Source: an uncultured Methanosarcinales archaeon
GTDB taxonomy: Archaea > Nanobdellota > Nanobdellia > Woesearchaeales > CAZYIM01
Reading direction: 5' to 3'
NCBI GenBank assembly: GCA_964647565.1
Contig: CAZYIM010000011.1
Span: forward strand, 1-64,000
DNA: 64,000 nt
The notes beneath the pieces are model-generated. The model was not told the origin of the DNA and did no database searches. It was given only the letters and a program-made list of their open reading frames with translations. Made by a program: the position numbers and the translations under genes. Positions within the stretch are counted from its first letter, which is position 1. Each line of letters starts with the position of its first letter. This document shows positions 1 through 64,000 of this stretch, piece by piece.

Positions 1-93
1 ATCAAGGTTGAAAAATAGTAGATTGCGGGTGTTTAAGAAAGCAAAAATATTTAATATCTGTTTGTTAACGTTTATATCAATGGGGGCAATAGA

Positions 94-1038
94 ATAAAAC
101 CAGAAATATCAGTCATAATGTCTGTCTTCAATCATGAAGAGTTCCTAGACGAAAGTATCCAGTCTATCCTTAATCAAACATTCAAAGATTTTGAATTTAT
201 AATAATTAATGATGCATCCACTGACAGCACCTTAGAGATCATAAAGAAGTATCAAATAAAAGACAAAAGAATCCAACTAATCATCAATAAGAAAAATATC
301 GGCCTGACCAAATCCTTAAATAAAGGTTTAAAAATATCAAAAGGAAAGTATATTGCAAGGCAGGATGCAGATGATGTTTCATTACCGAAGAGACTAGAAA
401 AACAATATGAATTCTTAGAAAAAAATAAGCAAATCATTCTTTGTGGAACTGATTATATCAATATAGATGATAAAGGCCAGAAGTTACCAAAAAGAAGAGT
501 AATATATGATTGGAAAAAAATCAAGAAAATATTACCAAAAGACAATCCGTTTGTTCATTCATCTATAATGTTTAGGAACAAAGGATTATTTTATAGGGAA
601 AAGTTTGAGCTTGCCCAGGATTATGACTTATACTTAAACCTTTTAACAAAAGGAATGAAGATGATCAATCTAAAAAGGGTCTTAATCAAGCACAGGTACA
701 ATCTAGAAACCATGAGTGTTTATGGTGCTGGCAAACGTTTACAACTAATCAAAATAATCAGGTATTTTTATAAGCAAAGAATTGACCATGGCGTTGATTC
801 TTATGAAAAATTCAATCCTGAAAAAATCATTAAAAAATCCGACAAGAACCATTTCAAATTAGAGGGAAAAATGGTTCTCTATCTCAAATTCAGAGATTAT
901 AAAAAGGCAAGAGTGTGTCTGAAGAAGTATTCAAAATTGAAAAATGTTTCTTGGTCAAAAAAATGTATATACACTCTATGTGTCTATTTCCCAGTAATCT
1001 ATAAAGTTTACTCATCAGTAATATATAAATATAAATAA
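94..1038 (+). CDS. Family 2 glycosyltransferase
   Basis: IIINDASTD, NIGLTKSLN and ARQDADD (DXD) motifs. The ORF track starts at ATG 118, but the typical N-terminal strand KPEISVI is encoded in frame upstream from ATA 94, so the start is uncertain. Confidence 0.9.
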   Translation: MKPEISVIMSVFNHEEFLDESIQSILNQTFKDFEFIIINDASTDSTLEIIKKYQIKDKRIQLIINKKNIGLTKSLNKGLKISKGKYIARQDADDVSLPKRLEKQYEFLEKNKQIILCGTDYINIDDKGQKLPKRRVIYDWKKIKKILPKDNPFVHSSIMFRNKGLFYREKFELAQDYDLYLNLLTKGMKMINLKRVLIKHRYNLETMSVYGAGKRLQLIKIIRYFYKQRIDHGVDSYEKFNPEKIIKKSDKNHFKLEGKMVLYLKFRDYKKARVCLKKYSKLKNVSWSKKCIYTLCVYFPVIYKVYSSVIYKYK

Positions 1039-1099
1039 ACTATTTAAAGGGTAGAAAACCTTTAAAATTTAATTTAACAAAGAAGGTGTTTTGGGGGTT

Positions 1100-2296
1100 A
1101 TGAAAATCAAATCTAATCATAAAAGATGGTTGATTATAATTATAATCTTTGCAATCCTGATCAGACTCTTAGCTTCATTTGTAATTATGCCAAAACTTTA
1201 TGATATGGACGTGTTTGCAGTTAATTCTGATGGCCAACCAATCACAGATGGCTACCACTTAATTGCTAAAAACGTTCTTGAAGGACACGGTTACGGCAAA
1301 TACACAGACCAAGGAGGCAGCGTAAGTCTATCTCATCCACTTTTGTATCCAGGATTCATCATGATCACCTATTTCATCTTTGGTTATCATAATGCTCCCA
1401 TTTTCATCCTGCAAGCGCTTATGGAGGGACTGTCCTGCTATATCATTTTCTTGATTGGCAAGAGACTTTTCAACGAGAAGACAGGTCTTATCTCGGCTGC
1501 AATCTACGCCGTTTACCCTCTGGCCATCAGATACAGCAGTCATCTCAATACAGAACCGCTGTTTATTCTGCTGCTTCTGCTATCTGTGCTTTGTTCTATT
1601 GACCTAATAAAGAAACCAACTCTTTCAAATGCTTTGGCAACAGGTGTATTGTTTGGATTGGCAATGCTTTGCAGGGCTACCCTACAGTTCTTTCCGATTG
1701 TTTTTGCATTAATTTTCATTTTTACTGCAAAAAAACATAAAATTAAAGCGCTATATCTGTCAGCATTCTTAATTATCATAACTTTAATAGTGATTTCTCC
1801 ATGGACAATAAGGAACTATCATGTATCAGATAGGTTTATCCTGATCAGATCCACAGGTTATGAAACTTCAAGCACTTACAATAAAGAAATAATAAATAAC
1901 AATGCATTACTATCCAAAAGCGATGCTAATTTCATAACAGGAATATTCAATCGTTTCACCAGCATTAAAGGCCTCAAGTCCATAATAAGCAAAGGCACTA
2001 AATTCTGGTATTGGGGGCAGTCAAGATTAACCAGCATGATAAGCCTAATTATCAATGTACCCTTATTATTGATAGGAATTGTAGGTCTTATAATAGCATT
2101 AAAAAACAGAAGAAATGTTTTTCTACTTGTCTTGGTGATTGTGTATTTTAATATTTTACACGCTCTCTGGGGCGGGCGAGCCAGATATTCAGTACCTATC
2201 ATGCCTTATGTTATAATGTTTGCGGCTTATGGACTATTCAACATCATTAAAAAATTTCAAGGAAATTACAGAAAAACTAGTTGGAGCAGCCCATGA
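1100..2296 (+). CDS. ArnT/PMT-like (GT-C fold) membrane glycosyltransferase
   Basis: Many hydrophobic segments; DGY..IA, PLLYP, TEPLF, SPWTIRNY and RYSVP motifs; lies in the glycosylation cluster. Confidence 0.75.
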   Translation: MKIKSNHKRWLIIIIIFAILIRLLASFVIMPKLYDMDVFAVNSDGQPITDGYHLIAKNVLEGHGYGKYTDQGGSVSLSHPLLYPGFIMITYFIFGYHNAPIFILQALMEGLSCYIIFLIGKRLFNEKTGLISAAIYAVYPLAIRYSSHLNTEPLFILLLLLSVLCSIDLIKKPTLSNALATGVLFGLAMLCRATLQFFPIVFALIFIFTAKKHKIKALYLSAFLIIITLIVISPWTIRNYHVSDRFILIRSTGYETSSTYNKEIINNNALLSKSDANFITGIFNRFTSIKGLKSIISKGTKFWYWGQSRLTSMISLIINVPLLLIGIVGLIIALKNRRNVFLLVLVIVYFNILHALWGGRARYSVPIMPYVIMFAAYGLFNIIKKFQGNYRKTSWSSP

Positions 2297-3396
2297 AGAT
2301 AACCATCTTAATAGACCTTCTGCCATCTGATCACACAGGAGGCGCTGAACTCCAAACAGTAAGAATTGCAGAAGAACTAAGCAAGAAACATGAAGTAAAA
2401 ATCATCAGCCGCTCAGTTTCAAAGAGAAAAGATGAAAACTATCCTTTCAAGATCCAAAGAGTAAGAGTGATCAGATTCCCTTTCCTCAGAGGCATAAGCG
2501 GCATCTTTTCAACGCTTAAAGCAATAAAACAAACAAAACAAGATGTTCTCCTGTGTATGAAAACAGCTCCCAATGGCCTGATAGGCGTCATAGCAAAAAA
2601 GCTCTACAGGATACCGGCTGCTGTGTGGATTCGGGGGGAAGGTGAATTCAACCTACGAAAGTTTCTGGGTAATGAAAAGAGCCTTTTCAGTCCAAGCATC
2701 CTATACCAGATACTGAACAGGTTTGTGTTTAAGAATGCAAATGTTATCATTGCACAGACCAACCAGTTAAGAAACAAACTGCTTCAAGTTATTGGCAAGA
2801 AATATGCTAATAAAATCTATGTTATCCCTAACGGAATAGATATTCCTGGCAAAGTTGCAAATGGAAATAAAATAGTATTTGCAGGAAGATTGGTCACACT
2901 CAAAGGGGTTGACTATCTGATAAACGCTGTTAAAAATACAAAAGAGGAACTAACTATAATTGGATCCGGCCCTGAAGAAACTATATTGAAAAAATTAGCG
3001 GCTAAATCAAAAAATATTGAGTTTTTTGGTAAACTTTCGCACGACACACTCTTACAGAGTATGCTCAAAGGAAAGATCTTTGTTCTTCCGTCCACCAATG
3101 CAGAAGGGCTTCCCAACGTGGTATTAGAAGCAATGTCTATTGGACTCCCAATAATAGCCACTAAAGTGGGGGGTGTGCCTGATATCATAGAAGACAGTAA
3201 AACAGGGCTATTAATCGATCCAAAAAGCTTAAGCGCCTTGAGAGAAAGCATCCTTCACTTGAGCAAAGACCACAACCTCAGAAAAGAAATGAGCAAAAAC
3301 TGCCTAGAAGAAATTAAGAAATATTCCTGGAACAACATCACTCCAAAGATAGAAGAGACTTTAAATAAAACCATTGAAAAGTACAACAACAAATGA
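2293..3396 (+). CDS. Family 4 glycosyltransferase
   Basis: GGAE, IPNGID, GRL...KG and EGLPNVVLEAM (EX7E) motifs. Confidence 0.92.
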   Translation: MKITILIDLLPSDHTGGAELQTVRIAEELSKKHEVKIISRSVSKRKDENYPFKIQRVRVIRFPFLRGISGIFSTLKAIKQTKQDVLLCMKTAPNGLIGVIAKKLYRIPAAVWIRGEGEFNLRKFLGNEKSLFSPSILYQILNRFVFKNANVIIAQTNQLRNKLLQVIGKKYANKIYVIPNGIDIPGKVANGNKIVFAGRLVTLKGVDYLINAVKNTKEELTIIGSGPEETILKKLAAKSKNIEFFGKLSHDTLLQSMLKGKIFVLPSTNAEGLPNVVLEAMSIGLPIIATKVGGVPDIIEDSKTGLLIDPKSLSALRESILHLSKDHNLRKEMSKNCLEEIKKYSWNNITPKIEETLNKTIEKYNNK

Positions 3397-4013
3397 TAAA
3401 AGAAATAATGCAAAAGGAAAAGAAGAGTTACTCGCATGTTAAATACATGATCGACAATCTGTTAGATCAAACAGATATTCAAGACAAAGATATTCTAGAC
3501 ATCGGATGCGGCAATGGAATCAAAACAGCAACAACAGTACACTTTGGAAAACCAAAAACCTGCATCGGTATAGACATAAGTCATGAAAGGATAAAGAAAG
3601 CTCAAGATTTCCTTACAAAAACAAACAAACAAAAGATAAAATTCTATGAAAAAAACATCGAAGACCTAAAAGGAAAGAACCAGTTTGATGTAATAATCAT
3701 GATTAACTCACTGCATCATTTTTCAAATCTTTCACAGTCTCTTAACAAGATTTTACAGCTCTTACGACCAAATGGAAAACTTATCATCCAGGAACAGAAT
3801 AAATATGCTGCTTTCCTAAACAAGAACACAGTCTCAAAGGATAAATACCTGCCAAAAACATTAATTCCTTTGATAAGAAAAGCTGGTTTTAAAATAATGA
3901 AACATAAATATTATATTCCATATAAACTAAGGGAACTAAAACCTCTTCTTTCCAATGGTTTTATGAACATAATAATTGGCAAAACCTACTTTATATATGG
4001 AAAAAAGGAGTAA
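3393..4013 (+). CDS. Class I SAM-dependent methyltransferase
   Basis: ILDIGCGNG motif I, GIDIS, FDVII...LHH and LRPNG motifs. Confidence 0.88.
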   Translation: MIKEIMQKEKKSYSHVKYMIDNLLDQTDIQDKDILDIGCGNGIKTATTVHFGKPKTCIGIDISHERIKKAQDFLTKTNKQKIKFYEKNIEDLKGKNQFDVIIMINSLHHFSNLSQSLNKILQLLRPNGKLIIQEQNKYAAFLNKNTVSKDKYLPKTLIPLIRKAGFKIMKHKYYIPYKLRELKPLLSNGFMNIIIGKTYFIYGKKE

Positions 4014-4061
4014 TCTTTATAAATAAATCAAATGTTACAGATGGTTGGGGTGTTTTAATTC

Positions 4062-5003
4062 ATGAATCTAAAAAACAAGAATGTTCTAGTAACAGGCGCT
4101 GCAGGCTTCATTCCGTCGCATATAGTCGACATGGCAGTTGAAGAAGGTGCACATGTAACAGCCATCGACAACCTAAAAGACGGTTTCTTGAAAAACCTGG
4201 ACCAATCAAAAGAAGAAATATCATTCAAAAGGATTGATGTCAGGGATTTTGATAAAGTCAAGGAAATAATGCAAGACCAGGATGTTGTCTTCCATCTGGC
4301 TGGCAATGCCAATGTTCCTTATTCGGTAAAGAATCCTCATTATGACTTTCAGGCAAATACCTTAGGCAGCTTCAATGTCTTCAAGGCATGCATAGATTCA
4401 GATGTCAAGAAGGTCTTATATGCATCTACTGCTGCAGTCTATGGAAATCCAATCAATCCGCCAATTGACGAGAGCCATCCATTACATCCGATCTCACCGT
4501 ATGGTGCTACAAAACTCTCAGCCGAGAGACTTGGTTTTGCATATCATGAAAGCTTTGGCCTGCCGTTTACAGCCTTCAGGATATTCAACACTTATGGCCC
4601 TAGAGTAAGACGATATGTCATGTTTGATCTGTTGACCAAGTTAAATAAGAACCCAAAAAAACTAGAAGTTCTGGGAACAGGAGAACAGATAAGGGACTAT
4701 TCATACATCAGCGATACAGTCAAAGCGTTTATGCTCGCAGCCAAGAGCAAACTGTCAATAGGAGAGGTTTTCAACATATCAGGAGGCAAGGCCACATCCA
4801 TCAAAGAGCTGGTCAGCCTCATAATAGAACTTCAAAATCTAAAAACAGAGATCTATTACACAGGCCAGAGCTGGAAAGGAGATATCAAAGTTCTGTTAGC
4901 TGACAATACCAAGATCATCAACAAGCTAGGATTCAAAAAAGAGGTGGAATTAAAAGAGGGTCTGAGAAGGATGATAGAGTGGTTCAAGAATGAGTACAGA
5001 TAA
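4062..5003 (+). CDS. NAD-dependent nucleotide-sugar epimerase/dehydratase
   Basis: VTGAAGFI, YGATK (YxxxK), FNTYGP and RDYSY motifs. Confidence 0.9.
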   Translation: MNLKNKNVLVTGAAGFIPSHIVDMAVEEGAHVTAIDNLKDGFLKNLDQSKEEISFKRIDVRDFDKVKEIMQDQDVVFHLAGNANVPYSVKNPHYDFQANTLGSFNVFKACIDSDVKKVLYASTAAVYGNPINPPIDESHPLHPISPYGATKLSAERLGFAYHESFGLPFTAFRIFNTYGPRVRRYVMFDLLTKLNKNPKKLEVLGTGEQIRDYSYISDTVKAFMLAAKSKLSIGEVFNISGGKATSIKELVSLIIELQNLKTEIYYTGQSWKGDIKVLLADNTKIINKLGFKKEVELKEGLRRMIEWFKNEYR

Positions 5004-6108
5004 AATAAGGATCTGCTGTCCTCACACAGGATTTTCACCTCATGATTTCAGAGGCGGTGCTATATACGAGTACAATGTTTTAAAAAGGCTCTGCAATTAT
5101 AACGACATGTTCTTCAGGATGTTCTTACCAAAAGATCAATTCTACGAACCCTTCCCAAATATGAAGGTTACAAAAATAAGAGGAAGATATAATCCCTGGA
5201 TCTACACAGCTCGACTCCCATTCCATATACAGAAGTTATACAAGCAAGAGAAGTTCGACATCATCAGACCTTCATACTCAGGAATACCCGGCCCTAGCGT
5301 CCTGATGTGGAAAGAGATATTCAGGAAAAAAATACCTTCTATTGTCACCCAGCATCATCTCAGAGACAACTATCTCAGAAAAGTCCAACTGGCAGTCTTA
5401 AGAAAAATGGACAGGATAATAACAGTTGCACCCATTGCAAACGAATTAACCAAGGAAGGAATAAAAAAGGAGAAGATCATATTCATCCCGAATGGAGTTG
5501 ACATTGAAACCTATAAACCAGAAAAAAAAGCTGACTACCTACAACAAAGATATAACATCTCTACTGACGAATTCATCATCGGAACCATATGCGGGCTTGA
5601 GAAAAGAAAACGAGTTGACTTATTAATCAAGGCAATGGCTAGATTGAGAAATGAAAATGTAAAACTAGTCATTGGAGGAAAAGGCGAGACCATGAATGAT
5701 CTTAGGCAATTAGCAAGAAGGCTTAATGTCTCCAAACAGGTAGTCTTTGCAGGCTACATAAAGAGTGAAGAGGTAAAAGACTTTTACAACTTGTTCGATG
5801 TCTTCACTCTTCCAAGCGATCTGGAAGCCATGCCCTTATCTATTCTTGAAGCAATGGCCTGCAAAAAACCAGCCATCAGCACCAACATAGGCGCCATACC
5901 TTTAGAGATCAAGCATGAACATAATGGATTCATAATGGAAAAAGGCAACCTAGATCAACTAACAAATTACCTTAAGATAATGATCAAGGACCCAAACCAA
6001 ACCAAGGAGATGGGTAAAAACAGTCTCAAGATGGTCCATGAGATGTTCACATGGGATATCTGTGTAGAAAAAACCCATGAAGTTTTCAAAGAGCTTGTTG
6101 AAAAATGA
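4990..6108 (+). CDS. Family 4 glycosyltransferase
   Basis: IPNGVD and EAMPLSILEAMA (EX7E) motifs. Confidence 0.9.
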   Translation: MSTDKIRICCPHTGFSPHDFRGGAIYEYNVLKRLCNYNDMFFRMFLPKDQFYEPFPNMKVTKIRGRYNPWIYTARLPFHIQKLYKQEKFDIIRPSYSGIPGPSVLMWKEIFRKKIPSIVTQHHLRDNYLRKVQLAVLRKMDRIITVAPIANELTKEGIKKEKIIFIPNGVDIETYKPEKKADYLQQRYNISTDEFIIGTICGLEKRKRVDLLIKAMARLRNENVKLVIGGKGETMNDLRQLARRLNVSKQVVFAGYIKSEEVKDFYNLFDVFTLPSDLEAMPLSILEAMACKKPAISTNIGAIPLEIKHEHNGFIMEKGNLDQLTNYLKIMIKDPNQTKEMGKNSLKMVHEMFTWDICVEKTHEVFKELVEK

Positions 6109-7556
6109 GAATCCAGCTTATATTCACACCCGCAATAAAAAAACCGATAGGAGGCCAACTCAGCGAGGGCATCTGGCCGCCTATGGGCGTGCTCTATCTT
6201 GCAGCATATATCAGGCAAAAGCTTCCAAAAACAGAGCTTAGGATCACAGATGGGCTTCTAAGAGGATTCAAGGGAACCATAAAAGAAATTCTTGATTTCA
6301 ATCCAGATATACTATGCGTCTCATACAGCACCCTGGTTGCAACAGATGCTTATATTTTTATAAATAAAATAAAAGAGTTGAGACCAAACATATTCATCTT
6401 GACAGGAGGCCCCCACGCCACTGCATTTCCAAAGGAATCATTAGAAGCGTCAAAAGCAGATATCAATGTCATTGGTGAAGGAGAAGAGACTGTTATAGAT
6501 ATCATTAAAAAAAAGAAGGATTGGAAGAGTATAGAGGGCATCGCATATAGGAATAAAAAGAACCAGGTTAAAATCACACCAATACGAAGATACATTCTGA
6601 ATCTTGATGAGCTGCCTATCCCTGCCTGGGATCTTATAAACAGAAAAGAATACAGGGGATGGTTCCTGTTCAAACAAACGCCAGAAGCTGCAATTTTCAT
6701 GTCCAGAGGATGTCCATTCAACTGCACCTACTGCTCAAACAAGGTCTGGAAATGCTCATCTCCGAAACTAAGATTAAGGAGCCCAAAGAGCGTTGCAGAT
6801 GAACTGGAATATCTTAACAAGCAGTTTGCCTACAAGGAATTCTTCGATAACTCAGATGAATTCAACAACCATCTGCAGAATGCAATCAATATCTGCAAAG
6901 AGATCAGGAAAAGAAAGCTTAAAGTCACATGGAAGACCCAGATGAGAGCAGCACCTATCACTGACGAATTAGTCTGGAACATGAAAAAAGCAGGATGCTG
7001 GTATGTGCATTTATGAATCGAATCTGTAAATCCCAGAACAGTAAAGGGAATAAGAAAAAATATCACCAAAGAACAGGTAATCAATGCATGCAAACTACTC
7101 AAAAAGCATAAGATCAAGGTTTTAGGCCTTTTCATGTTCAACAATGCTTGGGAAGAGGAGGGCAAACTGGTTTTCGAGGATGTGAGGGAATCAAAGAAGA
7201 CCTTAAAGTTCGCCCAAAGCCTGGTTAGAAAAGGCCTGCTTGACTTTATTGCCTGTTCCATTACAACACCATATCCTGGAAGTGATCTTTATGATATTGC
7301 AGTGAAATACAAACTAATCAAGCCAAAATATTATAAAAAATGGGACAAGTGGCTTCGCGAAGATTATTTCATCATGAAACTGCCTGGTGTCAAGGAAAAA
7401 GATCAGGCAAGACTAAGAACCCTTGCATACATCACCCAATTCTGGTGCATGCTGAAATCAGGTAACATCGGACTAAAAGATATTGGATACTACTTCCATA
7501 AGGCTCTCGCATTCCTAAAGAACGAAATAACAACACACGCTAAAAAAATCAGATAA
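6105..7556 (+). pseudogene. B12-binding radical SAM protein interrupted by an in-frame TGA at 7014-7016
   Basis: PPMG, GGPHAT, GEGE and SRGCPFNCTYC motifs. After the TGA the same frame continues IESVNPRTV... into the 7134-7556 ORF (TPYPGS motif). Confidence 0.85.
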
Positions 7557-8436
7557 CCTTTTTTTTCTTCAAATCATCCAGATACTCTTCCAACGCAGCC
7601 TCCCAATGCTGCATATTGTTCAGGCCTATCATATCCATTTTGAAATTTCTCATCATCTCAGATGCTGCTCGCGGAGCAGGCAATGGAAACTTATCTGAAG
7701 TGATCGGATTGATCTTGACATCATAATTAAGATGATTTACAATCTTCTTGGCAACATCAAACCTGGAGCATCTACCCTTACAGGTCATATGATACAAGCC
7801 ATATCTCTTGGATTCCACAAGAGGCATAATATTTCTTGAAAAATCACCCGTGTAGGTCGGGCTACCTATCTTATCAGTTACAACAGGAATCTCTTTCTTG
7901 CCAGATTTGATCAGTTTCAGGATCTGCATAACGAACTTCTTGTCCTTTACACCGCCTCCGACCATCCAGCCGGCACGAAGGATAAAGAACTTGTTCAAAA
8001 GCTCCCTGACAATTTTCTCACCCTCAAGCTTGGTCTTTCCATAAACATTAACTGGCCTCGGATCATCAAACTCAGTGTAAGGTTCTTCCTTGTCCCCACT
8101 AAACACGCCCGCAGTACTGATATAGATCATCAGCTTATCATACTCTTGGCAGGCCAGGGCAACATTCTGGGTACCGATAACATTAACATGATGCACATGA
8201 TCAACTTCAATTTCCGATTTGTCCACATCGGTCTCAGCAGCAAGATGGAAGACTGCATCAGGATCATATTTCGTTATAAAAGCATAGATTGCTTCCTTAT
8301 CCTTGACATCTAAAAGCTCTATACCTTTATCAGAAGTATTTATATCTGTTGTAATAACCTCATGACCCTGCTCTCTTAAGATAGGGTACATTGTAGAACC
8401 AAGCATCCCTGCGGCTCCTGTCATAAGTATCTTCAT
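7549..8436 (-). CDS. rmlD: dTDP-4-dehydrorhamnose reductase (RmlD-like, second copy)
   Basis: TGAAGMLG, HLAAETDVD, YGKTK, D.IGSPTY and PAPR motifs; GAGGTG upstream of ATG 8436. Confidence 0.85.
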   Translation of the reverse strand: MKILMTGAAGMLGSTMYPILREQGHEVITTDINTSDKGIELLDVKDKEAIYAFITKYDPDAVFHLAAETDVDKSEIEVDHVHHVNVIGTQNVALACQEYDKLMIYISTAGVFSGDKEEPYTEFDDPRPVNVYGKTKLEGEKIVRELLNKFFILRAGWMVGGGVKDKKFVMQILKLIKSGKKEIPVVTDKIGSPTYTGDFSRNIMPLVESKRYGLYHMTCKGRCSRFDVAKKIVNHLNYDVKINPITSDKFPLPAPRAASEMMRNFKMDMIGLNNMQHWEAALEEYLDDLKKKKVI

Positions 8437-8589
8437 TCTAACACACCTCACACCTCTCTGCACTAATTAATTATATATAAATCTTTGGATTTTGAGTCTA
8501 ACCAAAAGATCAAAATTCATGCAGGTAGATACCGCAATTTTGGATTTTGTTTGCAAAAATATTTAAACTTCTGTCCTGTCCAAACACAA

Positions 8590-9381
8590 ATGAAACTCAC
8601 AATAGCTATCACCAGTTGGAATAAGAAAGAACTTCTAAGAAACTGCTTAAAATCAATCTTTGAACAAAAGGATGTTGAAAAAGAAGTCATCGTTGTTGAA
8701 AATGCGTCTTCTGATGGTACAGCAGAGATGATCAAAAAAGATTTTCCGAAAGTAAAGCTGATTCAGAACAAAACCAATCGAGGTGTTTCGGGCGGAAAAA
8801 ACCAAGGTTTGAAAGCAGCAAAAGGAGAATATATATTGATTCTTGATCAGGACACTCTGATCAAAAACAACTCATTGAAAAAAATGGTGGACTTCATGGA
8901 TAAAAACCAGGAAGTTGGCGTCTGCGGCGCCAAATTAATCTATGCTGACAAAAGAATCCAATATTCCTGCGGCAACTTCTTCACATTAAAGACCAAGTTC
9001 TTCAGGAGATTCAACTTTGGAAAAAAACTGATAGAAAAAGAGATGTACATGAATTGGGATCATAACAACGCAAGGAGAGTAGGCTATGTCATCGGTGCTT
9101 GCCAGATGATCAGAAGAAAAGCAATGCAAGAAATCGGATTCATGGATGAAAAAACCTTCCCGTATTGTGTGGATGATGTTGACTACTGCATGCGAATGTG
9201 GAAAAAAGACTGGGAAGTTGCATATTATCCAGAAACTGTAATAATACACTTTGAGCAAAGGCTTTCAAGAAAATCCTTATTGAATAAATTTACCATCTGG
9301 CATCTAAAAGCATTGTTCAAGTTTTTCTTCAAACATAACTATTTTTTAAGAGCACCGAAAATAAGAAATATTAGAAATTAA
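8590..9381 (+). CDS. Family 2 glycosyltransferase (rhamnosyltransferase-like)
   Basis: VVENASSDGT, LILDQD, GACQMIR and DVDYC motifs. Confidence 0.88.
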   Translation: MKLTIAITSWNKKELLRNCLKSIFEQKDVEKEVIVVENASSDGTAEMIKKDFPKVKLIQNKTNRGVSGGKNQGLKAAKGEYILILDQDTLIKNNSLKKMVDFMDKNQEVGVCGAKLIYADKRIQYSCGNFFTLKTKFFRRFNFGKKLIEKEMYMNWDHNNARRVGYVIGACQMIRRKAMQEIGFMDEKTFPYCVDDVDYCMRMWKKDWEVAYYPETVIIHFEQRLSRKSLLNKFTIWHLKALFKFFFKHNYFLRAPKIRNIRN

Positions 9382-10366
9382 AGGCCATCAAAGCAATAAC
9401 CACAAAAACAGCCTCTAATAACCAAATCCCAACAACAACCTCCAACTCCTTGACTTTCTTCTTAAACTTGCCAATAAATCGAACCATCAGATGCTCCAAG
9501 CCATAAATGCCTTTCACACTTAAACCGCCATCAGCATTTATTTCAGCAAAGCTCTCCTTCTTGAACTTTCCTCTTAATTTCAATAACAATTCAACAAAGT
9601 AAGGAATGAACAGGATAGCCGCTATCTTCTCCATGTTGCCTACAATAGCTACAATAGCGATCATCGCACCGACAGGATATGTCAGAACATCACCAGGGAA
9701 AACCTTTGCAGGATACATATTATACACTAAAAATGCAATCAGGGCAAATACAGTACAAAAAGCGAATACAGCAGCAGGGATATTGCTCGCGGTCCAGGCA
9801 ACATAGCCCATAGTTCCTAATATCAAGACACCCATGCCTGCTTCTAAACCATTATAGCCTGCCAGCATGTTGAAAGCATTTGAAGCGCCAATAAAAATAA
9901 GAGGAACAATAACAAGAGGATAAAGTAATCCAAAGTTCACAGCTCCAAGAAAAGGCAATGCCATTGTAGATTCACCAACACTAAGAACCATGAATGGAAG
10001 AGCGCCTAGCAATGTAAAAAAAGGCTTATATCTTTGCCTAAAACCAATTTTCCAACCAAGGATATCATCAACAAGACCAATACAGAATATTATCAAAATA
10101 CTAGTCAACACAGCCATGGTATACATATTTGACTGAAAAGTCTTGAACCAGAAGGTCTTAATAGCAACATATGTCATAATGCCGATAAAAAAACCCAGGA
10201 TGACAGACACTCCTCCGCTCTCTGCAATTTTGGGATTTCCTTTCTTATGCATGTCGCCTCCGACAAGCTTGGCCATATGAGCATGTCTAATCCAGACAGG
10301 CACAGAAAACAGAGTAACAAAGAAACTCACCATAAAGCTGGCCAATAAAAGAATAGTTGTCTTCAC
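9371..10366 (-). CDS. UDP-GlcNAc:dolichyl-phosphate GlcNAc-1-phosphate transferase (AglH/GPT-type, MraY superfamily)
   Basis: DMHK, ESGG, GLVDD, NAFNMLAGYNGLEAG and PAKVFPGD motifs; polytopic; GTG start after GGGGGTGA. Confidence 0.88.
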   Translation of the reverse strand: MKTTILLLASFMVSFFVTLFSVPVWIRHAHMAKLVGGDMHKKGNPKIAESGGVSVILGFFIGIMTYVAIKTFWFKTFQSNMYTMAVLTSILIIFCIGLVDDILGWKIGFRQRYKPFFTLLGALPFMVLSVGESTMALPFLGAVNFGLLYPLVIVPLIFIGASNAFNMLAGYNGLEAGMGVLILGTMGYVAWTASNIPAAVFAFCTVFALIAFLVYNMYPAKVFPGDVLTYPVGAMIAIVAIVGNMEKIAAILFIPYFVELLLKLRGKFKKESFAEINADGGLSVKGIYGLEHLMVRFIGKFKKKVKELEVVVGIWLLEAVFVVIALMAFNF

Positions 10367-10468
10367 TCTTCACCCCCTTCAGCCTGAAAACAAGGTTTCT
10401 TTTTTAAAGTTTTCCATCTCTTCCCTCAAAAAGAAAGCTTTAAATAGTCATAATCTCCACTTCAGAGT

Positions 10469-11500
10469 ATGGACATTGTCCGTTTCGGGTTGTTAGGTTG
10501 TGGTAGAATTGCAAAGATGCATCTTAGTTCTATCGCCAGTATCGAAGGCTCTGAGCTGGCTGCTATCTGCGACATCGACAAGAAAAAAAGAACTGTCGCA
10601 AAGAAGTTGAATGTTCCGTTCTACACAGACTATAAGAAGATGTTGAAAAGAAATGATATCGATATTATTTCAATCTGCACTCCCAACGGCATGCATTTTA
10701 AGATGGCAAGGGACACAATCCTGTCAGGAAAACATGTGCTTTTAGAAAAACCAATAACCCTAAATCTCAGAGACAATGACAACCTGATCAACCTGGCCAA
10801 GGATCATGAAAAACATTTTTTTGCAGTCAAACAAGTTCGATTCAATCCAGCTATCCAGGCCTTAAAACAGGCTATCAAAGAAAATAAATTTAAAAAGATA
10901 CATTCAGCGGCATTGGTTGTCAGATGGCAAAGACCACAAAAATACTTCGATGAGTCAAACTGGAGAGGTTCAAAAAAACTTGACGGCGGAACCCTCGTCA
11001 ATCAGGGCATCCATTACATCGATATCCTACAATGGATCCTGGGTCCTGTGAAAAGTGTGTTTGGAAAGAAGGCCACATTAGCTCATAACATAGAAATTGA
11101 AGACTTTGCAACAGCTATAATAACCTTCAAGAACAGATGCTATGCAACTGTTGAATTCTCTGTGAACACTTATCCAAAAAACCTTGAATGCAGCATCACA
11201 GTCCTTGGTGAAAAAGGAAGCGTCAAGCTTTCAGGCAGTGCAATGAATAAAATCGAATTCTGGCATGTGGAAGATTGTCCCAAACCAGATATAGAAAACG
11301 GCTTATCCCCCAATATATATGCAAACGGTATGTATCAGGGATCCTGTCCAAATCACATCTTTGTCTATCAAGAGATACTGAATGTGCTCAAAGGCGACAA
11401 CATCACATATACAGACGGTCATGATGCAAGGAAATCCTTAGAACTTGTCCAGGCAATCTATACAAGTTCTGAACTTGGAAAGGAGATTCATTTCCTATGA
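10469..11500 (+). CDS. Gfo/Idh/MocA oxidoreductase (WbpB/WlbA-like)
   Basis: GCGRIA, TPNGMH, EKP, W.RPQ.Y and DGGTLVNQGIHYID motifs; coupled to the acetyltransferase and aminotransferase genes. Confidence 0.85.
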   Translation: MDIVRFGLLGCGRIAKMHLSSIASIEGSELAAICDIDKKKRTVAKKLNVPFYTDYKKMLKRNDIDIISICTPNGMHFKMARDTILSGKHVLLEKPITLNLRDNDNLINLAKDHEKHFFAVKQVRFNPAIQALKQAIKENKFKKIHSAALVVRWQRPQKYFDESNWRGSKKLDGGTLVNQGIHYIDILQWILGPVKSVFGKKATLAHNIEIEDFATAIITFKNRCYATVEFSVNTYPKNLECSITVLGEKGSVKLSGSAMNKIEFWHVEDCPKPDIENGLSPNIYANGMYQGSCPNHIFVYQEILNVLKGDNITYTDGHDARKSLELVQAIYTSSELGKEIHFL

Positions 11501-12189
11501 AACACAGAATAATAGCCAAAAACGCAAAGATAGGAAATAACTGCAAAATAGGTTTCAATGTAGTCATACATCCAGATACCATCATAGGCAACAATGTCCG
11601 AATTGACGACAATACAGTCATAGGCAAACTGCCTATGAAAGCAGCCATAAGCAAGACAACAGAAACCAAATCCCTACCAGGAACTATAATTGAAGACAAC
11701 TGCCTTGTAGGCGCTAACTGTGTCATCTATAGGGGCGCAAAGATAAGCAAAGATGTATTAATCGCCGACCTTGCATCGATCAGAGAAGACGTCAGCATAG
11801 GAGAAAAAACAATTGTTGGCAGAGGAGTTGCAATAGAAAACAAGTGCAGGATAGGCAAGCGCTGCAAAATAGAAACCAATGTCTACATAACTGCCCTATC
11901 AGAAATCAAAGATAATTGCTTCATCGCACCAGGAGTATTGACATCAAATGATAATTTCGCAGGCAGATCAGAAGAACGTTATAAGCATTACAAAGGAGCT
12001 ACCCTGAAAACAGGAGCAAGGATAGGTGTCGGCGCAATAATCCTGCCAGGCAAAACATTGAATGAGGATTGCCTGATTGCAGCAGGCAGTGTTGTAACCC
12101 AAGACATTAAAAAAAATAAGATAGCAATGGGTATACCTGCTAAAGAAAAAAAAGATGTGCCAAAAGACCAATTGCTGGAGAACCAATGA
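11497..12189 (+). CDS. Hexapeptide-repeat N-acetyltransferase (WbpD/WlbB-like)
   Basis: Left-handed beta-helix repeats; FIAPGV..SND and AGSVVT.D motifs. Confidence 0.85.
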   Translation: MKHRIIAKNAKIGNNCKIGFNVVIHPDTIIGNNVRIDDNTVIGKLPMKAAISKTTETKSLPGTIIEDNCLVGANCVIYRGAKISKDVLIADLASIREDVSIGEKTIVGRGVAIENKCRIGKRCKIETNVYITALSEIKDNCFIAPGVLTSNDNFAGRSEERYKHYKGATLKTGARIGVGAIILPGKTLNEDCLIAAGSVVTQDIKKNKIAMGIPAKEKKDVPKDQLLENQ

Positions 12190-13280
12190 AAGTCCCATAT
12201 TTTGACCTGACAAGACAATATAAGCAAGACAAGAAAGAGATAGACAAAGCAGTGCATAGCGTACTCAGCTCAGGAAGACTCATCCTAGGAAACAATGTAA
12301 ATTCCTTTGAAGAGGAATTCAAGAACTACAACAACTCCAAGCATGCAATAGGAGTTGCTTCTGGAAGCGATGCCTTGCTATTAAGCCTTATGGCATTAAA
12401 CATCAAACCAGGCGACGAAGTCATCACCACACCCTTCACATTCATTGCAACAGCAACCTGCATAACCAGACTCGGGGCAAAGCCAGTCTTTGTTGACATA
12501 AGAAAAGACACTTTCAATATTGACGAAAACAAGATAGAAAATGCAATCACAAGAAGAACCAAAGCCATCATTCCAGTACACCTCTACGGCCAGATGTCCA
12601 AGATGGACCACATCACAGCTATAGCGCTCAAACACAACATTCCAATCATCGAGGACTGCTGCCAGTCAGTTGGCAGCGAACATAAAAGAGTACAGGCAGG
12701 CAACTACGGCCTGATAGGTTGCTTCAGTTTCTACCCCACAAAAAACCTCGGCACAGCAGGAGATGGCGGCATGATAGTGACCAACAATGACAAACTAGCT
12801 AAAAAACTCAGGATGTTAAGAGCTCATGGCGCAGATAACAAGTACGTCCATCAACTAAGAGGTATAAACAGCAGACTGGATGAATTACAGGCAGCCATGC
12901 TAAGAATAAAGTTAAGGAAACTGGAAAAAAGAACAGAAAAAAGAATAAGCAATGCACAAACATACTCAAACAGCATCCAAAACTTCAAGACACCCATCAC
13001 TCAGCAACATTCAAGACATGTCTTCAACAACTTCAGCATACTTTCAAACAATAGAGAAAAACTAATGACATATCTGGAAAAAAAAGGTATTGGCAGTTGC
13101 ATACACTACCCAATCCCACTGCACCTCCAACCATGTTTTAGTTATCTAAAGTACAAAAAAGGGGACTTTCCAGTCTCAGAAGATATATCTAAAAAAGTCC
13201 TCTCCATCCCAATCTTTCCAGAACTGAAAAAAGAAGAACAAGATCATGTAATAAACACTCTCAACAGCTTTTCTCCCTGA
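12186..13280 (+). CDS. DegT/DnrJ/EryC1/StrS aminotransferase (WbpE/WlbC-like)
   Basis: SGSDAL, PVHLYGQ, SFYPTKNLG..GDGG (PLP lysine) and NSRLDELQAA motifs. Confidence 0.92.
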   Translation: MKVPYFDLTRQYKQDKKEIDKAVHSVLSSGRLILGNNVNSFEEEFKNYNNSKHAIGVASGSDALLLSLMALNIKPGDEVITTPFTFIATATCITRLGAKPVFVDIRKDTFNIDENKIENAITRRTKAIIPVHLYGQMSKMDHITAIALKHNIPIIEDCCQSVGSEHKRVQAGNYGLIGCFSFYPTKNLGTAGDGGMIVTNNDKLAKKLRMLRAHGADNKYVHQLRGINSRLDELQAAMLRIKLRKLEKRTEKRISNAQTYSNSIQNFKTPITQQHSRHVFNNFSILSNNREKLMTYLEKKGIGSCIHYPIPLHLQPCFSYLKYKKGDFPVSEDISKKVLSIPIFPELKKEEQDHVINTLNSFSP

Positions 13281-13415
13281 ACCACGGAAGTTTTTCGGAA
13301 AAACTCAAGAAACATATAAAAACCTTATTTCTAGATTTCTAAAGTTATGAAAACAAGTCATGAGCCAAAAGATTTAAATACTTTTGCGTATTTTAAAGTA
13401 CTTAAAGGTGATATA

Positions 13416-13649
13416 ATGGCTTTAAAACAGATCAGCTTGACCGTCCCAGATGCTCTTTTAGAAGCAACCAAAGAATATTCCGAAGAATTTGGATACAAGA
13501 ATGTCCAGGAACTGATTCTTGACCTGCTCAGGAACAAAGTACTAATGCAAAAACTAAAGAGATACCAACTTGTTGAGGAACAGATGAAAGCAGGAAAAGC
13601 AAAAAAGTTCAACCAAAAGGATGCGGTCAATTACATAAAAGGACTGTAA
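13416..13649 (+). CDS. Putative ribbon-helix-helix antitoxin
   Basis: KQISLTVPD beta-strand then helices; AGGTGA before ATG 13416; directly upstream of a RelE-like gene. Confidence 0.7.
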   Translation: MALKQISLTVPDALLEATKEYSEEFGYKNVQELILDLLRNKVLMQKLKRYQLVEEQMKAGKAKKFNQKDAVNYIKGL

Positions 13650-13650
13650 G

Positions 13651-13905
13651 ATGGATTACACTATAGAGTTCAGCTATATTTTTGAAAAGTCTATGAAAAA
13701 GCTGAAGAAGAAAAACAAACCATTATTCAATCAGATACAAAGAAAACTTCTAGAAATTATAGAAAATCCAGAGCACTACAAACCTCTTAAAAATATTCTT
13801 GCAGGATATCGAAGAATAAAGTTCGGTCCGTTTGTTCTCGTTTACAAGATCGAAGGTAATATCGTAAGAATAATCACAATAGAACATCACGATAAAGCAT
13901 ATTAA
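13651..13905 (+). CDS. RelE/ParE-family toxin
   Basis: 84 aa; NPEHYKPL...L.GYRRI...FVLVYKI...HHDKAY pattern. Confidence 0.85.
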   Translation: MDYTIEFSYIFEKSMKKLKKKNKPLFNQIQRKLLEIIENPEHYKPLKNILAGYRRIKFGPFVLVYKIEGNIVRIITIEHHDKAY

Positions 13906-14837
13906 GCCTTCTCCCTGAACCAATCAACTGTCCTTCGAACACCCTCTTCAAAATCAACAATGGGCTCATAGCCAATCAGCATCTTGGCCTTGTCAAGCTT
14001 GGCAAGCGAATGCATCACATCCCCCTGCCGTTCATCCTTAAAGACAGGCTTCACCTTGGTTCCAAGAATGCCGTTAATAATCTGCACCAACTGTAATAAA
14101 CTATAGCTGCTGCCAGTGGCGATGTTCACAGTTTCTCCGTAATGGATCCTTTTGGCCTTGGCAGCAAGGATATTTGCATGTATATTGTTCTCAACAAATG
14201 TAAAATCCCTGGTCTGCGTCCCATTCCCATATATAACCGGCTTCTTATCCTTAAGTATTGAAGTGATGAACTTAGGAATCACAGCTGCATAAGCAGATGC
14301 AGGATTCTGTCTTGGACCAAAGACATTGAAGTATCTTAAACAGATCGTACTCATATCATAAAGATGCGCAAACACCTTACAATAATACTCACCCATAAGT
14401 TTCTGTGCAGCATAAGGCGATAAAGGCTGAGGTTTCATGAACTCGATCTTGTGTTTCTGGGGTCTGTTCCCATAGACAGAAGACGAAGAAGCATATACAA
14501 ACCGTTTCACACCTGCCTCTCTGGCAGCAGTCAACAAGTTCAATGTACCAAGAGCATTATGACGGTGAGAAAGCGAAGGGTTGTCAATACTTCTAGGAAC
14601 AGAAGGCAAAGCAGCATGATGCAAAACAACATCAACATCTTTTAAAACTGACTTCATAAAGTCAATCTCAGCAATATCACCGCCAACTAAAGTGATATCA
14701 TCCTGAACACCATTAAGATTAGAGACTCTTCCAGTAACAAGGTTATCTACAACAATGACCTCTTCTTTACGCTTAACAAGCTCATGGACGATATTAGAAC
14801 CAATGAAACCTGCACCACCTGTCACTAGATACTTCAT
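13902..14837 (-). CDS. UDP-GlcNAc(A) 4-epimerase-like SDR (WbpP-like)
   Basis: TGGAGFIG, AALPSVPRS, YAAQK and RYFNVFGPRQNP..AYAAVIP motifs. Confidence 0.88.
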   Translation of the reverse strand: MKYLVTGGAGFIGSNIVHELVKRKEEVIVVDNLVTGRVSNLNGVQDDITLVGGDIAEIDFMKSVLKDVDVVLHHAALPSVPRSIDNPSLSHRHNALGTLNLLTAAREAGVKRFVYASSSSVYGNRPQKHKIEFMKPQPLSPYAAQKLMGEYYCKVFAHLYDMSTICLRYFNVFGPRQNPASAYAAVIPKFITSILKDKKPVIYGNGTQTRDFTFVENNIHANILAAKAKRIHYGETVNIATGSSYSLLQLVQIINGILGTKVKPVFKDERQGDVMHSLAKLDKAKMLIGYEPIVDFEEGVRRTVDWFREKA

Positions 14838-14902
14838 AACTAACCCCTCTATAAGTTAGCTATGGAGAAACAGGATTATTTAAACCTTTCTATAGAGGAA
14901 AC

Positions 14903-15123
14903 AAATAAGCATTCATGGTCACTCCACTACGTTGCGTTCTCGGGTTCGCAAAGAGGCTTGCGAACCATGGCCAGGCGAGCCGACAATATGCATTCCCGAA
15001 GGGCTAGTTAAAGAGTGGGACTGAACCAAAGGCGAAAGCCGCACACGTCCTCAAGGGGCGTAACCCTTGGGAGAGTAGGACTTTCGAAGAAAGTCTGTCT
15101 GTGCCATGTATGAATGCTTATTT
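14903..15123 (+). ncRNA. Structured intergenic element A (candidate ncRNA or palindromic mobile unit)
   Basis: Perfect 14-bp terminal inverted repeat AAATAAGCATTCAT/ATGAATGCTTATTT; GC-rich nested hairpins (GGTTCGCAA/TTGCGAACC, GGC-GAAA-GCC, GGACTTTC-GAA-GAAAGTCT). G-U pairing favours the + strand. Identity unknown. Confidence 0.6.
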
Positions 15124-15183
15124 TCAGAAAAAAGACCTCAATAGTTTAGCAATCTTTTTATATATCATCCTCTTCCCTATCTC

Positions 15184-16371
15184 ATGTCTCGGGTGGCGTT
15201 GATTTATCATATGAATCTAGATCATTCTAGAATAGACGACAACCTATACTTAGACTTCATTGAAAAGGAGTTCATCCATTTCTTCCAATCCGCTTCACAA
15301 GTCAAAATAAACCTGTCTTCAATGGGCAAAGACTGGGAAACCATCAATAGAATCAATCCAAAAGCAATTGAATATGTAAGGGACAATAAGAACATCAAAG
15401 TACTTAACGGCTTCTTCTCACATATGATGCCGTCCATACATCCAAAGCTGGCATCAGCCAACATAGGTCTTGGCTCTTACTTCCATAAAAACCTTTTCAA
15501 GGACCAATTATCAGATTACGGATTTGTTCCTGAATTCGATGCCTACTCAGCATTCATCCCAATAGCAAGGAACATCTGGAAAGGCACCATCATCAGCAAC
15601 GGCATCCATTTATACGATTTCAGAAACAGTTTCAACCCAAAACTAAACAAGGAAGACAAGGACAAACCATTCCTAAAGATACTGGGCACTGACGGAAGAG
15701 GCTCAATGAACGCTCTTATCTCTGATGACAAGAACCTCAGAAACAGCTATCTGAACATGTACAGAGAACAAATATCACCCGAGCAGCACACAAAGACAAT
15801 AGAAAGCCTAGCAAAACAAAAAGGAACCCTGACCTTCTTGATGGATCTTGAGACAGTAATGCTCAACCAGGTGCATTTCGACAACAATGAAATCTCACCT
15901 CCAAGATATGATATCTGGAAAGCATACAACGACCAATTAACCAAGATAAACACAGAATTCGTACATCTAGACGATATAAACATCCCAGAACAGGAAGGAA
16001 CCCTGGTACTTCCCAGAGACAAGAAAAAATGGCTAACAAGAACAAATTCTTCAGACATCTATAACAAGATTGAAGACATTGATCTCGAAAAACTAACTCA
16101 ATACCAGTTCAGAACCCTATTATTGGCTGCAGGCTCTGATCCAATCTCTGCACTATACTCTGCAGGGGAAACCATGACAGCAGATTCCACCTTTGAAGGA
16201 AAGCCAGGAAAGATGATAATCAAACCCAATTACAATCGAATATTAAACGCTTACCGAATGCTTGCATCTATAGAACTCAAAGAGGATATTAACGAGCATA
16301 TGCAGGATTTCCCAGAATCATCCGAAAGAATTCTTAACCTTCTTCACAATATCTGTGAGAAGAAGTACTAA
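15184..16371 (+). CDS. Divergent GH57-like glycoside hydrolase
   Basis: GH57-like motifs in the expected order: YHMNL, FSH, GFVPE (nucleophile), MDLE (acid/base), AGSD. Confidence 0.55.
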   Translation: MSRVALIYHMNLDHSRIDDNLYLDFIEKEFIHFFQSASQVKINLSSMGKDWETINRINPKAIEYVRDNKNIKVLNGFFSHMMPSIHPKLASANIGLGSYFHKNLFKDQLSDYGFVPEFDAYSAFIPIARNIWKGTIISNGIHLYDFRNSFNPKLNKEDKDKPFLKILGTDGRGSMNALISDDKNLRNSYLNMYREQISPEQHTKTIESLAKQKGTLTFLMDLETVMLNQVHFDNNEISPPRYDIWKAYNDQLTKINTEFVHLDDINIPEQEGTLVLPRDKKKWLTRTNSSDIYNKIEDIDLEKLTQYQFRTLLLAAGSDPISALYSAGETMTADSTFEGKPGKMIIKPNYNRILNAYRMLASIELKEDINEHMQDFPESSERILNLLHNICEKKY

Positions 16372-16431
16372 CTACCCAAAACTTTAAATATAACCTAAAT
16401 AATGGTCATAATAACCTAAATAGCGGTTATA

Positions 16432-16950
16432 ATGACTCTACAAACTTTATTAAAAAACAACGAAAACGCAAGAAAGATCTTTGGAAAGCGTGAATTAAAA
16501 ATAATAGAAAAACAATTATTAGGAATAAACCTTTCTCAATCAGAAAAGAATCGTCTTTCCAGAGACATTCGACCCAAGCTTGAATTCATAAAAGAATGCG
16601 CCAGATTCGAAAACAGTTTCAAGTTAAAAAAAGGAGCAATAATCAAGGAAAAGATCAACACAGCAAAAAACATAATTCTACAAAGCAGATTCAAAGACCA
16701 AATAAAGAAAATTATCCTGTACGGCTCAACCATCCAAAATGATCTGACTTTTCGCTCTGACATCGATATAGCCATCTCATTAAAAAAAATCAGTCTAAAA
16801 GAAGCAACTAAAATAAGAATAGAATTATTAGGAATATTACCATCTAAAATCGATCTACAAATTCTCGAAACTCTTCCGGAAAAAATCAAGAAAGAGATAA
16901 AAACCAATAATAAGATCCTCTACACTAATGAGGATAAAAGAAAAGATTGA
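16432..16950 (+). CDS. Minimal nucleotidyltransferase (MNT) antitoxin with N-terminal extension
   Basis: LYGS...RSDIDIA and IDLQ motifs; overlaps the HEPN gene. Confidence 0.85.
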   Translation: MTLQTLLKNNENARKIFGKRELKIIEKQLLGINLSQSEKNRLSRDIRPKLEFIKECARFENSFKLKKGAIIKEKINTAKNIILQSRFKDQIKKIILYGSTIQNDLTFRSDIDIAISLKKISLKEATKIRIELLGILPSKIDLQILETLPEKIKKEIKTNNKILYTNEDKRKD

Positions 16951-17335
16951 TGAAATAAACAACTATCTTTCTGAACTTGAAGAAATCACACCATCAAATT
17001 TCAAAGAATACTGCCAGATTAAAAATAAAGCAGCATGTGAAAGATACCTTGAAAAAATCATAGAAGCAGTAATTGATTTAAGCTTCTTGATAATCAAGAA
17101 AAAAGAGTTCAAAATCCCAGAAAAGGACGCCCAGGCATTTGATATTCTGAAAGATGAAAAGATCATAACAGATCAACTTTCAAAAAAACTCAAACAAGCC
17201 AAAGGTATGAGAAATTTATTAGCCCACGAATATGGCTCCATCGACAACCAAATAGTTTTCGAATCAATAACAACAGAACTATCAAGAGACGTTAAAGAAT
17301 TCCTGAAAAGACTATCTCAACCAAAAACTTTATAA
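16928..17335 (+). CDS. HEPN (DUF86/HepT-like) ribonuclease toxin
   Basis: RNLLAHEY (RX4HXY) and ACER.L..IIEA..D motifs. Confidence 0.88.
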   Translation: MRIKEKIDEINNYLSELEEITPSNFKEYCQIKNKAACERYLEKIIEAVIDLSFLIIKKKEFKIPEKDAQAFDILKDEKIITDQLSKKLKQAKGMRNLLAHEYGSIDNQIVFESITTELSRDVKEFLKRLSQPKTL

Positions 17336-17362
17336 AGAACATGCGTTCTTTAAAAAGAACAG

Positions 17363-17884
17363 ATGTTTGAAAAGCTAGATAAAACTGACTGGAAAGTATT
17401 GAACCTAATCGTAGACAACCCGTATAAGAAATTCTACCTAAGGGAAATCTCTAAAGAGCTGAACATATCTCCAAGCTCAGTTAAAAAAGCATTGGACCGT
17501 CTAAAAGAACTAAACCTGACAAAAGAAGAACACTTGGCCAACTTACGGATAATCTCCGCAAACATAGAAGAAACCCTTTTAAAGCAAATTAAAAAGACTA
17601 AAAACATTGAAATGATAAACCCATTGATAAAAAAAATCGAACCATCAACATCCATCGTTCTCTTCGGCAGCATGGCTAAAGGTGAAAACGATAATAACAG
17701 CGACATAGACCTGCTTGTGATCACCAATAAACATGAACCATTTGACCTCCACGAATATAAAAATCATCCTGTCCAGATAATCAAGATGTCTCCTGCAAAC
17801 TGGAAAAAAGTAAAAGAGAACAATCCTGCTTTAACCAAAGAGATAAAACAAGGGATCCTGCTTAAAGGAGAGATGCCGGAATGA
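17363..17884 (+). CDS. HTH-MNT nucleotidyltransferase
   Basis: N-terminal wHTH (FYLREISKELNISPSSV); LFGS.AKG....SDIDLLV motif. Confidence 0.85.
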   Translation: MFEKLDKTDWKVLNLIVDNPYKKFYLREISKELNISPSSVKKALDRLKELNLTKEEHLANLRIISANIEETLLKQIKKTKNIEMINPLIKKIEPSTSIVLFGSMAKGENDNNSDIDLLVITNKHEPFDLHEYKNHPVQIIKMSPANWKKVKENNPALTKEIKQGILLKGEMPE

Positions 17885-18312
17885 AAGTGAAAGAGCTTTT
17901 TGAGAAGAGACTGCTCAGAAAGATTCCGGTAGACAATGAAAAGGTTAAAAAGTCACTGAAACTGGCAGCAAAAAATCTGCAGGATGGAAAAGACATCGAG
18001 AAGACAAACAATCTAAATTTTGCAATACTCGCAGCATACATGTCAATGTTCCACGCCGCAAGAGCCCTTTTATATAAAGAAGGCGTCCAGGAAAAAAGCC
18101 ACTTTGCAGTATTCATCTATCTGAAAGAGGAACATTCAAAACAAATAGGTGATGATCTTGTATTCGAATTCAATAATGCAAGAGAGCAGAGGCATGAAAG
18201 CCTGTACGGACTTGAGTCTGAATTCAATATAAAAGACACCAACCACATCATTAAAGTTGCAAAACAGTTCTTAAAGAAGATCCGGAATATAATCACAACC
18301 TCAAATACCTAA
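17881..18312 (+). CDS. HEPN-domain protein
   Basis: AY.SMFHAARALL...G..EKSH and RHESLY motifs; ATGA-coupled to the MNT gene. Confidence 0.85.
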   Translation: MKVKELFEKRLLRKIPVDNEKVKKSLKLAAKNLQDGKDIEKTNNLNFAILAAYMSMFHAARALLYKEGVQEKSHFAVFIYLKEEHSKQIGDDLVFEFNNAREQRHESLYGLESEFNIKDTNHIIKVAKQFLKKIRNIITTSNT

Positions 18313-19558
18313 ATCCTTTTCTCTTAGCATCCAGACGATCAAAGAAAGCCTTTATATCTATCAAGTTCCTATGTTTCAACACCTTCTTAAAGCCGTCTAA
18401 TCCAAAATCCCCAAACTCTGAATGAGGAGAAAACAACACAGCACAATCGAGTTTAGGCAACTTCTCCAACCTCACATTCACAACTCCAAACTGTTTCATG
18501 ACCCGACCATTCTTCAGTCTAGGATCGCATCCGATTACACTGACACCAAAGCGTTTCAAATACCTGATGATATCTCCTGCCTTTGAATTCCTGGTATCAG
18601 GCACATTTTCCTTAAATGTCAATCCAAACACCCCAATCTTAGCTTTTTTCAGGGGTACACCAGAATCCGAAAGCATCTTTAAACAACTTTCACCGACAAA
18701 ATTCGCCATCCTCTCATTGAGCTCGCAGCCAGAAAGGATGATCTTAGGATAATAACCCTGTTCCTGGGCAATATAAGTAAGATAATAAGGATCAACACCA
18801 ATGCAATGCCCGCCAACAAGACCAGGAAAATACTTATGAAAATTCCACTTGGTACCTGCTGCCTCCAAAACCTCGCGAGTATCAATGCCCAATCTTGAAA
18901 ATATCAACGAAAGCTCATTCATCAATGCAATATTCAAGCCTCTCTGGATATTCTCAATTACTTTAGAAGCTTCTGCAACCTTTATAGAGCTAGCCTTGTG
19001 AACACCTACCTTGACAACAGAGCTATAGACATCAGCAATCTTATCAAGGGTTTTCTTGTCACAACCAGCCACAACTTTAACAATATTGGTCAGTGTATGT
19101 TTTTTGTCTCCAGGATTGATCCTCTCAGGAGAATAACCAACAAAAAAATCCTTCATGTATTTCAAACCAGACTCCTCAGCCAGGATTGGCACACAGACAT
19201 CTTCAATAACTCCAGGATAGACAGTGCTCTCAAAGACAACAATAGCTCCTTTCTTTAAGTTCCCACCCACAATAGAAGAAGCTCGTCTCATAGGCCCAAG
19301 GTCAGGCTTAAAAGAGTCATCAATAGGAGTTGGCACTGCAACTATCACAAAATCACACTCAGAAAGTACAGTAGGATCAGAATAGAACGATGCGTTGCAT
19401 TTAGACATGTCCCCAATCTCACCAGTCCTGTCAATACCGCTGTTAAGATCATCAACAACAGATCTCTTTATGTCAAATCCAAAGACAGTATATTTCTTAC
19501 TTAACTCACATGCCAATGGCAAGCCAACATAACCTAGACCAACCACACCTATTTTCAT
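18293..19558 (-). CDS. UDP-N-acetylhexosamine 6-dehydrogenase (WbpA/TviB family)
   Basis: GLGYVGLP, VPTP, ESTVYPG, SPERINPGD, GGHCIGVDPYYL and FKENVPD.RNS motifs. Confidence 0.92.
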   Translation of the reverse strand: MKIGVVGLGYVGLPLACELSKKYTVFGFDIKRSVVDDLNSGIDRTGEIGDMSKCNASFYSDPTVLSECDFVIVAVPTPIDDSFKPDLGPMRRASSIVGGNLKKGAIVVFESTVYPGVIEDVCVPILAEESGLKYMKDFFVGYSPERINPGDKKHTLTNIVKVVAGCDKKTLDKIADVYSSVVKVGVHKASSIKVAEASKVIENIQRGLNIALMNELSLIFSRLGIDTREVLEAAGTKWNFHKYFPGLVGGHCIGVDPYYLTYIAQEQGYYPKIILSGCELNERMANFVGESCLKMLSDSGVPLKKAKIGVFGLTFKENVPDTRNSKAGDIIRYLKRFGVSVIGCDPRLKNGRVMKQFGVVNVRLEKLPKLDCAVLFSPHSEFGDFGLDGFKKVLKHRNLIDIKAFFDRLDAKRKGFRYLRL

Positions 19559-19605
19559 TTGAAACCACAACTAATAGAAATATTAATACTATTTAAACCT
19601 TGCCC

Positions 19606-19968
19606 TCACTTGACAAACTCAACTCCACTCACACCCTTAAAATCATTATCACCAGTTAGGAAATTAACACCCATTCTCCTGGCAACAGTATAGCCAATAC
19701 AATCAGGCACTGACCAGTTTTTATTCTCTTTCTTCAAATTCATAGCGTCTTTCACATCTGAAGGCGTTACATCAACCAAGAAGCAGAAAAACATATCAAT
19801 AAATTCATCTGCTTTTTTCTTGCCAAGTTTCTTCATTAAGTTCCAATTGAGTTCTGTAAGATTAAAAATAGTGGTAATAGCCCTATAATCCCCATATTTA
19901 GCATAAGCAGGATTACCTACTATCAATTCAATAAAAGCGTAAGTGTCAAAAAAATAGTATCTAGTCAT
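19606..19968 (-). CDS. PIN-domain (VapC-like) toxin
   Basis: FFDTYAFIE, E, S.PD and LTGD.DF acidic motifs. Confidence 0.88.
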   Translation of the reverse strand: MTRYYFFDTYAFIELIVGNPAYAKYGDYRAITTIFNLTELNWNLMKKLGKKKADEFIDMFFCFLVDVTPSDVKDAMNLKKENKNWSVPDCIGYTVARRMGVNFLTGDNDFKGVSGVEFVK

Positions 19969-20182
19969 CCCAAAGCTCCTTGTCAGATTCATCCAACAAT
20001 TTTTGTGTGTCTATCTTCATTTTGACACTACCAAAAACCTGTCTTAAAGGATTTTGTTTCTTAACAATTCTTAATTGGACGGTATCTCCCGGCTTCAAAT
20101 TCTCTTTCTCAATTAGTTTTTTAGGGATAACAACACCTATTGATCGACCCCAATTTCGCAAATCAGATTCTGTTTCTATCAT
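19961..20182 (-). CDS. AbrB/MazE-type antitoxin (VapB-like)
   Basis: WGRSIGVVIPK...LKPGDTV motif; overlaps the PIN gene. Confidence 0.85.
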   Translation of the reverse strand: MIETESDLRNWGRSIGVVIPKKLIEKENLKPGDTVQLRIVKKQNPLRQVFGSVKMKIDTQKLLDESDKELWDD

Positions 20183-20276
20183 TTTGATTATATCGGTATA
20201 ATCAAGTTTAAATATTTTTCGCATATTTTTCCGGAAGATTTATAAACATACACAAAGTATACACTAAATGTACACA

Positions 20277-20540
20277 ATGAAATCAATCAATCTAAAGCTC
20301 GAACAAGGACTTCTAAAGAGAATCGACCAAACCATCAAGCAACAAAGCTACGCAACAAGAACAGAGTTCATAAGGGAAGCCATAAGGAACAAGCTGACAG
20401 AAGAAGAGAAACAAGAAGCCATGAGAAGGATTACTGCCATGAGAGGTGTCTTCAAAGGCAAGCTAAAGAAAGTTGACTATGAAAAGGTTAGAAATGAAGT
20501 TGCGAGAAAAGCTGCAGCTAAATTTGGATTAGAGCTATAA
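20277..20540 (+). CDS. CopG/NikR-type ribbon-helix-helix protein
   Basis: KSINLKL...RID......Y.TRTEFIREAIR pattern. Confidence 0.8.
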   Translation: MKSINLKLEQGLLKRIDQTIKQQSYATRTEFIREAIRNKLTEEEKQEAMRRITAMRGVFKGKLKKVDYEKVRNEVARKAAAKFGLEL

Positions 20541-20945
20541 AAGATCCTCTGGTTTGAATATTTGCACAGGCATATCCATCTGCATAAAATGTTTATCTCT
20601 TGTAATCCAAACAGCCCCCATTCTTTTTGCAAGTGCTAGATGAAGAGCGTCACCACCATAAAGCCTGTACCTTTTCTTATAATTTTGTGCATTTCTAATA
20701 TCTTCCTTATTAAATTGAATAAACACTCTTGTTTTTTTAGGAACTAATTGAGCAAGTTCAGAAAGTCGATTATCAGATAAATGTTTTTTAAGTTCATCAA
20801 AAAGAATATCTGTCAGCATAAAATAATCGTCCGAATCCAAGATTTGATTTATCAGCCTGCAAGCCCACTCACCCAAAGGCCTAAACTTATCTCTACGATC
20901 CTCCAAGTAATCAATCCAGATGCAGGCATCAAGGTAATATAACAT
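20535..20945 (-). CDS. PIN-domain (VapC-like) protein
   Basis: YYLDACIW, DALHLALA and ITRDKHF motifs. Confidence 0.85.
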   Translation of the reverse strand: MLYYLDACIWIDYLEDRRDKFRPLGEWACRLINQILDSDDYFMLTDILFDELKKHLSDNRLSELAQLVPKKTRVFIQFNKEDIRNAQNYKKRYRLYGGDALHLALAKRMGAVWITRDKHFMQMDMPVQIFKPEDLL

Positions 20946-21054
20946 ATCCTATACTAAAAATCAAACCTTAATTAAATCTGACAACAATTTTTCGGAATCT
21001 CTCCGCAAACTTTATATACTCCCAGTTTTATTCACAAACAGGGGTGGAGTCAGA

Positions 21055-21516
21055 ATCATTGACAGAGTTATAATAAAGCAAATAGCTGCCCATGCTGATG
21101 AAAGAGGCTGGCTCAAGGAGATATACAGGAAAGACCAAGACTCTTATCAAGCAGCCATGAGCTATGTTTCTCACACCAAGGCTAATATAGTAAGAGGCCC
21201 CCACGAACATAAATACCAGACAGACTTCTTTATCTTTATAGGACCAGGAGATTTTGAACTATACCTATGGGACAATAGGGAAGTATCAAAAACATATGGA
21301 AAACATATAAAAATGGTGGTTGGAGAATCCAACATGGTATCTGTCAGAGTGCCTCCAGGTGTTGTGCATGGCTATAAATCAATTTCCAAAGAAGGAAGCA
21401 TAAGCATCAATCTTCCAGACAAGCTATACAGGGGAGAGAACAAGACAGAGGAAGTGGACGAGATACGGCATGAAACAGATCCTAATTCAAAATTTAAAAT
21501 CGAGGTAAAAAAATGA
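21055..21516 (+). CDS. rmlC: dTDP-4-dehydrorhamnose 3,5-epimerase (RmlC-like cupin)
   Basis: DERGW..E motif lies upstream of ATG 21157; RGPHEH, DNR..S.TYG and VPPGVVHGY motifs. Start inferred at ATC 21055. Confidence 0.85.
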   Translation: MIDRVIIKQIAAHADERGWLKEIYRKDQDSYQAAMSYVSHTKANIVRGPHEHKYQTDFFIFIGPGDFELYLWDNREVSKTYGKHIKMVVGESNMVSVRVPPGVVHGYKSISKEGSISINLPDKLYRGENKTEEVDEIRHETDPNSKFKIEVKK

Positions 21517-22520
21517 AACTATTAGTGACAGGAGGCGCAGGCTTCATCGGCTGCAACTTCATAAGGACCATATTGAACAAATATCAGGATTACAAGATTG
21601 TAAACCTGGACAAACTGACCTATGCAGGCAACCCAGAAAACTTAAAAGACCTGGAAAAAGACCCAAGATACAAATTCATACACGGCGATATCTGCAACCA
21701 GGAGATAGTCGACAAAGCAGCAGAAGACGTTGACATGATTGTCAACTTCGCAGCAGAGACACATGTGGACAGGTCTATAGGAGAGCCTGATGCCTTTATC
21801 AAGACAGACATCCTGGGAACACACATTTTGTTAGAGAAGGCCAAGGAAAAAGACATCAAGTTCATACAGATATCAACTGATGAGGTCTATGGCAGCATCG
21901 AAGAGGGCGGCTTTAAGGAGACTGACCAATTAAAACCATCCAGCCCATACTCTGCATCCAAATCAGGAGGAGAACTATTGGCATATTCCTATTTCAAGAC
22001 CTACGGAACTAAGGTCGTAATAACCCGGAGCAGCAATAACTTTGGACCATACCAATATCCTGAAAAACTGATCCCTCTTTTTATCAGCAACTTAATGGAA
22101 GGCAAGCAGGTGCCGGTCTATGGCAACGGCATGCAAGTAAGGGATTGGATATATGTAGTTGATAACTGCGAAGGCGTGGACCTGGTCATGCACAAGGGAA
22201 AACTTGGAGAGGCATATAATATCGGCGGAGGCAATGAAAAGACCAATATGTTCATCACCAAGAAACTGATCGAACTCCTGGGCAAAGATGAATCATCAAT
22301 CCAATATGTCAAGGACAGGCCTGGCCATGATATAAGATACGCACTGGACTGCAAGAAAGTAGCTGAACTCGGATGGAAACCCAGGTTTGATTTTGAAGAA
22401 GCCCTGCAGCTGACTGTAGACTGGTATAAAAAAAACCAAGCATGGTGGAAAAAGATCAAATCAGGAGAATTCCTGGATTACTATAAAAAGATCTATAAGG
22501 AAAGACATGAGATGAAATGA
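21513..22520 (+). CDS. rmlB: dTDP-glucose 4,6-dehydratase
   Basis: DKLTYAGN, AAETHVDRSI, STDEVYG, PYSASK and DRPGHD.RY motifs. Confidence 0.95.
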   Translation: MKLLVTGGAGFIGCNFIRTILNKYQDYKIVNLDKLTYAGNPENLKDLEKDPRYKFIHGDICNQEIVDKAAEDVDMIVNFAAETHVDRSIGEPDAFIKTDILGTHILLEKAKEKDIKFIQISTDEVYGSIEEGGFKETDQLKPSSPYSASKSGGELLAYSYFKTYGTKVVITRSSNNFGPYQYPEKLIPLFISNLMEGKQVPVYGNGMQVRDWIYVVDNCEGVDLVMHKGKLGEAYNIGGGNEKTNMFITKKLIELLGKDESSIQYVKDRPGHDIRYALDCKKVAELGWKPRFDFEEALQLTVDWYKKNQAWWKKIKSGEFLDYYKKIYKERHEMK

Positions 22521-23329
22521 AAGTACTGATTCTAGGTTCAAAGGGTATGCTGGGCTCTGAACTAATGGAAACTTTCCCAGACTCAATTGGCTGGGACATT
22601 GATGAGATAGACATCACAGACAGATACCAGGTGATTGAGAAGATCTTTCTCTTAAAACCAGAGCTGATTATCAACGCTGCAGCATATACAAATGTGGACG
22701 GTGCAGAAAGCCATCTTGAGACTGCCATGGCTGTCAATGCAGAAGCTGTCGGCTACTTGGCAGAGGCAGCCAACAAATGCGATGCAAGTATAGTGCACAT
22801 AAGCACAGACTATGTATTTGACGGAGAAAAGAAACAGGGCTATAACGAAAAGGAAGAGCCCAATCCAATAAGTGCATACGGAAGATCAAAGGCAGAAGGA
22901 GAGAAACTATTGATGCAGACCACGAAGAAATATTACCTTGTAAGGACTGCCTGGATGTACGGCAAGCACGGCAATAACTTTGTTAAGACCATGCTAAGAC
23001 TGGCAAAGGAACAAGATGAACTGAAGATAGTTGATGATCAGATCGGATGCCCGACCTATGCCAAGGACCTAGTCAATGCAATCAAAGAGTTAATTGAACA
23101 ACCACATGGAATCTATCACATTACCAATGACGGACAGTGCAGCTGGTATGGGTTAACAATAGAAATCATGAAACTAAAGAGAATGAAAATAAATCTGGTC
23201 CCCATCACAACAGACCAGTATCCATTGCCTGCCAAGAGACCCAAATATTCGATCCTGATCAATACAAAAACAAAAAAACTAAGACACTGGAAAAAAGCTC
23301 TTAAGGAGTACTTAGAGGAGGTTGAATGA
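22517..23329 (+). CDS. rmlD: dTDP-4-dehydrorhamnose reductase
   Basis: GSKGMLG, NAAAYTNVD, STDYVFDG, YGRSK and DQIGCPT motifs. Confidence 0.93.
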   Translation: MKVLILGSKGMLGSELMETFPDSIGWDIDEIDITDRYQVIEKIFLLKPELIINAAAYTNVDGAESHLETAMAVNAEAVGYLAEAANKCDASIVHISTDYVFDGEKKQGYNEKEEPNPISAYGRSKAEGEKLLMQTTKKYYLVRTAWMYGKHGNNFVKTMLRLAKEQDELKIVDDQIGCPTYAKDLVNAIKELIEQPHGIYHITNDGQCSWYGLTIEIMKLKRMKINLVPITTDQYPLPAKRPKYSILINTKTKKLRHWKKALKEYLEEVE

Positions 23330-24033
23330 AAATGAAAGGAATTATTTTAGCAGGAGGCACAGGCTCAAGGATGTTGCCTTTGACCAAGGTAACCAACAAA
23401 CACCTATTGCCAGTCTGGAAAAAACCTATGATCTACTACCCTATCGAGACCCTGATCAGCGCAGGCATAAAAGATATACTTATCATAAGCGGACCTGAAC
23501 ACGCAGGCCACTTCCTAAGACTCCTGGGCTCGGGAAAAGATTTCGGAGTAAGGTTCACCTATGAAATCCAGGAAGAAGCGGGAGGCATTGCACAGGCATT
23601 GGGATTAGCTGAGGACTTTGCAGACGACTCGCATGTAGCTGTAATCCTTGGAGACAACATCTATGAGGACAAACTTGACATCAAGGATTTCAAAGGCGGC
23701 GGCATGATATTTCTAAAAGAAGTGCCAGATCCGCAAAGATTCGGAGTTCCTGAACTGGATGGCAAGAAAGTCATTGATATCAAGGAAAAGCCAGAAGATC
23801 CCAAATCCAACTACGCTGTCACAGGCCTCTATATCTATGACAACGATGTCTTCAAAGTGGTCAAGACTCTCAAACCCTCAGCAAGAGGAGAGCTGGAAAT
23901 CACAGACGTCAACAACCACTATGTCAAGAAAGGCACCATGACAGCCAAATTCCTCAAGGGCTTCTGGTCAGACGCAGGCACATTTGAATCATTGCACAGA
24001 GCAACCAACCTGGTTAAAGAAAAAGAGAAATAA
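23326..24033 (+). CDS. rmlA: Glucose-1-phosphate thymidylyltransferase (short form)
   Basis: GIILAGGTGSR, KPMIYYP, LGDN, EKP and SARGELEITD motifs. Confidence 0.92.
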   Translation: MKMKGIILAGGTGSRMLPLTKVTNKHLLPVWKKPMIYYPIETLISAGIKDILIISGPEHAGHFLRLLGSGKDFGVRFTYEIQEEAGGIAQALGLAEDFADDSHVAVILGDNIYEDKLDIKDFKGGGMIFLKEVPDPQRFGVPELDGKKVIDIKEKPEDPKSNYAVTGLYIYDNDVFKVVKTLKPSARGELEITDVNNHYVKKGTMTAKFLKGFWSDAGTFESLHRATNLVKEKEK

Positions 24034-24036
24034 TTA

Positions 24037-24774
24037 TTATTTTTTCCTGGCAACATCCCATAAAAGGTTGAATTGTTTTCTATAGGTTTTTGCAAGTATT
24101 GCACTCTCAATCAATAAACCATAAAGAGGTTCTGTAAACAACACAATTGCAACCTTGTTTCCATAAATAAAAGTTGAAGTGGGATCAAAGAATTCCTTAG
24201 ATAAAAACTTGTACTGAGTTGTTTTTTTATATGCAGGCAAATAATTATCCCCTTCCCTAACCAACACTCTTTCTTTAAGTTTGTTTCTTTTCAGTTGATT
24301 AAAGAATTGCTTCATGACAATAGGATCCGCATCCATGAACTTCTTTTCATCAACCCCGATGACCAGGCTTTCACCACCTGTATCAAGAAGCGTTCTCAAA
24401 ACATCCTTTTGAATAACCCGAACCACTTTTCTACCAGAATAGAGCTGAACCCTGGTTGCTTCTTTAGGGATAGAAACAAACTCCTGCAATTTAGGCAACA
24501 CGCCATTCAGCTCTTCTAACTTCTCTTTCTCCAGCTCAACAAGCTGTTCTGGATTTACCGCCTCAAAATATCTCTTATTCTCTCTGACGTAAAAAGAGAC
24601 AAGACCCTTTTCCTGTAGCCTTTCTAAAGTATCATAAACATAAGGCCTGTATAAACCAGATCTTTCTGCAATGTGTGCAACAATAGACGATCCCAGCTTA
24701 AGCAACGTAATATAGACCTGAATCTCGTTTTCAGTCATCCCAACCTGTTTCAATGTTTGTTTGATGTCTTTCAC
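24037..24774 (-). CDS. TrmB-family transcriptional regulator
   Basis: GMTENE..VY..LL..G and R..VYDTLERL..KGLV wHTH; C-terminal FNLLW. Confidence 0.85.
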   Translation of the reverse strand: MKDIKQTLKQVGMTENEIQVYITLLKLGSSIVAHIAERSGLYRPYVYDTLERLQEKGLVSFYVRENKRYFEAVNPEQLVELEKEKLEELNGVLPKLQEFVSIPKEATRVQLYSGRKVVRVIQKDVLRTLLDTGGESLVIGVDEKKFMDADPIVMKQFFNQLKRNKLKERVLVREGDNYLPAYKKTTQYKFLSKEFFDPTSTFIYGNKVAIVLFTEPLYGLLIESAILAKTYRKQFNLLWDVARKK

Positions 24775-24816
24775 AAATCATGATAAGACGTTCAAATTTA
24801 AATGTTTTTTGAAAGT

Positions 24817-24835
24817 TGTCGTAAATTATACGACA
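24817..24835. promoter_or_regulatory. Putative TrmB operator palindrome
   Basis: TGTCGTA-N5-TACGACA between divergent TATA-like boxes. Confidence 0.55.
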
Positions 24836-24871
24836 TAGGCTTAAATATCCATTTAATTCTCCCAGAATACA

Positions 24872-25837
24872 ATGAAACGAAACCAAACGATTGCATTGTT
24901 AGCAATAATCGTGACAATCATTATCGCAAGCCTAGCATTAACAATCAATCGTGAAAAACCAATAACCATAATCCATCAGACCTGGATCGGGGATGGCTTA
25001 ATACATTTGGCTAAAGAAAAAGGATACTTCGGTAATCTAAACATCAATATTCAAAGAGTTGAAGGTGCAGCAGAAAGAAGAGCCCTGCTTGCAGCAGGTA
25101 AAGCAGATATTTCCCTTGAAACAATAGATATGAGTATCGTTGATGTGGGGATTGGCACTCCAGAAGTCATGATCCTAATGCTGGATGAATCCATAGGTGC
25201 AGATGGGATAATCGCCACAAAAGAAATCCAAGATATTGAAGATCTAAAAGGGAAGAAAATCGGATGCTCAATTGGTGATCCGCCGTATTTCCTTTTAAGG
25301 ATCCTGATGCAAAGACATAACATTAGCAAAGATGACGTGAGCATCCTTGACATCCAGGCAGAAGAAGCAGGCGCAGCATTTGTTATTGGAAATATTGACG
25401 CTGCATGCACCTGGGAACCATGGCTATCAAAAGCTAATGCGCGGAAAGGAGGTCATATTCTTGTTTCTAGCGCAGATACACCAGGAACTATTGTGGATGT
25501 CATGGTTGTTAGGCCTAAAATCTTAAAGAAAAGAAGATCTGAAGTCAAAATCATAATCAAAGCCTGGCTTGATGCATATGAGTACTACAAATCCAATCCT
25601 AAAGAATCCAATAAAATAATGGGCAAGGCATTTGATCTAACAGCAGAAGAATTTGAAGAGTACACTCAAGGCATTAAATGGAATGATCTGGATGAGAACC
25701 AAAAATTCTTTGATAAGAAAATATTCAACTTGACTGATCAAATCAATGAGATTGCATACAGAGATGGAATGATCCCAAAAAAAATCGATATAAATGGAAT
25801 GATAGATACAAGTCTAATTCAGGAAATTGGTGGTTGA
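24872..25837 (+). CDS. ABC transporter substrate-binding protein (SsuA/NMT1-like)
   Basis: N-terminal membrane anchor; AKEKGYF, DES.GADGI, DLKGKKI and WEPW motifs. Confidence 0.88.
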   Translation: MKRNQTIALLAIIVTIIIASLALTINREKPITIIHQTWIGDGLIHLAKEKGYFGNLNINIQRVEGAAERRALLAAGKADISLETIDMSIVDVGIGTPEVMILMLDESIGADGIIATKEIQDIEDLKGKKIGCSIGDPPYFLLRILMQRHNISKDDVSILDIQAEEAGAAFVIGNIDAACTWEPWLSKANARKGGHILVSSADTPGTIVDVMVVRPKILKKRRSEVKIIIKAWLDAYEYYKSNPKESNKIMGKAFDLTAEEFEEYTQGIKWNDLDENQKFFDKKIFNLTDQINEIAYRDGMIPKKIDINGMIDTSLIQEIGG

Positions 25838-26597
25838 AATTGCAATTAATAAAACATTTTTACCAGGAATCCTTATTATCCTAGTTATTTGGACGCTCTT
25901 TTCTCTGACCAATGTAAACAGCCTTTTCATCCCAAGCCCTCAATCGACTATAAAAGAGCTTTTTATCTTATTCAGCCAGAAAAACATCATAATAGACATT
26001 ATTATCACAGTCTCAAGAGTATTGGTAGGATTTTTCTGCGCAATGATAATAGGTATTCCTTTAGGATTAATCTTAGGCAATTTCATAAAGCTGGAAAAAA
26101 TCACAGAACCCATTGTAAGCCTGTTCAGGTACACGCCTACCTCTGCGTTAGTACCTCTAACTATCCTCTGGTTTGGAATCGGTAACATTCAAAAATATTT
26201 CATAGTCTTTTTTGGCACGTTCCCATTCATTGTGTTGTATGTGACCAATGCTGTTGCTTCAATAGAAAAAAGACTGTATCACAGTGCAAAAGCCCTCGGA
26301 GCCAATAAAAAAACCATCATAACAAAAGTATGCTTGCCAAAAACTCTGCCTGATATCTATGAAATCTGCCGGATAGAGTTAGGAGGCGCCTGGGCTTTAA
26401 TTATATTAGCAGAGATAGTGGCCTCAACCACAGGTCTAGGATACAGACTCATCCTTGCCCAAAGATTTCTTCAAACATCAGTCCTGTTTGCTGAGTTGAT
26501 CATAATCATTGCCATCGGCTATATGTTTGACCTGTTTCTAAGAAAGGGATATAAGCATTTTTTCCCATGGACTGAAAAAAACCAGGATAAAAAATGA
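25827..26597 (+). CDS. ABC transporter permease (SsuC/TauC-like)
   Basis: IPSP, P..ALVPL.ILWFG, A.ALGA (EAA loop) and AE...GLG motifs; start uncertain. Confidence 0.88.
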   Translation: MVVEIAINKTFLPGILIILVIWTLFSLTNVNSLFIPSPQSTIKELFILFSQKNIIIDIIITVSRVLVGFFCAMIIGIPLGLILGNFIKLEKITEPIVSLFRYTPTSALVPLTILWFGIGNIQKYFIVFFGTFPFIVLYVTNAVASIEKRLYHSAKALGANKKTIITKVCLPKTLPDIYEICRIELGGAWALIILAEIVASTTGLGYRLILAQRFLQTSVLFAELIIIIAIGYMFDLFLRKGYKHFFPWTEKNQDKK

Positions 26598-27346
26598 AAA
26601 GACTGTCTATCCGAAAGCTAACCAAGCAATTCGAGAATGGAAATAATACTCTTACCATCAATAATCTCAGTCTTGAAGTTTTTGATAACGAAATCACTGT
26701 CATAGTAGGACCAAGCGGCTGCGGCAAGACTACTCTGATCAACTTGGTCGCAGGATTCATTCAACCTACCCAAGGCGCAGTCATTCTAAACAACCAGAAG
26801 AAGGAACCACAAGCAGGCGAGATTGGAGTACTTTTCCAGGAACCACAGCTATTCTCCTGGTTAACTGTTGAAAAAAACATCCAATTCGGACCAAAGATAA
26901 AATCGAGATCGATCAATATAGACGAACTTTTATCTTTAGTAAAGCTAGAAGGATTTGAAAACCATTATCCCAGCATGCTGTCCAGAGGTATGCAACAAAG
27001 AGTAGCTCTGGCAAGAGCTCTTGTAATCAAGCCAAAATTTCTGCTCATGGATGAACCATTTTCCTCACTGGATATCTTAACCAAACAAAAGATGCAAGAA
27101 TTAATCCTGAAGATCCACAAGGAAACCAAAATTCCAATAGTATTTATCACACATGACATAGAAGAAGCATTATTTCTCGCCCATAAAATATGGATAATGA
27201 CCAAGAGCCCTGGAAGAATCAAGGCTATGTTAAGCAATCCCCTGTCTAAAAACAGATTTCATGATATAAAATACACAGAAGAGTTTATCAGTTTGAAAAG
27301 GAAGATAGAACAAATGATGAAGGAGGAAGTACAAGATGATAATTAA
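26594..27346 (+). CDS. ABC transporter ATP-binding protein (SsuB/TauB-like)
   Basis: GPSGCGKT, LSRGMQQR, LLMDEPF and THD motifs. Confidence 0.92.
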   Translation: MKRLSIRKLTKQFENGNNTLTINNLSLEVFDNEITVIVGPSGCGKTTLINLVAGFIQPTQGAVILNNQKKEPQAGEIGVLFQEPQLFSWLTVEKNIQFGPKIKSRSINIDELLSLVKLEGFENHYPSMLSRGMQQRVALARALVIKPKFLLMDEPFSSLDILTKQKMQELILKIHKETKIPIVFITHDIEEALFLAHKIWIMTKSPGRIKAMLSNPLSKNRFHDIKYTEEFISLKRKIEQMMKEEVQDDN

Positions 27347-28571
27347 GAATGGAATAATGCTAACCATGAATAAAAAAAATAGAATTCTGAAAGATCATTC
27401 AATAATCATAAAGGATAACAGGATTGAAAAGATTGTAAAAACATCAGAACTTAAACAAAAAGATGTGACAATTGATGCCAAAGACCATATTGTCATGCCC
27501 GGATTTATCAGCACACACACCCATTCTGCACACACCATCTTTCGAGGTGGACCTGAAGAAGGAAAAGATCTTTACCAATGGCTTGAACAGGTGATATTTC
27601 CCGGATTGAAAAGGACATCAAGAAAACAAATCTACAATTCTGTAAGACTTTGGCATAGAGAAGCAATCCGGGCAGGCATCACTAGTTTACTGGACAGCTC
27701 AGACTATGGTTCATTAAAAAGAATCCACCAACCGACCTTAAAAGCTCATGAAGAATCAGGGATGCGAGTAATATATGGACTGTATTTCTTTGACAAGAAT
27801 CCATTTAGCCTCGACATCCCATTGGAAAAGACTAAAAGTATAATACAAAAAATTGAATCTCTGATAAAAAAATATCAGAAGCACAAGCGGATCACCATCT
27901 GCCCTTCTCCAGGCGAACCACAATTAGTGACCAAGCAAGGATTGATTAGATCATTGAAACTCGCGAAAAAATATGATGTTCCTATTACATTGCATGTTTC
28001 AGAGACAAAAAAAGATTCAAAAATAGACAACATGTCAACAATAGAGTATCTAGAAAAAATCGGGTTCCTCAATAAAAGAGTCTTACTAGCACACTGTGTC
28101 TGGATAAATGACAAAGAAATAGAGCTGATAAGAAAAAGTAAAGTTAAAGTTGCACATAATCCAACTGCCAATGGATTCCTTGCAGATGGTTTAATGCCCT
28201 TAAGCAAACTCAAAAACATCACAGTGGGCATTGGAATGGATGATGCTAACTGCAACAGCAATGTAAACATGCTGAGCAACCTAAAGTTTATGTGTTTGAT
28301 ACAGAAAAGTAAAGAGTTGGACTCAAAGGCAATAACCGCCAAACAGGCTCTTAGAATGGCAACTATCGAAGCTGCAAAGGCCATTGGAATGGAAAAAGAG
28401 ATAGGATCAATAGAAGAAGGAAAAAAAGCAGACATCATCATAATAGAACTCACTAACCCACAGCAAAAACCCCTGAGAGATCCATACTTTGGCCTAGTAT
28501 ACCAATGCTACGGTAATGAGATAAGCCACTCGATCATCAATGGAAAATTGATCTGGAAGAAGAACGGATAG
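27336..28571 (+). CDS. Metal-dependent amidohydrolase (MTA/SAH deaminase, TRZ/ATZ-like)
   Basis: MPGFISTHTH, LHVSE, AHCVW, HNP, GMD and GSIEEGKKAD motifs. Confidence 0.88.
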   Translation: MIIKNGIMLTMNKKNRILKDHSIIIKDNRIEKIVKTSELKQKDVTIDAKDHIVMPGFISTHTHSAHTIFRGGPEEGKDLYQWLEQVIFPGLKRTSRKQIYNSVRLWHREAIRAGITSLLDSSDYGSLKRIHQPTLKAHEESGMRVIYGLYFFDKNPFSLDIPLEKTKSIIQKIESLIKKYQKHKRITICPSPGEPQLVTKQGLIRSLKLAKKYDVPITLHVSETKKDSKIDNMSTIEYLEKIGFLNKRVLLAHCVWINDKEIELIRKSKVKVAHNPTANGFLADGLMPLSKLKNITVGIGMDDANCNSNVNMLSNLKFMCLIQKSKELDSKAITAKQALRMATIEAAKAIGMEKEIGSIEEGKKADIIIIELTNPQQKPLRDPYFGLVYQCYGNEISHSIINGKLIWKKNG

Positions 28572-28607
28572 CAAAAACTTTAAATTCTCAACTCTCTTAA
28601 AACCAGT

Positions 28608-28913
28608 ATGAACCTGCTCTTTGTATGCAATCAAAACCAAAACAGAAGCAAGACTGCAGAATTCTTGTTTCAGGGAAGATTCGATACTAAATCTGCAGGC
28701 TTATATAATGTCAACCCTTTGACAGAAAGACAACTGGAATGGGCTGACATGGTTCTTGTCATGGAAGATGAACACAGAACAGAGATATCAAAGAGATTTC
28801 CTGAACAATACCTGAAAAAAAAGATCCTATCCCTGAACATCCCTGATGTTTATTATACTGACCAACCAGAACTGATCAAGATCTTACATTCTAAGATAAA
28901 AGAACTACTCTGA
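28608..28913 (+). CDS. Low-molecular-weight phosphotyrosine phosphatase-like protein
   Basis: FVCNQNQNRS (CX5R), SAG, WAD and IPD motifs. Confidence 0.85.
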   Translation: MNLLFVCNQNQNRSKTAEFLFQGRFDTKSAGLYNVNPLTERQLEWADMVLVMEDEHRTEISKRFPEQYLKKKILSLNIPDVYYTDQPELIKILHSKIKELL

Positions 28914-28917
28914 TTTA

Positions 28918-29007
28918 AAAAATAGCAACAACGGCGCAAACAAAATGTCTCATTTTGAGGTTTTTCATAGAAAAACCGTTTTGCCTGCCGTAGTTGTTGA
29001 TATTTTT
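28918..29007. repeat. Structured intergenic element C (short member of the fold-back family)
   Basis: AAATAGCAACA...TGTTGATATTT ends; ACGGC/GCCGT stem; CAAAATG-TCT-CATTTTG and GGTTTTTC-ATA-GAAAAACC hairpins. Confidence 0.6.
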
Positions 29008-29084
29008 ATCATGTTTTTGTTCATTTTCTCGACGCGTCACCTCCAAGCAAAAACCTTATAAACATCATTATCATCCAATCTAAC

Positions 29085-30017
29085 ATGAGAATCTTAGTGA
29101 CAGGGGGTGCCGGCTTTATCGGAAGCCATATTGTTGATCTTCTTATTGAGAATAATCATGATGTTGTTGTAGTTGACAATCTGTCTACAGGACAAGTTGA
29201 GAACATCAACCAGAATGCCCAGTTCCACGAAGACAACATCAACGCAAACCTTTCTAAGATTTTCGAAAGCCACAAGCCTGACATGGTCATCCACACCGCA
29301 GCCCAGATCAATGTACGGGCTTCAGTCAGCGATCCGCAGATGGATGCCAGCATCAACATCTTAGGAACCCTGAACATTCTGGAGCTATGCAAAAGATTCG
29401 AGGTCAAGAAATTCATATTCACTTCAACTGGAGGCGCCATCTATGGAGATGATGTTGAGATACCGACAAACGAGACAGCCAAGGAAGAACCCATCTCACC
29501 ATATGGCATAGCAAAACTCACAGTTGAAAAATACCTACATTATTACAGCAAGATTCACAAGCTAGATTCTGTCTGCCTAAGACTGGCCAATGTCTACGGC
29601 CCAAGACAGAATGCAGAAGGTGAAGCAGGTGTTGTTGCCATCTTCACAACTATGCTATTGAAAAGCAAACATCCAACTATCAATGGCAACGGCAAACAGA
29701 CCAGGGACTATGTCTTTGTCAAGGATGTGGCCAAGGCAGCCTTGCAGGCAGTTCAAACACCTGTAACAGGAATCTTCAACATAGGCACATCAGTTGAGAC
29801 AGATGTCAACCAGCTTTTCAACAAACTTGTAAGCCTAACCAAAACCAATTTTGAGGAAAAACATGGCCAGGCAATGCAGGGAGAACAGATGAGATCCTGC
29901 CTCAGCTTTGAAAAGGCCCAGGAACAACTCAACTGGAAACCCGATTACGACCTGGACAAAGGCCTTCAAGAAACAGTTGATTTCTTCAAAGACAATGAAA
30001 AAGATAAAAACAACTAG
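29085..30017 (+). CDS. UDP-glucose 4-epimerase-like SDR
   Basis: TGGAGFIG, AAQI.VR.S, STGGAIYG, YGIAK and NVYGPRQ motifs. Confidence 0.9.
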   Translation: MRILVTGGAGFIGSHIVDLLIENNHDVVVVDNLSTGQVENINQNAQFHEDNINANLSKIFESHKPDMVIHTAAQINVRASVSDPQMDASINILGTLNILELCKRFEVKKFIFTSTGGAIYGDDVEIPTNETAKEEPISPYGIAKLTVEKYLHYYSKIHKLDSVCLRLANVYGPRQNAEGEAGVVAIFTTMLLKSKHPTINGNGKQTRDYVFVKDVAKAALQAVQTPVTGIFNIGTSVETDVNQLFNKLVSLTKTNFEEKHGQAMQGEQMRSCLSFEKAQEQLNWKPDYDLDKGLQETVDFFKDNEKDKNN

Positions 30018-31059
30018 TTTTGCTGCGAGGGAACCTATTGTTCCTCTTTTCTGGCATGACCTTACTGATTTTGCATTAGGAGACTATGCAGTATTAATAG
30101 AGCAACCAATTTCAGAATACTACTATCTGAACAACAGCAGTCAAAAGGACGCAGAAAAAGGATTTAAGGATTACAGCAATAAGACCCATGTCCATGAAGT
30201 GATGAAGAAATATCAAAAAGCTCATAAAGCTATGAAAGATCTGAAGAGACAACTATTCAGTATCTATTTCAAGGCAATTTTCAATATAGGCATGGTAAAA
30301 AGCTGGGGAAAACTCACTAGTCTTGTAACTCTACTTACCAAGACCTACAAGTATACAGAGCCTGCAAGATTTGAAAAGATAGAAAAAAGCAAGAAAACAG
30401 CAGACCTGGACTATGCAATAAAAGAACTCTCAAAATGCCGTTTCAATCTAAAGGAGAGCTTCTTGAAACTAGAACCCTCAATAAAACCCTTATTTGCCAT
30501 CATCGCACTTAGATTCAAGATAAAAAAAGATGAATTCCTAGTACTCAACAATCAAGAAATGCTTGACATCTTCAGGACAAGAAAAAAACCTGAACCAAGC
30601 ATCCTGAAAATCAGGAAAAAAGGATACGCTATACTGAAACTAGACAATAAGAAAACCTACCTGACTGGAAAAGAATACTTCCAATTGAAAAAAGATATAA
30701 CAGCATTAACAGTTGACAAGCAAGCCAAGATAATCAAAGGTATGGGCATAACCAAGGGCAAAGTCAAAGGCCGTGTAAAGATACTCATAGACTACAGACA
30801 GGAACTTAAATCATACATAAAAAACTTCAAGCAAGGTGACATAATCGTCACTGGCATGACCCAGCCAGACATCACCATTTTATTATCAAAAGCAGCAGCC
30901 ATCGTCACAGAAGAGGGAGGCATCACCAGCCATGCAGCTATTATCTCAAGAGAATCCAACACGCCCTGCATCATAGGAGCAGGACCAGTTACAAAAATTC
31001 TGAAAGATAACGAGCTAATAGAAGTCGACGCAGATAAAGGAGTGATAAGAAGGCTCTAA
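29995..31059 (+). CDS. Protein with C-terminal PEP-utilising enzyme mobile (phospho-His) domain
   Basis: G.VKG.VK, GDIIVT.MT.P and TEEGGITSHAAIISRE...PCI motifs; N-terminus unassigned. Confidence 0.8.
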   Translation: MKKIKTTSFAAREPIVPLFWHDLTDFALGDYAVLIEQPISEYYYLNNSSQKDAEKGFKDYSNKTHVHEVMKKYQKAHKAMKDLKRQLFSIYFKAIFNIGMVKSWGKLTSLVTLLTKTYKYTEPARFEKIEKSKKTADLDYAIKELSKCRFNLKESFLKLEPSIKPLFAIIALRFKIKKDEFLVLNNQEMLDIFRTRKKPEPSILKIRKKGYAILKLDNKKTYLTGKEYFQLKKDITALTVDKQAKIIKGMGITKGKVKGRVKILIDYRQELKSYIKNFKQGDIIVTGMTQPDITILLSKAAAIVTEEGGITSHAAIISRESNTPCIIGAGPVTKILKDNELIEVDADKGVIRRL

Positions 31060-31232
31060 CTCTTCTCCTGCATATCAGGCGGCAAAAGAATAGGTATCCC
31101 GTCCTTTATAGGATAGACATAATCGCATTTCACACACTTCAAACCTTTCTTGTCCTTGGTATACTTTAAATCCGCTTTATCCACAGGACATGCAAGGATA
31201 TCATAGAGCTCTTTTGGAATAGGATCTGTCAT
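31056..31232 (-). CDS. Trm112-like protein
   Basis: LYDILACPVDK...L.C..C...YPIKDGIPILL pattern. Confidence 0.85.
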   Translation of the reverse strand: MTDPIPKELYDILACPVDKADLKYTKDKKGLKCVKCDYVYPIKDGIPILLPPDMQEKS

Positions 31233-31265
31233 AAAAAACAAAGAACATATAGCAATATTTAAGGT

Positions 31266-31529
31266 TTATGTTTTGTAAATCTCATCATGATGAGTGAAGT
31301 TCTTAAAAATAACAGTCTTTTTTTCTTCATCTACTGAAAAGACAAGCACCAAGCTGTCAACACGCACCCGCTTTAGGTGCTGCATCGGTCTTCTCAGATT
31401 CTTGTAATGATGAGGGCTGATAATGATCTCTGCAATTTTCCTATATATCATTACTAACTGCTTTGGATTCTTCCTATTAAGCTTTTGGAAAATCTTGTCT
31501 ATTTTCCTAGTGAGATGAAATTCATACAT
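31266..31529 (-). CDS. RelE/ParE-family toxin
   Basis: PHHYKNLR..M.HLKRV....VLVF...HHDEIY pattern; similar to 13651-13905. Confidence 0.82.
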   Translation of the reverse strand: MYEFHLTRKIDKIFQKLNRKNPKQLVMIYRKIAEIIISPHHYKNLRRPMQHLKRVRVDSLVLVFSVDEEKKTVIFKNFTHHDEIYKT

Positions 31530-31770
31530 CTTTCAGTCCAAAATGTTTCCTAAAGTTTTCAAGGCTGCCTATCTTAACAACAGGCTCCTTTTCAATCTTC
31601 TTCATCTCCTCGATAAATTCTGGCCTCAGTTCAGGCTCTAACAAATCCTCTCCAAACTCAAGGGTCACATACTCAATGGCTGCAGACTTGTCTTTAAGAT
31701 TGTATCTTGCCTTGACTATGTTCAGGATCTGGTTGGCTTCTTTGGAAATGTTTATCATTGCGCTCACCAT
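31522..31770 (-). CDS. Putative antitoxin (DUF2683-like)
   Basis: N.ILNIVKA.Y.LKDKS.AI and EPELRPEF motifs; overlaps the RelE gene. Confidence 0.72.
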   Translation of the reverse strand: MVSAMINISKEANQILNIVKARYNLKDKSAAIEYVTLEFGEDLLEPELRPEFIEEMKKIEKEPVVKIGSLENFRKHFGLKDV

Positions 31771-31921
31771 ATATATCACCTATATAAGGTGTATATACCA
31801 AATATATAAAGTTATCGTTAAAATATCCACAAACAATCTCCTTAATAAAATCTTTTCAAGAATTTTCGGAAAAATCACAGATAATAAAATATATAAACAA
31901 CCCAATCAAATAAGCTATATC

Positions 31922-32626
31922 ATGAACCAAGAAAATCCACAACCCAATCCTTACGGCCAACAACAACCACAACAACAACCAACGCAACCACAACCCAACT
32001 ACGCACAGCCGCCAACTGAACAAAAAACTAACACAATGGCCGTAGTCGGCTTTATTTTAGCATTCTTTCTTTCTCTTGTCGGGCTCATACTTTCAATAGT
32101 AGGTCTGATGCAGATAAAAAAAGACCCTGCCAAATACAAAGGCAAGGGCCTGGCAGTAGCAGGAATTATCATCGGCGCAATAGGTACAGTCATCCTTCCT
32201 CTCTTGGTATTCATGGGCAGCATGGCTTATTTTGGAGTGCTGTCACCTCAAGAATTTATACCCAACAGATGTGTGATTTCATCAGGATTTATGTGTTCAG
32301 ATCATCAAATCAGTGCCAGCGAAAATTCAATAAGCTTGCTCTTGACCAATTACCAGGGAACAACAATCGAATTGTTAGGTATAGAAGATTCTTTAACCGA
32401 AGGTGACTGTAAAAGTCCAAGCATGCTAGCTTGTACAGGAACTGGATGTACGCCAACAACCCTTCCTTTGACAATAGAAAACTACAATCACGCAACTGTT
32501 AATGTGATCTGCCAAAACAACCTAGATGCTGGCAAAGTCAAAACAGATATAGGAATCAAATATAAGGGATTAGATACAGGACTTGAGATGCAGGCAGGAG
32601 TATCCATTTACGGTGAAGCAACATGA
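31922..32626 (+). CDS. DUF4190 membrane protein fused to a Cys-rich pilin-like ectodomain
   Basis: Q/P-rich N-terminus; TNTMA..GFIL...GL.QIKK....GKGLA.AGIIIG; then AYFGVLSP...P.RC....GF.C. Confidence 0.65.
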   Translation: MNQENPQPNPYGQQQPQQQPTQPQPNYAQPPTEQKTNTMAVVGFILAFFLSLVGLILSIVGLMQIKKDPAKYKGKGLAVAGIIIGAIGTVILPLLVFMGSMAYFGVLSPQEFIPNRCVISSGFMCSDHQISASENSISLLLTNYQGTTIELLGIEDSLTEGDCKSPSMLACTGTGCTPTTLPLTIENYNHATVNVICQNNLDAGKVKTDIGIKYKGLDTGLEMQAGVSIYGEAT

Positions 32627-32898
32627 GCCCAGACAACATCCCAAGGCCTGCACCCCCTGTTGAACCGCAGACCAACACGCTAGCGTTAGTAGGCTTCATC
32701 CTTTCATTTCTGATGGCACCTGTCGGAGTTGTCTTAAGCATAGTGGGATTGACTCAGATCAAGAAGGAACCATTGAGATACAAGGGAAAGGAATTGGCGA
32801 TTGCAGGAATAATAATCGGCGGAATTATAACATGCTTGCCGATCATATTCCTCATATTAGGCCTTGTCCTTGCAGGTCTCAGAGGAACAGTAGCATAA
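32623..32898 (+). CDS. DUF4190 small membrane protein
   Basis: Paralogue of the N-terminal half of the preceding gene. Confidence 0.72.
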   Translation: MSPDNIPRPAPPVEPQTNTLALVGFILSFLMAPVGVVLSIVGLTQIKKEPLRYKGKELAIAGIIIGGIITCLPIIFLILGLVLAGLRGTVA

Positions 32899-32930
32899 GT
32901 TTTATATACTCTTTTTCTTTTTTTATCTTC

Positions 32931-33332
32931 ATGCCCTTTAGAAGAATCACTATAATTAGGACCAGAAGGCCAAGAGAACCTAATATCAATGAGGAACTCC
33001 AATGGCTCGGAGGCACTTTAGGCCTCTTTAACTTAAGAGATAAGGACAAGAGCTGCTTTCGCATCTTTATCACTCTATTAAGAAATGTCAAGAATGAAAT
33101 GGGCCTTTCTTCAGACCAGATTGCAGAACAGCTCAACCTAACAAGAGGCACAGTGGTCCACCATCTTGATAAACTGATGAGCTCAGGCATTGTCCTTCAC
33201 GACAGGAATAGATATATCCTTTCTGTAGAAAACCTTGAACAGTTGGTCGATGGAGTAGAAACCAATGTAAAAAAGACCCTTAGCGAACTTAGGGATATCG
33301 CCAAGGATGTAGACGACAAGCTGAATCTATAG
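32931..33332 (+). CDS. Winged HTH transcriptional regulator
   Basis: LSSDQIAEQLNLTRGTVVHHLDKL..SGIV motif. Confidence 0.8.
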   Translation: MPFRRITIIRTRRPREPNINEELQWLGGTLGLFNLRDKDKSCFRIFITLLRNVKNEMGLSSDQIAEQLNLTRGTVVHHLDKLMSSGIVLHDRNRYILSVENLEQLVDGVETNVKKTLSELRDIAKDVDDKLNL

Positions 33333-34370
33333 ATGTTCTTCAAATATCTCCAATAAAGCTTTTGTTCCTGCTAAACCTACACCCATATGCCCAATCCTAA
33401 AGGTTTTCTGTTTAAGATCGCCATAACCATTAGCAACCAGGATGCCATGCTCCTTCAAGTCATCTATTAGCATTGTCACATTGATGCGAGGAGTATTCTC
33501 AACAACAGTGACTGTCTTTGACTTGTGTTCTTCATCAATAAACATCTTAAAGCCCTTTTTCCTGAAAAACATCCTTACTGCTTCAGTATTCTTATTATGC
33601 GCTTCGATAAAATCATTCACACCTCTGATCTCAATTTGCTCAAGTCGTTTTCTCAATGCAAAAAGCAAGGGAATATTCGGAGTGGTTAAAGTGAAGCCCT
33701 GATCTGCCTTTTTCTTGAGCTTGATGAAGTCAAAATAAAATCCTTTATTCATTACAACTCGTGCCTTTTTCAACGCATTAACATCTACAATAGCAATTGC
33801 AAGACCTGGTGGAAGGGCAAGGGCTTTTTGCGTGCCAAAAACAAGCACATCAATACCATTAAAATCTATAGGTGTGCCAAATGCTGCAGTAACCGCATCA
33901 ACCAATAATAATGTATTGGGTAATCTCTCCAGAATTTTTTTCAACGGTTCAAGATCATTTTCAATCCCAGTTGCAGTGTCATTCATCACAACAGTCACTG
34001 CTTCATACCCTTTTTGAAGCTCTTCACAAATAAGAGCATAGTCATAAGGATTACCATCACCAAAATCCATAAGATTAGCATTTTTCCCATTTCCCTTTGC
34101 AATCTCAAACCACCGCCTTCCAAAGGCACCATTTGCAATACAAAGCACCTTTTCCTGGACACAGTTCCTTATGGCTGCCTCCATGGCCCCTGTTGCAGAA
34201 CCAGTGATCAAGAAGATATCATTATCGATCTTTAAAAGTCGCTTTAGTCTTTCAACAATCTCATCATGAAGCTGCCTGAACTCCCCTGTCCTATGACCTA
34301 TCATCGGATTGGTCATTTCCTTAAGGACATCCTGTTCAACATCAACAGGCCCTGGTATGAAAAGCTTCAT
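33327..34370 (-). CDS. Class V PLP aminotransferase (serine-pyruvate/phosphoserine aminotransferase-like)
   Basis: IPGPV, GHR, GSATGAME, VDAV, TQKALALPPG and FRIGHMG motifs. Confidence 0.88.
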   Translation of the reverse strand: MKLFIPGPVDVEQDVLKEMTNPMIGHRTGEFRQLHDEIVERLKRLLKIDNDIFLITGSATGAMEAAIRNCVQEKVLCIANGAFGRRWFEIAKGNGKNANLMDFGDGNPYDYALICEELQKGYEAVTVVMNDTATGIENDLEPLKKILERLPNTLLLVDAVTAAFGTPIDFNGIDVLVFGTQKALALPPGLAIAIVDVNALKKARVVMNKGFYFDFIKLKKKADQGFTLTTPNIPLLFALRKRLEQIEIRGVNDFIEAHNKNTEAVRMFFRKKGFKMFIDEEHKSKTVTVVENTPRINVTMLIDDLKEHGILVANGYGDLKQKTFRIGHMGVGLAGTKALLEIFEEHL

Positions 34371-35281
34371 CTGGCCATCACCTCTAAGGGTTGCTCCAGT
34401 CCCATATGTTCAATTATAACTTCAGCAATCCGTTTGGCAGCATTTATTTTCGCTTCAACTGTGTTGCCTGCAATGTGAGGAGTGACGATAGCATTTTCAA
34501 GCTGATATAGCTCTGTATATCCAGGCTCATTCTCAAATACATCTAGTATTGCTAATCTTATCCATTTGTTTTTCAGAGCCTTGAGCAAAGCCTGTTCCCT
34601 GACAACCTCTCCCCTTGCAGCATTTATCAGGATTGCATGAGGTTTCATCATCCTCAACTGTGCATCTTCAATCATGAACTTAGTCTCATCTGTTAGTTCT
34701 GGGTGAAGAGTCACAACATCACACATCAATACATCCTGCAATGTATGCCTCGCTTCAGCTACATAAGGATCATATGTTTTGACCTGCATTCCAAAGGCTT
34801 TGGCTCTACGTGCTACTCTCGTACCAACATTACCATATCCAATAATGCCCAAGGTTTTATATCTCAACTCTCGCCTAACATTGGCTTTTTTTATGTTCTT
34901 GAAATCCTGTGTGGCTTTGAGCAGCTTGTTAGTATAGAAAACATCATCTGTCACGATTAAAAGCATCCTCATGACATAGTCAGCAACTGCATCTGCATTC
35001 TCTCCTTTTGCAGTTAAGACCTTAATACCCTTAACTCTTGCAGTTTCGACGTCAATATGATCCATTCCAGTTGTGGCAGTTGCAATTATTTTCAGGTTCT
35101 TAGCCTTTTTTAGAAATAATTTATCCACTTTTGTTGCAGTCCTGATGATCAGGATATCAACTGTTCTTATCAGATCATCTGTCATCTCAGTGGTATCTAC
35201 AATATTGACCTCTCCTAATAAAGCAAGAGTTTTGGCTGCTATCTCGTGCACGGTCCTATCTATAACTATGCTCAGTCTCAT
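34367..35281 (-). CDS. D-isomer 2-hydroxyacid dehydrogenase (SerA-like, no ACT domain)
   Basis: G.DHID, GIIGYGNVG, INAARG, LDVFENEP and TPHIAG motifs. Confidence 0.85.
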   Translation of the reverse strand: MRLSIVIDRTVHEIAAKTLALLGEVNIVDTTEMTDDLIRTVDILIIRTATKVDKLFLKKAKNLKIIATATTGMDHIDVETARVKGIKVLTAKGENADAVADYVMRMLLIVTDDVFYTNKLLKATQDFKNIKKANVRRELRYKTLGIIGYGNVGTRVARRAKAFGMQVKTYDPYVAEARHTLQDVLMCDVVTLHPELTDETKFMIEDAQLRMMKPHAILINAARGEVVREQALLKALKNKWIRLAILDVFENEPGYTELYQLENAIVTPHIAGNTVEAKINAAKRIAEVIIEHMGLEQPLEVMAR

Positions 35282-35436
35282 TTCTTGTCTGTCATAGCCG
35301 ATTAGACCGGCAATCGCCTTTTTTGTTTTTTTGGAGTTTCATTGGTATTCACCTAATAAAAGTAGGAAAAATAACTATTAAAATATTTTGACATAAAATA
35401 GTAAATTATATAAAGAAAGACCAATTTAACTAAAAA

Positions 35437-36087
35437 ATGACTAATATTAATAAAGTAACCTGGGAATACATAGACAACAGGACCGAGATAAAGAAAACCC
35501 TGCTCAGCGGGCTGATAAACATCAGCGCCTTAGCCAGACAGATTGCAAAAGAAAAAAATCTACTATCAAACATAGACGCCATAATCAGCGCCATAAGGAG
35601 ATATGAAAGCAAGATAGACAAAAAAGAATACTACACTAAACTCTATAGCCTATTAAAGAAAGCCAAGATCTCGACCAAGACCAAGCTCGCATCCATCCTG
35701 ATCAAGAGAAACGACCAGACCGGAAAAAAGGCCAGCACCATCTACTCAAAAGTCGCCATGCATAGGGACAGCACTCTCAGGATCTTCGAGGTCACTAACT
35801 ACATCAAGATCATAATGGACGACCAATATTTCAAGGAGATCAAGAGTTTTTTTAGCGCCAACGAGATAGAAAATGAAGAAAAAAACCTCGGCGAATTGAC
35901 CATCAATTACAGGGACGATATCACAAGAATCCCTGGCTTGTTTGCCACACTCTCAAATGAGATGGCCATGAACGATATCAGCCTTATAGACTCAATGATC
36001 TGTCATTGGGAGCACATAATAATAGTCCAGGAGGAGAATATAGAAAAAGCCTTCAAAGTGATATTAAACCTGACAAAAAAAACATAA
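35437..36087 (+). CDS. Archaeal ACT-domain putative regulator
   Basis: LIN.SALAR N-terminal motif; C-terminal ACT-like IPGLFA.L...; divergent from the serA-like operon. Confidence 0.65.
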   Translation: MTNINKVTWEYIDNRTEIKKTLLSGLINISALARQIAKEKNLLSNIDAIISAIRRYESKIDKKEYYTKLYSLLKKAKISTKTKLASILIKRNDQTGKKASTIYSKVAMHRDSTLRIFEVTNYIKIIMDDQYFKEIKSFFSANEIENEEKNLGELTINYRDDITRIPGLFATLSNEMAMNDISLIDSMICHWEHIIIVQEENIEKAFKVILNLTKKT

Positions 36088-36100
36088 AAAAAGAAAAAAA

Positions 36101-37342
36101 TTATTCCTCTTCACCATCAAGAGGAACATCATAACCTGTGAACTCAGGACTTCCAAGCTCTCCAGCATCATTTCTTAAGGCATCAGCCTTGTCAGTCTTC
36201 TCCCAATTGAAATCAGGATCATTTCTGCCAAAGTGGCCAAATGCTGCAGTTTTTCTGAATATAGGCCTCCTCAAATCAAGATGCCTGATGATTTCAGCAG
36301 GTTTTAAGGGGAAATGCTTTCTGACCAATTTCTCAATCTCGTTTTCAGGTATCCTATTAGTACCGAAAGTGTGCACCAAAACTGAAACAGGTTTTGCCAC
36401 TCCAATTGCATAAGCAAGCTGTACCTCACATTTGTCAGCTAACTTTGCAGCAACAATATTCTTGGCAACATACCTGCACATATAGGATGCAGACCTGTCC
36501 ACCTTTGACGGATCCTTACCTGAAAATGCACCACCACCATGGCTTCCATGGCCGCCATAAGTGTCTACGATGATCTTCCTGCCTGTAACGCCTGCATCAG
36601 CAACAGGACCTCCAAGCACAAACTTGCCGGTAGCATTGATATAGAACTTGGTATTCTTATCAATCCACTTACCACAGATTGGTTTGATAACATGCTTTAA
36701 TATCTCTTTTTGAAGCGTCTTATGCTGCACTCTTGGTGAATGCTGGGCAGCAATGACCACTGCCTCAACCCTGACTGGCCTGCCATTTCGGTACTCAACT
36801 GTGACCTGGCTCTTGCCATCTGGTCTCAGAAATGGAAGTATCCTCTTTCTTCGGACCAAAGAGAGCTTATGCACCAGTTTATGTGCCAATACAATCGGCA
36901 ATGGCATAAGCTCAGGGGTCTCGTTACTTGCAAAACCAAACATGATTCCCTGGTCTCCTGCACCCTGCTCTTTGAAAAGGCCTGCACCGGCTGTAACTCC
37001 TTGAGAGATGTCAGGACTCTGCTCGCTAATTGCATTTAGCACACCACAACCATCACAATCAAAGCCAAAGTCTGGATCGTTATAACCTATGTGGTTTATT
37101 GTGTCCCTGACAACCTTTTGGATATCTATGTATGTCTTGGTTGTCATTTCACCAGCTACCACTACAAATCCTGTCTTGGTCAGGGTTTCGATAGCGACCC
37201 TACTTTCAGGATCCTCCCTGAGCGCTGCGTCTAGAATGGCGTCGCTGATCTGATCGCACATCTTATCTGGGTGACCTTCTGTCACGCTTTCTGAACTGAA
37301 AAAATATTTACCTTCTTTCTTCATTTGTTCCACCTCGTTCAT
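36101..37342 (-). CDS. metK: S-adenosylmethionine synthetase (bacterial/eukaryotic type)
   Basis: [37 protein letters not shown] and [16 protein letters not shown] motifs. Confidence 0.96.
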
Positions 37343-37362
37343 ATATTATAGAATATCATCTC

Positions 37363-37737
37363 CTAATAACCATGTAAAGAAGTATATGCCATAGATTTTT
37401 TCCTAAAACGCATCAACTGTGCTTGTCCTCGAGATTCCTGTTTTGATTGCTGCCTGTGTTCTGTTAATTTATCACTATATAGCTCGTACACTTGTCTGAT
37501 CTTTGCAGACTCAGGAGTGTTTATATTTGTCAGTCTCCAGGCCAGACGCAGAGTATCTGTAATATATAATAAATCAGCATACCAATTTTCAGATGCACAG
37601 CAATTCTGTGATATACGCTCGACAGTCTGGTCAATAGCCTCTACATTACCAAACAACTTCTCAAACTGATTTGCTTTAAATCCTCTTGAGTTCAATATAA
37701 TGGACTCAAACTCTTGCAAAATGTTGTCAAAACCCAT
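37363..37737 (-). CDS. Hypothetical protein
   Basis: Open frame with a TATA-like box and GGAAGG upstream of ATG 37737; no motif recognised. Confidence 0.5.
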   Translation of the reverse strand: MGFDNILQEFESIILNSRGFKANQFEKLFGNVEAIDQTVERISQNCCASENWYADLLYITDTLRLAWRLTNINTPESAKIRQVYELYSDKLTEHRQQSKQESRGQAQLMRFRKKSMAYTSLHGY

Positions 37738-37810
37738 AGAAAAACATCCTTCCGGCTTATATATAAACCTTCCTGACAAAAATATTCCTATAAGAATTAA
37801 CAGAAAAAAC

Positions 37811-38017
37811 TTATTTCTTTTCAACCACAATAAACTTGTTGTCTTTTGCACCAACAGGTCTTAGATTCTTGACAGTATACTCTTTAACGCCTCGGGATTC
37901 TGCCCATTTATTGGCAGCCTCTTCTGTCTTGAAGCTCTTGGCTCTTTTGGAGCGGTTCCTTCTGGGAAGCTCAAACTTCCATCTGAAAACTCTAGTATGT
38001 TTATGTGTCATAGTCAT
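37811..38017 (-). CDS. Small basic hypothetical protein
   Basis: 68 aa, Lys/Arg-rich, F.TEEAA..WA motif; TTTAAA box about 20 nt upstream. Confidence 0.6.
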   Translation of the reverse strand: MTMTHKHTRVFRWKFELPRRNRSKRAKSFKTEEAANKWAESRGVKEYTVKNLRPVGAKDNKFIVVEKK

Positions 38018-38113
38018 GAGGTTTTAGGATTGGTTTAAAAAGTTTGTGAAATATCTTAGATATTTTTCAACCTCAGAAATCACAGATTTATGCGGGGATT
38101 GTGGAAATAATGC

Positions 38114-38818
38114 CTAAGACTTATCATAGGGTTTGATCAAACCACGAATAAAGAGAGGGATATCCTTTTTCAGGTTGAGGGATGAGTCAGGATCTTCTGT
38201 CCATTTGACAGGAATTTGGGTTATCTTGTAGCCTTGATCCTGAGATCTAATCAGAAGCTCAGTGTCAAAGAAAAAATTACCATGCCTGATCTTGGGCACA
38301 ACATAATCCCTGACATCTTTAGTTACGCCCTTAAAGCCGCATTGAGGATCCTTAATCATGCTGTTATAGAACAATCTGAATAAAAACCTATATCCTCTTG
38401 AAATAAACTCTCTCTTGGCACTCCTTTGCACCTCTGAACTGGGCAGATATCTAGAGCCTATGACTACATCTGCACTAGTCTCTAACTCCCAAATCATCCT
38501 GGGAAATGCCTCAAGATCCGTCGAGAGATCACTGTCCATGAAGGAAAAGAAGTCATAGTCATCAAACATAGCATCTGTCCATGCCCTCATGACAGCATTA
38601 CCTTTACCCCTATGCGCAGCCAATACATAATGGATGCCAGGATAATCCTCTGCAAGCCTCTTGGCTATATCAGGAGTATGGTCCCTGGAATTATTGTCAG
38701 ATATCACGATATCAGCAGCGATACCTGGCTTCTGGAGAAAATCATATGCCTCAAGCACACTTTGTTCCAGACAGAATTCCTCATTTAGTACAGGAAAAAC
38801 CAAGAGGGTTTTGCTCAT
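38114..38818 (-). CDS. Dolichyl-phosphate hexosyltransferase-like GT2
   Basis: PVLNEE, DNNS.D.T, GKG.AV, FMDSDLS, GSRY, DPQCGFK and FDTELL motifs. Confidence 0.88.
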   Translation of the reverse strand: MSKTLLVFPVLNEEFCLEQSVLEAYDFLQKPGIAADIVISDNNSRDHTPDIAKRLAEDYPGIHYVLAAHRGKGNAVMRAWTDAMFDDYDFFSFMDSDLSTDLEAFPRMIWELETSADVVIGSRYLPSSEVQRSAKREFISRGYRFLFRLFYNSMIKDPQCGFKGVTKDVRDYVVPKIRHGNFFFDTELLIRSQDQGYKITQIPVKWTEDPDSSLNLKKDIPLFIRGLIKPYDKS

Positions 38819-38926
38819 ATGTAAAAGAAAGCTCATCAGATATTTAATTCTTCCTGCTTAATAATGGTATAATCATAATAAATTCATATAAGAATATTTA
38901 TATAATAGCAATTATTCCCATTTATC

Positions 38927-39475
38927 ATGCAGTATGAACTATCAGATATCAAACATATCAGAAAAAAGCTAAACCTGACCCAAAAAGAGCTGGCCAAGAA
39001 GTCAGGAGTCTCCCAGTCACTGATTGCCAAGATAGAGAGTCACAAGATGGATCCCTCATTCTCAAACACCAAAAAGATATTCGAAACCCTTGACCTGCTG
39101 CAGCAAAAGTCATCATTAACAGCAAAAGAGATGATGCAGAACAAGATAATATCCTGTGAAGCTGACTCCACTATCAAGAATATCATCAAGAGGATGAAGA
39201 GATATGAGATCAGCCAGCTGCCGGTCATCGACCAAGACAAGGTCGTAGGAGTTATATCAGAGAAGATCATCCTGAAACATATCTTTGAAAAAGATGCTGC
39301 CAAAATGAAAGTCAGGGATGTCATGGAAGAAGCACCACCAATCGTATCTACGAATGCATCCCAGGAAATAGTATCCTATCTGCTCAGGCATTTCCAGATG
39401 GTCATTGTCAAGGAAAAGGGCGGATTAAAGGGTATAGTTACAAGAGCAGATATTCTCAGAAATGTCTACAAATAA
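38927..39475 (+). CDS. XRE-HTH plus CBS-pair regulator
   Basis: LTQKELAKKSGVSQSLIAKIE..DP HTH; ISQLPV and GIVTRAD CBS motifs. Confidence 0.9.
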   Translation: MQYELSDIKHIRKKLNLTQKELAKKSGVSQSLIAKIESHKMDPSFSNTKKIFETLDLLQQKSSLTAKEMMQNKIISCEADSTIKNIIKRMKRYEISQLPVIDQDKVVGVISEKIILKHIFEKDAAKMKVRDVMEEAPPIVSTNASQEIVSYLLRHFQMVIVKEKGGLKGIVTRADILRNVYK

Positions 39476-40136
39476 ACCAATAATCAAAGCAGCAATCTTT
39501 GACCTTGACGGCACTATAATCGATTCTGAACATTTAAACTATAAGAAAAACAGGATAGTCTTCAAGGAAATATGTAATCTCGATATTTCAAAAGAAGAAT
39601 ACATCCAAAGATGGCTGTTAGATCAATCCTTCACCAGGGGTGTTATCAGGGATTACAATCTCAACATAAAACCAGCGCAGTTGTTGGAGAAGAAATTAGA
39701 AATCAACAGGAAACTGGTTGATGATGAGCTAGAATTGATGCCTTATGCAGAAGAGACCCTTAAAGCTTTTTTCGAAGCAGGATATAAAATCGGCATGACA
39801 ACATCCAACAACTGGGGCAATCTTCCGATGATATTCGAAAAATTCCCTATCCAAAAATACTTCCATAAAATAATCACCTATGAAGATGTCAAGAATCCAA
39901 AACCCCACCCTGAACCTTATCAGAAGACTGCCAAAGCCTTGGGAGAGCATCCAAAAAATTGTGTAGTTTTCGAGGATAATCCTGCAGGAGTAAGATCTGC
40001 AAAAGAAGCAGGAATAGGCTTTATTGTCGGAGTGCCCTGCGAATATACCAAAAACATGGAATTCTCAGAAGCCGATCTGGTTATAAGCAACCTAAGAATG
40101 ATCCATGAATATCCGCATCTGATACCCTTAAAGTAG
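39462..40136 (+). CDS. HAD-family phosphatase (beta-PGM-like)
   Basis: FDLDGT, KPHPEPY and FEDN..G motifs. Confidence 0.9.
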   Translation: MSTNKPIIKAAIFDLDGTIIDSEHLNYKKNRIVFKEICNLDISKEEYIQRWLLDQSFTRGVIRDYNLNIKPAQLLEKKLEINRKLVDDELELMPYAEETLKAFFEAGYKIGMTTSNNWGNLPMIFEKFPIQKYFHKIITYEDVKNPKPHPEPYQKTAKALGEHPKNCVVFEDNPAGVRSAKEAGIGFIVGVPCEYTKNMEFSEADLVISNLRMIHEYPHLIPLK

Positions 40137-40835
40137 ACTTCTGACCTTGCCAAAGTCATACACCTTCTCACCGACTACAAAGACCTTGAAACCAGAGATA
40201 TCAGTGAGAAAGGGGCTTAATAATTTCTCCTTTAACACATCTGTTCCCTCTGTCACCAGGTTCAACGAAGGCATGACTATCAGATTCTTGTTCTTCCACT
40301 TACCCTTTAGAAAACATTTGTATTTCTCAGACCTAATCTCGTCCCTTATGCTTACAGCAGGATGCTCATGACCTATGATCACGGTCTTGGCCATATTGAA
40401 GTCCAGATCAGAAGGTATCTTATGACCGTGGCATACATAGTATCCTTTCTCATAATAATGATCGACTATTTCAATATCCCTTTTCTTGGCAATCGGCCCT
40501 AATATAGTGTCGTGGTTGCCCTTGATCAATATCAGTTTACCATAGCCCTGAAGAAAATCAATCAATTTTAGGGTGTTTCTCCATTCCTCGTCAGAGATAG
40601 TGCCAAATTCGTGCTTGATATCCCCATTCAGAACAATTTTTTCTGGTTTGACCTTCTCAAGAATAGGCTTAAGCCGCTCAATCAGCTCCTTATACTGGAA
40701 TCTCGGAACCAAAACACCTGTTTTATTGAGCTCTTCTTCATATCCTATATGAGAGTCGCCAACAATCAGAATATTTATTTTATTAAGAAATAAGCCCAGA
40801 TCCACAATCTCAATTCCTTTAAGAATCTCTATCAT
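40128..40835 (-). CDS. Archaeal metallophosphoesterase
   Basis: DSHIG, NGDIKH, GNHD, HGH and GHEHP motifs. Confidence 0.9.
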   Translation of the reverse strand: MIEILKGIEIVDLGLFLNKINILIVGDSHIGYEEELNKTGVLVPRFQYKELIERLKPILEKVKPEKIVLNGDIKHEFGTISDEEWRNTLKLIDFLQGYGKLILIKGNHDTILGPIAKKRDIEIVDHYYEKGYYVCHGHKIPSDLDFNMAKTVIIGHEHPAVSIRDEIRSEKYKCFLKGKWKNKNLIVMPSLNLVTEGTDVLKEKLLSPFLTDISGFKVFVVGEKVYDFGKVRSLL

Positions 40836-41338
40836 GTCTTTAATGGATTGAAATCAAGTTCTTTAAGTTTTTCCTTTATGAACTCAATTGTTCTTGCATT
40901 ATCCTGTTCATGCATGATCTGGCCGCATTCAGGACACTTGAAGTTGAATTCAAATGCATTGTCAAAAGCCATCCTTGCACAAGCATTCTTGCACATGTAG
41001 AAGATATTTGCAGCCTCTCTCATCAGGCGCTCGTTGAGTTTGGATATTTTGTTTTGCCGGATCTTTTCGGCGAGAATTGGAACCATGCCTTCGTTAAAAT
41101 CCCAATAACAGATGTACCATCCCTTGATCTTGTCTTTTTTTCTCAGGAAAGTGACGATGTTGTGCTCCAGGAGCCTATATAATAGGTTCCTTGTCTCATG
41201 AATCTCATAGTCAAGCTCTTCTGCTACAATAAATTCAGAGATTTTTTTCTTGCCTCTTAGATATAAAACTATAGGAATTCCTTCTGGACCTACCAACTCA
41301 GTGACCACTTGTTCGATTATCTGTTTTTTGACTCTCAT
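40832..41338 (-). CDS. tfe: Transcription factor E alpha subunit
   Basis: wHTH (R..LY.L....V...R.KD...GW....W) and zinc ribbon C...C...F..A....F.CPECG; DN motif. Confidence 0.85.
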   Translation of the reverse strand: MRVKKQIIEQVVTELVGPEGIPIVLYLRGKKKISEFIVAEELDYEIHETRNLLYRLLEHNIVTFLRKKDKIKGWYICYWDFNEGMVPILAEKIRQNKISKLNERLMREAANIFYMCKNACARMAFDNAFEFNFKCPECGQIMHEQDNARTIEFIKEKLKELDFNPLKT

Positions 41339-41714
41339 TTTGCACGCACCATGATTTTTAAAGATCTACCAGATCTCAACCGCACTGAGAGTGGAGTTAT
41401 ATTTCTGAAAAAAACAGGTCCAAACAAGCTATGTTTAAGCTTTTGAGCTAATTGTCCGATATGCTTATAGCTATTTTCCATTTTTATCATACTTTTAACA
41501 AGAAATACCCCCAAAGTATCTCTTAACAAAAACATACTATGAGATTTATCATTTATAAAGTTTTTGCTTTTTAGTGGTATTTCCCGACTATATTTTGCCA
41601 TATTTGTATATATTTCTATGGCGTCACTCTCACGTAGTATAATCGGCATATTATATTTATAGAAGTACTCATATTTAAATGTTTCGATTTTTATCACTTA
41701 TCAGAAGTAACAAA

Positions 41715-42590
41715 TTAACAAGGCTTGTTCATTCTCCCCATAATATCGCAGAGACTTGCATCCAAGGGCCCTGTATTCTCCATAGAAATCGTAGCTGCCA
41801 TCGACGCAAAATCGCCCCACAACAAAGGATCCTTGAAGGTCTGTTTGGCCATCAGGAAAGCAGCCATATAGGTATCTCCAGAACCAGTAGGATCTACAAT
41901 CTCCTTTGGCTTAAAAGGCTTGATGATATATTTTTCACCATGATGATAAAAGGTTGAGCCTTTAGAATTTTTTGTAATAATTAGATTCTCAAGACCTGTA
42001 TCTAAAAACGGTTTTGCAGCCTTGTCAAGCGTATCAGAACCTCCAATGAACTTAAGCTCGTCTTCATCTAGGAAGACATAGTTGAAAAAAGGCAGCACAT
42101 TGATGACATTTTCAGGATTCTTCCAGACAATCCTGCCATCCTCAACATAACGGATCATGCCCTGGGCAGCTAACACTAATGACGATGGAGCGATCTCCCC
42201 AACACTCTTGATGAGCTCATACGAGAAATGATCATGCAAAAGAGGGGCGAAAATAATATAAGGATGTCTGCTAATATCATCTTCAAGAATTTCCTCAAGC
42301 TCGATATTTTGAAAATATGGAGTGCAGCTGTCTTCCCTTTTGCCATCATCAAGATATTCTATCTGATATTTCAGGGTTTTTTGCGCCCGTATATGAAAAA
42401 GATATTCACATTCCAGCTGGTCAATCCAATCCTCAGGTTCCTCACCATAAGAAGCAATCAAAGTTACCTTTGCACCCATAGCTGTAAGTGCATTCCCAGC
42501 ATAATATAAAACTCCACCCATTCCAGAATAAGTCTCACCACCAATCTTCAGTTCATCTCTCGAAACAGGACCAATTATTGCTGCTTTCAT
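41715..42590 (-). CDS. PfkB-family carbohydrate kinase
   Basis: MGG..Y N-terminal motif; DPTGSGD signature. Confidence 0.85.
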   Translation of the reverse strand: MKAAIIGPVSRDELKIGGETYSGMGGVLYYAGNALTAMGAKVTLIASYGEEPEDWIDQLECEYLFHIRAQKTLKYQIEYLDDGKREDSCTPYFQNIELEEILEDDISRHPYIIFAPLLHDHFSYELIKSVGEIAPSSLVLAAQGMIRYVEDGRIVWKNPENVINVLPFFNYVFLDEDELKFIGGSDTLDKAAKPFLDTGLENLIITKNSKGSTFYHHGEKYIIKPFKPKEIVDPTGSGDTYMAAFLMAKQTFKDPLLWGDFASMAATISMENTGPLDASLCDIMGRMNKPC

Positions 42591-42638
42591 AGCAAAACAC
42601 CCAAAACCCTAATTTTAGAACATACTACTATATAAAAT

Positions 42639-43631
42639 TTACTTATCAATCCTAGGATAAACACCAGGATTCATAAAAACCTGGGAAGATTTCGCAGCAA
42701 CACCCTTCTCAGCCTTCAATATCTCCTTAGTGGTCATCACGGCCCTGCCAACTGCAATCAGCTCGCCTTTCAGGCTCATCAGAGCAACAGGATCATCGAC
42801 CTGAATCTCTGTATTCAGCTTAGAGACTCCAGGAGCCTTAAGAGTAGCGCCGTGGCAGAGAGCATCAACAGTGGTATCAAGCACCCATATCTTCTTGAGA
42901 TGAGCGACTGCAGATTCAACAGGCATGATGATCTTCTTCAAAAACTTTGCATCATTCTCCTCAGTATAATAATAAAAAGCATCTGTAAGATCCTGTAATG
43001 TAGTTAGGAGGCTAGCCTCATTAAAAGGACCTACCTTAGTCCTTCTAAGCTCTGCCATATGGGCTCCGCAGCCAAGCTCCTGACCAATATCATGGACCAA
43101 CTTTCGAATATATGTGCCAGCCTGGCAGCCGACCAAAAAAAGTACATCCTGATCCTGGCGTTCCAGCACTTTAATATAGTATATCTTACGAAAGCGCCAG
43201 GCCCTCTTTACAGAACTTTTGATAGGCGGAAGCTGCTTAATCTTACCAACAAATGCCTTCAAAACAGCATCAAGAGCCTTTTTATCCACCTCTTTATGAA
43301 GATGCATAAGGCATACATACTCCTTGCCCGCATTAAGCAGGGAATGGACGATACGGGTGGCTTTACCAAGAGCAACAATCAGGCATCCAGTGACCTTAGG
43401 ATCAAGAGTGCCGGAGTGACCTGTCTTGTTCAGGCCAAGTATCTTCTTGGTGTATGCAGATGTCTGGTGAGAAGTAGGGCCTGCAGGTTTATCAATATTA
43501 ACAACACCATAGTCAAGCAGCTCATCAATCTCCATATCTTCAGGAGGTTTTCCAAATTTGGAGCTGGTCTCAGCCGACTTCTTGACCACGATCTGATCCT
43601 CTTCTCGCTCAAACGGTAAAAGTGTTTCCAT
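42639..43631 (-). CDS. cbf5: Cbf5 (archaeal TruB-family) pseudouridine synthase
   Basis: DKPAGPTSH, GHSGTLDPKVTG, KEYVC and GTYIRKL motifs; PUA domain. Confidence 0.93.
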   Translation of the reverse strand: METLLPFEREEDQIVVKKSAETSSKFGKPPEDMEIDELLDYGVVNIDKPAGPTSHQTSAYTKKILGLNKTGHSGTLDPKVTGCLIVALGKATRIVHSLLNAGKEYVCLMHLHKEVDKKALDAVLKAFVGKIKQLPPIKSSVKRAWRFRKIYYIKVLERQDQDVLFLVGCQAGTYIRKLVHDIGQELGCGAHMAELRRTKVGPFNEASLLTTLQDLTDAFYYYTEENDAKFLKKIIMPVESAVAHLKKIWVLDTTVDALCHGATLKAPGVSKLNTEIQVDDPVALMSLKGELIAVGRAVMTTKEILKAEKGVAAKSSQVFMNPGVYPRIDK

Positions 43632-43656
43632 GCAAGACAAGAACTAGGTAGGTTTT

Positions 43657-44265
43657 TTATGTTTTGCGCTTCATCATACTTATACTCAGCTGATGATAGA
43701 CAGCCAGATAGTGGGGATAGATCTCCTGATGGAAAGCAGGAATATAGCCACAGATGTCCCCTCCAAGAATCTTTTTCTGTTCACCAACACCCCGGATAAA
43801 ATCTAAGACCTCGACCTGAGTTTTGGTTGGCGAAAAGAAAAAATGACTGCCCATTTCACAGTAACCAGCATGATTGGAAACACATTCAAGCTCCTTGATA
43901 ACATCAAGATCAGTGCTTATATAGACATACTTTGTGGGTATTTCAGACATCATCTCCTCAATACTATCGCTTTTAGGATGTATGATCTTCTTTTGGAAAT
44001 CATCAGAACCCCAGGTCGGAGCATCAACCCCATAGAAAAGAGCGCCTTTCACATTTGGCGGATGAATTAAAAAAGGCACAAATGTAGCACAATCCCATTC
44101 AGCACCACTATCACAATCACAATGCGCATCTATATGTATATAGGTGAAATCCTGTTCAATACCCTCGACAAAATTGTCTGTATACTGATGGTTTGTATTC
44201 GGACCATTAACAACAATAAAGTTTCCATCAGGTTTATTATCATCATCAAATTGCTTCAACTGCAC
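43657..44265 (-). CDS. Short arginase/ureohydrolase-like protein
   Basis: NH, HIDAHCD and YISTDLDV metal-binding motifs. Confidence 0.6.
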   Translation of the reverse strand: MQLKQFDDDNKPDGNFIVVNGPNTNHQYTDNFVEGIEQDFTYIHIDAHCDCDSGAEWDCATFVPFLIHPPNVKGALFYGVDAPTWGSDDFQKKIIHPKSDSIEEMMSEIPTKYVYISTDLDVIKELECVSNHAGYCEMGSHFFFSPTKTQVEVLDFIRGVGEQKKILGGDICGYIPAFHQEIYPHYLAVYHQLSISMMKRKT

Positions 44266-44306
44266 ACTAGAATTAGAAAAACCCTCAACCAGGTCTTCAA
44301 TACCAC

Positions 44307-44795
44307 TTACTTTTTTAAAGTATCCTGTAGGGATTTTCTCATGTAGAATGGCCTATCACCTTGATATTGGTTTTCGAGTCTGAAATTCGCGTTGTGTATG
44401 ATCGCATCACTCCAGAATTTGAAATCTTTCACCTCTTCATCCCACTGCACCCGTATTTCACCGCCGTCAACATCGCTTATTGTGCAGCTCTTGTTGTTCT
44501 CGTCTTTCTCAAGCTGCTCTACTCTGGCACCCCACCAATGGTAGGAGAATATCTGAGTATATTGCTTACCTTCACCCTTCCCAGTCAGTATGTATAGATA
44601 GTTGAATTGAGAATTGTCCCTCTGGACATAGATATCGATGCTGCCAGTCTGAATCTGATCTGTAATATCATCCTTGTTAAAATCCATTCTTTGTTCAAGA
44701 GGATACTTTTTTTGCTGATAGCTCTGCTGAGCTGATAATCCCGCCCCAAATAGAATGGTGAACAAAGTTGGAAGCAGGAAATTTCTGAGTTTCAT
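44307..44795 (-). CDS. Secreted hypothetical protein
   Basis: Signal-peptide-like N-terminus; DFNKD.I.D Ca-binding-like motif. Confidence 0.6.
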   Translation of the reverse strand: MKLRNFLLPTLFTILFGAGLSAQQSYQQKKYPLEQRMDFNKDDITDQIQTGSIDIYVQRDNSQFNYLYILTGKGEGKQYTQIFSYHWWGARVEQLEKDENNKSCTISDVDGGEIRVQWDEEVKDFKFWSDAIIHNANFRLENQYQGDRPFYMRKSLQDTLKK

Positions 44796-44911
44796 TCTCT
44801 AAGCGTAGAAATCTGGCTATTTATAAAAAGATTGTGCTAAAATTGTTAGAAGTAGCTATTAGAGTATAATAAACCATTTAAATGTCAAAGTCTCAGACTT
44901 AGGGAACAGTA

Positions 44912-45556
44912 ATGTCTAGGGAAGGGCTAGAAGGGTTAACTGACGGGGGGGACGCTAGTTTTAAAGCCATGATTGAAGTGAAGCGTAAATGCGTCAAAAC
45001 TTCTTCTTTATTGATCAAACAAAGGAATAAATATAACTCTATGCGAAAGAAACATCATATAAATGCAGATATAGGCATCATCTACAATAACGGTAAAAAA
45101 CAGTTCCAGACAGTGGATTTTGTGCTCAAGATCGAAAGATTCAACAAACCACTTGTCCTGGACACCTTTGAAGAGGCTTATGAACGAGCCAAGGGCAAAC
45201 CAAAAAAAAGCGAAGAGCAAATCTGGGACTCACTAACCTATATAGGCAACGGACATTTTCAGGACTTCCTTATGGATTTCATCAAGGGACGAGACAATTA
45301 TTTCAACAGGAATCTATGCCCTGATATGAGTCTAGAATACAAGTCTGGAGTCATCGGCAATATACGAGGTCATTTCCTTGAGATATACTGCAAGAATGTG
45401 TTCCAAAAAGAGCTTCCGAATGCTAAAATATTCGTAGGAAACCACATTGACAACAGCGTATCCAAGACAGACGTCGACATCCTGATCGCCAATGTCTCCA
45501 GAGATCAATTCTACAACTGTCTCAACCACTCCAAATACTTCAAGAAGATGGTATAG
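44912..45556 (+). CDS. Hypothetical protein (weak nuclease-like motifs)
   Basis: 214-aa ORF with its own TATA-like box; G.FLE and DVDILI motifs. Confidence 0.55.
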   Translation: MSREGLEGLTDGGDASFKAMIEVKRKCVKTSSLLIKQRNKYNSMRKKHHINADIGIIYNNGKKQFQTVDFVLKIERFNKPLVLDTFEEAYERAKGKPKKSEEQIWDSLTYIGNGHFQDFLMDFIKGRDNYFNRNLCPDMSLEYKSGVIGNIRGHFLEIYCKNVFQKELPNAKIFVGNHIDNSVSKTDVDILIANVSRDQFYNCLNHSKYFKKMV

Positions 45557-45597
45557 GGATAGAGTTAGTTCTAAGAAAAGTAAATAGACTCCATTAG

Positions 45598-45713
45598 AAA
45601 TAGCAACACCGATGGCACAGACGCACTCCTCGGAGGAGTGCTACTCCGCTGACCAGAACACTATACCCCGCGTATAGTAACCTGGTAAGCTACGTCTGGC
45701 CATGTTGCTATTT
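45598..45713 (-). ncRNA. Structured intergenic element B (relative of element A)
   Basis: Perfect 11-bp inverted repeat AAATAGCAACA/TGTTGCTATTT. The minus strand shares CATGGCCAGRC...GAGTA-[8-bp triloop stem]-GTCTGTGCCAT with element A. Confidence 0.6.
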
Positions 45714-45748
45714 ACTCTCGAACCATATCTAGAAATCCAAGTTTTTTC

Positions 45749-46291
45749 TTACAGCTTTGTCCTTACAGCCTTATCAGAAATAATAGCAGAGTTGCCATTA
45801 GGATCCTCAAGAGTCATCTTGACCTTTTCCTGGCCCCACATCAATCTTGTCAGCTTCTTGAGAATATTCTTAGCCTTTTTCTTGGCAGCAGGATCCTCTT
45901 CTTCATCTCGGAGAAACTCCACCTGCTTTTTTAGCCTGTTTAAGATGCCCTCAATATTAGTGATGTAGCCATTAGATGCTTCGCCAGGCTCAATCGACCC
46001 TACATGAGGTATCTTGATTATGGCTGTGCTTGACTTCACAATCCTTATCTTCATGTCTTCCTCAGAATCGATCTCGAGCGTAAACTTGGCAGGCTCTTTT
46101 GGTTCAGCAGACTCCACATCTGCTTTATGGTAGCCGCAGCTAGAGCAGTCCATCATAAAGATACACAAGACGCCAAAGTAAGGCACTTCCTTGTCAAACT
46201 CCCTGAGTGTCAGGGTTTTATGATTACAGAAAGGGCATGTCTCGCCAGAAAGCTCTTCAATATTTTCTCCAACTGTTTCTTCTTTTGCCAT
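45749..46291 (-). CDS. ZPR1 zinc-finger protein
   Basis: CPFC, VPYFG, CSSCGY, R.VKSS, ITNIEG and DPNGNS motifs. Confidence 0.92.
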   Translation of the reverse strand: MAKEETVGENIEELSGETCPFCNHKTLTLREFDKEVPYFGVLCIFMMDCSSCGYHKADVESAEPKEPAKFTLEIDSEEDMKIRIVKSSTAIIKIPHVGSIEPGEASNGYITNIEGILNRLKKQVEFLRDEEEDPAAKKKAKNILKKLTRLMWGQEKVKMTLEDPNGNSAIISDKAVRTKL

Positions 46292-46384
46292 TAACTGAAA
46301 TTCTAGACAAATGTTTTTAAATAGTTTTCTATGTTACAAAATAATGTATTAGAAAAGATGTATTTAGAAAAATACAATAAAAAA

Positions 46385-46786
46385 CTATTCTTCGCCTTCA
46401 ACAGATGTAGTCTGCTTGGTCCTGTAGATCTCAGCAAAGCTTGGTGTGACAACTATGAAATCATCGCCAAATCCTGCAATGTCTCCCTCGATGGCGTCAC
46501 AGGTCTTCTTGAGCTTATTTATAGCTCTCTTAAGCTCAACTAGATCTTTATCCTTCAAAGCTCTTATATTGACCAATGCGATTGTATAGCCCTCTCTTAG
46601 AGAGTCTAGAATTGCTTTTATATCTGAGAAATCCTCCATCACAAAAGGCCTCACCACTATCTTCGAGGTTCTGTCTGGCTGCTCTGACTCAGTATCCAAC
46701 TCCACATATTCGTCTTCGCTCTCGACTTCTTCGTCTTCATCATAGAACTGTTTCTTAAATCGTTTTAGTGAAAACAACTTTTTCAT
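46385..46786 (-). CDS. sepF: Cell division protein SepF (archaeal type)
   Basis: EYVEL, LREG..I.LVNI and GDIAG....IVVTP motifs. Confidence 0.85.
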   Translation of the reverse strand: MKKLFSLKRFKKQFYDEDEEVESEDEYVELDTESEQPDRTSKIVVRPFVMEDFSDIKAILDSLREGYTIALVNIRALKDKDLVELKRAINKLKKTCDAIEGDIAGFGDDFIVVTPSFAEIYRTKQTTSVEGEE

Positions 46787-46925
46787 CTTGGAACCCTCCA
46801 ATATTAAACCAACTAATTATAACCAACTGAATAATCAAAAAAAGCCCATACTTATATAAAAAGCTTTTGGTTTCTAACAGGTGGAGAAACTAAAAGTCAA
46901 GGAACGACAGAGTTTTGTTTTTAAG

Positions 46926-47306
46926 CTAATGCAAATATGCCACTCCAAACTTGCTCAGAGAAACTATTGTCCCGCCAAGACTCCCAGCGCTAGTATTTTT
47001 CTTCTCTTTTGGAAACAATTCATCAATTGAGACAGGCTCATCGTACTGCTTGGCAGCAGACAGTCCCTGGCTAATGTTTATTACAACGCCTGTAGCGTCT
47101 GAGTTGGAACTATAAGTATTTAGGCCAGGATATTTGGGAACTTCAACCTCTTTAAGGTTCAGATTTCTTGTCAGCGCATATTTATTGTCAACAGGAGGAA
47201 TCGCATATTGTTCTTGTTTTGCTATCCTGCCTATATTAGAGATAAATATTATGCCTGCGCATACCAAAGGTATAATATAACTTCGCTTTCTTCGCACATT
47301 TCTCAT
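46926..47306 (-). CDS. Membrane-anchored hypothetical protein
   Basis: GGTGG before ATG 47306; basic N-terminus then a hydrophobic stretch. Confidence 0.5.
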   Translation of the reverse strand: MRNVRRKRSYIIPLVCAGIIFISNIGRIAKQEQYAIPPVDNKYALTRNLNLKEVEVPKYPGLNTYSSNSDATGVVINISQGLSAAKQYDEPVSIDELFPKEKKNTSAGSLGGTIVSLSKFGVAYLH

Positions 47307-47352
47307 TATCAACCACCATTCCAATATAAGACAGAATTCTATATATAGTTTT

Positions 47353-48234
47353 CTATTTCTTGTGGAAAACAAGAGCTATTGCTCCCAACACACCAGATGA
47401 ATCTCCGAGCTTATTCCTGACAATTTTTACATGCTTTGCAGGGGCAGACATAGCTTTTTTCTTTATCACTTTGTACAATTTTGTTGTATTCAATGAATTG
47501 CTTATTCCACCACCCAAAACAATAACATCAGGATTGAGCAGGTTAACTATTATTGAAAGCCCTTGTCCAAGTCGGGTATAAAGCAGTTTAATTGTTTTCT
47601 TGGCTGCTTGATCTTTAGACTTGAAAAGAGATTTTACATCCAGGTCTTGCTTACCTCTAAAAGACTTGTAATGTTTTAGCAGGTTAGGCCCTGAGCAAAA
47701 GGACTCTACACTACCTTTCCGACCTCTATTATCTGCAATTTTTGAGAAAGGATCAATTATACATTGTCCAAGGTGACCTGCAGAATCAAGAATACCCCTA
47801 TACATCTCGCCATTCACGATAATCCCTCCACCGACACCTGTCCCAACTATCAGGCCAAACACATTTTGCCTGCCTTTTGCAGCTCCAAACATATATTCTG
47901 CCAAAGCAAAGCAGTTTGCATCGTTTTCAACTACAACAGGAATACTAAGCTTATTTTGGAGCATTTGACGGATTTTTAATCCTCCAATAGAGGGGATATT
48001 ACCACAGCCTTCAACCTTATCATCAATAAGATAACCAGGCATGCTTATTCCAACTCCTACAATAGGTTTAATCTTGAGCTTCTTGATAACAGAAACAATC
48101 CTATCTATAATCTTGTCAGCAGAGCTCCTAGCCCGGGTCTCTGTGCGCATCTTCAGAACAACATTCCCTTTCTGATCAGCAAGGACACCCTCAATCTTAG
48201 TTCCCCCTATATCAAGACCAATGGCATATTTCAC
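47353..48234 (-). CDS. ROK-family sugar kinase
   Basis: DIGGTK, ENDAN, GTGVGGG and LGGG motifs; the usual Cys-rich zinc motif appears degenerate. Confidence 0.9.
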   Translation of the reverse strand: MKYAIGLDIGGTKIEGVLADQKGNVVLKMRTETRARSSADKIIDRIVSVIKKLKIKPIVGVGISMPGYLIDDKVEGCGNIPSIGGLKIRQMLQNKLSIPVVVENDANCFALAEYMFGAAKGRQNVFGLIVGTGVGGGIIVNGEMYRGILDSAGHLGQCIIDPFSKIADNRGRKGSVESFCSGPNLLKHYKSFRGKQDLDVKSLFKSKDQAAKKTIKLLYTRLGQGLSIIVNLLNPDVIVLGGGISNSLNTTKLYKVIKKKAMSAPAKHVKIVRNKLGDSSGVLGAIALVFHKK

Positions 48235-48273
48235 AATAAGAATAATAGAAAAAGGAATATATAAATATTGTCA

Positions 48274-49317
48274 TTAGACAAAAGGTCCCATCTCTTTCTT
48301 CAATATACCTATGTCTGCATCATCTGCAGGATCTGTCTTGTACTTGAGCGCCAGATAGAATGAGGCCCAGTCGCCTATATATATAGCAGAGAATATCTTA
48401 GACAACAGGCTATCTCCCTTGATGCCTATCTCAGAGACATCCACACCCCGCTTGGTCAACAATTTCTTAGTGATAGAAATCCTCTTGGTTATCCTCCTAT
48501 GATCCATATCAGTACTCAATATGACAACATGGAACTTTCCCTCCAGATTATGATAACCAAGGATCTCGTTATGTGTTAACTCAGAAAAGACATGGAATGC
48601 AGACATCACCTTGGAATGCTCATTGAACTGGGTCTTCCACCTATAGGCAACAGGGGCAAAGAATCCTGAAGAATGTATAATAGGCATCTTACCTTCCAGT
48701 TTCTTGGCCAGGTCAAGGCCTGCAAGTTCAAATACTTTCTTACCAAGATTCTTGATAAGACCCGCAACATCCCTCTCTTTCGAAGAAATGATCCTGCTGT
48801 TTTCCAAGACCCTAAGCAATGGAAAGAATGTATAGCCCAGTGCACACCGAGGATGGAAATTACCCGGAATCTTGATATGTGCTGTCCTGTTCAGAGCAGA
48901 GAGCTCCTCAATCTTGCCTCCTGAACTGATTGAAACAATATGGCAGCTCTTGCGGACCCCCTGCCGGTAGCAGGATATGGTCTCTTCAGTGTTGCCAGAA
49001 TAACTGACCACAAAAAGAAGTGTATCACGCCCAGCCTCTTTAGGCAGGTCATAATTCCTATTTACAGATATTGGAATGTCAAGATCCCTGAGATAAAGCT
49101 TAAGGATGTCGCCGCAGATAGCACTGCCACCCATGCCTGTAACCACTATATTCTTAACTTCTTCAGTTACAGTTACATTCTCGCCCAGACCAAATGCATC
49201 CTTGATTTGCAATGGAAACTCAGCTATGGCTTTCTTGAAGTTCTCCTTATCATAATGCAGAAAACTATCTGGAAACCTACCCTCTACTCCTTGTTCTGAA
49301 TTTTCCTCACTCAACAT
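48274..49317 (-). CDS. Bifunctional phosphoglucose/phosphomannose isomerase
   Basis: GMGGS, SYSGNTEET, RWKTQFNE and E..HNE motifs. Confidence 0.9.
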   Translation of the reverse strand: MLSEENSEQGVEGRFPDSFLHYDKENFKKAIAEFPLQIKDAFGLGENVTVTEEVKNIVVTGMGGSAICGDILKLYLRDLDIPISVNRNYDLPKEAGRDTLLFVVSYSGNTEETISCYRQGVRKSCHIVSISSGGKIEELSALNRTAHIKIPGNFHPRCALGYTFFPLLRVLENSRIISSKERDVAGLIKNLGKKVFELAGLDLAKKLEGKMPIIHSSGFFAPVAYRWKTQFNEHSKVMSAFHVFSELTHNEILGYHNLEGKFHVVILSTDMDHRRITKRISITKKLLTKRGVDVSEIGIKGDSLLSKIFSAIYIGDWASFYLALKYKTDPADDADIGILKKEMGPFV

Positions 49318-49368
49318 TAACCACCAAAGGAGAATAATGCATGTGAGCTTTTAAAGTTTTTGATAGAT

Positions 49369-50067
49369 TTAATAGATATGCGCATTATAGAAATCTATGA
49401 ATAAGTCTTCAAGCTTGGATGCAACTTTTCTCATATGCCTTTTTTTGACACCTGCCTGCTTTAAGTGATCATAATCTGTAGCCAGGTATGCCTGAGTCTC
49501 ATCCAACCATCTTTTTGGATGGACTTCAGCTTCATGCCATTTATTAAGTTTTATTCTGATAATAGGATCTATTGTTCTTAGAATCGACAATGCCTGTTTT
49601 CTATAATCAGGATAAAGATTATAAAATGCATGGGCAATCTCATGATCCTCTGTTTCGGATTCAGATCGATCATATGTTGCAATAATATAAAAATCCTCTT
49701 CGCGAATTGATTCAAATTGATCTAGCAGATCTTGTTCACCTATTTTCAAAGAGGAAAAGCAGCCTGCATAAAACGGCTTCATGACAGAAGAAGGGACTGC
49801 AAAGCCTTCATACTCGTCATAATATAAAAATTTCCCTGTCTTTTGACCCCTTTCTGTATTTTCAATATACCAATCTGAAACATCTTGCCAGGAGAAGATT
49901 TTACCCATCAATACAGGGTTCTCCCAATATTCGATAAATCTTCCAAAACTAGCACTCATGTCCTTTTGATTAATATATTGAATCTGGTATATCTTATCTG
50001 CAATCTGGGTCTTGGTACGAAGCCTGCCGACATTAACTCCTGCTATAACTTTGTTTCTATCATCCAT
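49369..50067 (-). CDS. Hypothetical HEXXH protein (paralogue 1)
   Basis: HEIAH and DETQAY motifs; collinear with 50100-50774. Confidence 0.7.
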   Translation of the reverse strand: MDDRNKVIAGVNVGRLRTKTQIADKIYQIQYINQKDMSASFGRFIEYWENPVLMGKIFSWQDVSDWYIENTERGQKTGKFLYYDEYEGFAVPSSVMKPFYAGCFSSLKIGEQDLLDQFESIREEDFYIIATYDRSESETEDHEIAHAFYNLYPDYRKQALSILRTIDPIIRIKLNKWHEAEVHPKRWLDETQAYLATDYDHLKQAGVKKRHMRKVASKLEDLFIDFYNAHIY

Positions 50068-50099
50068 TTTAATAATTTTTTAACCGATCAATATAAGTT

Positions 50100-50774
50100 C
50101 TATCCATAAATATATCTATCACAGAATTTCTTGAACAACACTTTTTGCTTACGCGCAGTTTGCCAAACGTGTCTTCTCTTAACCCCGTCTTCCATTAAGT
50201 AATCATAGTCTGTTGCTAGAAATGCCTGGGTTTCATCAGGCCAATGGGCAGGTATATATGTCCTTTCAAGACTCTTGTTGATTTTCTGCTTGGTTTTGGG
50301 ATTTATTAATTCAAGGTTTCTAAGAGATTCTTGGTTATATTCAGGAATAAGTTCAAAAGAAGCATGGGCAATTTCATGATTTAATGTGGTAGGTATGGAA
50401 GTGGATGCTGTTGATATAATGACGAATTCTTCCTCTTTAATTTGTTTGAACATTTTTTTAACATCACTCTCCATTGCTGAAAAAGGTTTAAATTTATTAT
50501 CATAAAAAAAATTTTTAACTTTAGAAGTAAAAGTAAATCCATCAACCTCTTCATGATAAACAAACTCATCCGCTTCCCTGCCTAAAGGAGAATTCATAAT
50601 ATACCACTCCTTAAACTCTCGCCAAGAAACATTTCGGCCTTTAAACTCAGAATTGTTTAAGATTTCATAGCATCTAGCAAAAGCTTCACACATGTATCTG
50701 AGATTATCATACCGTACATGATATATCTTATCTGCTATTCTGGTAAATTTTCTGAAGGATTCTATACCTGACAT
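50100..50774 (-). CDS. Hypothetical HEXXH protein (paralogue 2)
   Basis: HEIAH and DETQAF motifs. Confidence 0.7.
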   Translation of the reverse strand: MSGIESFRKFTRIADKIYHVRYDNLRYMCEAFARCYEILNNSEFKGRNVSWREFKEWYIMNSPLGREADEFVYHEEVDGFTFTSKVKNFFYDNKFKPFSAMESDVKKMFKQIKEEEFVIISTASTSIPTTLNHEIAHASFELIPEYNQESLRNLELINPKTKQKINKSLERTYIPAHWPDETQAFLATDYDYLMEDGVKRRHVWQTARKQKVLFKKFCDRYIYG

Positions 50775-50893
50775 ATTCAGTGAATAAAAAACTCCTATTT
50801 ATAAATTTTATGCATTTTTATCACTAAGTAGTGATAAAATATTCTCTTAGGATGTTTGAAAACCTTTTTAACCTCCACCTCCACCCCAAGACC

Positions 50894-52192
50894 ATGAAGA
50901 TTTTCATCCAAACATATGGCTGCACGCTCAACCAGTCAGATTCAGAAGTCATGGCAGGCCTATTGAGCCAAGAAGGCCATAAAATCGTAAAAACAGAAGA
51001 CCAAGCAGACCTTGTCATCATCAACACCTGCACAGTCAAGGATCCTGCTGAAAAAAAGTGTCTCTACAAGCTAAGGCATCTAAAAAAGCCTGTTGTTATC
51101 ACAGGCTGTGTCCCCCAGGCAGACATAAACAATGAGTTATGGAAAAAGTACTCTGTTGTGGGTGTCAAGCAGTTAAAACAGATAGCTTATGTGGCTGAAG
51201 AGACCCTAAAAGGCAATGTAGTTCATTTCTTTGGAGATTCAAAGGATCAAAGATTAAACCTGCCCAAAGTCCGTAAAAATGATTTCATCGAGATCATCCC
51301 ATTATGCTGCGGCTGCCTAGGAGAGTGCAGCTACTGCAAGACGCGGCATGCGAGAGGCAGCATCGTATCCTATAAACCCTCTGCCATAATCAAGCAACTG
51401 AAAACTGCCTTAAAAGAAGGCATCAAAGAATTTCATCTTACTTCCCAGGATAACGGCGCCTATGGACTAGACATCAACACCAATCTGCCAGAACTGCTCA
51501 GATCCATTTTAGCAATCAAGGGCGACTTTAGGATCAGGCTCGGAATGATCAATCCAGAACATACCCTTGTCTACCTGGACCAGCTTATCAAGATATATCA
51601 ACATGAGAAGATGTTCAAGTTCCTGCATCTGCCTGTGCAGTCTGGCAGCAACAAAATTCTCAAACTGATGAAAAGAAAATATAAAAAAGAGGACTTTATC
51701 AAGATCGTAAATGCATTTAAGAAAGCCATCCCAGAATTGACCCTCGCAACAGATGTCATATGCGGCTTTCCTGGAGAAAGCGAAAGCGATTTTTCTGAGA
51801 CTGTAGAGATTCTTAAAAAAACAAAACCATCAATACTTAACATATCCAAGTTCTTCTCAAGGCCAGGAACCCAAGCAGCTATCCTGGAGCAGGAAGAAAC
51901 AGGAATTAGAAATACCAAGATCAAGAAAAAACGCAGTAAAGTAATCCATGATCTCAGCCTGAAACTAAGACAAAATGACTCATGGATGGGTTGGCAAGGA
52001 GAAGTCTTGGTTGATGACATCGGCAAATACAATTCTTTAATTGCAAGGAATGATTTCTACAAACTGGTCATCATAAAGAAAAAAGGATATTTAGGTAAAA
52101 AAATAAAAGTTAAAATAATTGAAACCCACATGGATTATCTGGTAGCTGAAATCCTTACCCAAAAACAGCCTGATAGGAAAGCTGGGTGTTGA
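50894..52192 (+). CDS. tRNA methylthiotransferase (archaeal MtaB/e-MtaB type)
   Basis: TYGC..N..DS, NTCTVK, GCVPQ, CLGECSYC, HLPVQSG and GFPGE motifs; TRAM-like C-terminus. Confidence 0.9.
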   Translation: MKIFIQTYGCTLNQSDSEVMAGLLSQEGHKIVKTEDQADLVIINTCTVKDPAEKKCLYKLRHLKKPVVITGCVPQADINNELWKKYSVVGVKQLKQIAYVAEETLKGNVVHFFGDSKDQRLNLPKVRKNDFIEIIPLCCGCLGECSYCKTRHARGSIVSYKPSAIIKQLKTALKEGIKEFHLTSQDNGAYGLDINTNLPELLRSILAIKGDFRIRLGMINPEHTLVYLDQLIKIYQHEKMFKFLHLPVQSGSNKILKLMKRKYKKEDFIKIVNAFKKAIPELTLATDVICGFPGESESDFSETVEILKKTKPSILNISKFFSRPGTQAAILEQEETGIRNTKIKKKRSKVIHDLSLKLRQNDSWMGWQGEVLVDDIGKYNSLIARNDFYKLVIIKKKGYLGKKIKVKIIETHMDYLVAEILTQKQPDRKAGC

Positions 52193-52589
52193 AAAACACC
52201 AACGAGTAAAAATAGAAAAGAGAACCCAGAATCAATGCATGGACCAGCACCCTGACAAACTTATTCTTATTGAACCTAACCAGCCAGACAACTGTGCCTT
52301 TTGTAAGAGGCTCAAGGAACCTAAAGGCAGCTGTGAACAACAGGCCTACTGCCAACATCAATATCAAAACATGAAGATAAAAATTCAACTGAAGGCCTGT
52401 AACAACACCCTCAAAGAACTCATCAATCACACCAACAGCCAAAACTGTCTCAAACACAAAAAGGTATTTGTTGTACCTATTGATGTTTGTAACTTTTTTA
52501 ACCTCATCTGAAGCTGTATCAATGGTCTTGGTCGTCTCCTTTTTTATCTTGTTAACTGACTTCTCTAATTCAGATTTTTTATTTGTCAT
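52155..52589 (-). CDS. Membrane hypothetical protein
   Basis: About three hydrophobic segments after a charged N-terminus. Confidence 0.6.
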   Translation of the reverse strand: MTNKKSELEKSVNKIKKETTKTIDTASDEVKKVTNINRYNKYLFVFETVLAVGVIDEFFEGVVTGLQLNFYLHVLILMLAVGLLFTAAFRFLEPLTKGTVVWLVRFNKNKFVRVLVHALILGSLFYFYSLVFFNTQLSYQAVFG

Positions 52590-52641
52590 AACTAGCATAT
52601 GAAATTTATTATTTATAAACTTTTCAATAAGAAGAATATTC

Positions 52642-52725
52642 AAAAACAATTCTAAGCATATAATTTTTTCAAAACAATATTCAAAACATTTATACGAGAG
52701 AATCCAAAAAACAATTCTAAGCATA
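52642..52725. repeat. 19-bp direct repeat pair in a divergent promoter region
   Basis: AAAAACAATTCTAAGCATA at 52642-52660 and 52707-52725. Confidence 0.75.
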
Positions 52726-52811
52726 AATGTACCCAATAGGAAAACTATTGGAAACATTTATATATGACTTCATCATACCACATCATACAACGTAATATTG
52801 GAGGTGGTCAG

Positions 52812-53654
52812 ATGAAAGAAAGGGTTACTCTAACCATAGAAAGGGATATACTGCAAAAAGTCGATCAGATGGTCGACAGGAGCCGGATCAAGAACAGAAG
52901 CCATGCTGTTGAACTATTGCTGATAAAAAGCATTGGCGGTAACAGGCCCAGCAAAGCGCTTATATTGGCTGGCGGCAAAGGCACACGAATGGGTGACTTG
53001 GCTAAAACCATACCCAAATGCCTTCTCAAAATCCAGGGCAAACCCATTATGGAACACATCATTCTTTTATTCAAGAAATATGAAATCAAAGACATCATCA
53101 TTTGTGTAGGCCATCTCTCAGAACAGATAATAGATTATTTTGGAGACGGCAAGAAATTCGGTGTATCGATAACATATATCAAGGAAAACAACCCTATGGG
53201 CACAGCAGGACCATTGAAGCTTGCCAAGAAATTTCTGACTGAGACATTCATCATGTGCAATGGCGATGAACTAAAAGAGATAGACTTAGAAGACATGTAT
53301 AACTTCCATCGCGAGAACAGGGGAATGTCAACTATTGCTTTGACAACAGTCGAAGATCCAAGCGCATATGGAGTAGCTGTCATCAACGGAAACAAGATAG
53401 TGGCGTTTGTGGAAAAACCCTCAAAAGCCAACGCACCATCCAATCTGATCAGTGCAGGCCTTTACATACTTGAGCCAGAAGTCATCAATACCATACCTGA
53501 TGGTTATTCAATGATAGAAAACGATGTCTTCCCAAAACTTGCAGGTGAAGATGGACTGTTCGGATATCCATTCAGCGGCCAGTGGTTTGACACAGGCACA
53601 CCAGAAAGGTTCAAGAAGGCTGAACGACACTGGAAAGGACTTTCTCCGTTGTGA
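52812..53654 (+). CDS. RHH domain fused to a sugar-phosphate nucleotidyltransferase
   Basis: ERVTLTI...VD......NRS.AVE RHH; ILAGGKGTR, PK, GTAG, NGD, EKP and WFDTGT motifs; GGAGGTG upstream. Confidence 0.85.
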   Translation: MKERVTLTIERDILQKVDQMVDRSRIKNRSHAVELLLIKSIGGNRPSKALILAGGKGTRMGDLAKTIPKCLLKIQGKPIMEHIILLFKKYEIKDIIICVGHLSEQIIDYFGDGKKFGVSITYIKENNPMGTAGPLKLAKKFLTETFIMCNGDELKEIDLEDMYNFHRENRGMSTIALTTVEDPSAYGVAVINGNKIVAFVEKPSKANAPSNLISAGLYILEPEVINTIPDGYSMIENDVFPKLAGEDGLFGYPFSGQWFDTGTPERFKKAERHWKGLSPL

Positions 53655-53660
53655 TGTTTC

Positions 53661-55853
53661 ATGAATCGTAAAACCCGACTTGAAGACTTTAAAGGCCCTG
53701 AAGTTGAACGGCTCAAGAAGATTTACTTTGATCTGGTAAATAAACATACTCCCGAAGATATCAAGAAAACCCCTATCTTTGATCTGAAAAATGAAAAAGC
53801 CTTCAAGATCCGACTGACCAAGGAGCTGGTTGAAAAATGGCATCTTCGGGACTGGTTTAACAACTACAAAAAAGAGGCCATGATCTCAACTGCAGGCATA
53901 AGAGGTATCCAGAATGTTCTCTATCCCTGGGACACGCGATTCCCAATAAACCAACTGGGTATAGCGATGGCAACTCTAGCCAAGGCCCTGGTACTCAAGG
54001 AAGAACTAAAAGGAAAGGATATTCACAAGATCTGTTCTGGAGAAGTAAGGTATAACACAGACTCATACATAGACATAATAAGCAGGATTCAGACTGCAAT
54101 GGGAATCCATACCCACATCCCCATCAACAGAGAAAAGACCTCTGTCTGGATGACCTCGTTTCTCATCTTCATATTAGACTTTGACGGGGGAGAATATGTG
54201 ACAAGTAGCCACGCCCTGAGCAGCAAGATTGCCACCAAAGATCTGGATAATGAGGGTAGCCAATTCATACCTGATATGTCTATCAAGTTTGTGGACAAGA
54301 TCGAGCAGATCCTTAAAAAAGCCGAAAGCAAGGGTTTCGAGATAGAGTTTGCAAAAGCAGATTGCCCATTAATAATCGAAGACATAGATGGCATAGATCT
54401 CTACACAGAATACCTAAGGCAGGGCGTTGCCACTAAAGAGAGCCTGCAATTGATACGAGATGAGACTAAAAAAGGTATGGAAATTATGTTTGAATGCCTG
54501 GGCGGCTGCATCTATCCAATTACATCGAGAGTTTTCAAAAACCTCAACATCGACAACACTTTTGTCTGGAACAACCCAGAACCAAATCCTTTTTTCCATG
54601 GCGTTGGAAAAGTCATAGGTAACCCTATTACAAAAAAGCAAGAATTCTTTGACTGGGGTTGCGACACAGTACTCACAGAAGTTATCCTTACATTAGGATA
54701 TGAACAACTGCTTAAGAACAAGCCTATAGGTTACCTTGTAATGATGATAGATCCTGATGGCGACAGGATATCTCTTGGACAACTCGAATCTACAGAAAGA
54801 AAGGCTCACCTGGATAAACTTGGTATACGTTATATAACCATAGATGATCAAAAGGTTTTCACCTATTATACACCTAACCAGTCATTCTTCCTTACCATGA
54901 ACTACCATGCTGAACAACTGAAGAACAGCGGTCTTTGGGATAACCATCCAAGATTCATAATCAAGACAACCCCCTCCGCAGCATCATGGGATGAATGGGC
55001 AAGGAAAAATAATGTGTCTGTTATTGAGGTTCCTGTTGGCTTCAAAGAGATTGCCACTATCATGAGAAAGGTTGAAAAGCAGATCATGGACAATCCCAAC
55101 CAGGAAGTTAAGCTGCATGATGTCTACGGCAATCTGATCAACCTCGGAGTACAGCCACGACTACTTTTTGCCGGCGAAGAGAGTGGCGGCATGATAACAG
55201 GCTCTGAAGAACTTATGAAGAGTAAAAAAGGCAGGATTGCTATCTCAATGAGAGAAAAGAGTGCTGAAGAAGCAGCCATAATAATCTCTACATTGGCAGC
55301 AACCCTACACCAGAAAAAAATAATGGTGTCAGATTATATGACAGAGATATTCAGTCAACACGATATCCAGTGGAAGTATGATGTCCGAATCGACCAAAGA
55401 TTATACAATGAAAACAACCCAGATCCTGAAAGTATGAAAATAGAAAAAGCAAAAGGTGAGATCTTCAGGGATCATGTCGACAACTTTTTTCTCAGCCTCT
55501 CACTAACGAAGAAAACAGGAAAAATCGATCTTGATCAGACTAAAGTTATTCTTCAAGAAGCATTCCCAGATTTGGAATTTGACAATCTATCAGATATCTT
55601 CTTTGTTGGAGATGCCACTTACTTTCGGTTCTCAGACAAGTATGTCGAGATAAGAAAATCAGGAACAGATGCAATCATAAAGGGTTATAGCGCAGGCGCT
55701 AACAAGGAAGACTGTTTAAGATACGCAGAAACCATGTGTAAGTACGATGGTTCATTAACAAAAACTTTCAAGAAACTCATTCCAGACACATTATATCAAA
55801 ACGCACAAGAGACCAGTCTCAAACTATTGCGTAAGTTCCAAGAAAAAGTCTAG
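53661..55853 (+). CDS. Large divergent alpha-D-phosphohexomutase
   Basis: STAGIRG, TSSH, DPDGDR, VGFK, GEESGG and IRKSGT motifs. Confidence 0.8.
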   Translation: MNRKTRLEDFKGPEVERLKKIYFDLVNKHTPEDIKKTPIFDLKNEKAFKIRLTKELVEKWHLRDWFNNYKKEAMISTAGIRGIQNVLYPWDTRFPINQLGIAMATLAKALVLKEELKGKDIHKICSGEVRYNTDSYIDIISRIQTAMGIHTHIPINREKTSVWMTSFLIFILDFDGGEYVTSSHALSSKIATKDLDNEGSQFIPDMSIKFVDKIEQILKKAESKGFEIEFAKADCPLIIEDIDGIDLYTEYLRQGVATKESLQLIRDETKKGMEIMFECLGGCIYPITSRVFKNLNIDNTFVWNNPEPNPFFHGVGKVIGNPITKKQEFFDWGCDTVLTEVILTLGYEQLLKNKPIGYLVMMIDPDGDRISLGQLESTERKAHLDKLGIRYITIDDQKVFTYYTPNQSFFLTMNYHAEQLKNSGLWDNHPRFIIKTTPSAASWDEWARKNNVSVIEVPVGFKEIATIMRKVEKQIMDNPNQEVKLHDVYGNLINLGVQPRLLFAGEESGGMITGSEELMKSKKGRIAISMREKSAEEAAIIISTLAATLHQKKIMVSDYMTEIFSQHDIQWKYDVRIDQRLYNENNPDPESMKIEKAKGEIFRDHVDNFFLSLSLTKKTGKIDLDQTKVILQEAFPDLEFDNLSDIFFVGDATYFRFSDKYVEIRKSGTDAIIKGYSAGANKEDCLRYAETMCKYDGSLTKTFKKLIPDTLYQNAQETSLKLLRKFQEKV

Positions 55854-55892
55854 TCAAGTCTAACAAGAAACAAAATAGCTTTTCACCCCCCA

Positions 55893-56081
55893 TTAAATCC
55901 TGTACATAAAGGTATTTCTCTTACCTGTGTTCTTGTACTTGATGATATTAGATTTCCTTAGCTTCTTTAAGGACATAGTGACTGATCCTATGGAAATCTT
56001 CAACTTGGTTGCAATCTCTCGAGAAGTGAACCACTTGCCCTTGTTCTTACATAAAAAGTCATATACTTCTTGTTGACCCAT
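55893..56081 (-). CDS. Small winged-HTH protein
   Basis: MGQQEV..FL......FTSREIA..L.IS..SV...LKKL pattern. Confidence 0.75.
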   Translation of the reverse strand: MGQQEVYDFLCKNKGKWFTSREIATKLKISIGSVTMSLKKLRKSNIIKYKNTGKRNTFMYRI

Positions 56082-56123
56082 GTTATATACCTCAAAAACG
56101 TCTTAGTATTTAAGATTATATTA

Positions 56124-56300
56124 TCACCAGATAATAACAGCAACTAAAATGAATATCATTCCGACGGGTATAACCCCTGTAGCTATCTGTTTATCAAGGG
56201 TAAGTGCGACAAAGTATGCTGGAAAGTGCTTGATATAATCAACCGCCTTATAATAAAACTGCTTTACAGGCTCAAGATTGATATTTATGGATTTATCCAT
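56124..56300 (-). CDS. Small membrane protein (58 aa, not in the ORF track)
   Basis: MDKSININLEP...VGMIFILVAVIIW; TATA-like box about 25 nt upstream. Confidence 0.55.
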   Translation of the reverse strand: MDKSININLEPVKQFYYKAVDYIKHFPAYFVALTLDKQIATGVIPVGMIFILVAVIIW

Positions 56301-56448
56301 GACTAGTTCTCTTATGTTAGAACTATATAAACCTTTCTTTTTTGAAAGTTTATGCTCAGAAATCTTTTTTTGATTTCTCGCGTATAAACCTTGCTATTTT
56401 AAAAGAAAAAACACAATATTTATATAATTATACGTATTTTTACGTAAT

Positions 56449-57258
56449 ATGGTGGAAGTTATAAGCAGAATTAGTCGAGGAAGTGTGATGGACCAGATAT
56501 ACATCCCAAAAAAAAGGGCAGGTCTGGCTGTAGGCAGTTATGTACTCATCAAAGCCATCGAAACCAACATAGAAACAAAGACCAGACCTCATTTCTATCA
56601 CTTAAAATCCATTGAACCGATAAAAATAGAGATAATTAAGGAAATCTTCAAAATAATAGCCAGATCTGTTAAAGCTGATAACATCATCATCACAGGATCT
56701 TTCCTTGAGAAAGGCTTCCATTTCAAGGATGTTGATATATTGGTTTTGAGCGATGAAAAAGCAGATTTAAATCAAATCCAGAATCTCTTGGAAAAGGAAG
56801 TCGGAATTAAATCTCATCTGATCAAAATGACTAATAAAGAACTAATGAGAGGGATCTCAACAGATCCAATATACAGGCTAATGATGAGCAAGTTTGTTTC
56901 CTCCAAAAGGATTGTTATCAGAGAAAAAATAAATATTAACTATAAACTGCTTGATCTGCACCTCTTGCAAAGTCAGCCTTTTATTTACAATTTCGAGGAG
57001 TTAGCGGGTGATGAAAAATTTAACTTAATAAGAAACATGGTAGCAATACAATTATTTATTGAAAGAAAAAAACTTTCAAAAGCAAGTGTCGATGCAGCTA
57101 TTCAAACTCTTTTCAAGATTGAATCTGTACAGAAAATCAAGGATAACTTGCTTTCAGAGGATTTTCGAAAAAAGTTCAAGAAGCTTTATAAGAATCTACA
57201 AGACAGAATTCTTGAAGAAATTGGCAAGGCGTCAAAACAGAAAAAAGCTGATGGGTAA
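56449..57258 (+). CDS. AbrB-like domain plus nucleotidyltransferase protein
   Basis: RISRGS.MDQIYIPK N-terminus; ITGSF......DVDILV motif. Confidence 0.7.
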   Translation: MVEVISRISRGSVMDQIYIPKKRAGLAVGSYVLIKAIETNIETKTRPHFYHLKSIEPIKIEIIKEIFKIIARSVKADNIIITGSFLEKGFHFKDVDILVLSDEKADLNQIQNLLEKEVGIKSHLIKMTNKELMRGISTDPIYRLMMSKFVSSKRIVIREKININYKLLDLHLLQSQPFIYNFEELAGDEKFNLIRNMVAIQLFIERKKLSKASVDAAIQTLFKIESVQKIKDNLLSEDFRKKFKKLYKNLQDRILEEIGKASKQKKADG

Positions 57259-57569
57259 ATTAATAGGGAATCTTTCTAACTGTGTTGTTCACAAAATCAA
57301 TGTAGCTGCTATTAAAGAAGAAAATCTTCGGAACTATTACAATAAAGAGTTCACGACCAGCTTTGAAGAAGCAAAAAAGTACAGAAAAAAGATAAATCCC
57401 CCAATCCAACCATTCCCTGAAAAAAGACTTGTTAAAAATCAAGAAAAGAATCATAAAAAAAGTTAATTCCGAACTCAAGCGCAGAATTGTAATAGGCTAT
57501 AAAAACATCAATCTTGAACTGGTTGAGCCAAAAGTAAAAGAACTGCTAGAAAAAATAGAAATTAGCTGA
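57221..57569 (+). pseudogene. Partner gene of the NTase, apparently frameshifted at the A6 run 57420-57425
   Basis: Removing one A joins ...PFPEK to DLLKIKKRIIKKVNSELKRRI..., ending at TGA 57567-57569. Confidence 0.55.
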
Positions 57570-57592
57570 TACAGCAAAAAAGGTCGATACGC

Positions 57593-57724
57593 TCACTTAC
57601 CAAGGCCCATGCACACTGTCTGGCGGTTCATACACGTGGTACACTGATATACATGATAGACCCCATTGCCGCTGTTCATTGTCTCAATTCTCCGCATCTG
57701 TTCACTGCATTTCTTACAAAGCAT
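57593..57724 (-). CDS. Small zinc-ribbon protein (43 aa, not in the ORF track)
   Basis: MLCKKC...YQCTTC with two CxxC pairs; TTTATA box upstream on the minus strand. Confidence 0.7.
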   Translation of the reverse strand: MLCKKCSEQMRRIETMNSGNGVYHVYQCTTCMNRQTVCMGLGK

Positions 57725-57766
57725 AAAAACACCAACTAAAAAAGAACTATATAAATTTTTTCAAAA

Positions 57767-58882
57767 TTAGCTCCCATACAGATATTTGAAATGATCCTTA
57801 ATGTTTGAAAATACTTTTGGCAGAATTAGCATAGTTCTTTTGTCATCATGGTCTCCATGGTACAAAATGCTCTTAGGTCTTCCAAGAGAATTCCAAAGTG
57901 CCATACTTGATTCTATAGGAAGAAGAGAATCCTCTATAGGATTAATCATAAGGATATATTCTTTTCTGGGATTGTTTGAGATCAATTGAGAATAACTAGA
58001 GGGTTCAGCCAGTTTAATTGCATCTTCAAAATATTCCAAGGTAATGTCTGGCTTATTTGCAAAAAGATGAGTTTTCCATTTCCTAAACATAGGATGGTTT
58101 GAGTTCCATATGGTTTTGGCAAGATTTGCAGACCCTGCCAAGAACACTCCCGAACTAAACCTTTCTTCATGAGAATAAGCTATTGAACCAACTATCCCTC
58201 CTAAGCTGACACCACAGATCCCAATCTTATCTCTGTCAACACAATCCTGCTTCTCAAGCCAGTCAACTGCTCGTTTAATATCAAGCACTGCCTGCCTGAA
58301 ATTTCGGTTCAGTTTCAAAACGTCTGAACACATAAAGGTTTCACCCTTGACCTTCCGTTTACCATAGTAAGGCAGTTTTAGCTCAAGGCAGGCAATACCC
58401 GACCTGGAAAGGTAATGGGAGATATGAGCTGCAATGGGTTCATCACCACCTAGTTCATGTAAGACAATGATTGCCGGAAGTTTAGTATCTAAAGCAGGCT
58501 TATAAAACTTTGAATGCACCTGATCATTAGCAGATCCATACTGGCAGGGAGAAGGAAACACAATCGATTCCAGTTCATACGACTCTGGAATATTCAAATC
58601 CAAAAGGTTGTGATACCAGCTAATAAAATTAACCATCTTCCTTTCTTTACTCATTTCTTTTTTTTTAAGAGGCGTAACAGTATTGATGAAACTCACTTTC
58701 TTGAATTCGAACTCTGATAATAATGAATCGATATTTCCAGATGTCTCAGAAAACTCATTGTTATTCGTCTCACATATCTCGTCAAACGATGTTGATCTTG
58801 TAAAATATTTGTAGGCTACTCCAGTGGTAAGAAAAGAGAAAATAGTCAAGCCAGTAATTATACGTTTCAGTTTCTGTTTTAT
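57767..58882 (-). CDS. Secreted/anchored alpha/beta hydrolase
   Basis: LPYYG.R, GVSLGG nucleophile elbow, D and H downstream. Start inferred at ATA 58882; the ORF track uses TTG 58849. Confidence 0.82.
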   Translation of the reverse strand: MKQKLKRIITGLTIFSFLTTGVAYKYFTRSTSFDEICETNNNEFSETSGNIDSLLSEFEFKKVSFINTVTPLKKKEMSKERKMVNFISWYHNLLDLNIPESYELESIVFPSPCQYGSANDQVHSKFYKPALDTKLPAIIVLHELGGDEPIAAHISHYLSRSGIACLELKLPYYGKRKVKGETFMCSDVLKLNRNFRQAVLDIKRAVDWLEKQDCVDRDKIGICGVSLGGIVGSIAYSHEERFSSGVFLAGSANLAKTIWNSNHPMFRKWKTHLFANKPDITLEYFEDAIKLAEPSSYSQLISNNPRKEYILMINPIEDSLLPIESSMALWNSLGRPKSILYHGDHDDKRTMLILPKVFSNIKDHFKYLYGS

Positions 58883-58894
58883 GGGAAACCACCT

Positions 58895-59989
58895 TTATCG
58901 CATATGCAACTCTAAAATATCATTATCCTTTAGGACATGATGCAACATCAGCTTCTGGCCGGGGAACTTGGATGATTTGCCCCAGACTCTTGCAAACTTG
59001 AACTTCTTGACAAAATCTTTATGCAATTTATTACAGACATCCTTTATGGTTGATTTCTTAAAGACAATCAGGGGTATCTCCATATCAGCTTCCTTGCCAG
59101 GTTCCTTCAACCAAAGCCTGATAAGATTGAGCTTCTCGAAGATCATCTGCTTCACCTTTTCAATACCAAGAGAGTTCGAAGCAGAGATAGCCAGGTCAGC
59201 ATTGGTCTTCTCAAGGACTTCGTTCAAGGTATCTTCATCAACCAGATCTATCTTGTTTAACACAAGGATGCTTGGCATGTAGACCTTATTGTCCTGGATG
59301 CAGTCTATGAACTGGTCAATTGTTACGTTAGTCCTGACAACAACATCCGCGTTATTTATCCTAAATTCCTTAAGGACATCCTTCATTGTCTGGACTGTGG
59401 TCTTGGTAAGCTTGACAGTCAAACCTATTCTAAGGCCATCCTTAGCTGTCCTCTTGATCTTGATATCCGGACGTCTCTGATTAAGCCGTATACCCGCATC
59501 ATACACCTCATTCAATATGACAGGCAAATGCTGAGGATTATTCACATCCACAAGTACCAACGCCAGGTCAGCATTCCTCATAACAGCCAGGACCTCCTTA
59601 CCCCTGCCCCTGCCAGAAGCAGCTCCTTTTACAATTCCAGGCACATCAAGTATCTGGATCTTGGCATGGTTATACTTCATGACTCCAGGAACAACAGTAA
59701 GTGTGGTAAATTCATACGCACCGACTTCACTCTTGGCGCCTGTAAGATCGTTAAGCAACGTACTCTTTCCAACAGACGGAAAACCCAAAAGAAGCGCTGT
59801 ACCATCACCGCTCTTGCGAACTGAATATCCATCACCTGCCTTACCACCGCTCCTCCTGCCTTCTTGTTTTTCCTTTAGCTTTGCCAACTGGGCCTTGTAC
59901 AAGCCAATTGCATGCTGGGTCCTCTTGTTGTATTTGGATTTACTAATAAGATCCTCCAGCTCCTTAATCTTCTCATCATATGCAGGCAT
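58895..59989 (-). CDS. DRG/OBG-family GTPase with TGS domain
   Basis: GFPSVGKS, YEFTTL, DVPG, NKID and ARVWGKS motifs. Confidence 0.93.
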   Translation of the reverse strand: MPAYDEKIKELEDLISKSKYNKRTQHAIGLYKAQLAKLKEKQEGRRSGGKAGDGYSVRKSGDGTALLLGFPSVGKSTLLNDLTGAKSEVGAYEFTTLTVVPGVMKYNHAKIQILDVPGIVKGAASGRGRGKEVLAVMRNADLALVLVDVNNPQHLPVILNEVYDAGIRLNQRRPDIKIKRTAKDGLRIGLTVKLTKTTVQTMKDVLKEFRINNADVVVRTNVTIDQFIDCIQDNKVYMPSILVLNKIDLVDEDTLNEVLEKTNADLAISASNSLGIEKVKQMIFEKLNLIRLWLKEPGKEADMEIPLIVFKKSTIKDVCNKLHKDFVKKFKFARVWGKSSKFPGQKLMLHHVLKDNDILELHMR

Positions 59990-60047
59990 AAGAGATAATA
60001 AAATAAGGTAGTATATAAAATTAATGAAGAAAAGAAAAAAACAGAGT

Positions 60048-61082
60048 CTATCCAAAAAAATCCGATGCAGGATCCAGAATCTGTCTCCAATATTTTTTCT
60101 GATCTTTTTCAGATGGTTTCCAGACTTCTAAAGCTAAACCCTTGATCTTAACTGCATTAATCAGTTCCTGACTTGGTTTCCAATCGATATCTAAACATTC
60201 AAAAAAATCCTTCAACACATAACAACGTTGTGACAAGACTTTCAATTTCAGGTTCTCTTCATCTAATTCCACAAGATGTTTCCATTGACTGGCTGCCAAC
60301 ACTTGAATTTCTTCTTTCAACTCCTGGATATCGCCAAACGAGTTCATGGATTTGCCATCCACCTCTACAAAATATCTTACTAATCCTGTTATTGGATCAC
60401 CCTGATAAACACTATGTGCAGATATTGCATCACAGCTGAACTTCACATTTTTATATATACAATAAATGGTTATCTTTTTACAAGAGGTGTCTAAATCCTG
60501 CCATAATAACTCAGGCTTTAAATCCTCAAAATGCTTTATCACTAAAATCTCATCTTTTCCAATTTTATAAGGCCCAAAATTTTCAACACCATAGTCTGTG
60601 TAAAAATCACTATATAACCCATTAGCCAAATGGTAAGCCACAACATATAATCTACCCAAGAGTCTTGCGATTTCTGGATCTGCTTTTACAAACTTTTTTT
60701 GCAGCATAATATTAATCATCTCAGGAGTATGTCCAATATTACTTTTAAACCCAGGCAAATCATCCTTGACGTTAAGTTTCAAGATCTCAAGAAAGAAATT
60801 AGCTATCTTGACTCTTTTTTCTTTCTCAATTCTTGCTGATTTCATATCCAGCAACAAAAAGAACAATTGAGACCTAAGGTTGCTGCTGCCTTTTATTGCC
60901 TGAGCCAACTTATCTCTACAAACTCCATTATCTTCCGCCTTATCAATTGCTTTGCATATCCTTTCAACCCACAGCTTATCAAACAAAGGATGAAATAAAA
61001 ATGGATTGATAGGCTTATAAGTGGATAGATCCATGTTACCCAAAGCTATCTGTATTGAATCAATGAATTTTTTAATTGCCAT
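60048..61082 (-). CDS. Hypothetical protein coupled to a PEP-utiliser domain gene
   Basis: 344-aa ORF; GGAGG upstream of ATG 61082; overlaps the upstream gene. Confidence 0.7.
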   Translation of the reverse strand: MAIKKFIDSIQIALGNMDLSTYKPINPFLFHPLFDKLWVERICKAIDKAEDNGVCRDKLAQAIKGSSNLRSQLFFLLLDMKSARIEKEKRVKIANFFLEILKLNVKDDLPGFKSNIGHTPEMINIMLQKKFVKADPEIARLLGRLYVVAYHLANGLYSDFYTDYGVENFGPYKIGKDEILVIKHFEDLKPELLWQDLDTSCKKITIYCIYKNVKFSCDAISAHSVYQGDPITGLVRYFVEVDGKSMNSFGDIQELKEEIQVLAASQWKHLVELDEENLKLKVLSQRCYVLKDFFECLDIDWKPSQELINAVKIKGLALEVWKPSEKDQKKYWRQILDPASDFFG

Positions 61083-61431
61083 CTTGATCCTCCAGTGAAT
61101 GAATCTCTCCAGACTCACCACACATCCTAATTTTAATTCCGTCCTGAATAACTTCAGTCAGGTCTTTTTCTGTCTTGACACATTTGGCTGAAACAATACA
61201 GGGTATGCCCATCTCTCTTGCAACAACAGATGGGTGTGATGTCAAACCGCCGATATCGCAAATAATACCCGCGGCTTTACACATCAACACAACAAAGGAA
61301 GGGTCAGTCAGATGAGTCACTAAGATGTCTCCATCTTTGAATTTAGAATGGTCATCTGGATCTCTAATAAGCCTTATTGTTCCTTCTACAATTCCGCTAC
61401 TGACTCCTAATCCTTTGGCTATCTTTCTCAT
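61072..61431 (-). CDS. Stand-alone PEP-utilising enzyme mobile (phospho-His) domain
   Basis: G.GVS.G..EG, GDILVT..TDP and GGLTSH..VVAREMGIPCIV motifs. Confidence 0.85.
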   Translation of the reverse strand: MRKIAKGLGVSSGIVEGTIRLIRDPDDHSKFKDGDILVTHLTDPSFVVLMCKAAGIICDIGGLTSHPSVVAREMGIPCIVSAKCVKTEKDLTEVIQDGIKIRMCGESGEIHSLEDQDGN

Positions 61432-62060
61432 TTTAGTTTCTCCTTCAATGCAGGCAGCAGTTCAGTCATGGTTCCTTTGTAGATTCTATTTTCAGCTTTC
61501 ATCAAACCATTTGGCTGTGCAACAACATGGTAACCATCACAATCCAAGCCCTGCATCGCAGCCTGCATGTTAGCAAAAGTATCTTCATATGTTGCCAGAA
61601 CATCTGCAATACCATAGCAGTCTGCAATAACCTTGGCCCAGATCTCCGGCTTTTTCTTGCTTCCAACACCAACGGTACTGTGTCTATGTGGCTCTGGAAA
61701 CAACTGATCCATACTGACTCTCTGACCTGTCCTGTCCTGATAGTCTTTTACAGCCGCTTCCAATCCCAACTCAAAACATCCCTGCGTACCTGCGGATATG
61801 ATTACAGGCAGCACCCCCTGCTTTTGGGTGTAAAGAATAGTCTCAACAAAACCAGGCATTATGTATATCTCTGCTTGTCCTTTCCTGATAATTTCCTCTT
61901 CTACAAAAGACTCTTCTTCTACTGTTTTTGGCTTGTAGCCAAACTGATCTATTCTATCCAAGAGTGTTTTTACAGCACCCTCATCTTCCTTCCATCCTTT
62001 GGCACCATCGTAATGATACATTGGCCCAAGGATATCAAATGCAACAATTTTTGTTTTCAT
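61428..62060 (-). CDS. Divergent HAD-like protein
   Basis: VAFDILG, PG, IISAG, KK.PE.W and YEDT motifs in HAD order. Confidence 0.55.
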   Translation of the reverse strand: MKTKIVAFDILGPMYHYDGAKGWKEDEGAVKTLLDRIDQFGYKPKTVEEESFVEEEIIRKGQAEIYIMPGFVETILYTQKQGVLPVIISAGTQGCFELGLEAAVKDYQDRTGQRVSMDQLFPEPHRHSTVGVGSKKKPEIWAKVIADCYGIADVLATYEDTFANMQAAMQGLDCDGYHVVAQPNGLMKAENRIYKGTMTELLPALKEKLK

Positions 62061-62143
62061 TTTTCGTCTCCTCCCTTTTTTTTCAGAAAGGGAAAAACTG
62101 TTTTATCATTACTACTATGTGGTGAAACAACTATATAAAACTT

Positions 62144-62165
62144 TGTCGTAAGAAGTATTACGAAA
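62144..62165. promoter_or_regulatory. Putative TrmB operator (imperfect palindrome)
   Basis: TGTCGTA-N8-TACGAAA between divergent TATA-like boxes. Confidence 0.45.
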
Positions 62166-62197
62166 CATTTATATAGAAAAAAGCCCTAGACAGCAAC

Positions 62198-62917
62198 ATG
62201 TACGAAACTGAACTCAAAGAGTTAGGATTGACCGACAATGAGATCAAGATATATCTAGCGTTGCTGCAAAAAGGGATTCTCAATCCAACTCAGCTGTCAA
62301 AGAATACAGGCCTGCACAGATCATATATCTACGACACTCTTGAACGATTACTGGAAAGAGGTGTTGTAAACACAGTATTGATAGACAACAAGAAAAACTA
62401 TCAGGCAGTCGATCCAAAAATACTTAGGGAAATATTTGAATTGAAACTTCGGCATCTGGATTCAGTTCTGCCAAAACTTTCTTCCTTATTCAACTCAGCA
62501 AAAGAAGAAACAAGAATTGAACTGCACAGGGGAAGCCGGGTTTATAAGACCCTTATCAAGGACCTTATTGCCAACATAAAAAAAAATGATACAGTTCTTT
62601 TATTAGGTGTTAATGAAAATATCTTAGAAACTGTTGAACCCATCTATCTCAAACAATATTTCAAGATCGCAGCAGAGAACAATGTAAAAGAAAAGGCAAT
62701 CATCGCAAAGGGGGGAAAAAGACTCACAGAATCTATCATCGAATACAAGGAATTAGACTCAAAATATTTTGATGAAACCACCATCGAGATTTTTCAGAAC
62801 AAAGTATATATCTTCATCTGGGGAAATCCCTATCAGCTCATTACTATCGAAAGTGAAAAGGTCGCCAACACATACAGAAAACAATTCAACCTTTTATGGG
62901 AAATTGCCCAATCATAA
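62198..62917 (+). CDS. TrmB-family transcriptional regulator
   Basis: LGLTDNE.KIY..LL and RSYIYDTLERL motifs; paralogue of 24037-24774. Confidence 0.85.
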   Translation: MYETELKELGLTDNEIKIYLALLQKGILNPTQLSKNTGLHRSYIYDTLERLLERGVVNTVLIDNKKNYQAVDPKILREIFELKLRHLDSVLPKLSSLFNSAKEETRIELHRGSRVYKTLIKDLIANIKKNDTVLLLGVNENILETVEPIYLKQYFKIAAENNVKEKAIIAKGGKRLTESIIEYKELDSKYFDETTIEIFQNKVYIFIWGNPYQLITIESEKVANTYRKQFNLLWEIAQS

Positions 62918-62958
62918 AAAAGAAAGATTTAAATGTATAACCATCAACAAAAAAAACA

Positions 62959-64000
62959 ATGATAACACAGCTTCTGAAGAGATATGCAACTTCTGACAAT
63001 CTAAGGATATTCAAAAAGATCTTCAATGATTGTTTAGATGTGACTAATGAGAAGGTCATTATCGTAGGAGACTACGGCACCAGGAACAATCTTATCTCAC
63101 CTGTATTGACTAATATCTACTCGCTGGCCGCAAGGGAGCTCAAGCTTAACTACGGCACCTATTTCCAAAACTCAAAGATACGAGGAGAGCATGCAGATGA
63201 TGTCCTGGTCTCAATATTCAGGAAGTTGCCTGAAAACAGTGTAATTATCGTCAATGTCTCCAGCAGGATGGGCACTCTGGGATCTGTTGGTTTAAGCTTC
63301 AGAAAGTTCTGCAAGGCCAGAAATCATAGGTTCATCTCCTCATCCAGCCTGGGAAGCCTGGACATGAAGTTCATGAATAGACTGATAGATACTCTTGATG
63401 TCAACTATAAGAGAATGCACGAAAAATCTATCAAGCTCAAAGAGAAACTTGACCGGGCAAGAGAAGTCCATGTCTTCAACAGGGCTGGCACAGACATCAC
63501 CTACAATGTTGAGGGATATACGGCCAGCATCAACGACGGATTCTACCAGAGTTCTGGAAAAGGGGGCAACATGCCTGCAGGCGAGGTCTATATCCCACCC
63601 AATAAAAAAAGGGTTAATGGCACCATTGCAATAGATGGCAGCGCAAGGCTTAAGGACAGGACCCTTGTAGTGACCAATCCAATCAAGATGACCATTGAGA
63701 ATGGTGAAATTACAAAGATGAACAGCTGCTATGAAGCAAAGTTGCTTGAGGCAACCCTCAAATGGGCGCATAAGAATTCAAAACATCCGTGGGGTGTCAG
63801 AAGAATCGGCGAGTTGGGCATAGGTATCAACGAAAAGGCAAGGATTGTCGGAGCAACAGTCATTGACGAGAAAACTGTCGGCACCGCGCATTTTGCCATC
63901 GGCAGTAATGCATGGTTTGGAGGCAGCATATATTCCATCATACATCTGGACCAGGTTCTCAGGAATGCTGTCATAAAGATAGATGGTCGACTGCTTAAGG
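62959..64000 (+). CDS. M29-like (thermophilic metalloprotease) aminopeptidase, running off the window end
   Basis: Manual translation from ATG 62959 gives GTD, NMPAGEVY, DGS, GELGIG.N, DEK..GTAHFAIG.N and HLD motifs. Confidence 0.85.
   Translation, partial: MITQLLKRYATSDNLRIFKKIFNDCLDVTNEKVIIVGDYGTRNNLISPVLTNIYSLAARELKLNYGTYFQNSKIRGEHADDVLVSIFRKLPENSVIIVNVSSRMGTLGSVGLSFRKFCKARNHRFISSSSLGSLDMKFMNRLIDTLDVNYKRMHEKSIKLKEKLDRAREVHVFNRAGTDITYNVEGYTASINDGFYQSSGKGGNMPAGEVYIPPNKKRVNGTIAIDGSARLKDRTLVVTNPIKMTIENGEITKMNSCYEAKLLEATLKWAHKNSKHPWGVRRIGELGIGINEKARIVGATVIDEKTVGTAHFAIGSNAWFGGSIYSIIHLDQVLRNAVIKIDGRLLK

What the first reader, a model, noticed from the sequence alone, without database searches (positions are those of the whole stretch)
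14903..45713. Family of three dispersed fold-back elements with a covarying triloop hairpin
Seen: A (14903-15123, +) reads CATGGCCAGGC...GAGTA-GGACTTTC-GAA-GAAAGTCT-GTCTGTGCCAT. B (45598-45713, -) reads CATGGCCAGAC...GAGTA-GCACTCCT-CCG-AGGAGTGC-GTCTGTGCCAT. The 8-bp/3-nt-loop hairpin differs in sequence but keeps its pairing, and the closing stem has the same bulged T. C (28918-29007) has the same layout (ACGGC...GA-GGTTTTTC-ATA-GAAAAACC...GCCGT). All three are bounded by inverted repeats starting AAATA(A)GCA, and B and C share AAATAGCAACA exactly. Interiors vary, with totals of about 221, 116 and 90 nt. They lie in divergent, convergent and tandem gaps, and no target duplication or transposase was seen. 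Inference: an unrecognised structured ncRNA class, or a single-stranded-DNA hairpin element (REP/MITE-like or attC-like) under selection for structure. GTAG before a palindrome recalls REP sequences.
Basis: partly seen in the sequence, partly recalled or inferred. Interest (0 to 1): 0.85.

Follow-up and report, generated by a model that had tools for sequence, protein, structure and literature searches.

The report
Folded hairpin repeats from archaeal MITEs
The three elements are real copies of a folded, non-coding repeat found about 30 times in this small archaeal genome, and its three-armed core also forms the centre of miniature transposons, so it is a new variant of a known kind of selfish repeat, not yet shown to be a new RNA class.

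Summary
A and B belong to one family whose core is P1 (GGCCAGRCG/CGTCTG-T-GCC), P2, GAGTAG and P3, enclosed in a long outer stem. A covariance model from 15 other copies finds 31 copies in this 2.68-Mb genome, all intergenic, and copies in 20 of 150 other genomes of the same order (Woesearchaeota-type DPANN archaea). Stems covary clearly (score 0.45-0.53 against 0.15-0.17 in shuffles). No Rfam family matches.

C is not found by the model. It is one of three copies of a sister subfamily with the same layout and outer stem.

The same core sits inside true MITEs:
- in a relative (G048), 4 of 4 copies have 17-nt terminal inverted repeats and 9-bp target duplications;
- in this genome, at least 7 MITE copies carry the core in circularly permuted order.

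The window's copies have no such terminal repeats or duplications. They are diverged (median nearest-neighbour identity 77%) and fold better on one strand (27 of 30). They end in T-runs on both strands.

Best reading: terminal-repeat-less hairpin derivatives of an IS5/IS903-type MITE family, kept for their fold, perhaps as bidirectional terminators. Whether they are transcribed is untested. This scan had already noted the family elsewhere in this genome.

The parts
14903..15123 (+). Element A, a whole hairpin-form copy of 221 nt. It has an enlarged P2 domain and an extra 5' module.
   Evidence: Read. Fold -84.9 kcal/mol, z -5.0. Model R1 matches 15043-15119 at 27 bits. It is 93% identical to C2:59792-60009, which has unrelated flanks.
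14903..14916 (+). A: 5' arm of the outer stem (AAATAAGCATTCAT). It pairs with 15110-15123.
   Evidence: The same arm type occurs in 8 copies in the genome.
14919..14965 (+). A: extra module of about 47 nt (TCACTCC...GGTTCGCAAAGAGGCTTGCGAAC) between the outer stem and the core.
   Evidence: The same module is present in C2:59792, C2:77740, C3:100687 and C8:61634. In C28:28877 it lies on the other side of the core, in inverted orientation, with a 9-nt duplication.
14969..14977 (+). A: P1 5' strand (GGCCAGGCG).
14979..15072 (+). A: enlarged P2 domain.
   Evidence: The same domain occurs in the two C2 copies.
15073..15077 (+). A: junction GAGTA between P2 and P3.
   Evidence: These columns are invariant or nearly so in alignments A1 and A2.
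15078..15096 (+). A: P3 hairpin (GGACTTTC-GAA-GAAAGTCT).
   Evidence: In A1, 6 of the 7 P3 pairs show changes on both sides.
15097..15105 (+). A: P1 3' strand (GTCTG-T-GCC, with a bulged T).
15106..15123 (+). A: 3' arm of the outer stem, ending in a T-run.
45598..45713 (-). Element B, a whole hairpin-form copy of 116 nt with a long P2.
   Evidence: Read. Fold -59.9 kcal/mol, z -7.5. R1 scores it at 52.5 bits, E 1.5e-14. A DNA contig of run X1 covers 45402-45920 with B intact.
45693..45701 (-). B: P1 5' strand (GGCCAGACG).
   Evidence: GGCCAGACGTAGCTTACC resembles GGCCAGGCGTAGCTTATC in the MITE at C35:3439-3571.
45648..45690 (-). B: long P2 hairpin.
   Evidence: Eight further copies have this P2 type.
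45642..45647 (-). B: junction GGAGTA.
45623..45641 (-). B: P3 hairpin (GCACTCCT-CCG-AGGAGTGC).
45614..45622 (-). B: P1 3' strand (GTCTG-T-GCC).
28918..29007 (+). Element C, a sister subfamily. Layout: outer stem AAATAGCAACA; P1 CGGC-GCAAAC/GTTTTGC-CT-GCCG; P2 28942-28956; GA; P3 28959-28977.
   Evidence: Fold z -5.5. R1 does not match it. Two siblings have a covarying P2 (AAAATG/GGGAGG/GGAAGG). It starts 5 nt after a stop codon and ends 77 nt before the next start codon.

Best explanation
A and B, together with 29 further copies in this genome, are hairpin-form copies of a non-coding repeat family of Woesearchaeota-type (DPANN) archaea. C belongs to a sister subfamily.

The conserved part is a three-way junction:
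- P1 carries a fixed G.U pair and a bulged U.
- P2 is variable in size.
- P3 is stacked directly on P1.
- The junctions read G-A and GAGUA.

This junction is the structured centre of IS5/IS903-type miniature transposons (MITEs), which a DDE transposase moves in trans and which leave 9-bp target duplications. In this genome the MITE form carries the same modules in circularly permuted order: P3 is open and runs into the terminal repeats, and the outer stem is capped.

The window's copies are the other permutation. Their outer stem is open, P3 is capped, and they have no terminal repeats and no target duplication. They are mostly old and diverged but keep their pairing through compensatory changes on one strand, so the single-stranded fold is under selection.

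Inferred, not shown (about 35% on its own): the hairpins persist because they act as bidirectional transcription stops or insulators. Each is a hairpin with T-runs on both strands, lying just after stop codons and 55-110 nt upstream of start codons.

How the hairpin form spreads without terminal repeats is not known.
For: Family and fold:
- 31 R1 matches in the own genome.
- In alignment A1 (15 copies), 94.4% of cells pair against 79.6% in shuffles. 9 of 18 pairs change on both sides. The covariation score is 0.452 against 0.167 (0 of 500 shuffles reach it) and 0.04-0.15 when partners are slid.
- In alignment A2 (15 copies from other genomes) the score is 0.49-0.53 against 0.15, and three P1 pairs have 5-8 double changes each.

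Strand-specific selection:
- The element's strand folds better than its reverse complement in 27 of 30 copies (mean 6.0 kcal/mol, Wilcoxon p 9e-6).
- G.U outnumbers A.C by 20 to 5 in A1 and 15 to 3 in A2.
- One G.U pair is kept in 13 of 15 rows of both alignments.

Link to MITEs:
- In G048, 4 of 4 near-identical copies have the TIR GGCTTCATCCAAAAAAT and 9-bp target duplications.
- The own genome has an 890-bp IS with a DDE_Tnp_1 gene and a 9-bp duplication.
- The own genome also has MITEs at C40:2679 and C8:38019 (16-nt TIR; 9-bp duplications GTAGAATGA and GAAAACCTG) and at C25, C32, C23, C35 and C28. Their interiors read P1-3' strand, capped outer stem, P1-5' strand, P2, GAGTAG.
- Half-profiles built from hairpin copies hit C40 and C8 in the reversed order.
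- The cap of the C40 MITE reads TTTTC-loop-GAAAA, which matches the GAAAA...TTTTC ends of the hairpin copies.

No TIR or target duplication in the hairpin form:
- None was found in 33 of 34 copies; one marginal hit came up at C5.
- 60 flanks of 100 nt from 30 copies share nothing.

Age: the median nearest-neighbour identity of hairpin copies is 77%. MITE pairs are 87-96% identical, or 89-100% by BLAST.

Position and T-runs:
- All 31 copies are intergenic.
- T-runs of 4 or more occur at the 3' end in 25 of 30 copies on the element's strand and 22 of 30 on the opposite strand, against a 14% background.
- Distances to downstream start codons mostly fall between 55 and 110 nt.
Against: - No RNA data exist, so transcription, 3' ends and any terminator activity are untested.
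- The position between a stop codon and a promoter is also the only place where an insertion is tolerated in a compact genome, so it does not prove a function.
- 10 of 31 copies lie in divergent gaps, where there is no gene end to terminate.
- A has a 93% identical twin at an unrelated locus with no TIR or target duplication. The hairpin form therefore seems to have spread by itself, which the transposase model does not explain.
- The element's ends vary while its centre is conserved. This is the opposite of an ordinary MITE.
- The likeness between the MITE form and the hairpin form is modular: boxes of 9-18 nt in the same cyclic order. BLAST does not see it, and the half-profile hits are weak (E 0.01-0.7).
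- The DDE transposase family is present in only 6 of 10 genomes with the element, against 10 of 31 without it.
- No abutted terminal repeats, which would show a circle or a dimer junction, were found in the genome or in metagenome contigs.
Confidence: 0.55

Rival explanations
1. The hairpins are genes or gene copies of a small structured RNA of about 80-220 nt that acts in trans or binds a protein. Its conserved three-way junction would be the functional site, and MITEs merely carry it around.
For: - The junction nucleotides, one G.U pair and a bulged U are conserved across many families of the order, while all stems vary with compensation.
- The strand asymmetry is strong.
- P2 is of variable size, as in many RNA families.
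- No known family matches.
Against: - There is no conserved promoter, because the flanks of 30 copies share nothing.
- The copies lie in either orientation relative to their neighbours, about 10 the same way and 7 opposite in tandem gaps.
- The distribution is patchy, 20 of 150 genomes of the order, with 1-25 copies each. That fits a selfish element better than a needed RNA.
- There is no synteny.
- No RNA run holds the stretch.
Confidence: 0.2
2. The fold acts as single-stranded DNA during movement. The element passes through a circular or dimer intermediate that can be opened either at the terminal repeats (giving the MITE form, by the DDE transposase) or at the loop of the outer stem (giving the hairpin form, by an unknown enzyme). 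That would explain the two circular permutations.
For: - Both permutations of the same modules occur in one genome.
- The hairpin ends GAAAA...TTTTC match the capped loop TTTTC-N4-GAAAA of the C40 MITE.
- Hairpin copies have no target duplication yet include a 93% identical pair at unrelated loci.
- G.T pairs are tolerated in DNA hairpins too, so the strand asymmetry fits.
Against: - No junction of abutted terminal repeats was found in the genome or in two scans of metagenome contigs.
- No HUH, TnpB or other candidate enzyme was found: Y1_Tnp gave no real hit and Cas12f1-like_TNB gave none, in a genome that is 87% complete.
- IS5-family elements are not known to use circles (recalled knowledge).
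- The contigs of 4 DNA runs show no empty site or alternative joint at B or C.
Confidence: 0.15
3. The elements are REP-like elements moved by a RAYT (HUH) transposase, or attC-like sites of an integron.
For: GTAG precedes a palindrome, and the hairpin has an extrahelical base.
Against: - There is no real Y1/HUH transposase hit in the genome.
- The palindrome after GTAG varies freely in sequence, unlike REP sequences within one genome.
- The copies are dispersed, lie in both orientations and are not in cassette arrays.
- No integrase lies beside them in this window. One relative's copy is next to a tyrosine recombinase gene, which is 1 of 10 loci examined.
Confidence: 0.03

Closest known systems
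MITEs derived from IS5-family (IS903-group) insertion sequences
   Same: - Small, non-coding, multi-copy and intergenic.
- The same three-way-junction core lies inside elements with 16-17-nt terminal inverted repeats and 9-bp target duplications (G048; own genome at C40, C8, C25 and C35).
- An 890-bp DDE_Tnp_1 IS with a 9-bp duplication is present in the genome.
- A high MITE density in a Woesearchaeota genome is in print (PMC11602168, passages read).
   Different: - The window's copies have no terminal repeats matching any IS and no target duplication.
- Their ends vary while the centre is conserved.
- The fold is selected on one strand.
- The modules occur in two circular permutations.
Bacterial structured intergenic repeats (REP/BIME, ERIC, Correia/NEMIS, RUP, BOX). 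Named from recall.
   Same: Hairpin-forming repeats between genes, in either orientation. They are often co-transcribed and are known to affect termination and mRNA stability (established knowledge).
   Different: - The host is an archaeon.
- The core is a three-way junction rather than a simple hairpin.
- There is no RAYT.
- The core is conserved across many families of an order.
5' (Alu) domain of SRP RNA
   Same: The topology is the same: a closing helix, a short hairpin, a 4-6-nt purine-rich linker containing GUA, and a second hairpin that abuts the closing helix. The genome's own SRP RNA reads h2-h3-UGUAAC-h4.
   Different: - No sequence likeness, and no SRP model matches the elements at E up to 10.
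- The two loops vary freely, so the loop-loop contact of the Alu fold is not kept.
- This is a resemblance only.
Integron attC sites
   Same: An imperfect hairpin read on one strand, with an extrahelical base, a variable tip and conserved pairing rather than conserved sequence.
   Different: There are no cassette arrays, no common orientation and no integron integrase beside them.

Membership tests
IS5/IS903-type MITE | Terminal inverted repeats like those of a parent IS | tested here: not met
   For A, B, C and the other hairpin copies the ends read (G)AAAAT...ATTTT(C). They do not resemble GGTTGTGTAGAAAA, GGCTTTGTAGAAAA or GGCTATTATGAAACCC. The feature is met by the related MITE-form copies.
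IS5/IS903-type MITE | Target-site duplication of 8-10 bp (9 bp for the IS903 group) | tested here: not met
   None was found in 33 of 34 hairpin copies; one marginal hit came up at C5. No shorter duplication is seen at the outermost pair. The feature is met in 4 of 4 G048 copies, in the C40 and C8 MITEs and in the IS itself.
IS5/IS903-type MITE | Small, non-coding, multi-copy, with a partner transposase in the genome | tested here: met
   There are 31 copies of 52-285 nt, all intergenic. One DDE_Tnp_1 gene lies at C3:36884-37369.
IS5/IS903-type MITE | Homology of the interior to bona fide MITEs | tested here: met
   The core is matched by R1 inside the G048 MITEs. The same boxes occur in permuted order in the own-genome MITEs. 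The likeness is modular and the profile hits are weak.
REP element / RAYT system | A RAYT (Y1 HUH transposase) gene in the genome | tested here: not met
   PF01797 gives one 17-bit hit, below the cut-off, in a membrane-like ORF. The genome is 87% complete.
REP element / RAYT system | GTAG followed by a palindrome of conserved sequence within the genome | tested here: not met
   GAGTAG is conserved, but the palindrome after it (P3) differs in most copies with compensating changes.
Integron attC | Arrays of cassettes in one orientation next to an integron integrase | tested here: not met
   The copies are dispersed over 20 or more contigs and lie in both orientations. R-box motifs were not tested.
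Any Rfam 15 family | A match at or near the family's gathering score | tested here: not met
   No matches at gathering score in the window. Only chance-level matches appear around A and B and in 11 relatives' loci.
5S rRNA / SRP RNA | A match to the family model; single essential copy | tested here: not met
   The genome has its own 5S rRNA at C16:2897-3012 (79.5 bits) and its own SRP RNA at C4:72228-72550 (94.4 bits). The elements match neither model.
Intrinsic-type transcription terminator (archaeal oligo-T signal) | A T-run at the 3' end of a transcript, with termination shown | not testable with these tools
   T-runs of 4 or more are present at both ends (25 of 30 and 22 of 30, background 14%). 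No RNA 3'-end data exist.

The most novel reading that the evidence does not exclude
The three-way junction is the working part of a hairpin element that moves by itself, without terminal repeats or target duplication, through a circular single-stranded DNA or RNA intermediate. That intermediate can re-enter the genome opened at either of two arms. IS903-type MITEs would have merely captured it. This would be a new mode of mobility in archaea, and its conserved junction could be a recognition site or a catalytic RNA.
Probability: 0.15. Interest if true: 0.85.

Novelty: new variant of a known kind. Interest (0 to 1): 0.55.

Why it matters
DPANN archaea have tiny, compact genomes, yet this one holds about 30 copies of a carefully maintained fold in its short intergenic spacers. 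Relatives carry the same fold inside active miniature transposons.

Three features are unusual:
- The conserved part is the centre and not the ends, the reverse of ordinary MITEs.
- Selection acts on one strand only.
- The same modules occur in two circular permutations.

Together these make the family a good test case for two questions: how non-coding mobile DNA is built and tamed in archaea, and whether such hairpins serve as transcription stops in organisms whose termination signals are poorly known. If the hairpin form proves mobile by itself, it would point to an undescribed transposition route.

In practice, a covariance model of this family would remove a recurrent 'novel ncRNA' false lead from scans of Woesearchaeota genomes.

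Tried and rejected
- **Known RNA families.** Rfam gave no match at gathering score in the window. E-value scans gave only chance matches. No tRNA or tmRNA was found in the window.
- **5S rRNA.** I considered it because of GAGAGUAGG. The genome has a normal 5S rRNA elsewhere.
- **SRP Alu-domain origin.** The topology is the same but there is no sequence match.
- **K-turn or loop-E reading of the GA/GAGUA junction.** I considered this from memory. The strand polarity does not fit a standard k-turn. Not testable here.
- **Conserved neighbouring gene.** I found none among 19 flanking ORFs at 10 relatives' loci.
- **HUH, TnpB and DDE transposases.**. The DDE family is only weakly associated with the element across 41 genomes.
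- **Larger elements bounded by the hairpins' outer-stem motifs.** I found none with a gene inside. The candidate at C46:9102-9197 is a chance pair.
- **Expression.** No RNA holder is listed for the stretch.
- **Empty sites.** The contigs of 4 DNA runs laid on 28000-47999 show no joint across B or C. Cover is about 4x, so this says little.
- **Circle or dimer junctions.** None in the genome and none in two scans of metagenome contigs.
- **Genome contigs pattern scan.** I gave only 80 of the 121 loci to the model, and 20 of those matched. Three matches in Clostridia MAGs cover only the P2-junction part and were not pursued.
- **Literature.** No papers for 'Woesearchaeota' + 'miniature inverted' or for 'DPANN' + 'noncoding RNA' + 'covariation'. 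One irrelevant paper came up for 'circularly permuted' + 'MITE' + 'transposase'.
- **Covariance model of the permuted form.** I started on this but did not build it.

Full report

Yes. The sequences read as quoted. A (14903-15123, +) and B (45598-45713, -) share three features:
- the 5' box GGCCAG[G/A]CG;
- the junction GAGTA followed by an 8-bp hairpin with a 3-nt loop;
- the 3' box GTCTG-T-GCC.

The 11-mer GTCTGTGCCAT occurs exactly only at these two places in the window. AAATAGCAACA occurs exactly at C and at both ends of B. All three elements fold much better than dinucleotide shuffles: z = -5.0, -7.5 and -5.5, with 0 of 200 shuffles as good in each case. A lies in a divergent gap, B in a convergent gap and C in a tandem gap.

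**2. It is a large family.**

BLAST of B against the window's own genome gave further copies. That genome is 2.68 Mb in 86 contigs, 38% G+C and 87% complete.

The minimal core is 52 nt. It reads GGCCAGGCG, A, a 3-bp hairpin (P2), GAGTA, a 7-10-bp hairpin (P3) and CGTCTG-T-GCC.

I aligned 15 short copies, none of them from the window (alignment A1). On the structure P1/P2/P3:
- 94.4% of cells pair, against 79.6% in shuffles.
- 9 of 18 pairs change on both sides.
- The covariation score is 0.452 against 0.167 in shuffles (0 of 500 reach it) and 0.04-0.15 when the partners are slid.

A covariance model built from A1 (R1) finds 31 places in the genome at E up to 1. These include B (52.5 bits) and the core of A (27 bits), but not C.

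C has two siblings, at C32:14202-14293 and C43:14487-14547. They share its layout, its outer stem and a covarying P2 (AAAATG/GGGAGG/GGAAGG), but have a different P1 and no GAGTAG. C is therefore a sister subfamily.

No Rfam family matches the window, the surroundings of A and B or 11 relatives' loci.

**3. Where else it occurs.**

- R1 matches 9 of 40 other genomes of the same order, each from a different family, at E up to 0.01.
- In a wider draw at E up to 1e-4 it matches 20 of 150 other genomes, with 1-25 copies each. One of these, G131, is unpublished. Without it the count is 19 of 149.
- In a draw of 150 from the phylum, 7 genomes matched, and all 7 are labelled as the same order. The output does not say how many genomes of other orders were in that draw.
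- Named records with strong matches are mostly 'Candidatus Woesearchaeota archaeon' MAGs. One MAG has 9 loci. A few are labelled Nanoarchaeota, Methanosarcinales or Omnitrophota. I gave 80 of the 121 loci to the model, and 20 matched.

Order members have genomes of 0.6-2.1 Mb, and the own genome has an archaeal SRP RNA. The host is therefore a DPANN-type archaeon.

Fifteen copies from other genomes (alignment A2) again covary. The score is 0.49-0.53 against 0.15, and three P1 pairs have 5-8 double changes each. GGCG-A, GAGTAG and CCGTC stay nearly invariant.

Flanking genes at 10 relatives' loci are unrelated to each other.

**4. One strand is selected.**

The element's strand folds better than its reverse complement in 27 of 30 copies (mean 6.0 kcal/mol, Wilcoxon p 9e-6). 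G.U pairs outnumber A.C by 20 to 5 in A1 and 15 to 3 in A2. One G.U pair next to the junction is kept in 13 of 15 rows of both alignments. This fits RNA or single-stranded DNA of that strand. It does not fit a symmetric duplex signal.

**5. The link to transposons.**

*In a relative.* In G048, four near-identical copies define a 183-bp element. It has the terminal repeat GGCTTCATCCAAAAAAT, and 4 of 4 copies have 9-bp target duplications. The hairpin core lies at its centre. In G080, the 16 copies are the centre of a larger repeat that has its own inverted ends.

*In the own genome.* There is one DDE_Tnp_1 gene, inside an 890-bp IS with a 9-bp duplication. There are also MITEs:
- two with the 16-nt repeat GGCTATTATGAAACCC and 9-bp duplications (C40:2679, C8:38019);
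- five with GGCTTTGTAGAAAA (C25, C32, C23, C35, C28).

The interiors of these MITEs hold the family's modules in circularly permuted order:
1. terminal repeat;
2. P3 3' arm;
3. CGTCTGTGCC;
4. a capped version of the outer stem;
5. GGCCAGACG;
6. P2;
7. TAGTAG or GAGTAG;
8. P3 5' arm;
9. terminal repeat.

RNAfold gives the same three-way junction, with the terminal repeats as the open arm. Profiles of the 5' and 3' halves of the hairpin copies hit C40 and C8 in reversed order, at E 0.01-0.7 each. The cap of the C40 MITE reads TTTTC-loop-GAAAA, which matches the GAAAA...TTTTC ends of the hairpin copies.

The likeness is modular. BLAST between the two forms finds nothing.

**6. The window's copies are not MITEs in the strict sense.**

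- No terminal repeat plus 8-10-bp duplication was found in 33 of 34 hairpin copies; there was one marginal hit.
- No shorter duplication is seen.
- The 100-nt flanks of 30 copies share nothing.
- The copies are diverged. The median nearest-neighbour identity is 77%, while MITE pairs are 87-96% identical.
- A nonetheless has a 93% identical twin at C2:59792-60009 with unrelated flanks. So the hairpin form itself seems to have been copied, by a route I cannot name.
- No HUH transposase and no TnpB were found.
- No abutted terminal repeats were found in the genome or in metagenome contigs.

**7. Position and possible role.**

All 31 copies are intergenic: 18 in tandem gaps, 10 in divergent gaps and 3 in convergent gaps. 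There is no clear orientation bias. They typically lie 3-60 nt after a stop codon and 55-110 nt before a start codon, which is upstream of TATA-like boxes.

T-runs of 4 or more close the hairpin on the element's strand in 25 of 30 copies and on the opposite strand in 22 of 30. The background is 14%.

This fits a bidirectional terminator or insulator. It fits equally well the only place where insertions survive in a compact genome.

No RNA run holds the stretch. The contigs of 4 DNA runs show B intact and no empty site, at a depth of about 4x.

**8. Verdict.**

The finding is real and is much larger than three copies. The best reading is a structured hairpin repeat that is the conserved centre of Woesearchaeota IS5/IS903-type MITEs. 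In the window it is present as old copies without terminal repeats, kept for a single-stranded fold.

It is a new variant of a known kind, not a demonstrated new RNA class.

The open and interesting points are:
- the centre is conserved while the ends vary;
- selection acts on one strand;
- the modules occur in two circular permutations;
- hairpins lacking terminal repeats and target duplications appear to have been copied.

MITE abundance in a Woesearchaeota genome is in print (PMC11602168, passages read). A 2026 survey of archaeal IS elements mentions MITEs only in passing (PMC13343696, passages read). My searches found no description of this fold. Supplements of those papers were not read and may list such MITEs.

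Noticed in passing
G000:C3:36514-37403 (locus L042 1131-2020): An 890-bp IS with a DDE_Tnp_1 gene (318-326 aa), 17-nt terminal repeats GGTTGTGTAGAAAAAGT and the 9-bp target duplication GTTTTTTAT. It is the only such gene found in the genome. Its ends do not carry the family's core.
   Followed up: partly
G000:C40:2679-2868 and G000:C8:38019-38208: Two MITE copies, 96% identical, with perfect 16-nt terminal repeats GGCTATTATGAAACCC and 9-bp target duplications (GTAGAATGA, GAAAACCTG). Their interior is the circularly permuted form of the A/B core.
   Followed up: partly
window 14919-14965; also G000:C2:59792, C2:77740, C3:100687, C8:61634, C28:28877: A module of about 47 nt (with the hairpin GGTTCGCAAAGAGGCTTGCGAACC) sits between the outer stem and the core in five copies. 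In C28 it lies on the other side in inverted orientation with a 9-nt duplication (CCGTGAATG/CCATGAATG). This could be either site-specific insertion or inversion of the core between CCATGG sites.
   Followed up: partly
Alignment A2, columns 23, 32 and 42 (relatives' copies with the long P2): In the P2 type GNC-RGGGG-loop-CYCCC-NNN-GGGR-U-GNC, the first purine of the 5' G-run tracks the last base of the 3' G-run (G/G, A/A, U/C), and both track the pyrimidine strand between them. This could be a base triple, two alternative hairpins, or only lineage signal. The events are few.
   Followed up: partly
G000:C19:8305-8417 with 8433-8513; G020:C59:7749-7829 with 7833-7923: Two hairpin copies lie head-to-head only 3-15 nt apart, in two different genomes. 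This hints at a preferred landing place next to an existing copy.
   Followed up: no
window 36004-37337: In the laid DNA contigs this stretch has 5-8 times the depth of its surroundings, several joints (for example 36468 to 36930 at depth about 270) and many loose ends. It is probably a conserved or repeated gene shared with other organisms in the samples.
   Followed up: no
Loci L059, L067, L128 (Clostridia MAGs): The string GGCGAGCCGYAGGCGAGTAGG, which is the P1 end, short P2 and junction, occurs at the tip of an unrelated hairpin upstream of a terminator-like stem in bacterial MAGs. It could be chance or a shared small RNA module.
   Followed up: no
Locus L082 250-299 (record CP070655.1): A tRNA gene starts about 50 nt from a copy of the element in a 1.14-Mb genome labelled Omnitrophota. 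The label looks doubtful for a genome carrying this archaeal repeat.
   Followed up: no
G000:C4:43874-44140 and C6:61936-62067: Two copies carry two extra hairpins between GAGTAG and the P1 3' strand, and C4 has further hairpins after the core. The family accepts insertions in every arm.
   Followed up: no
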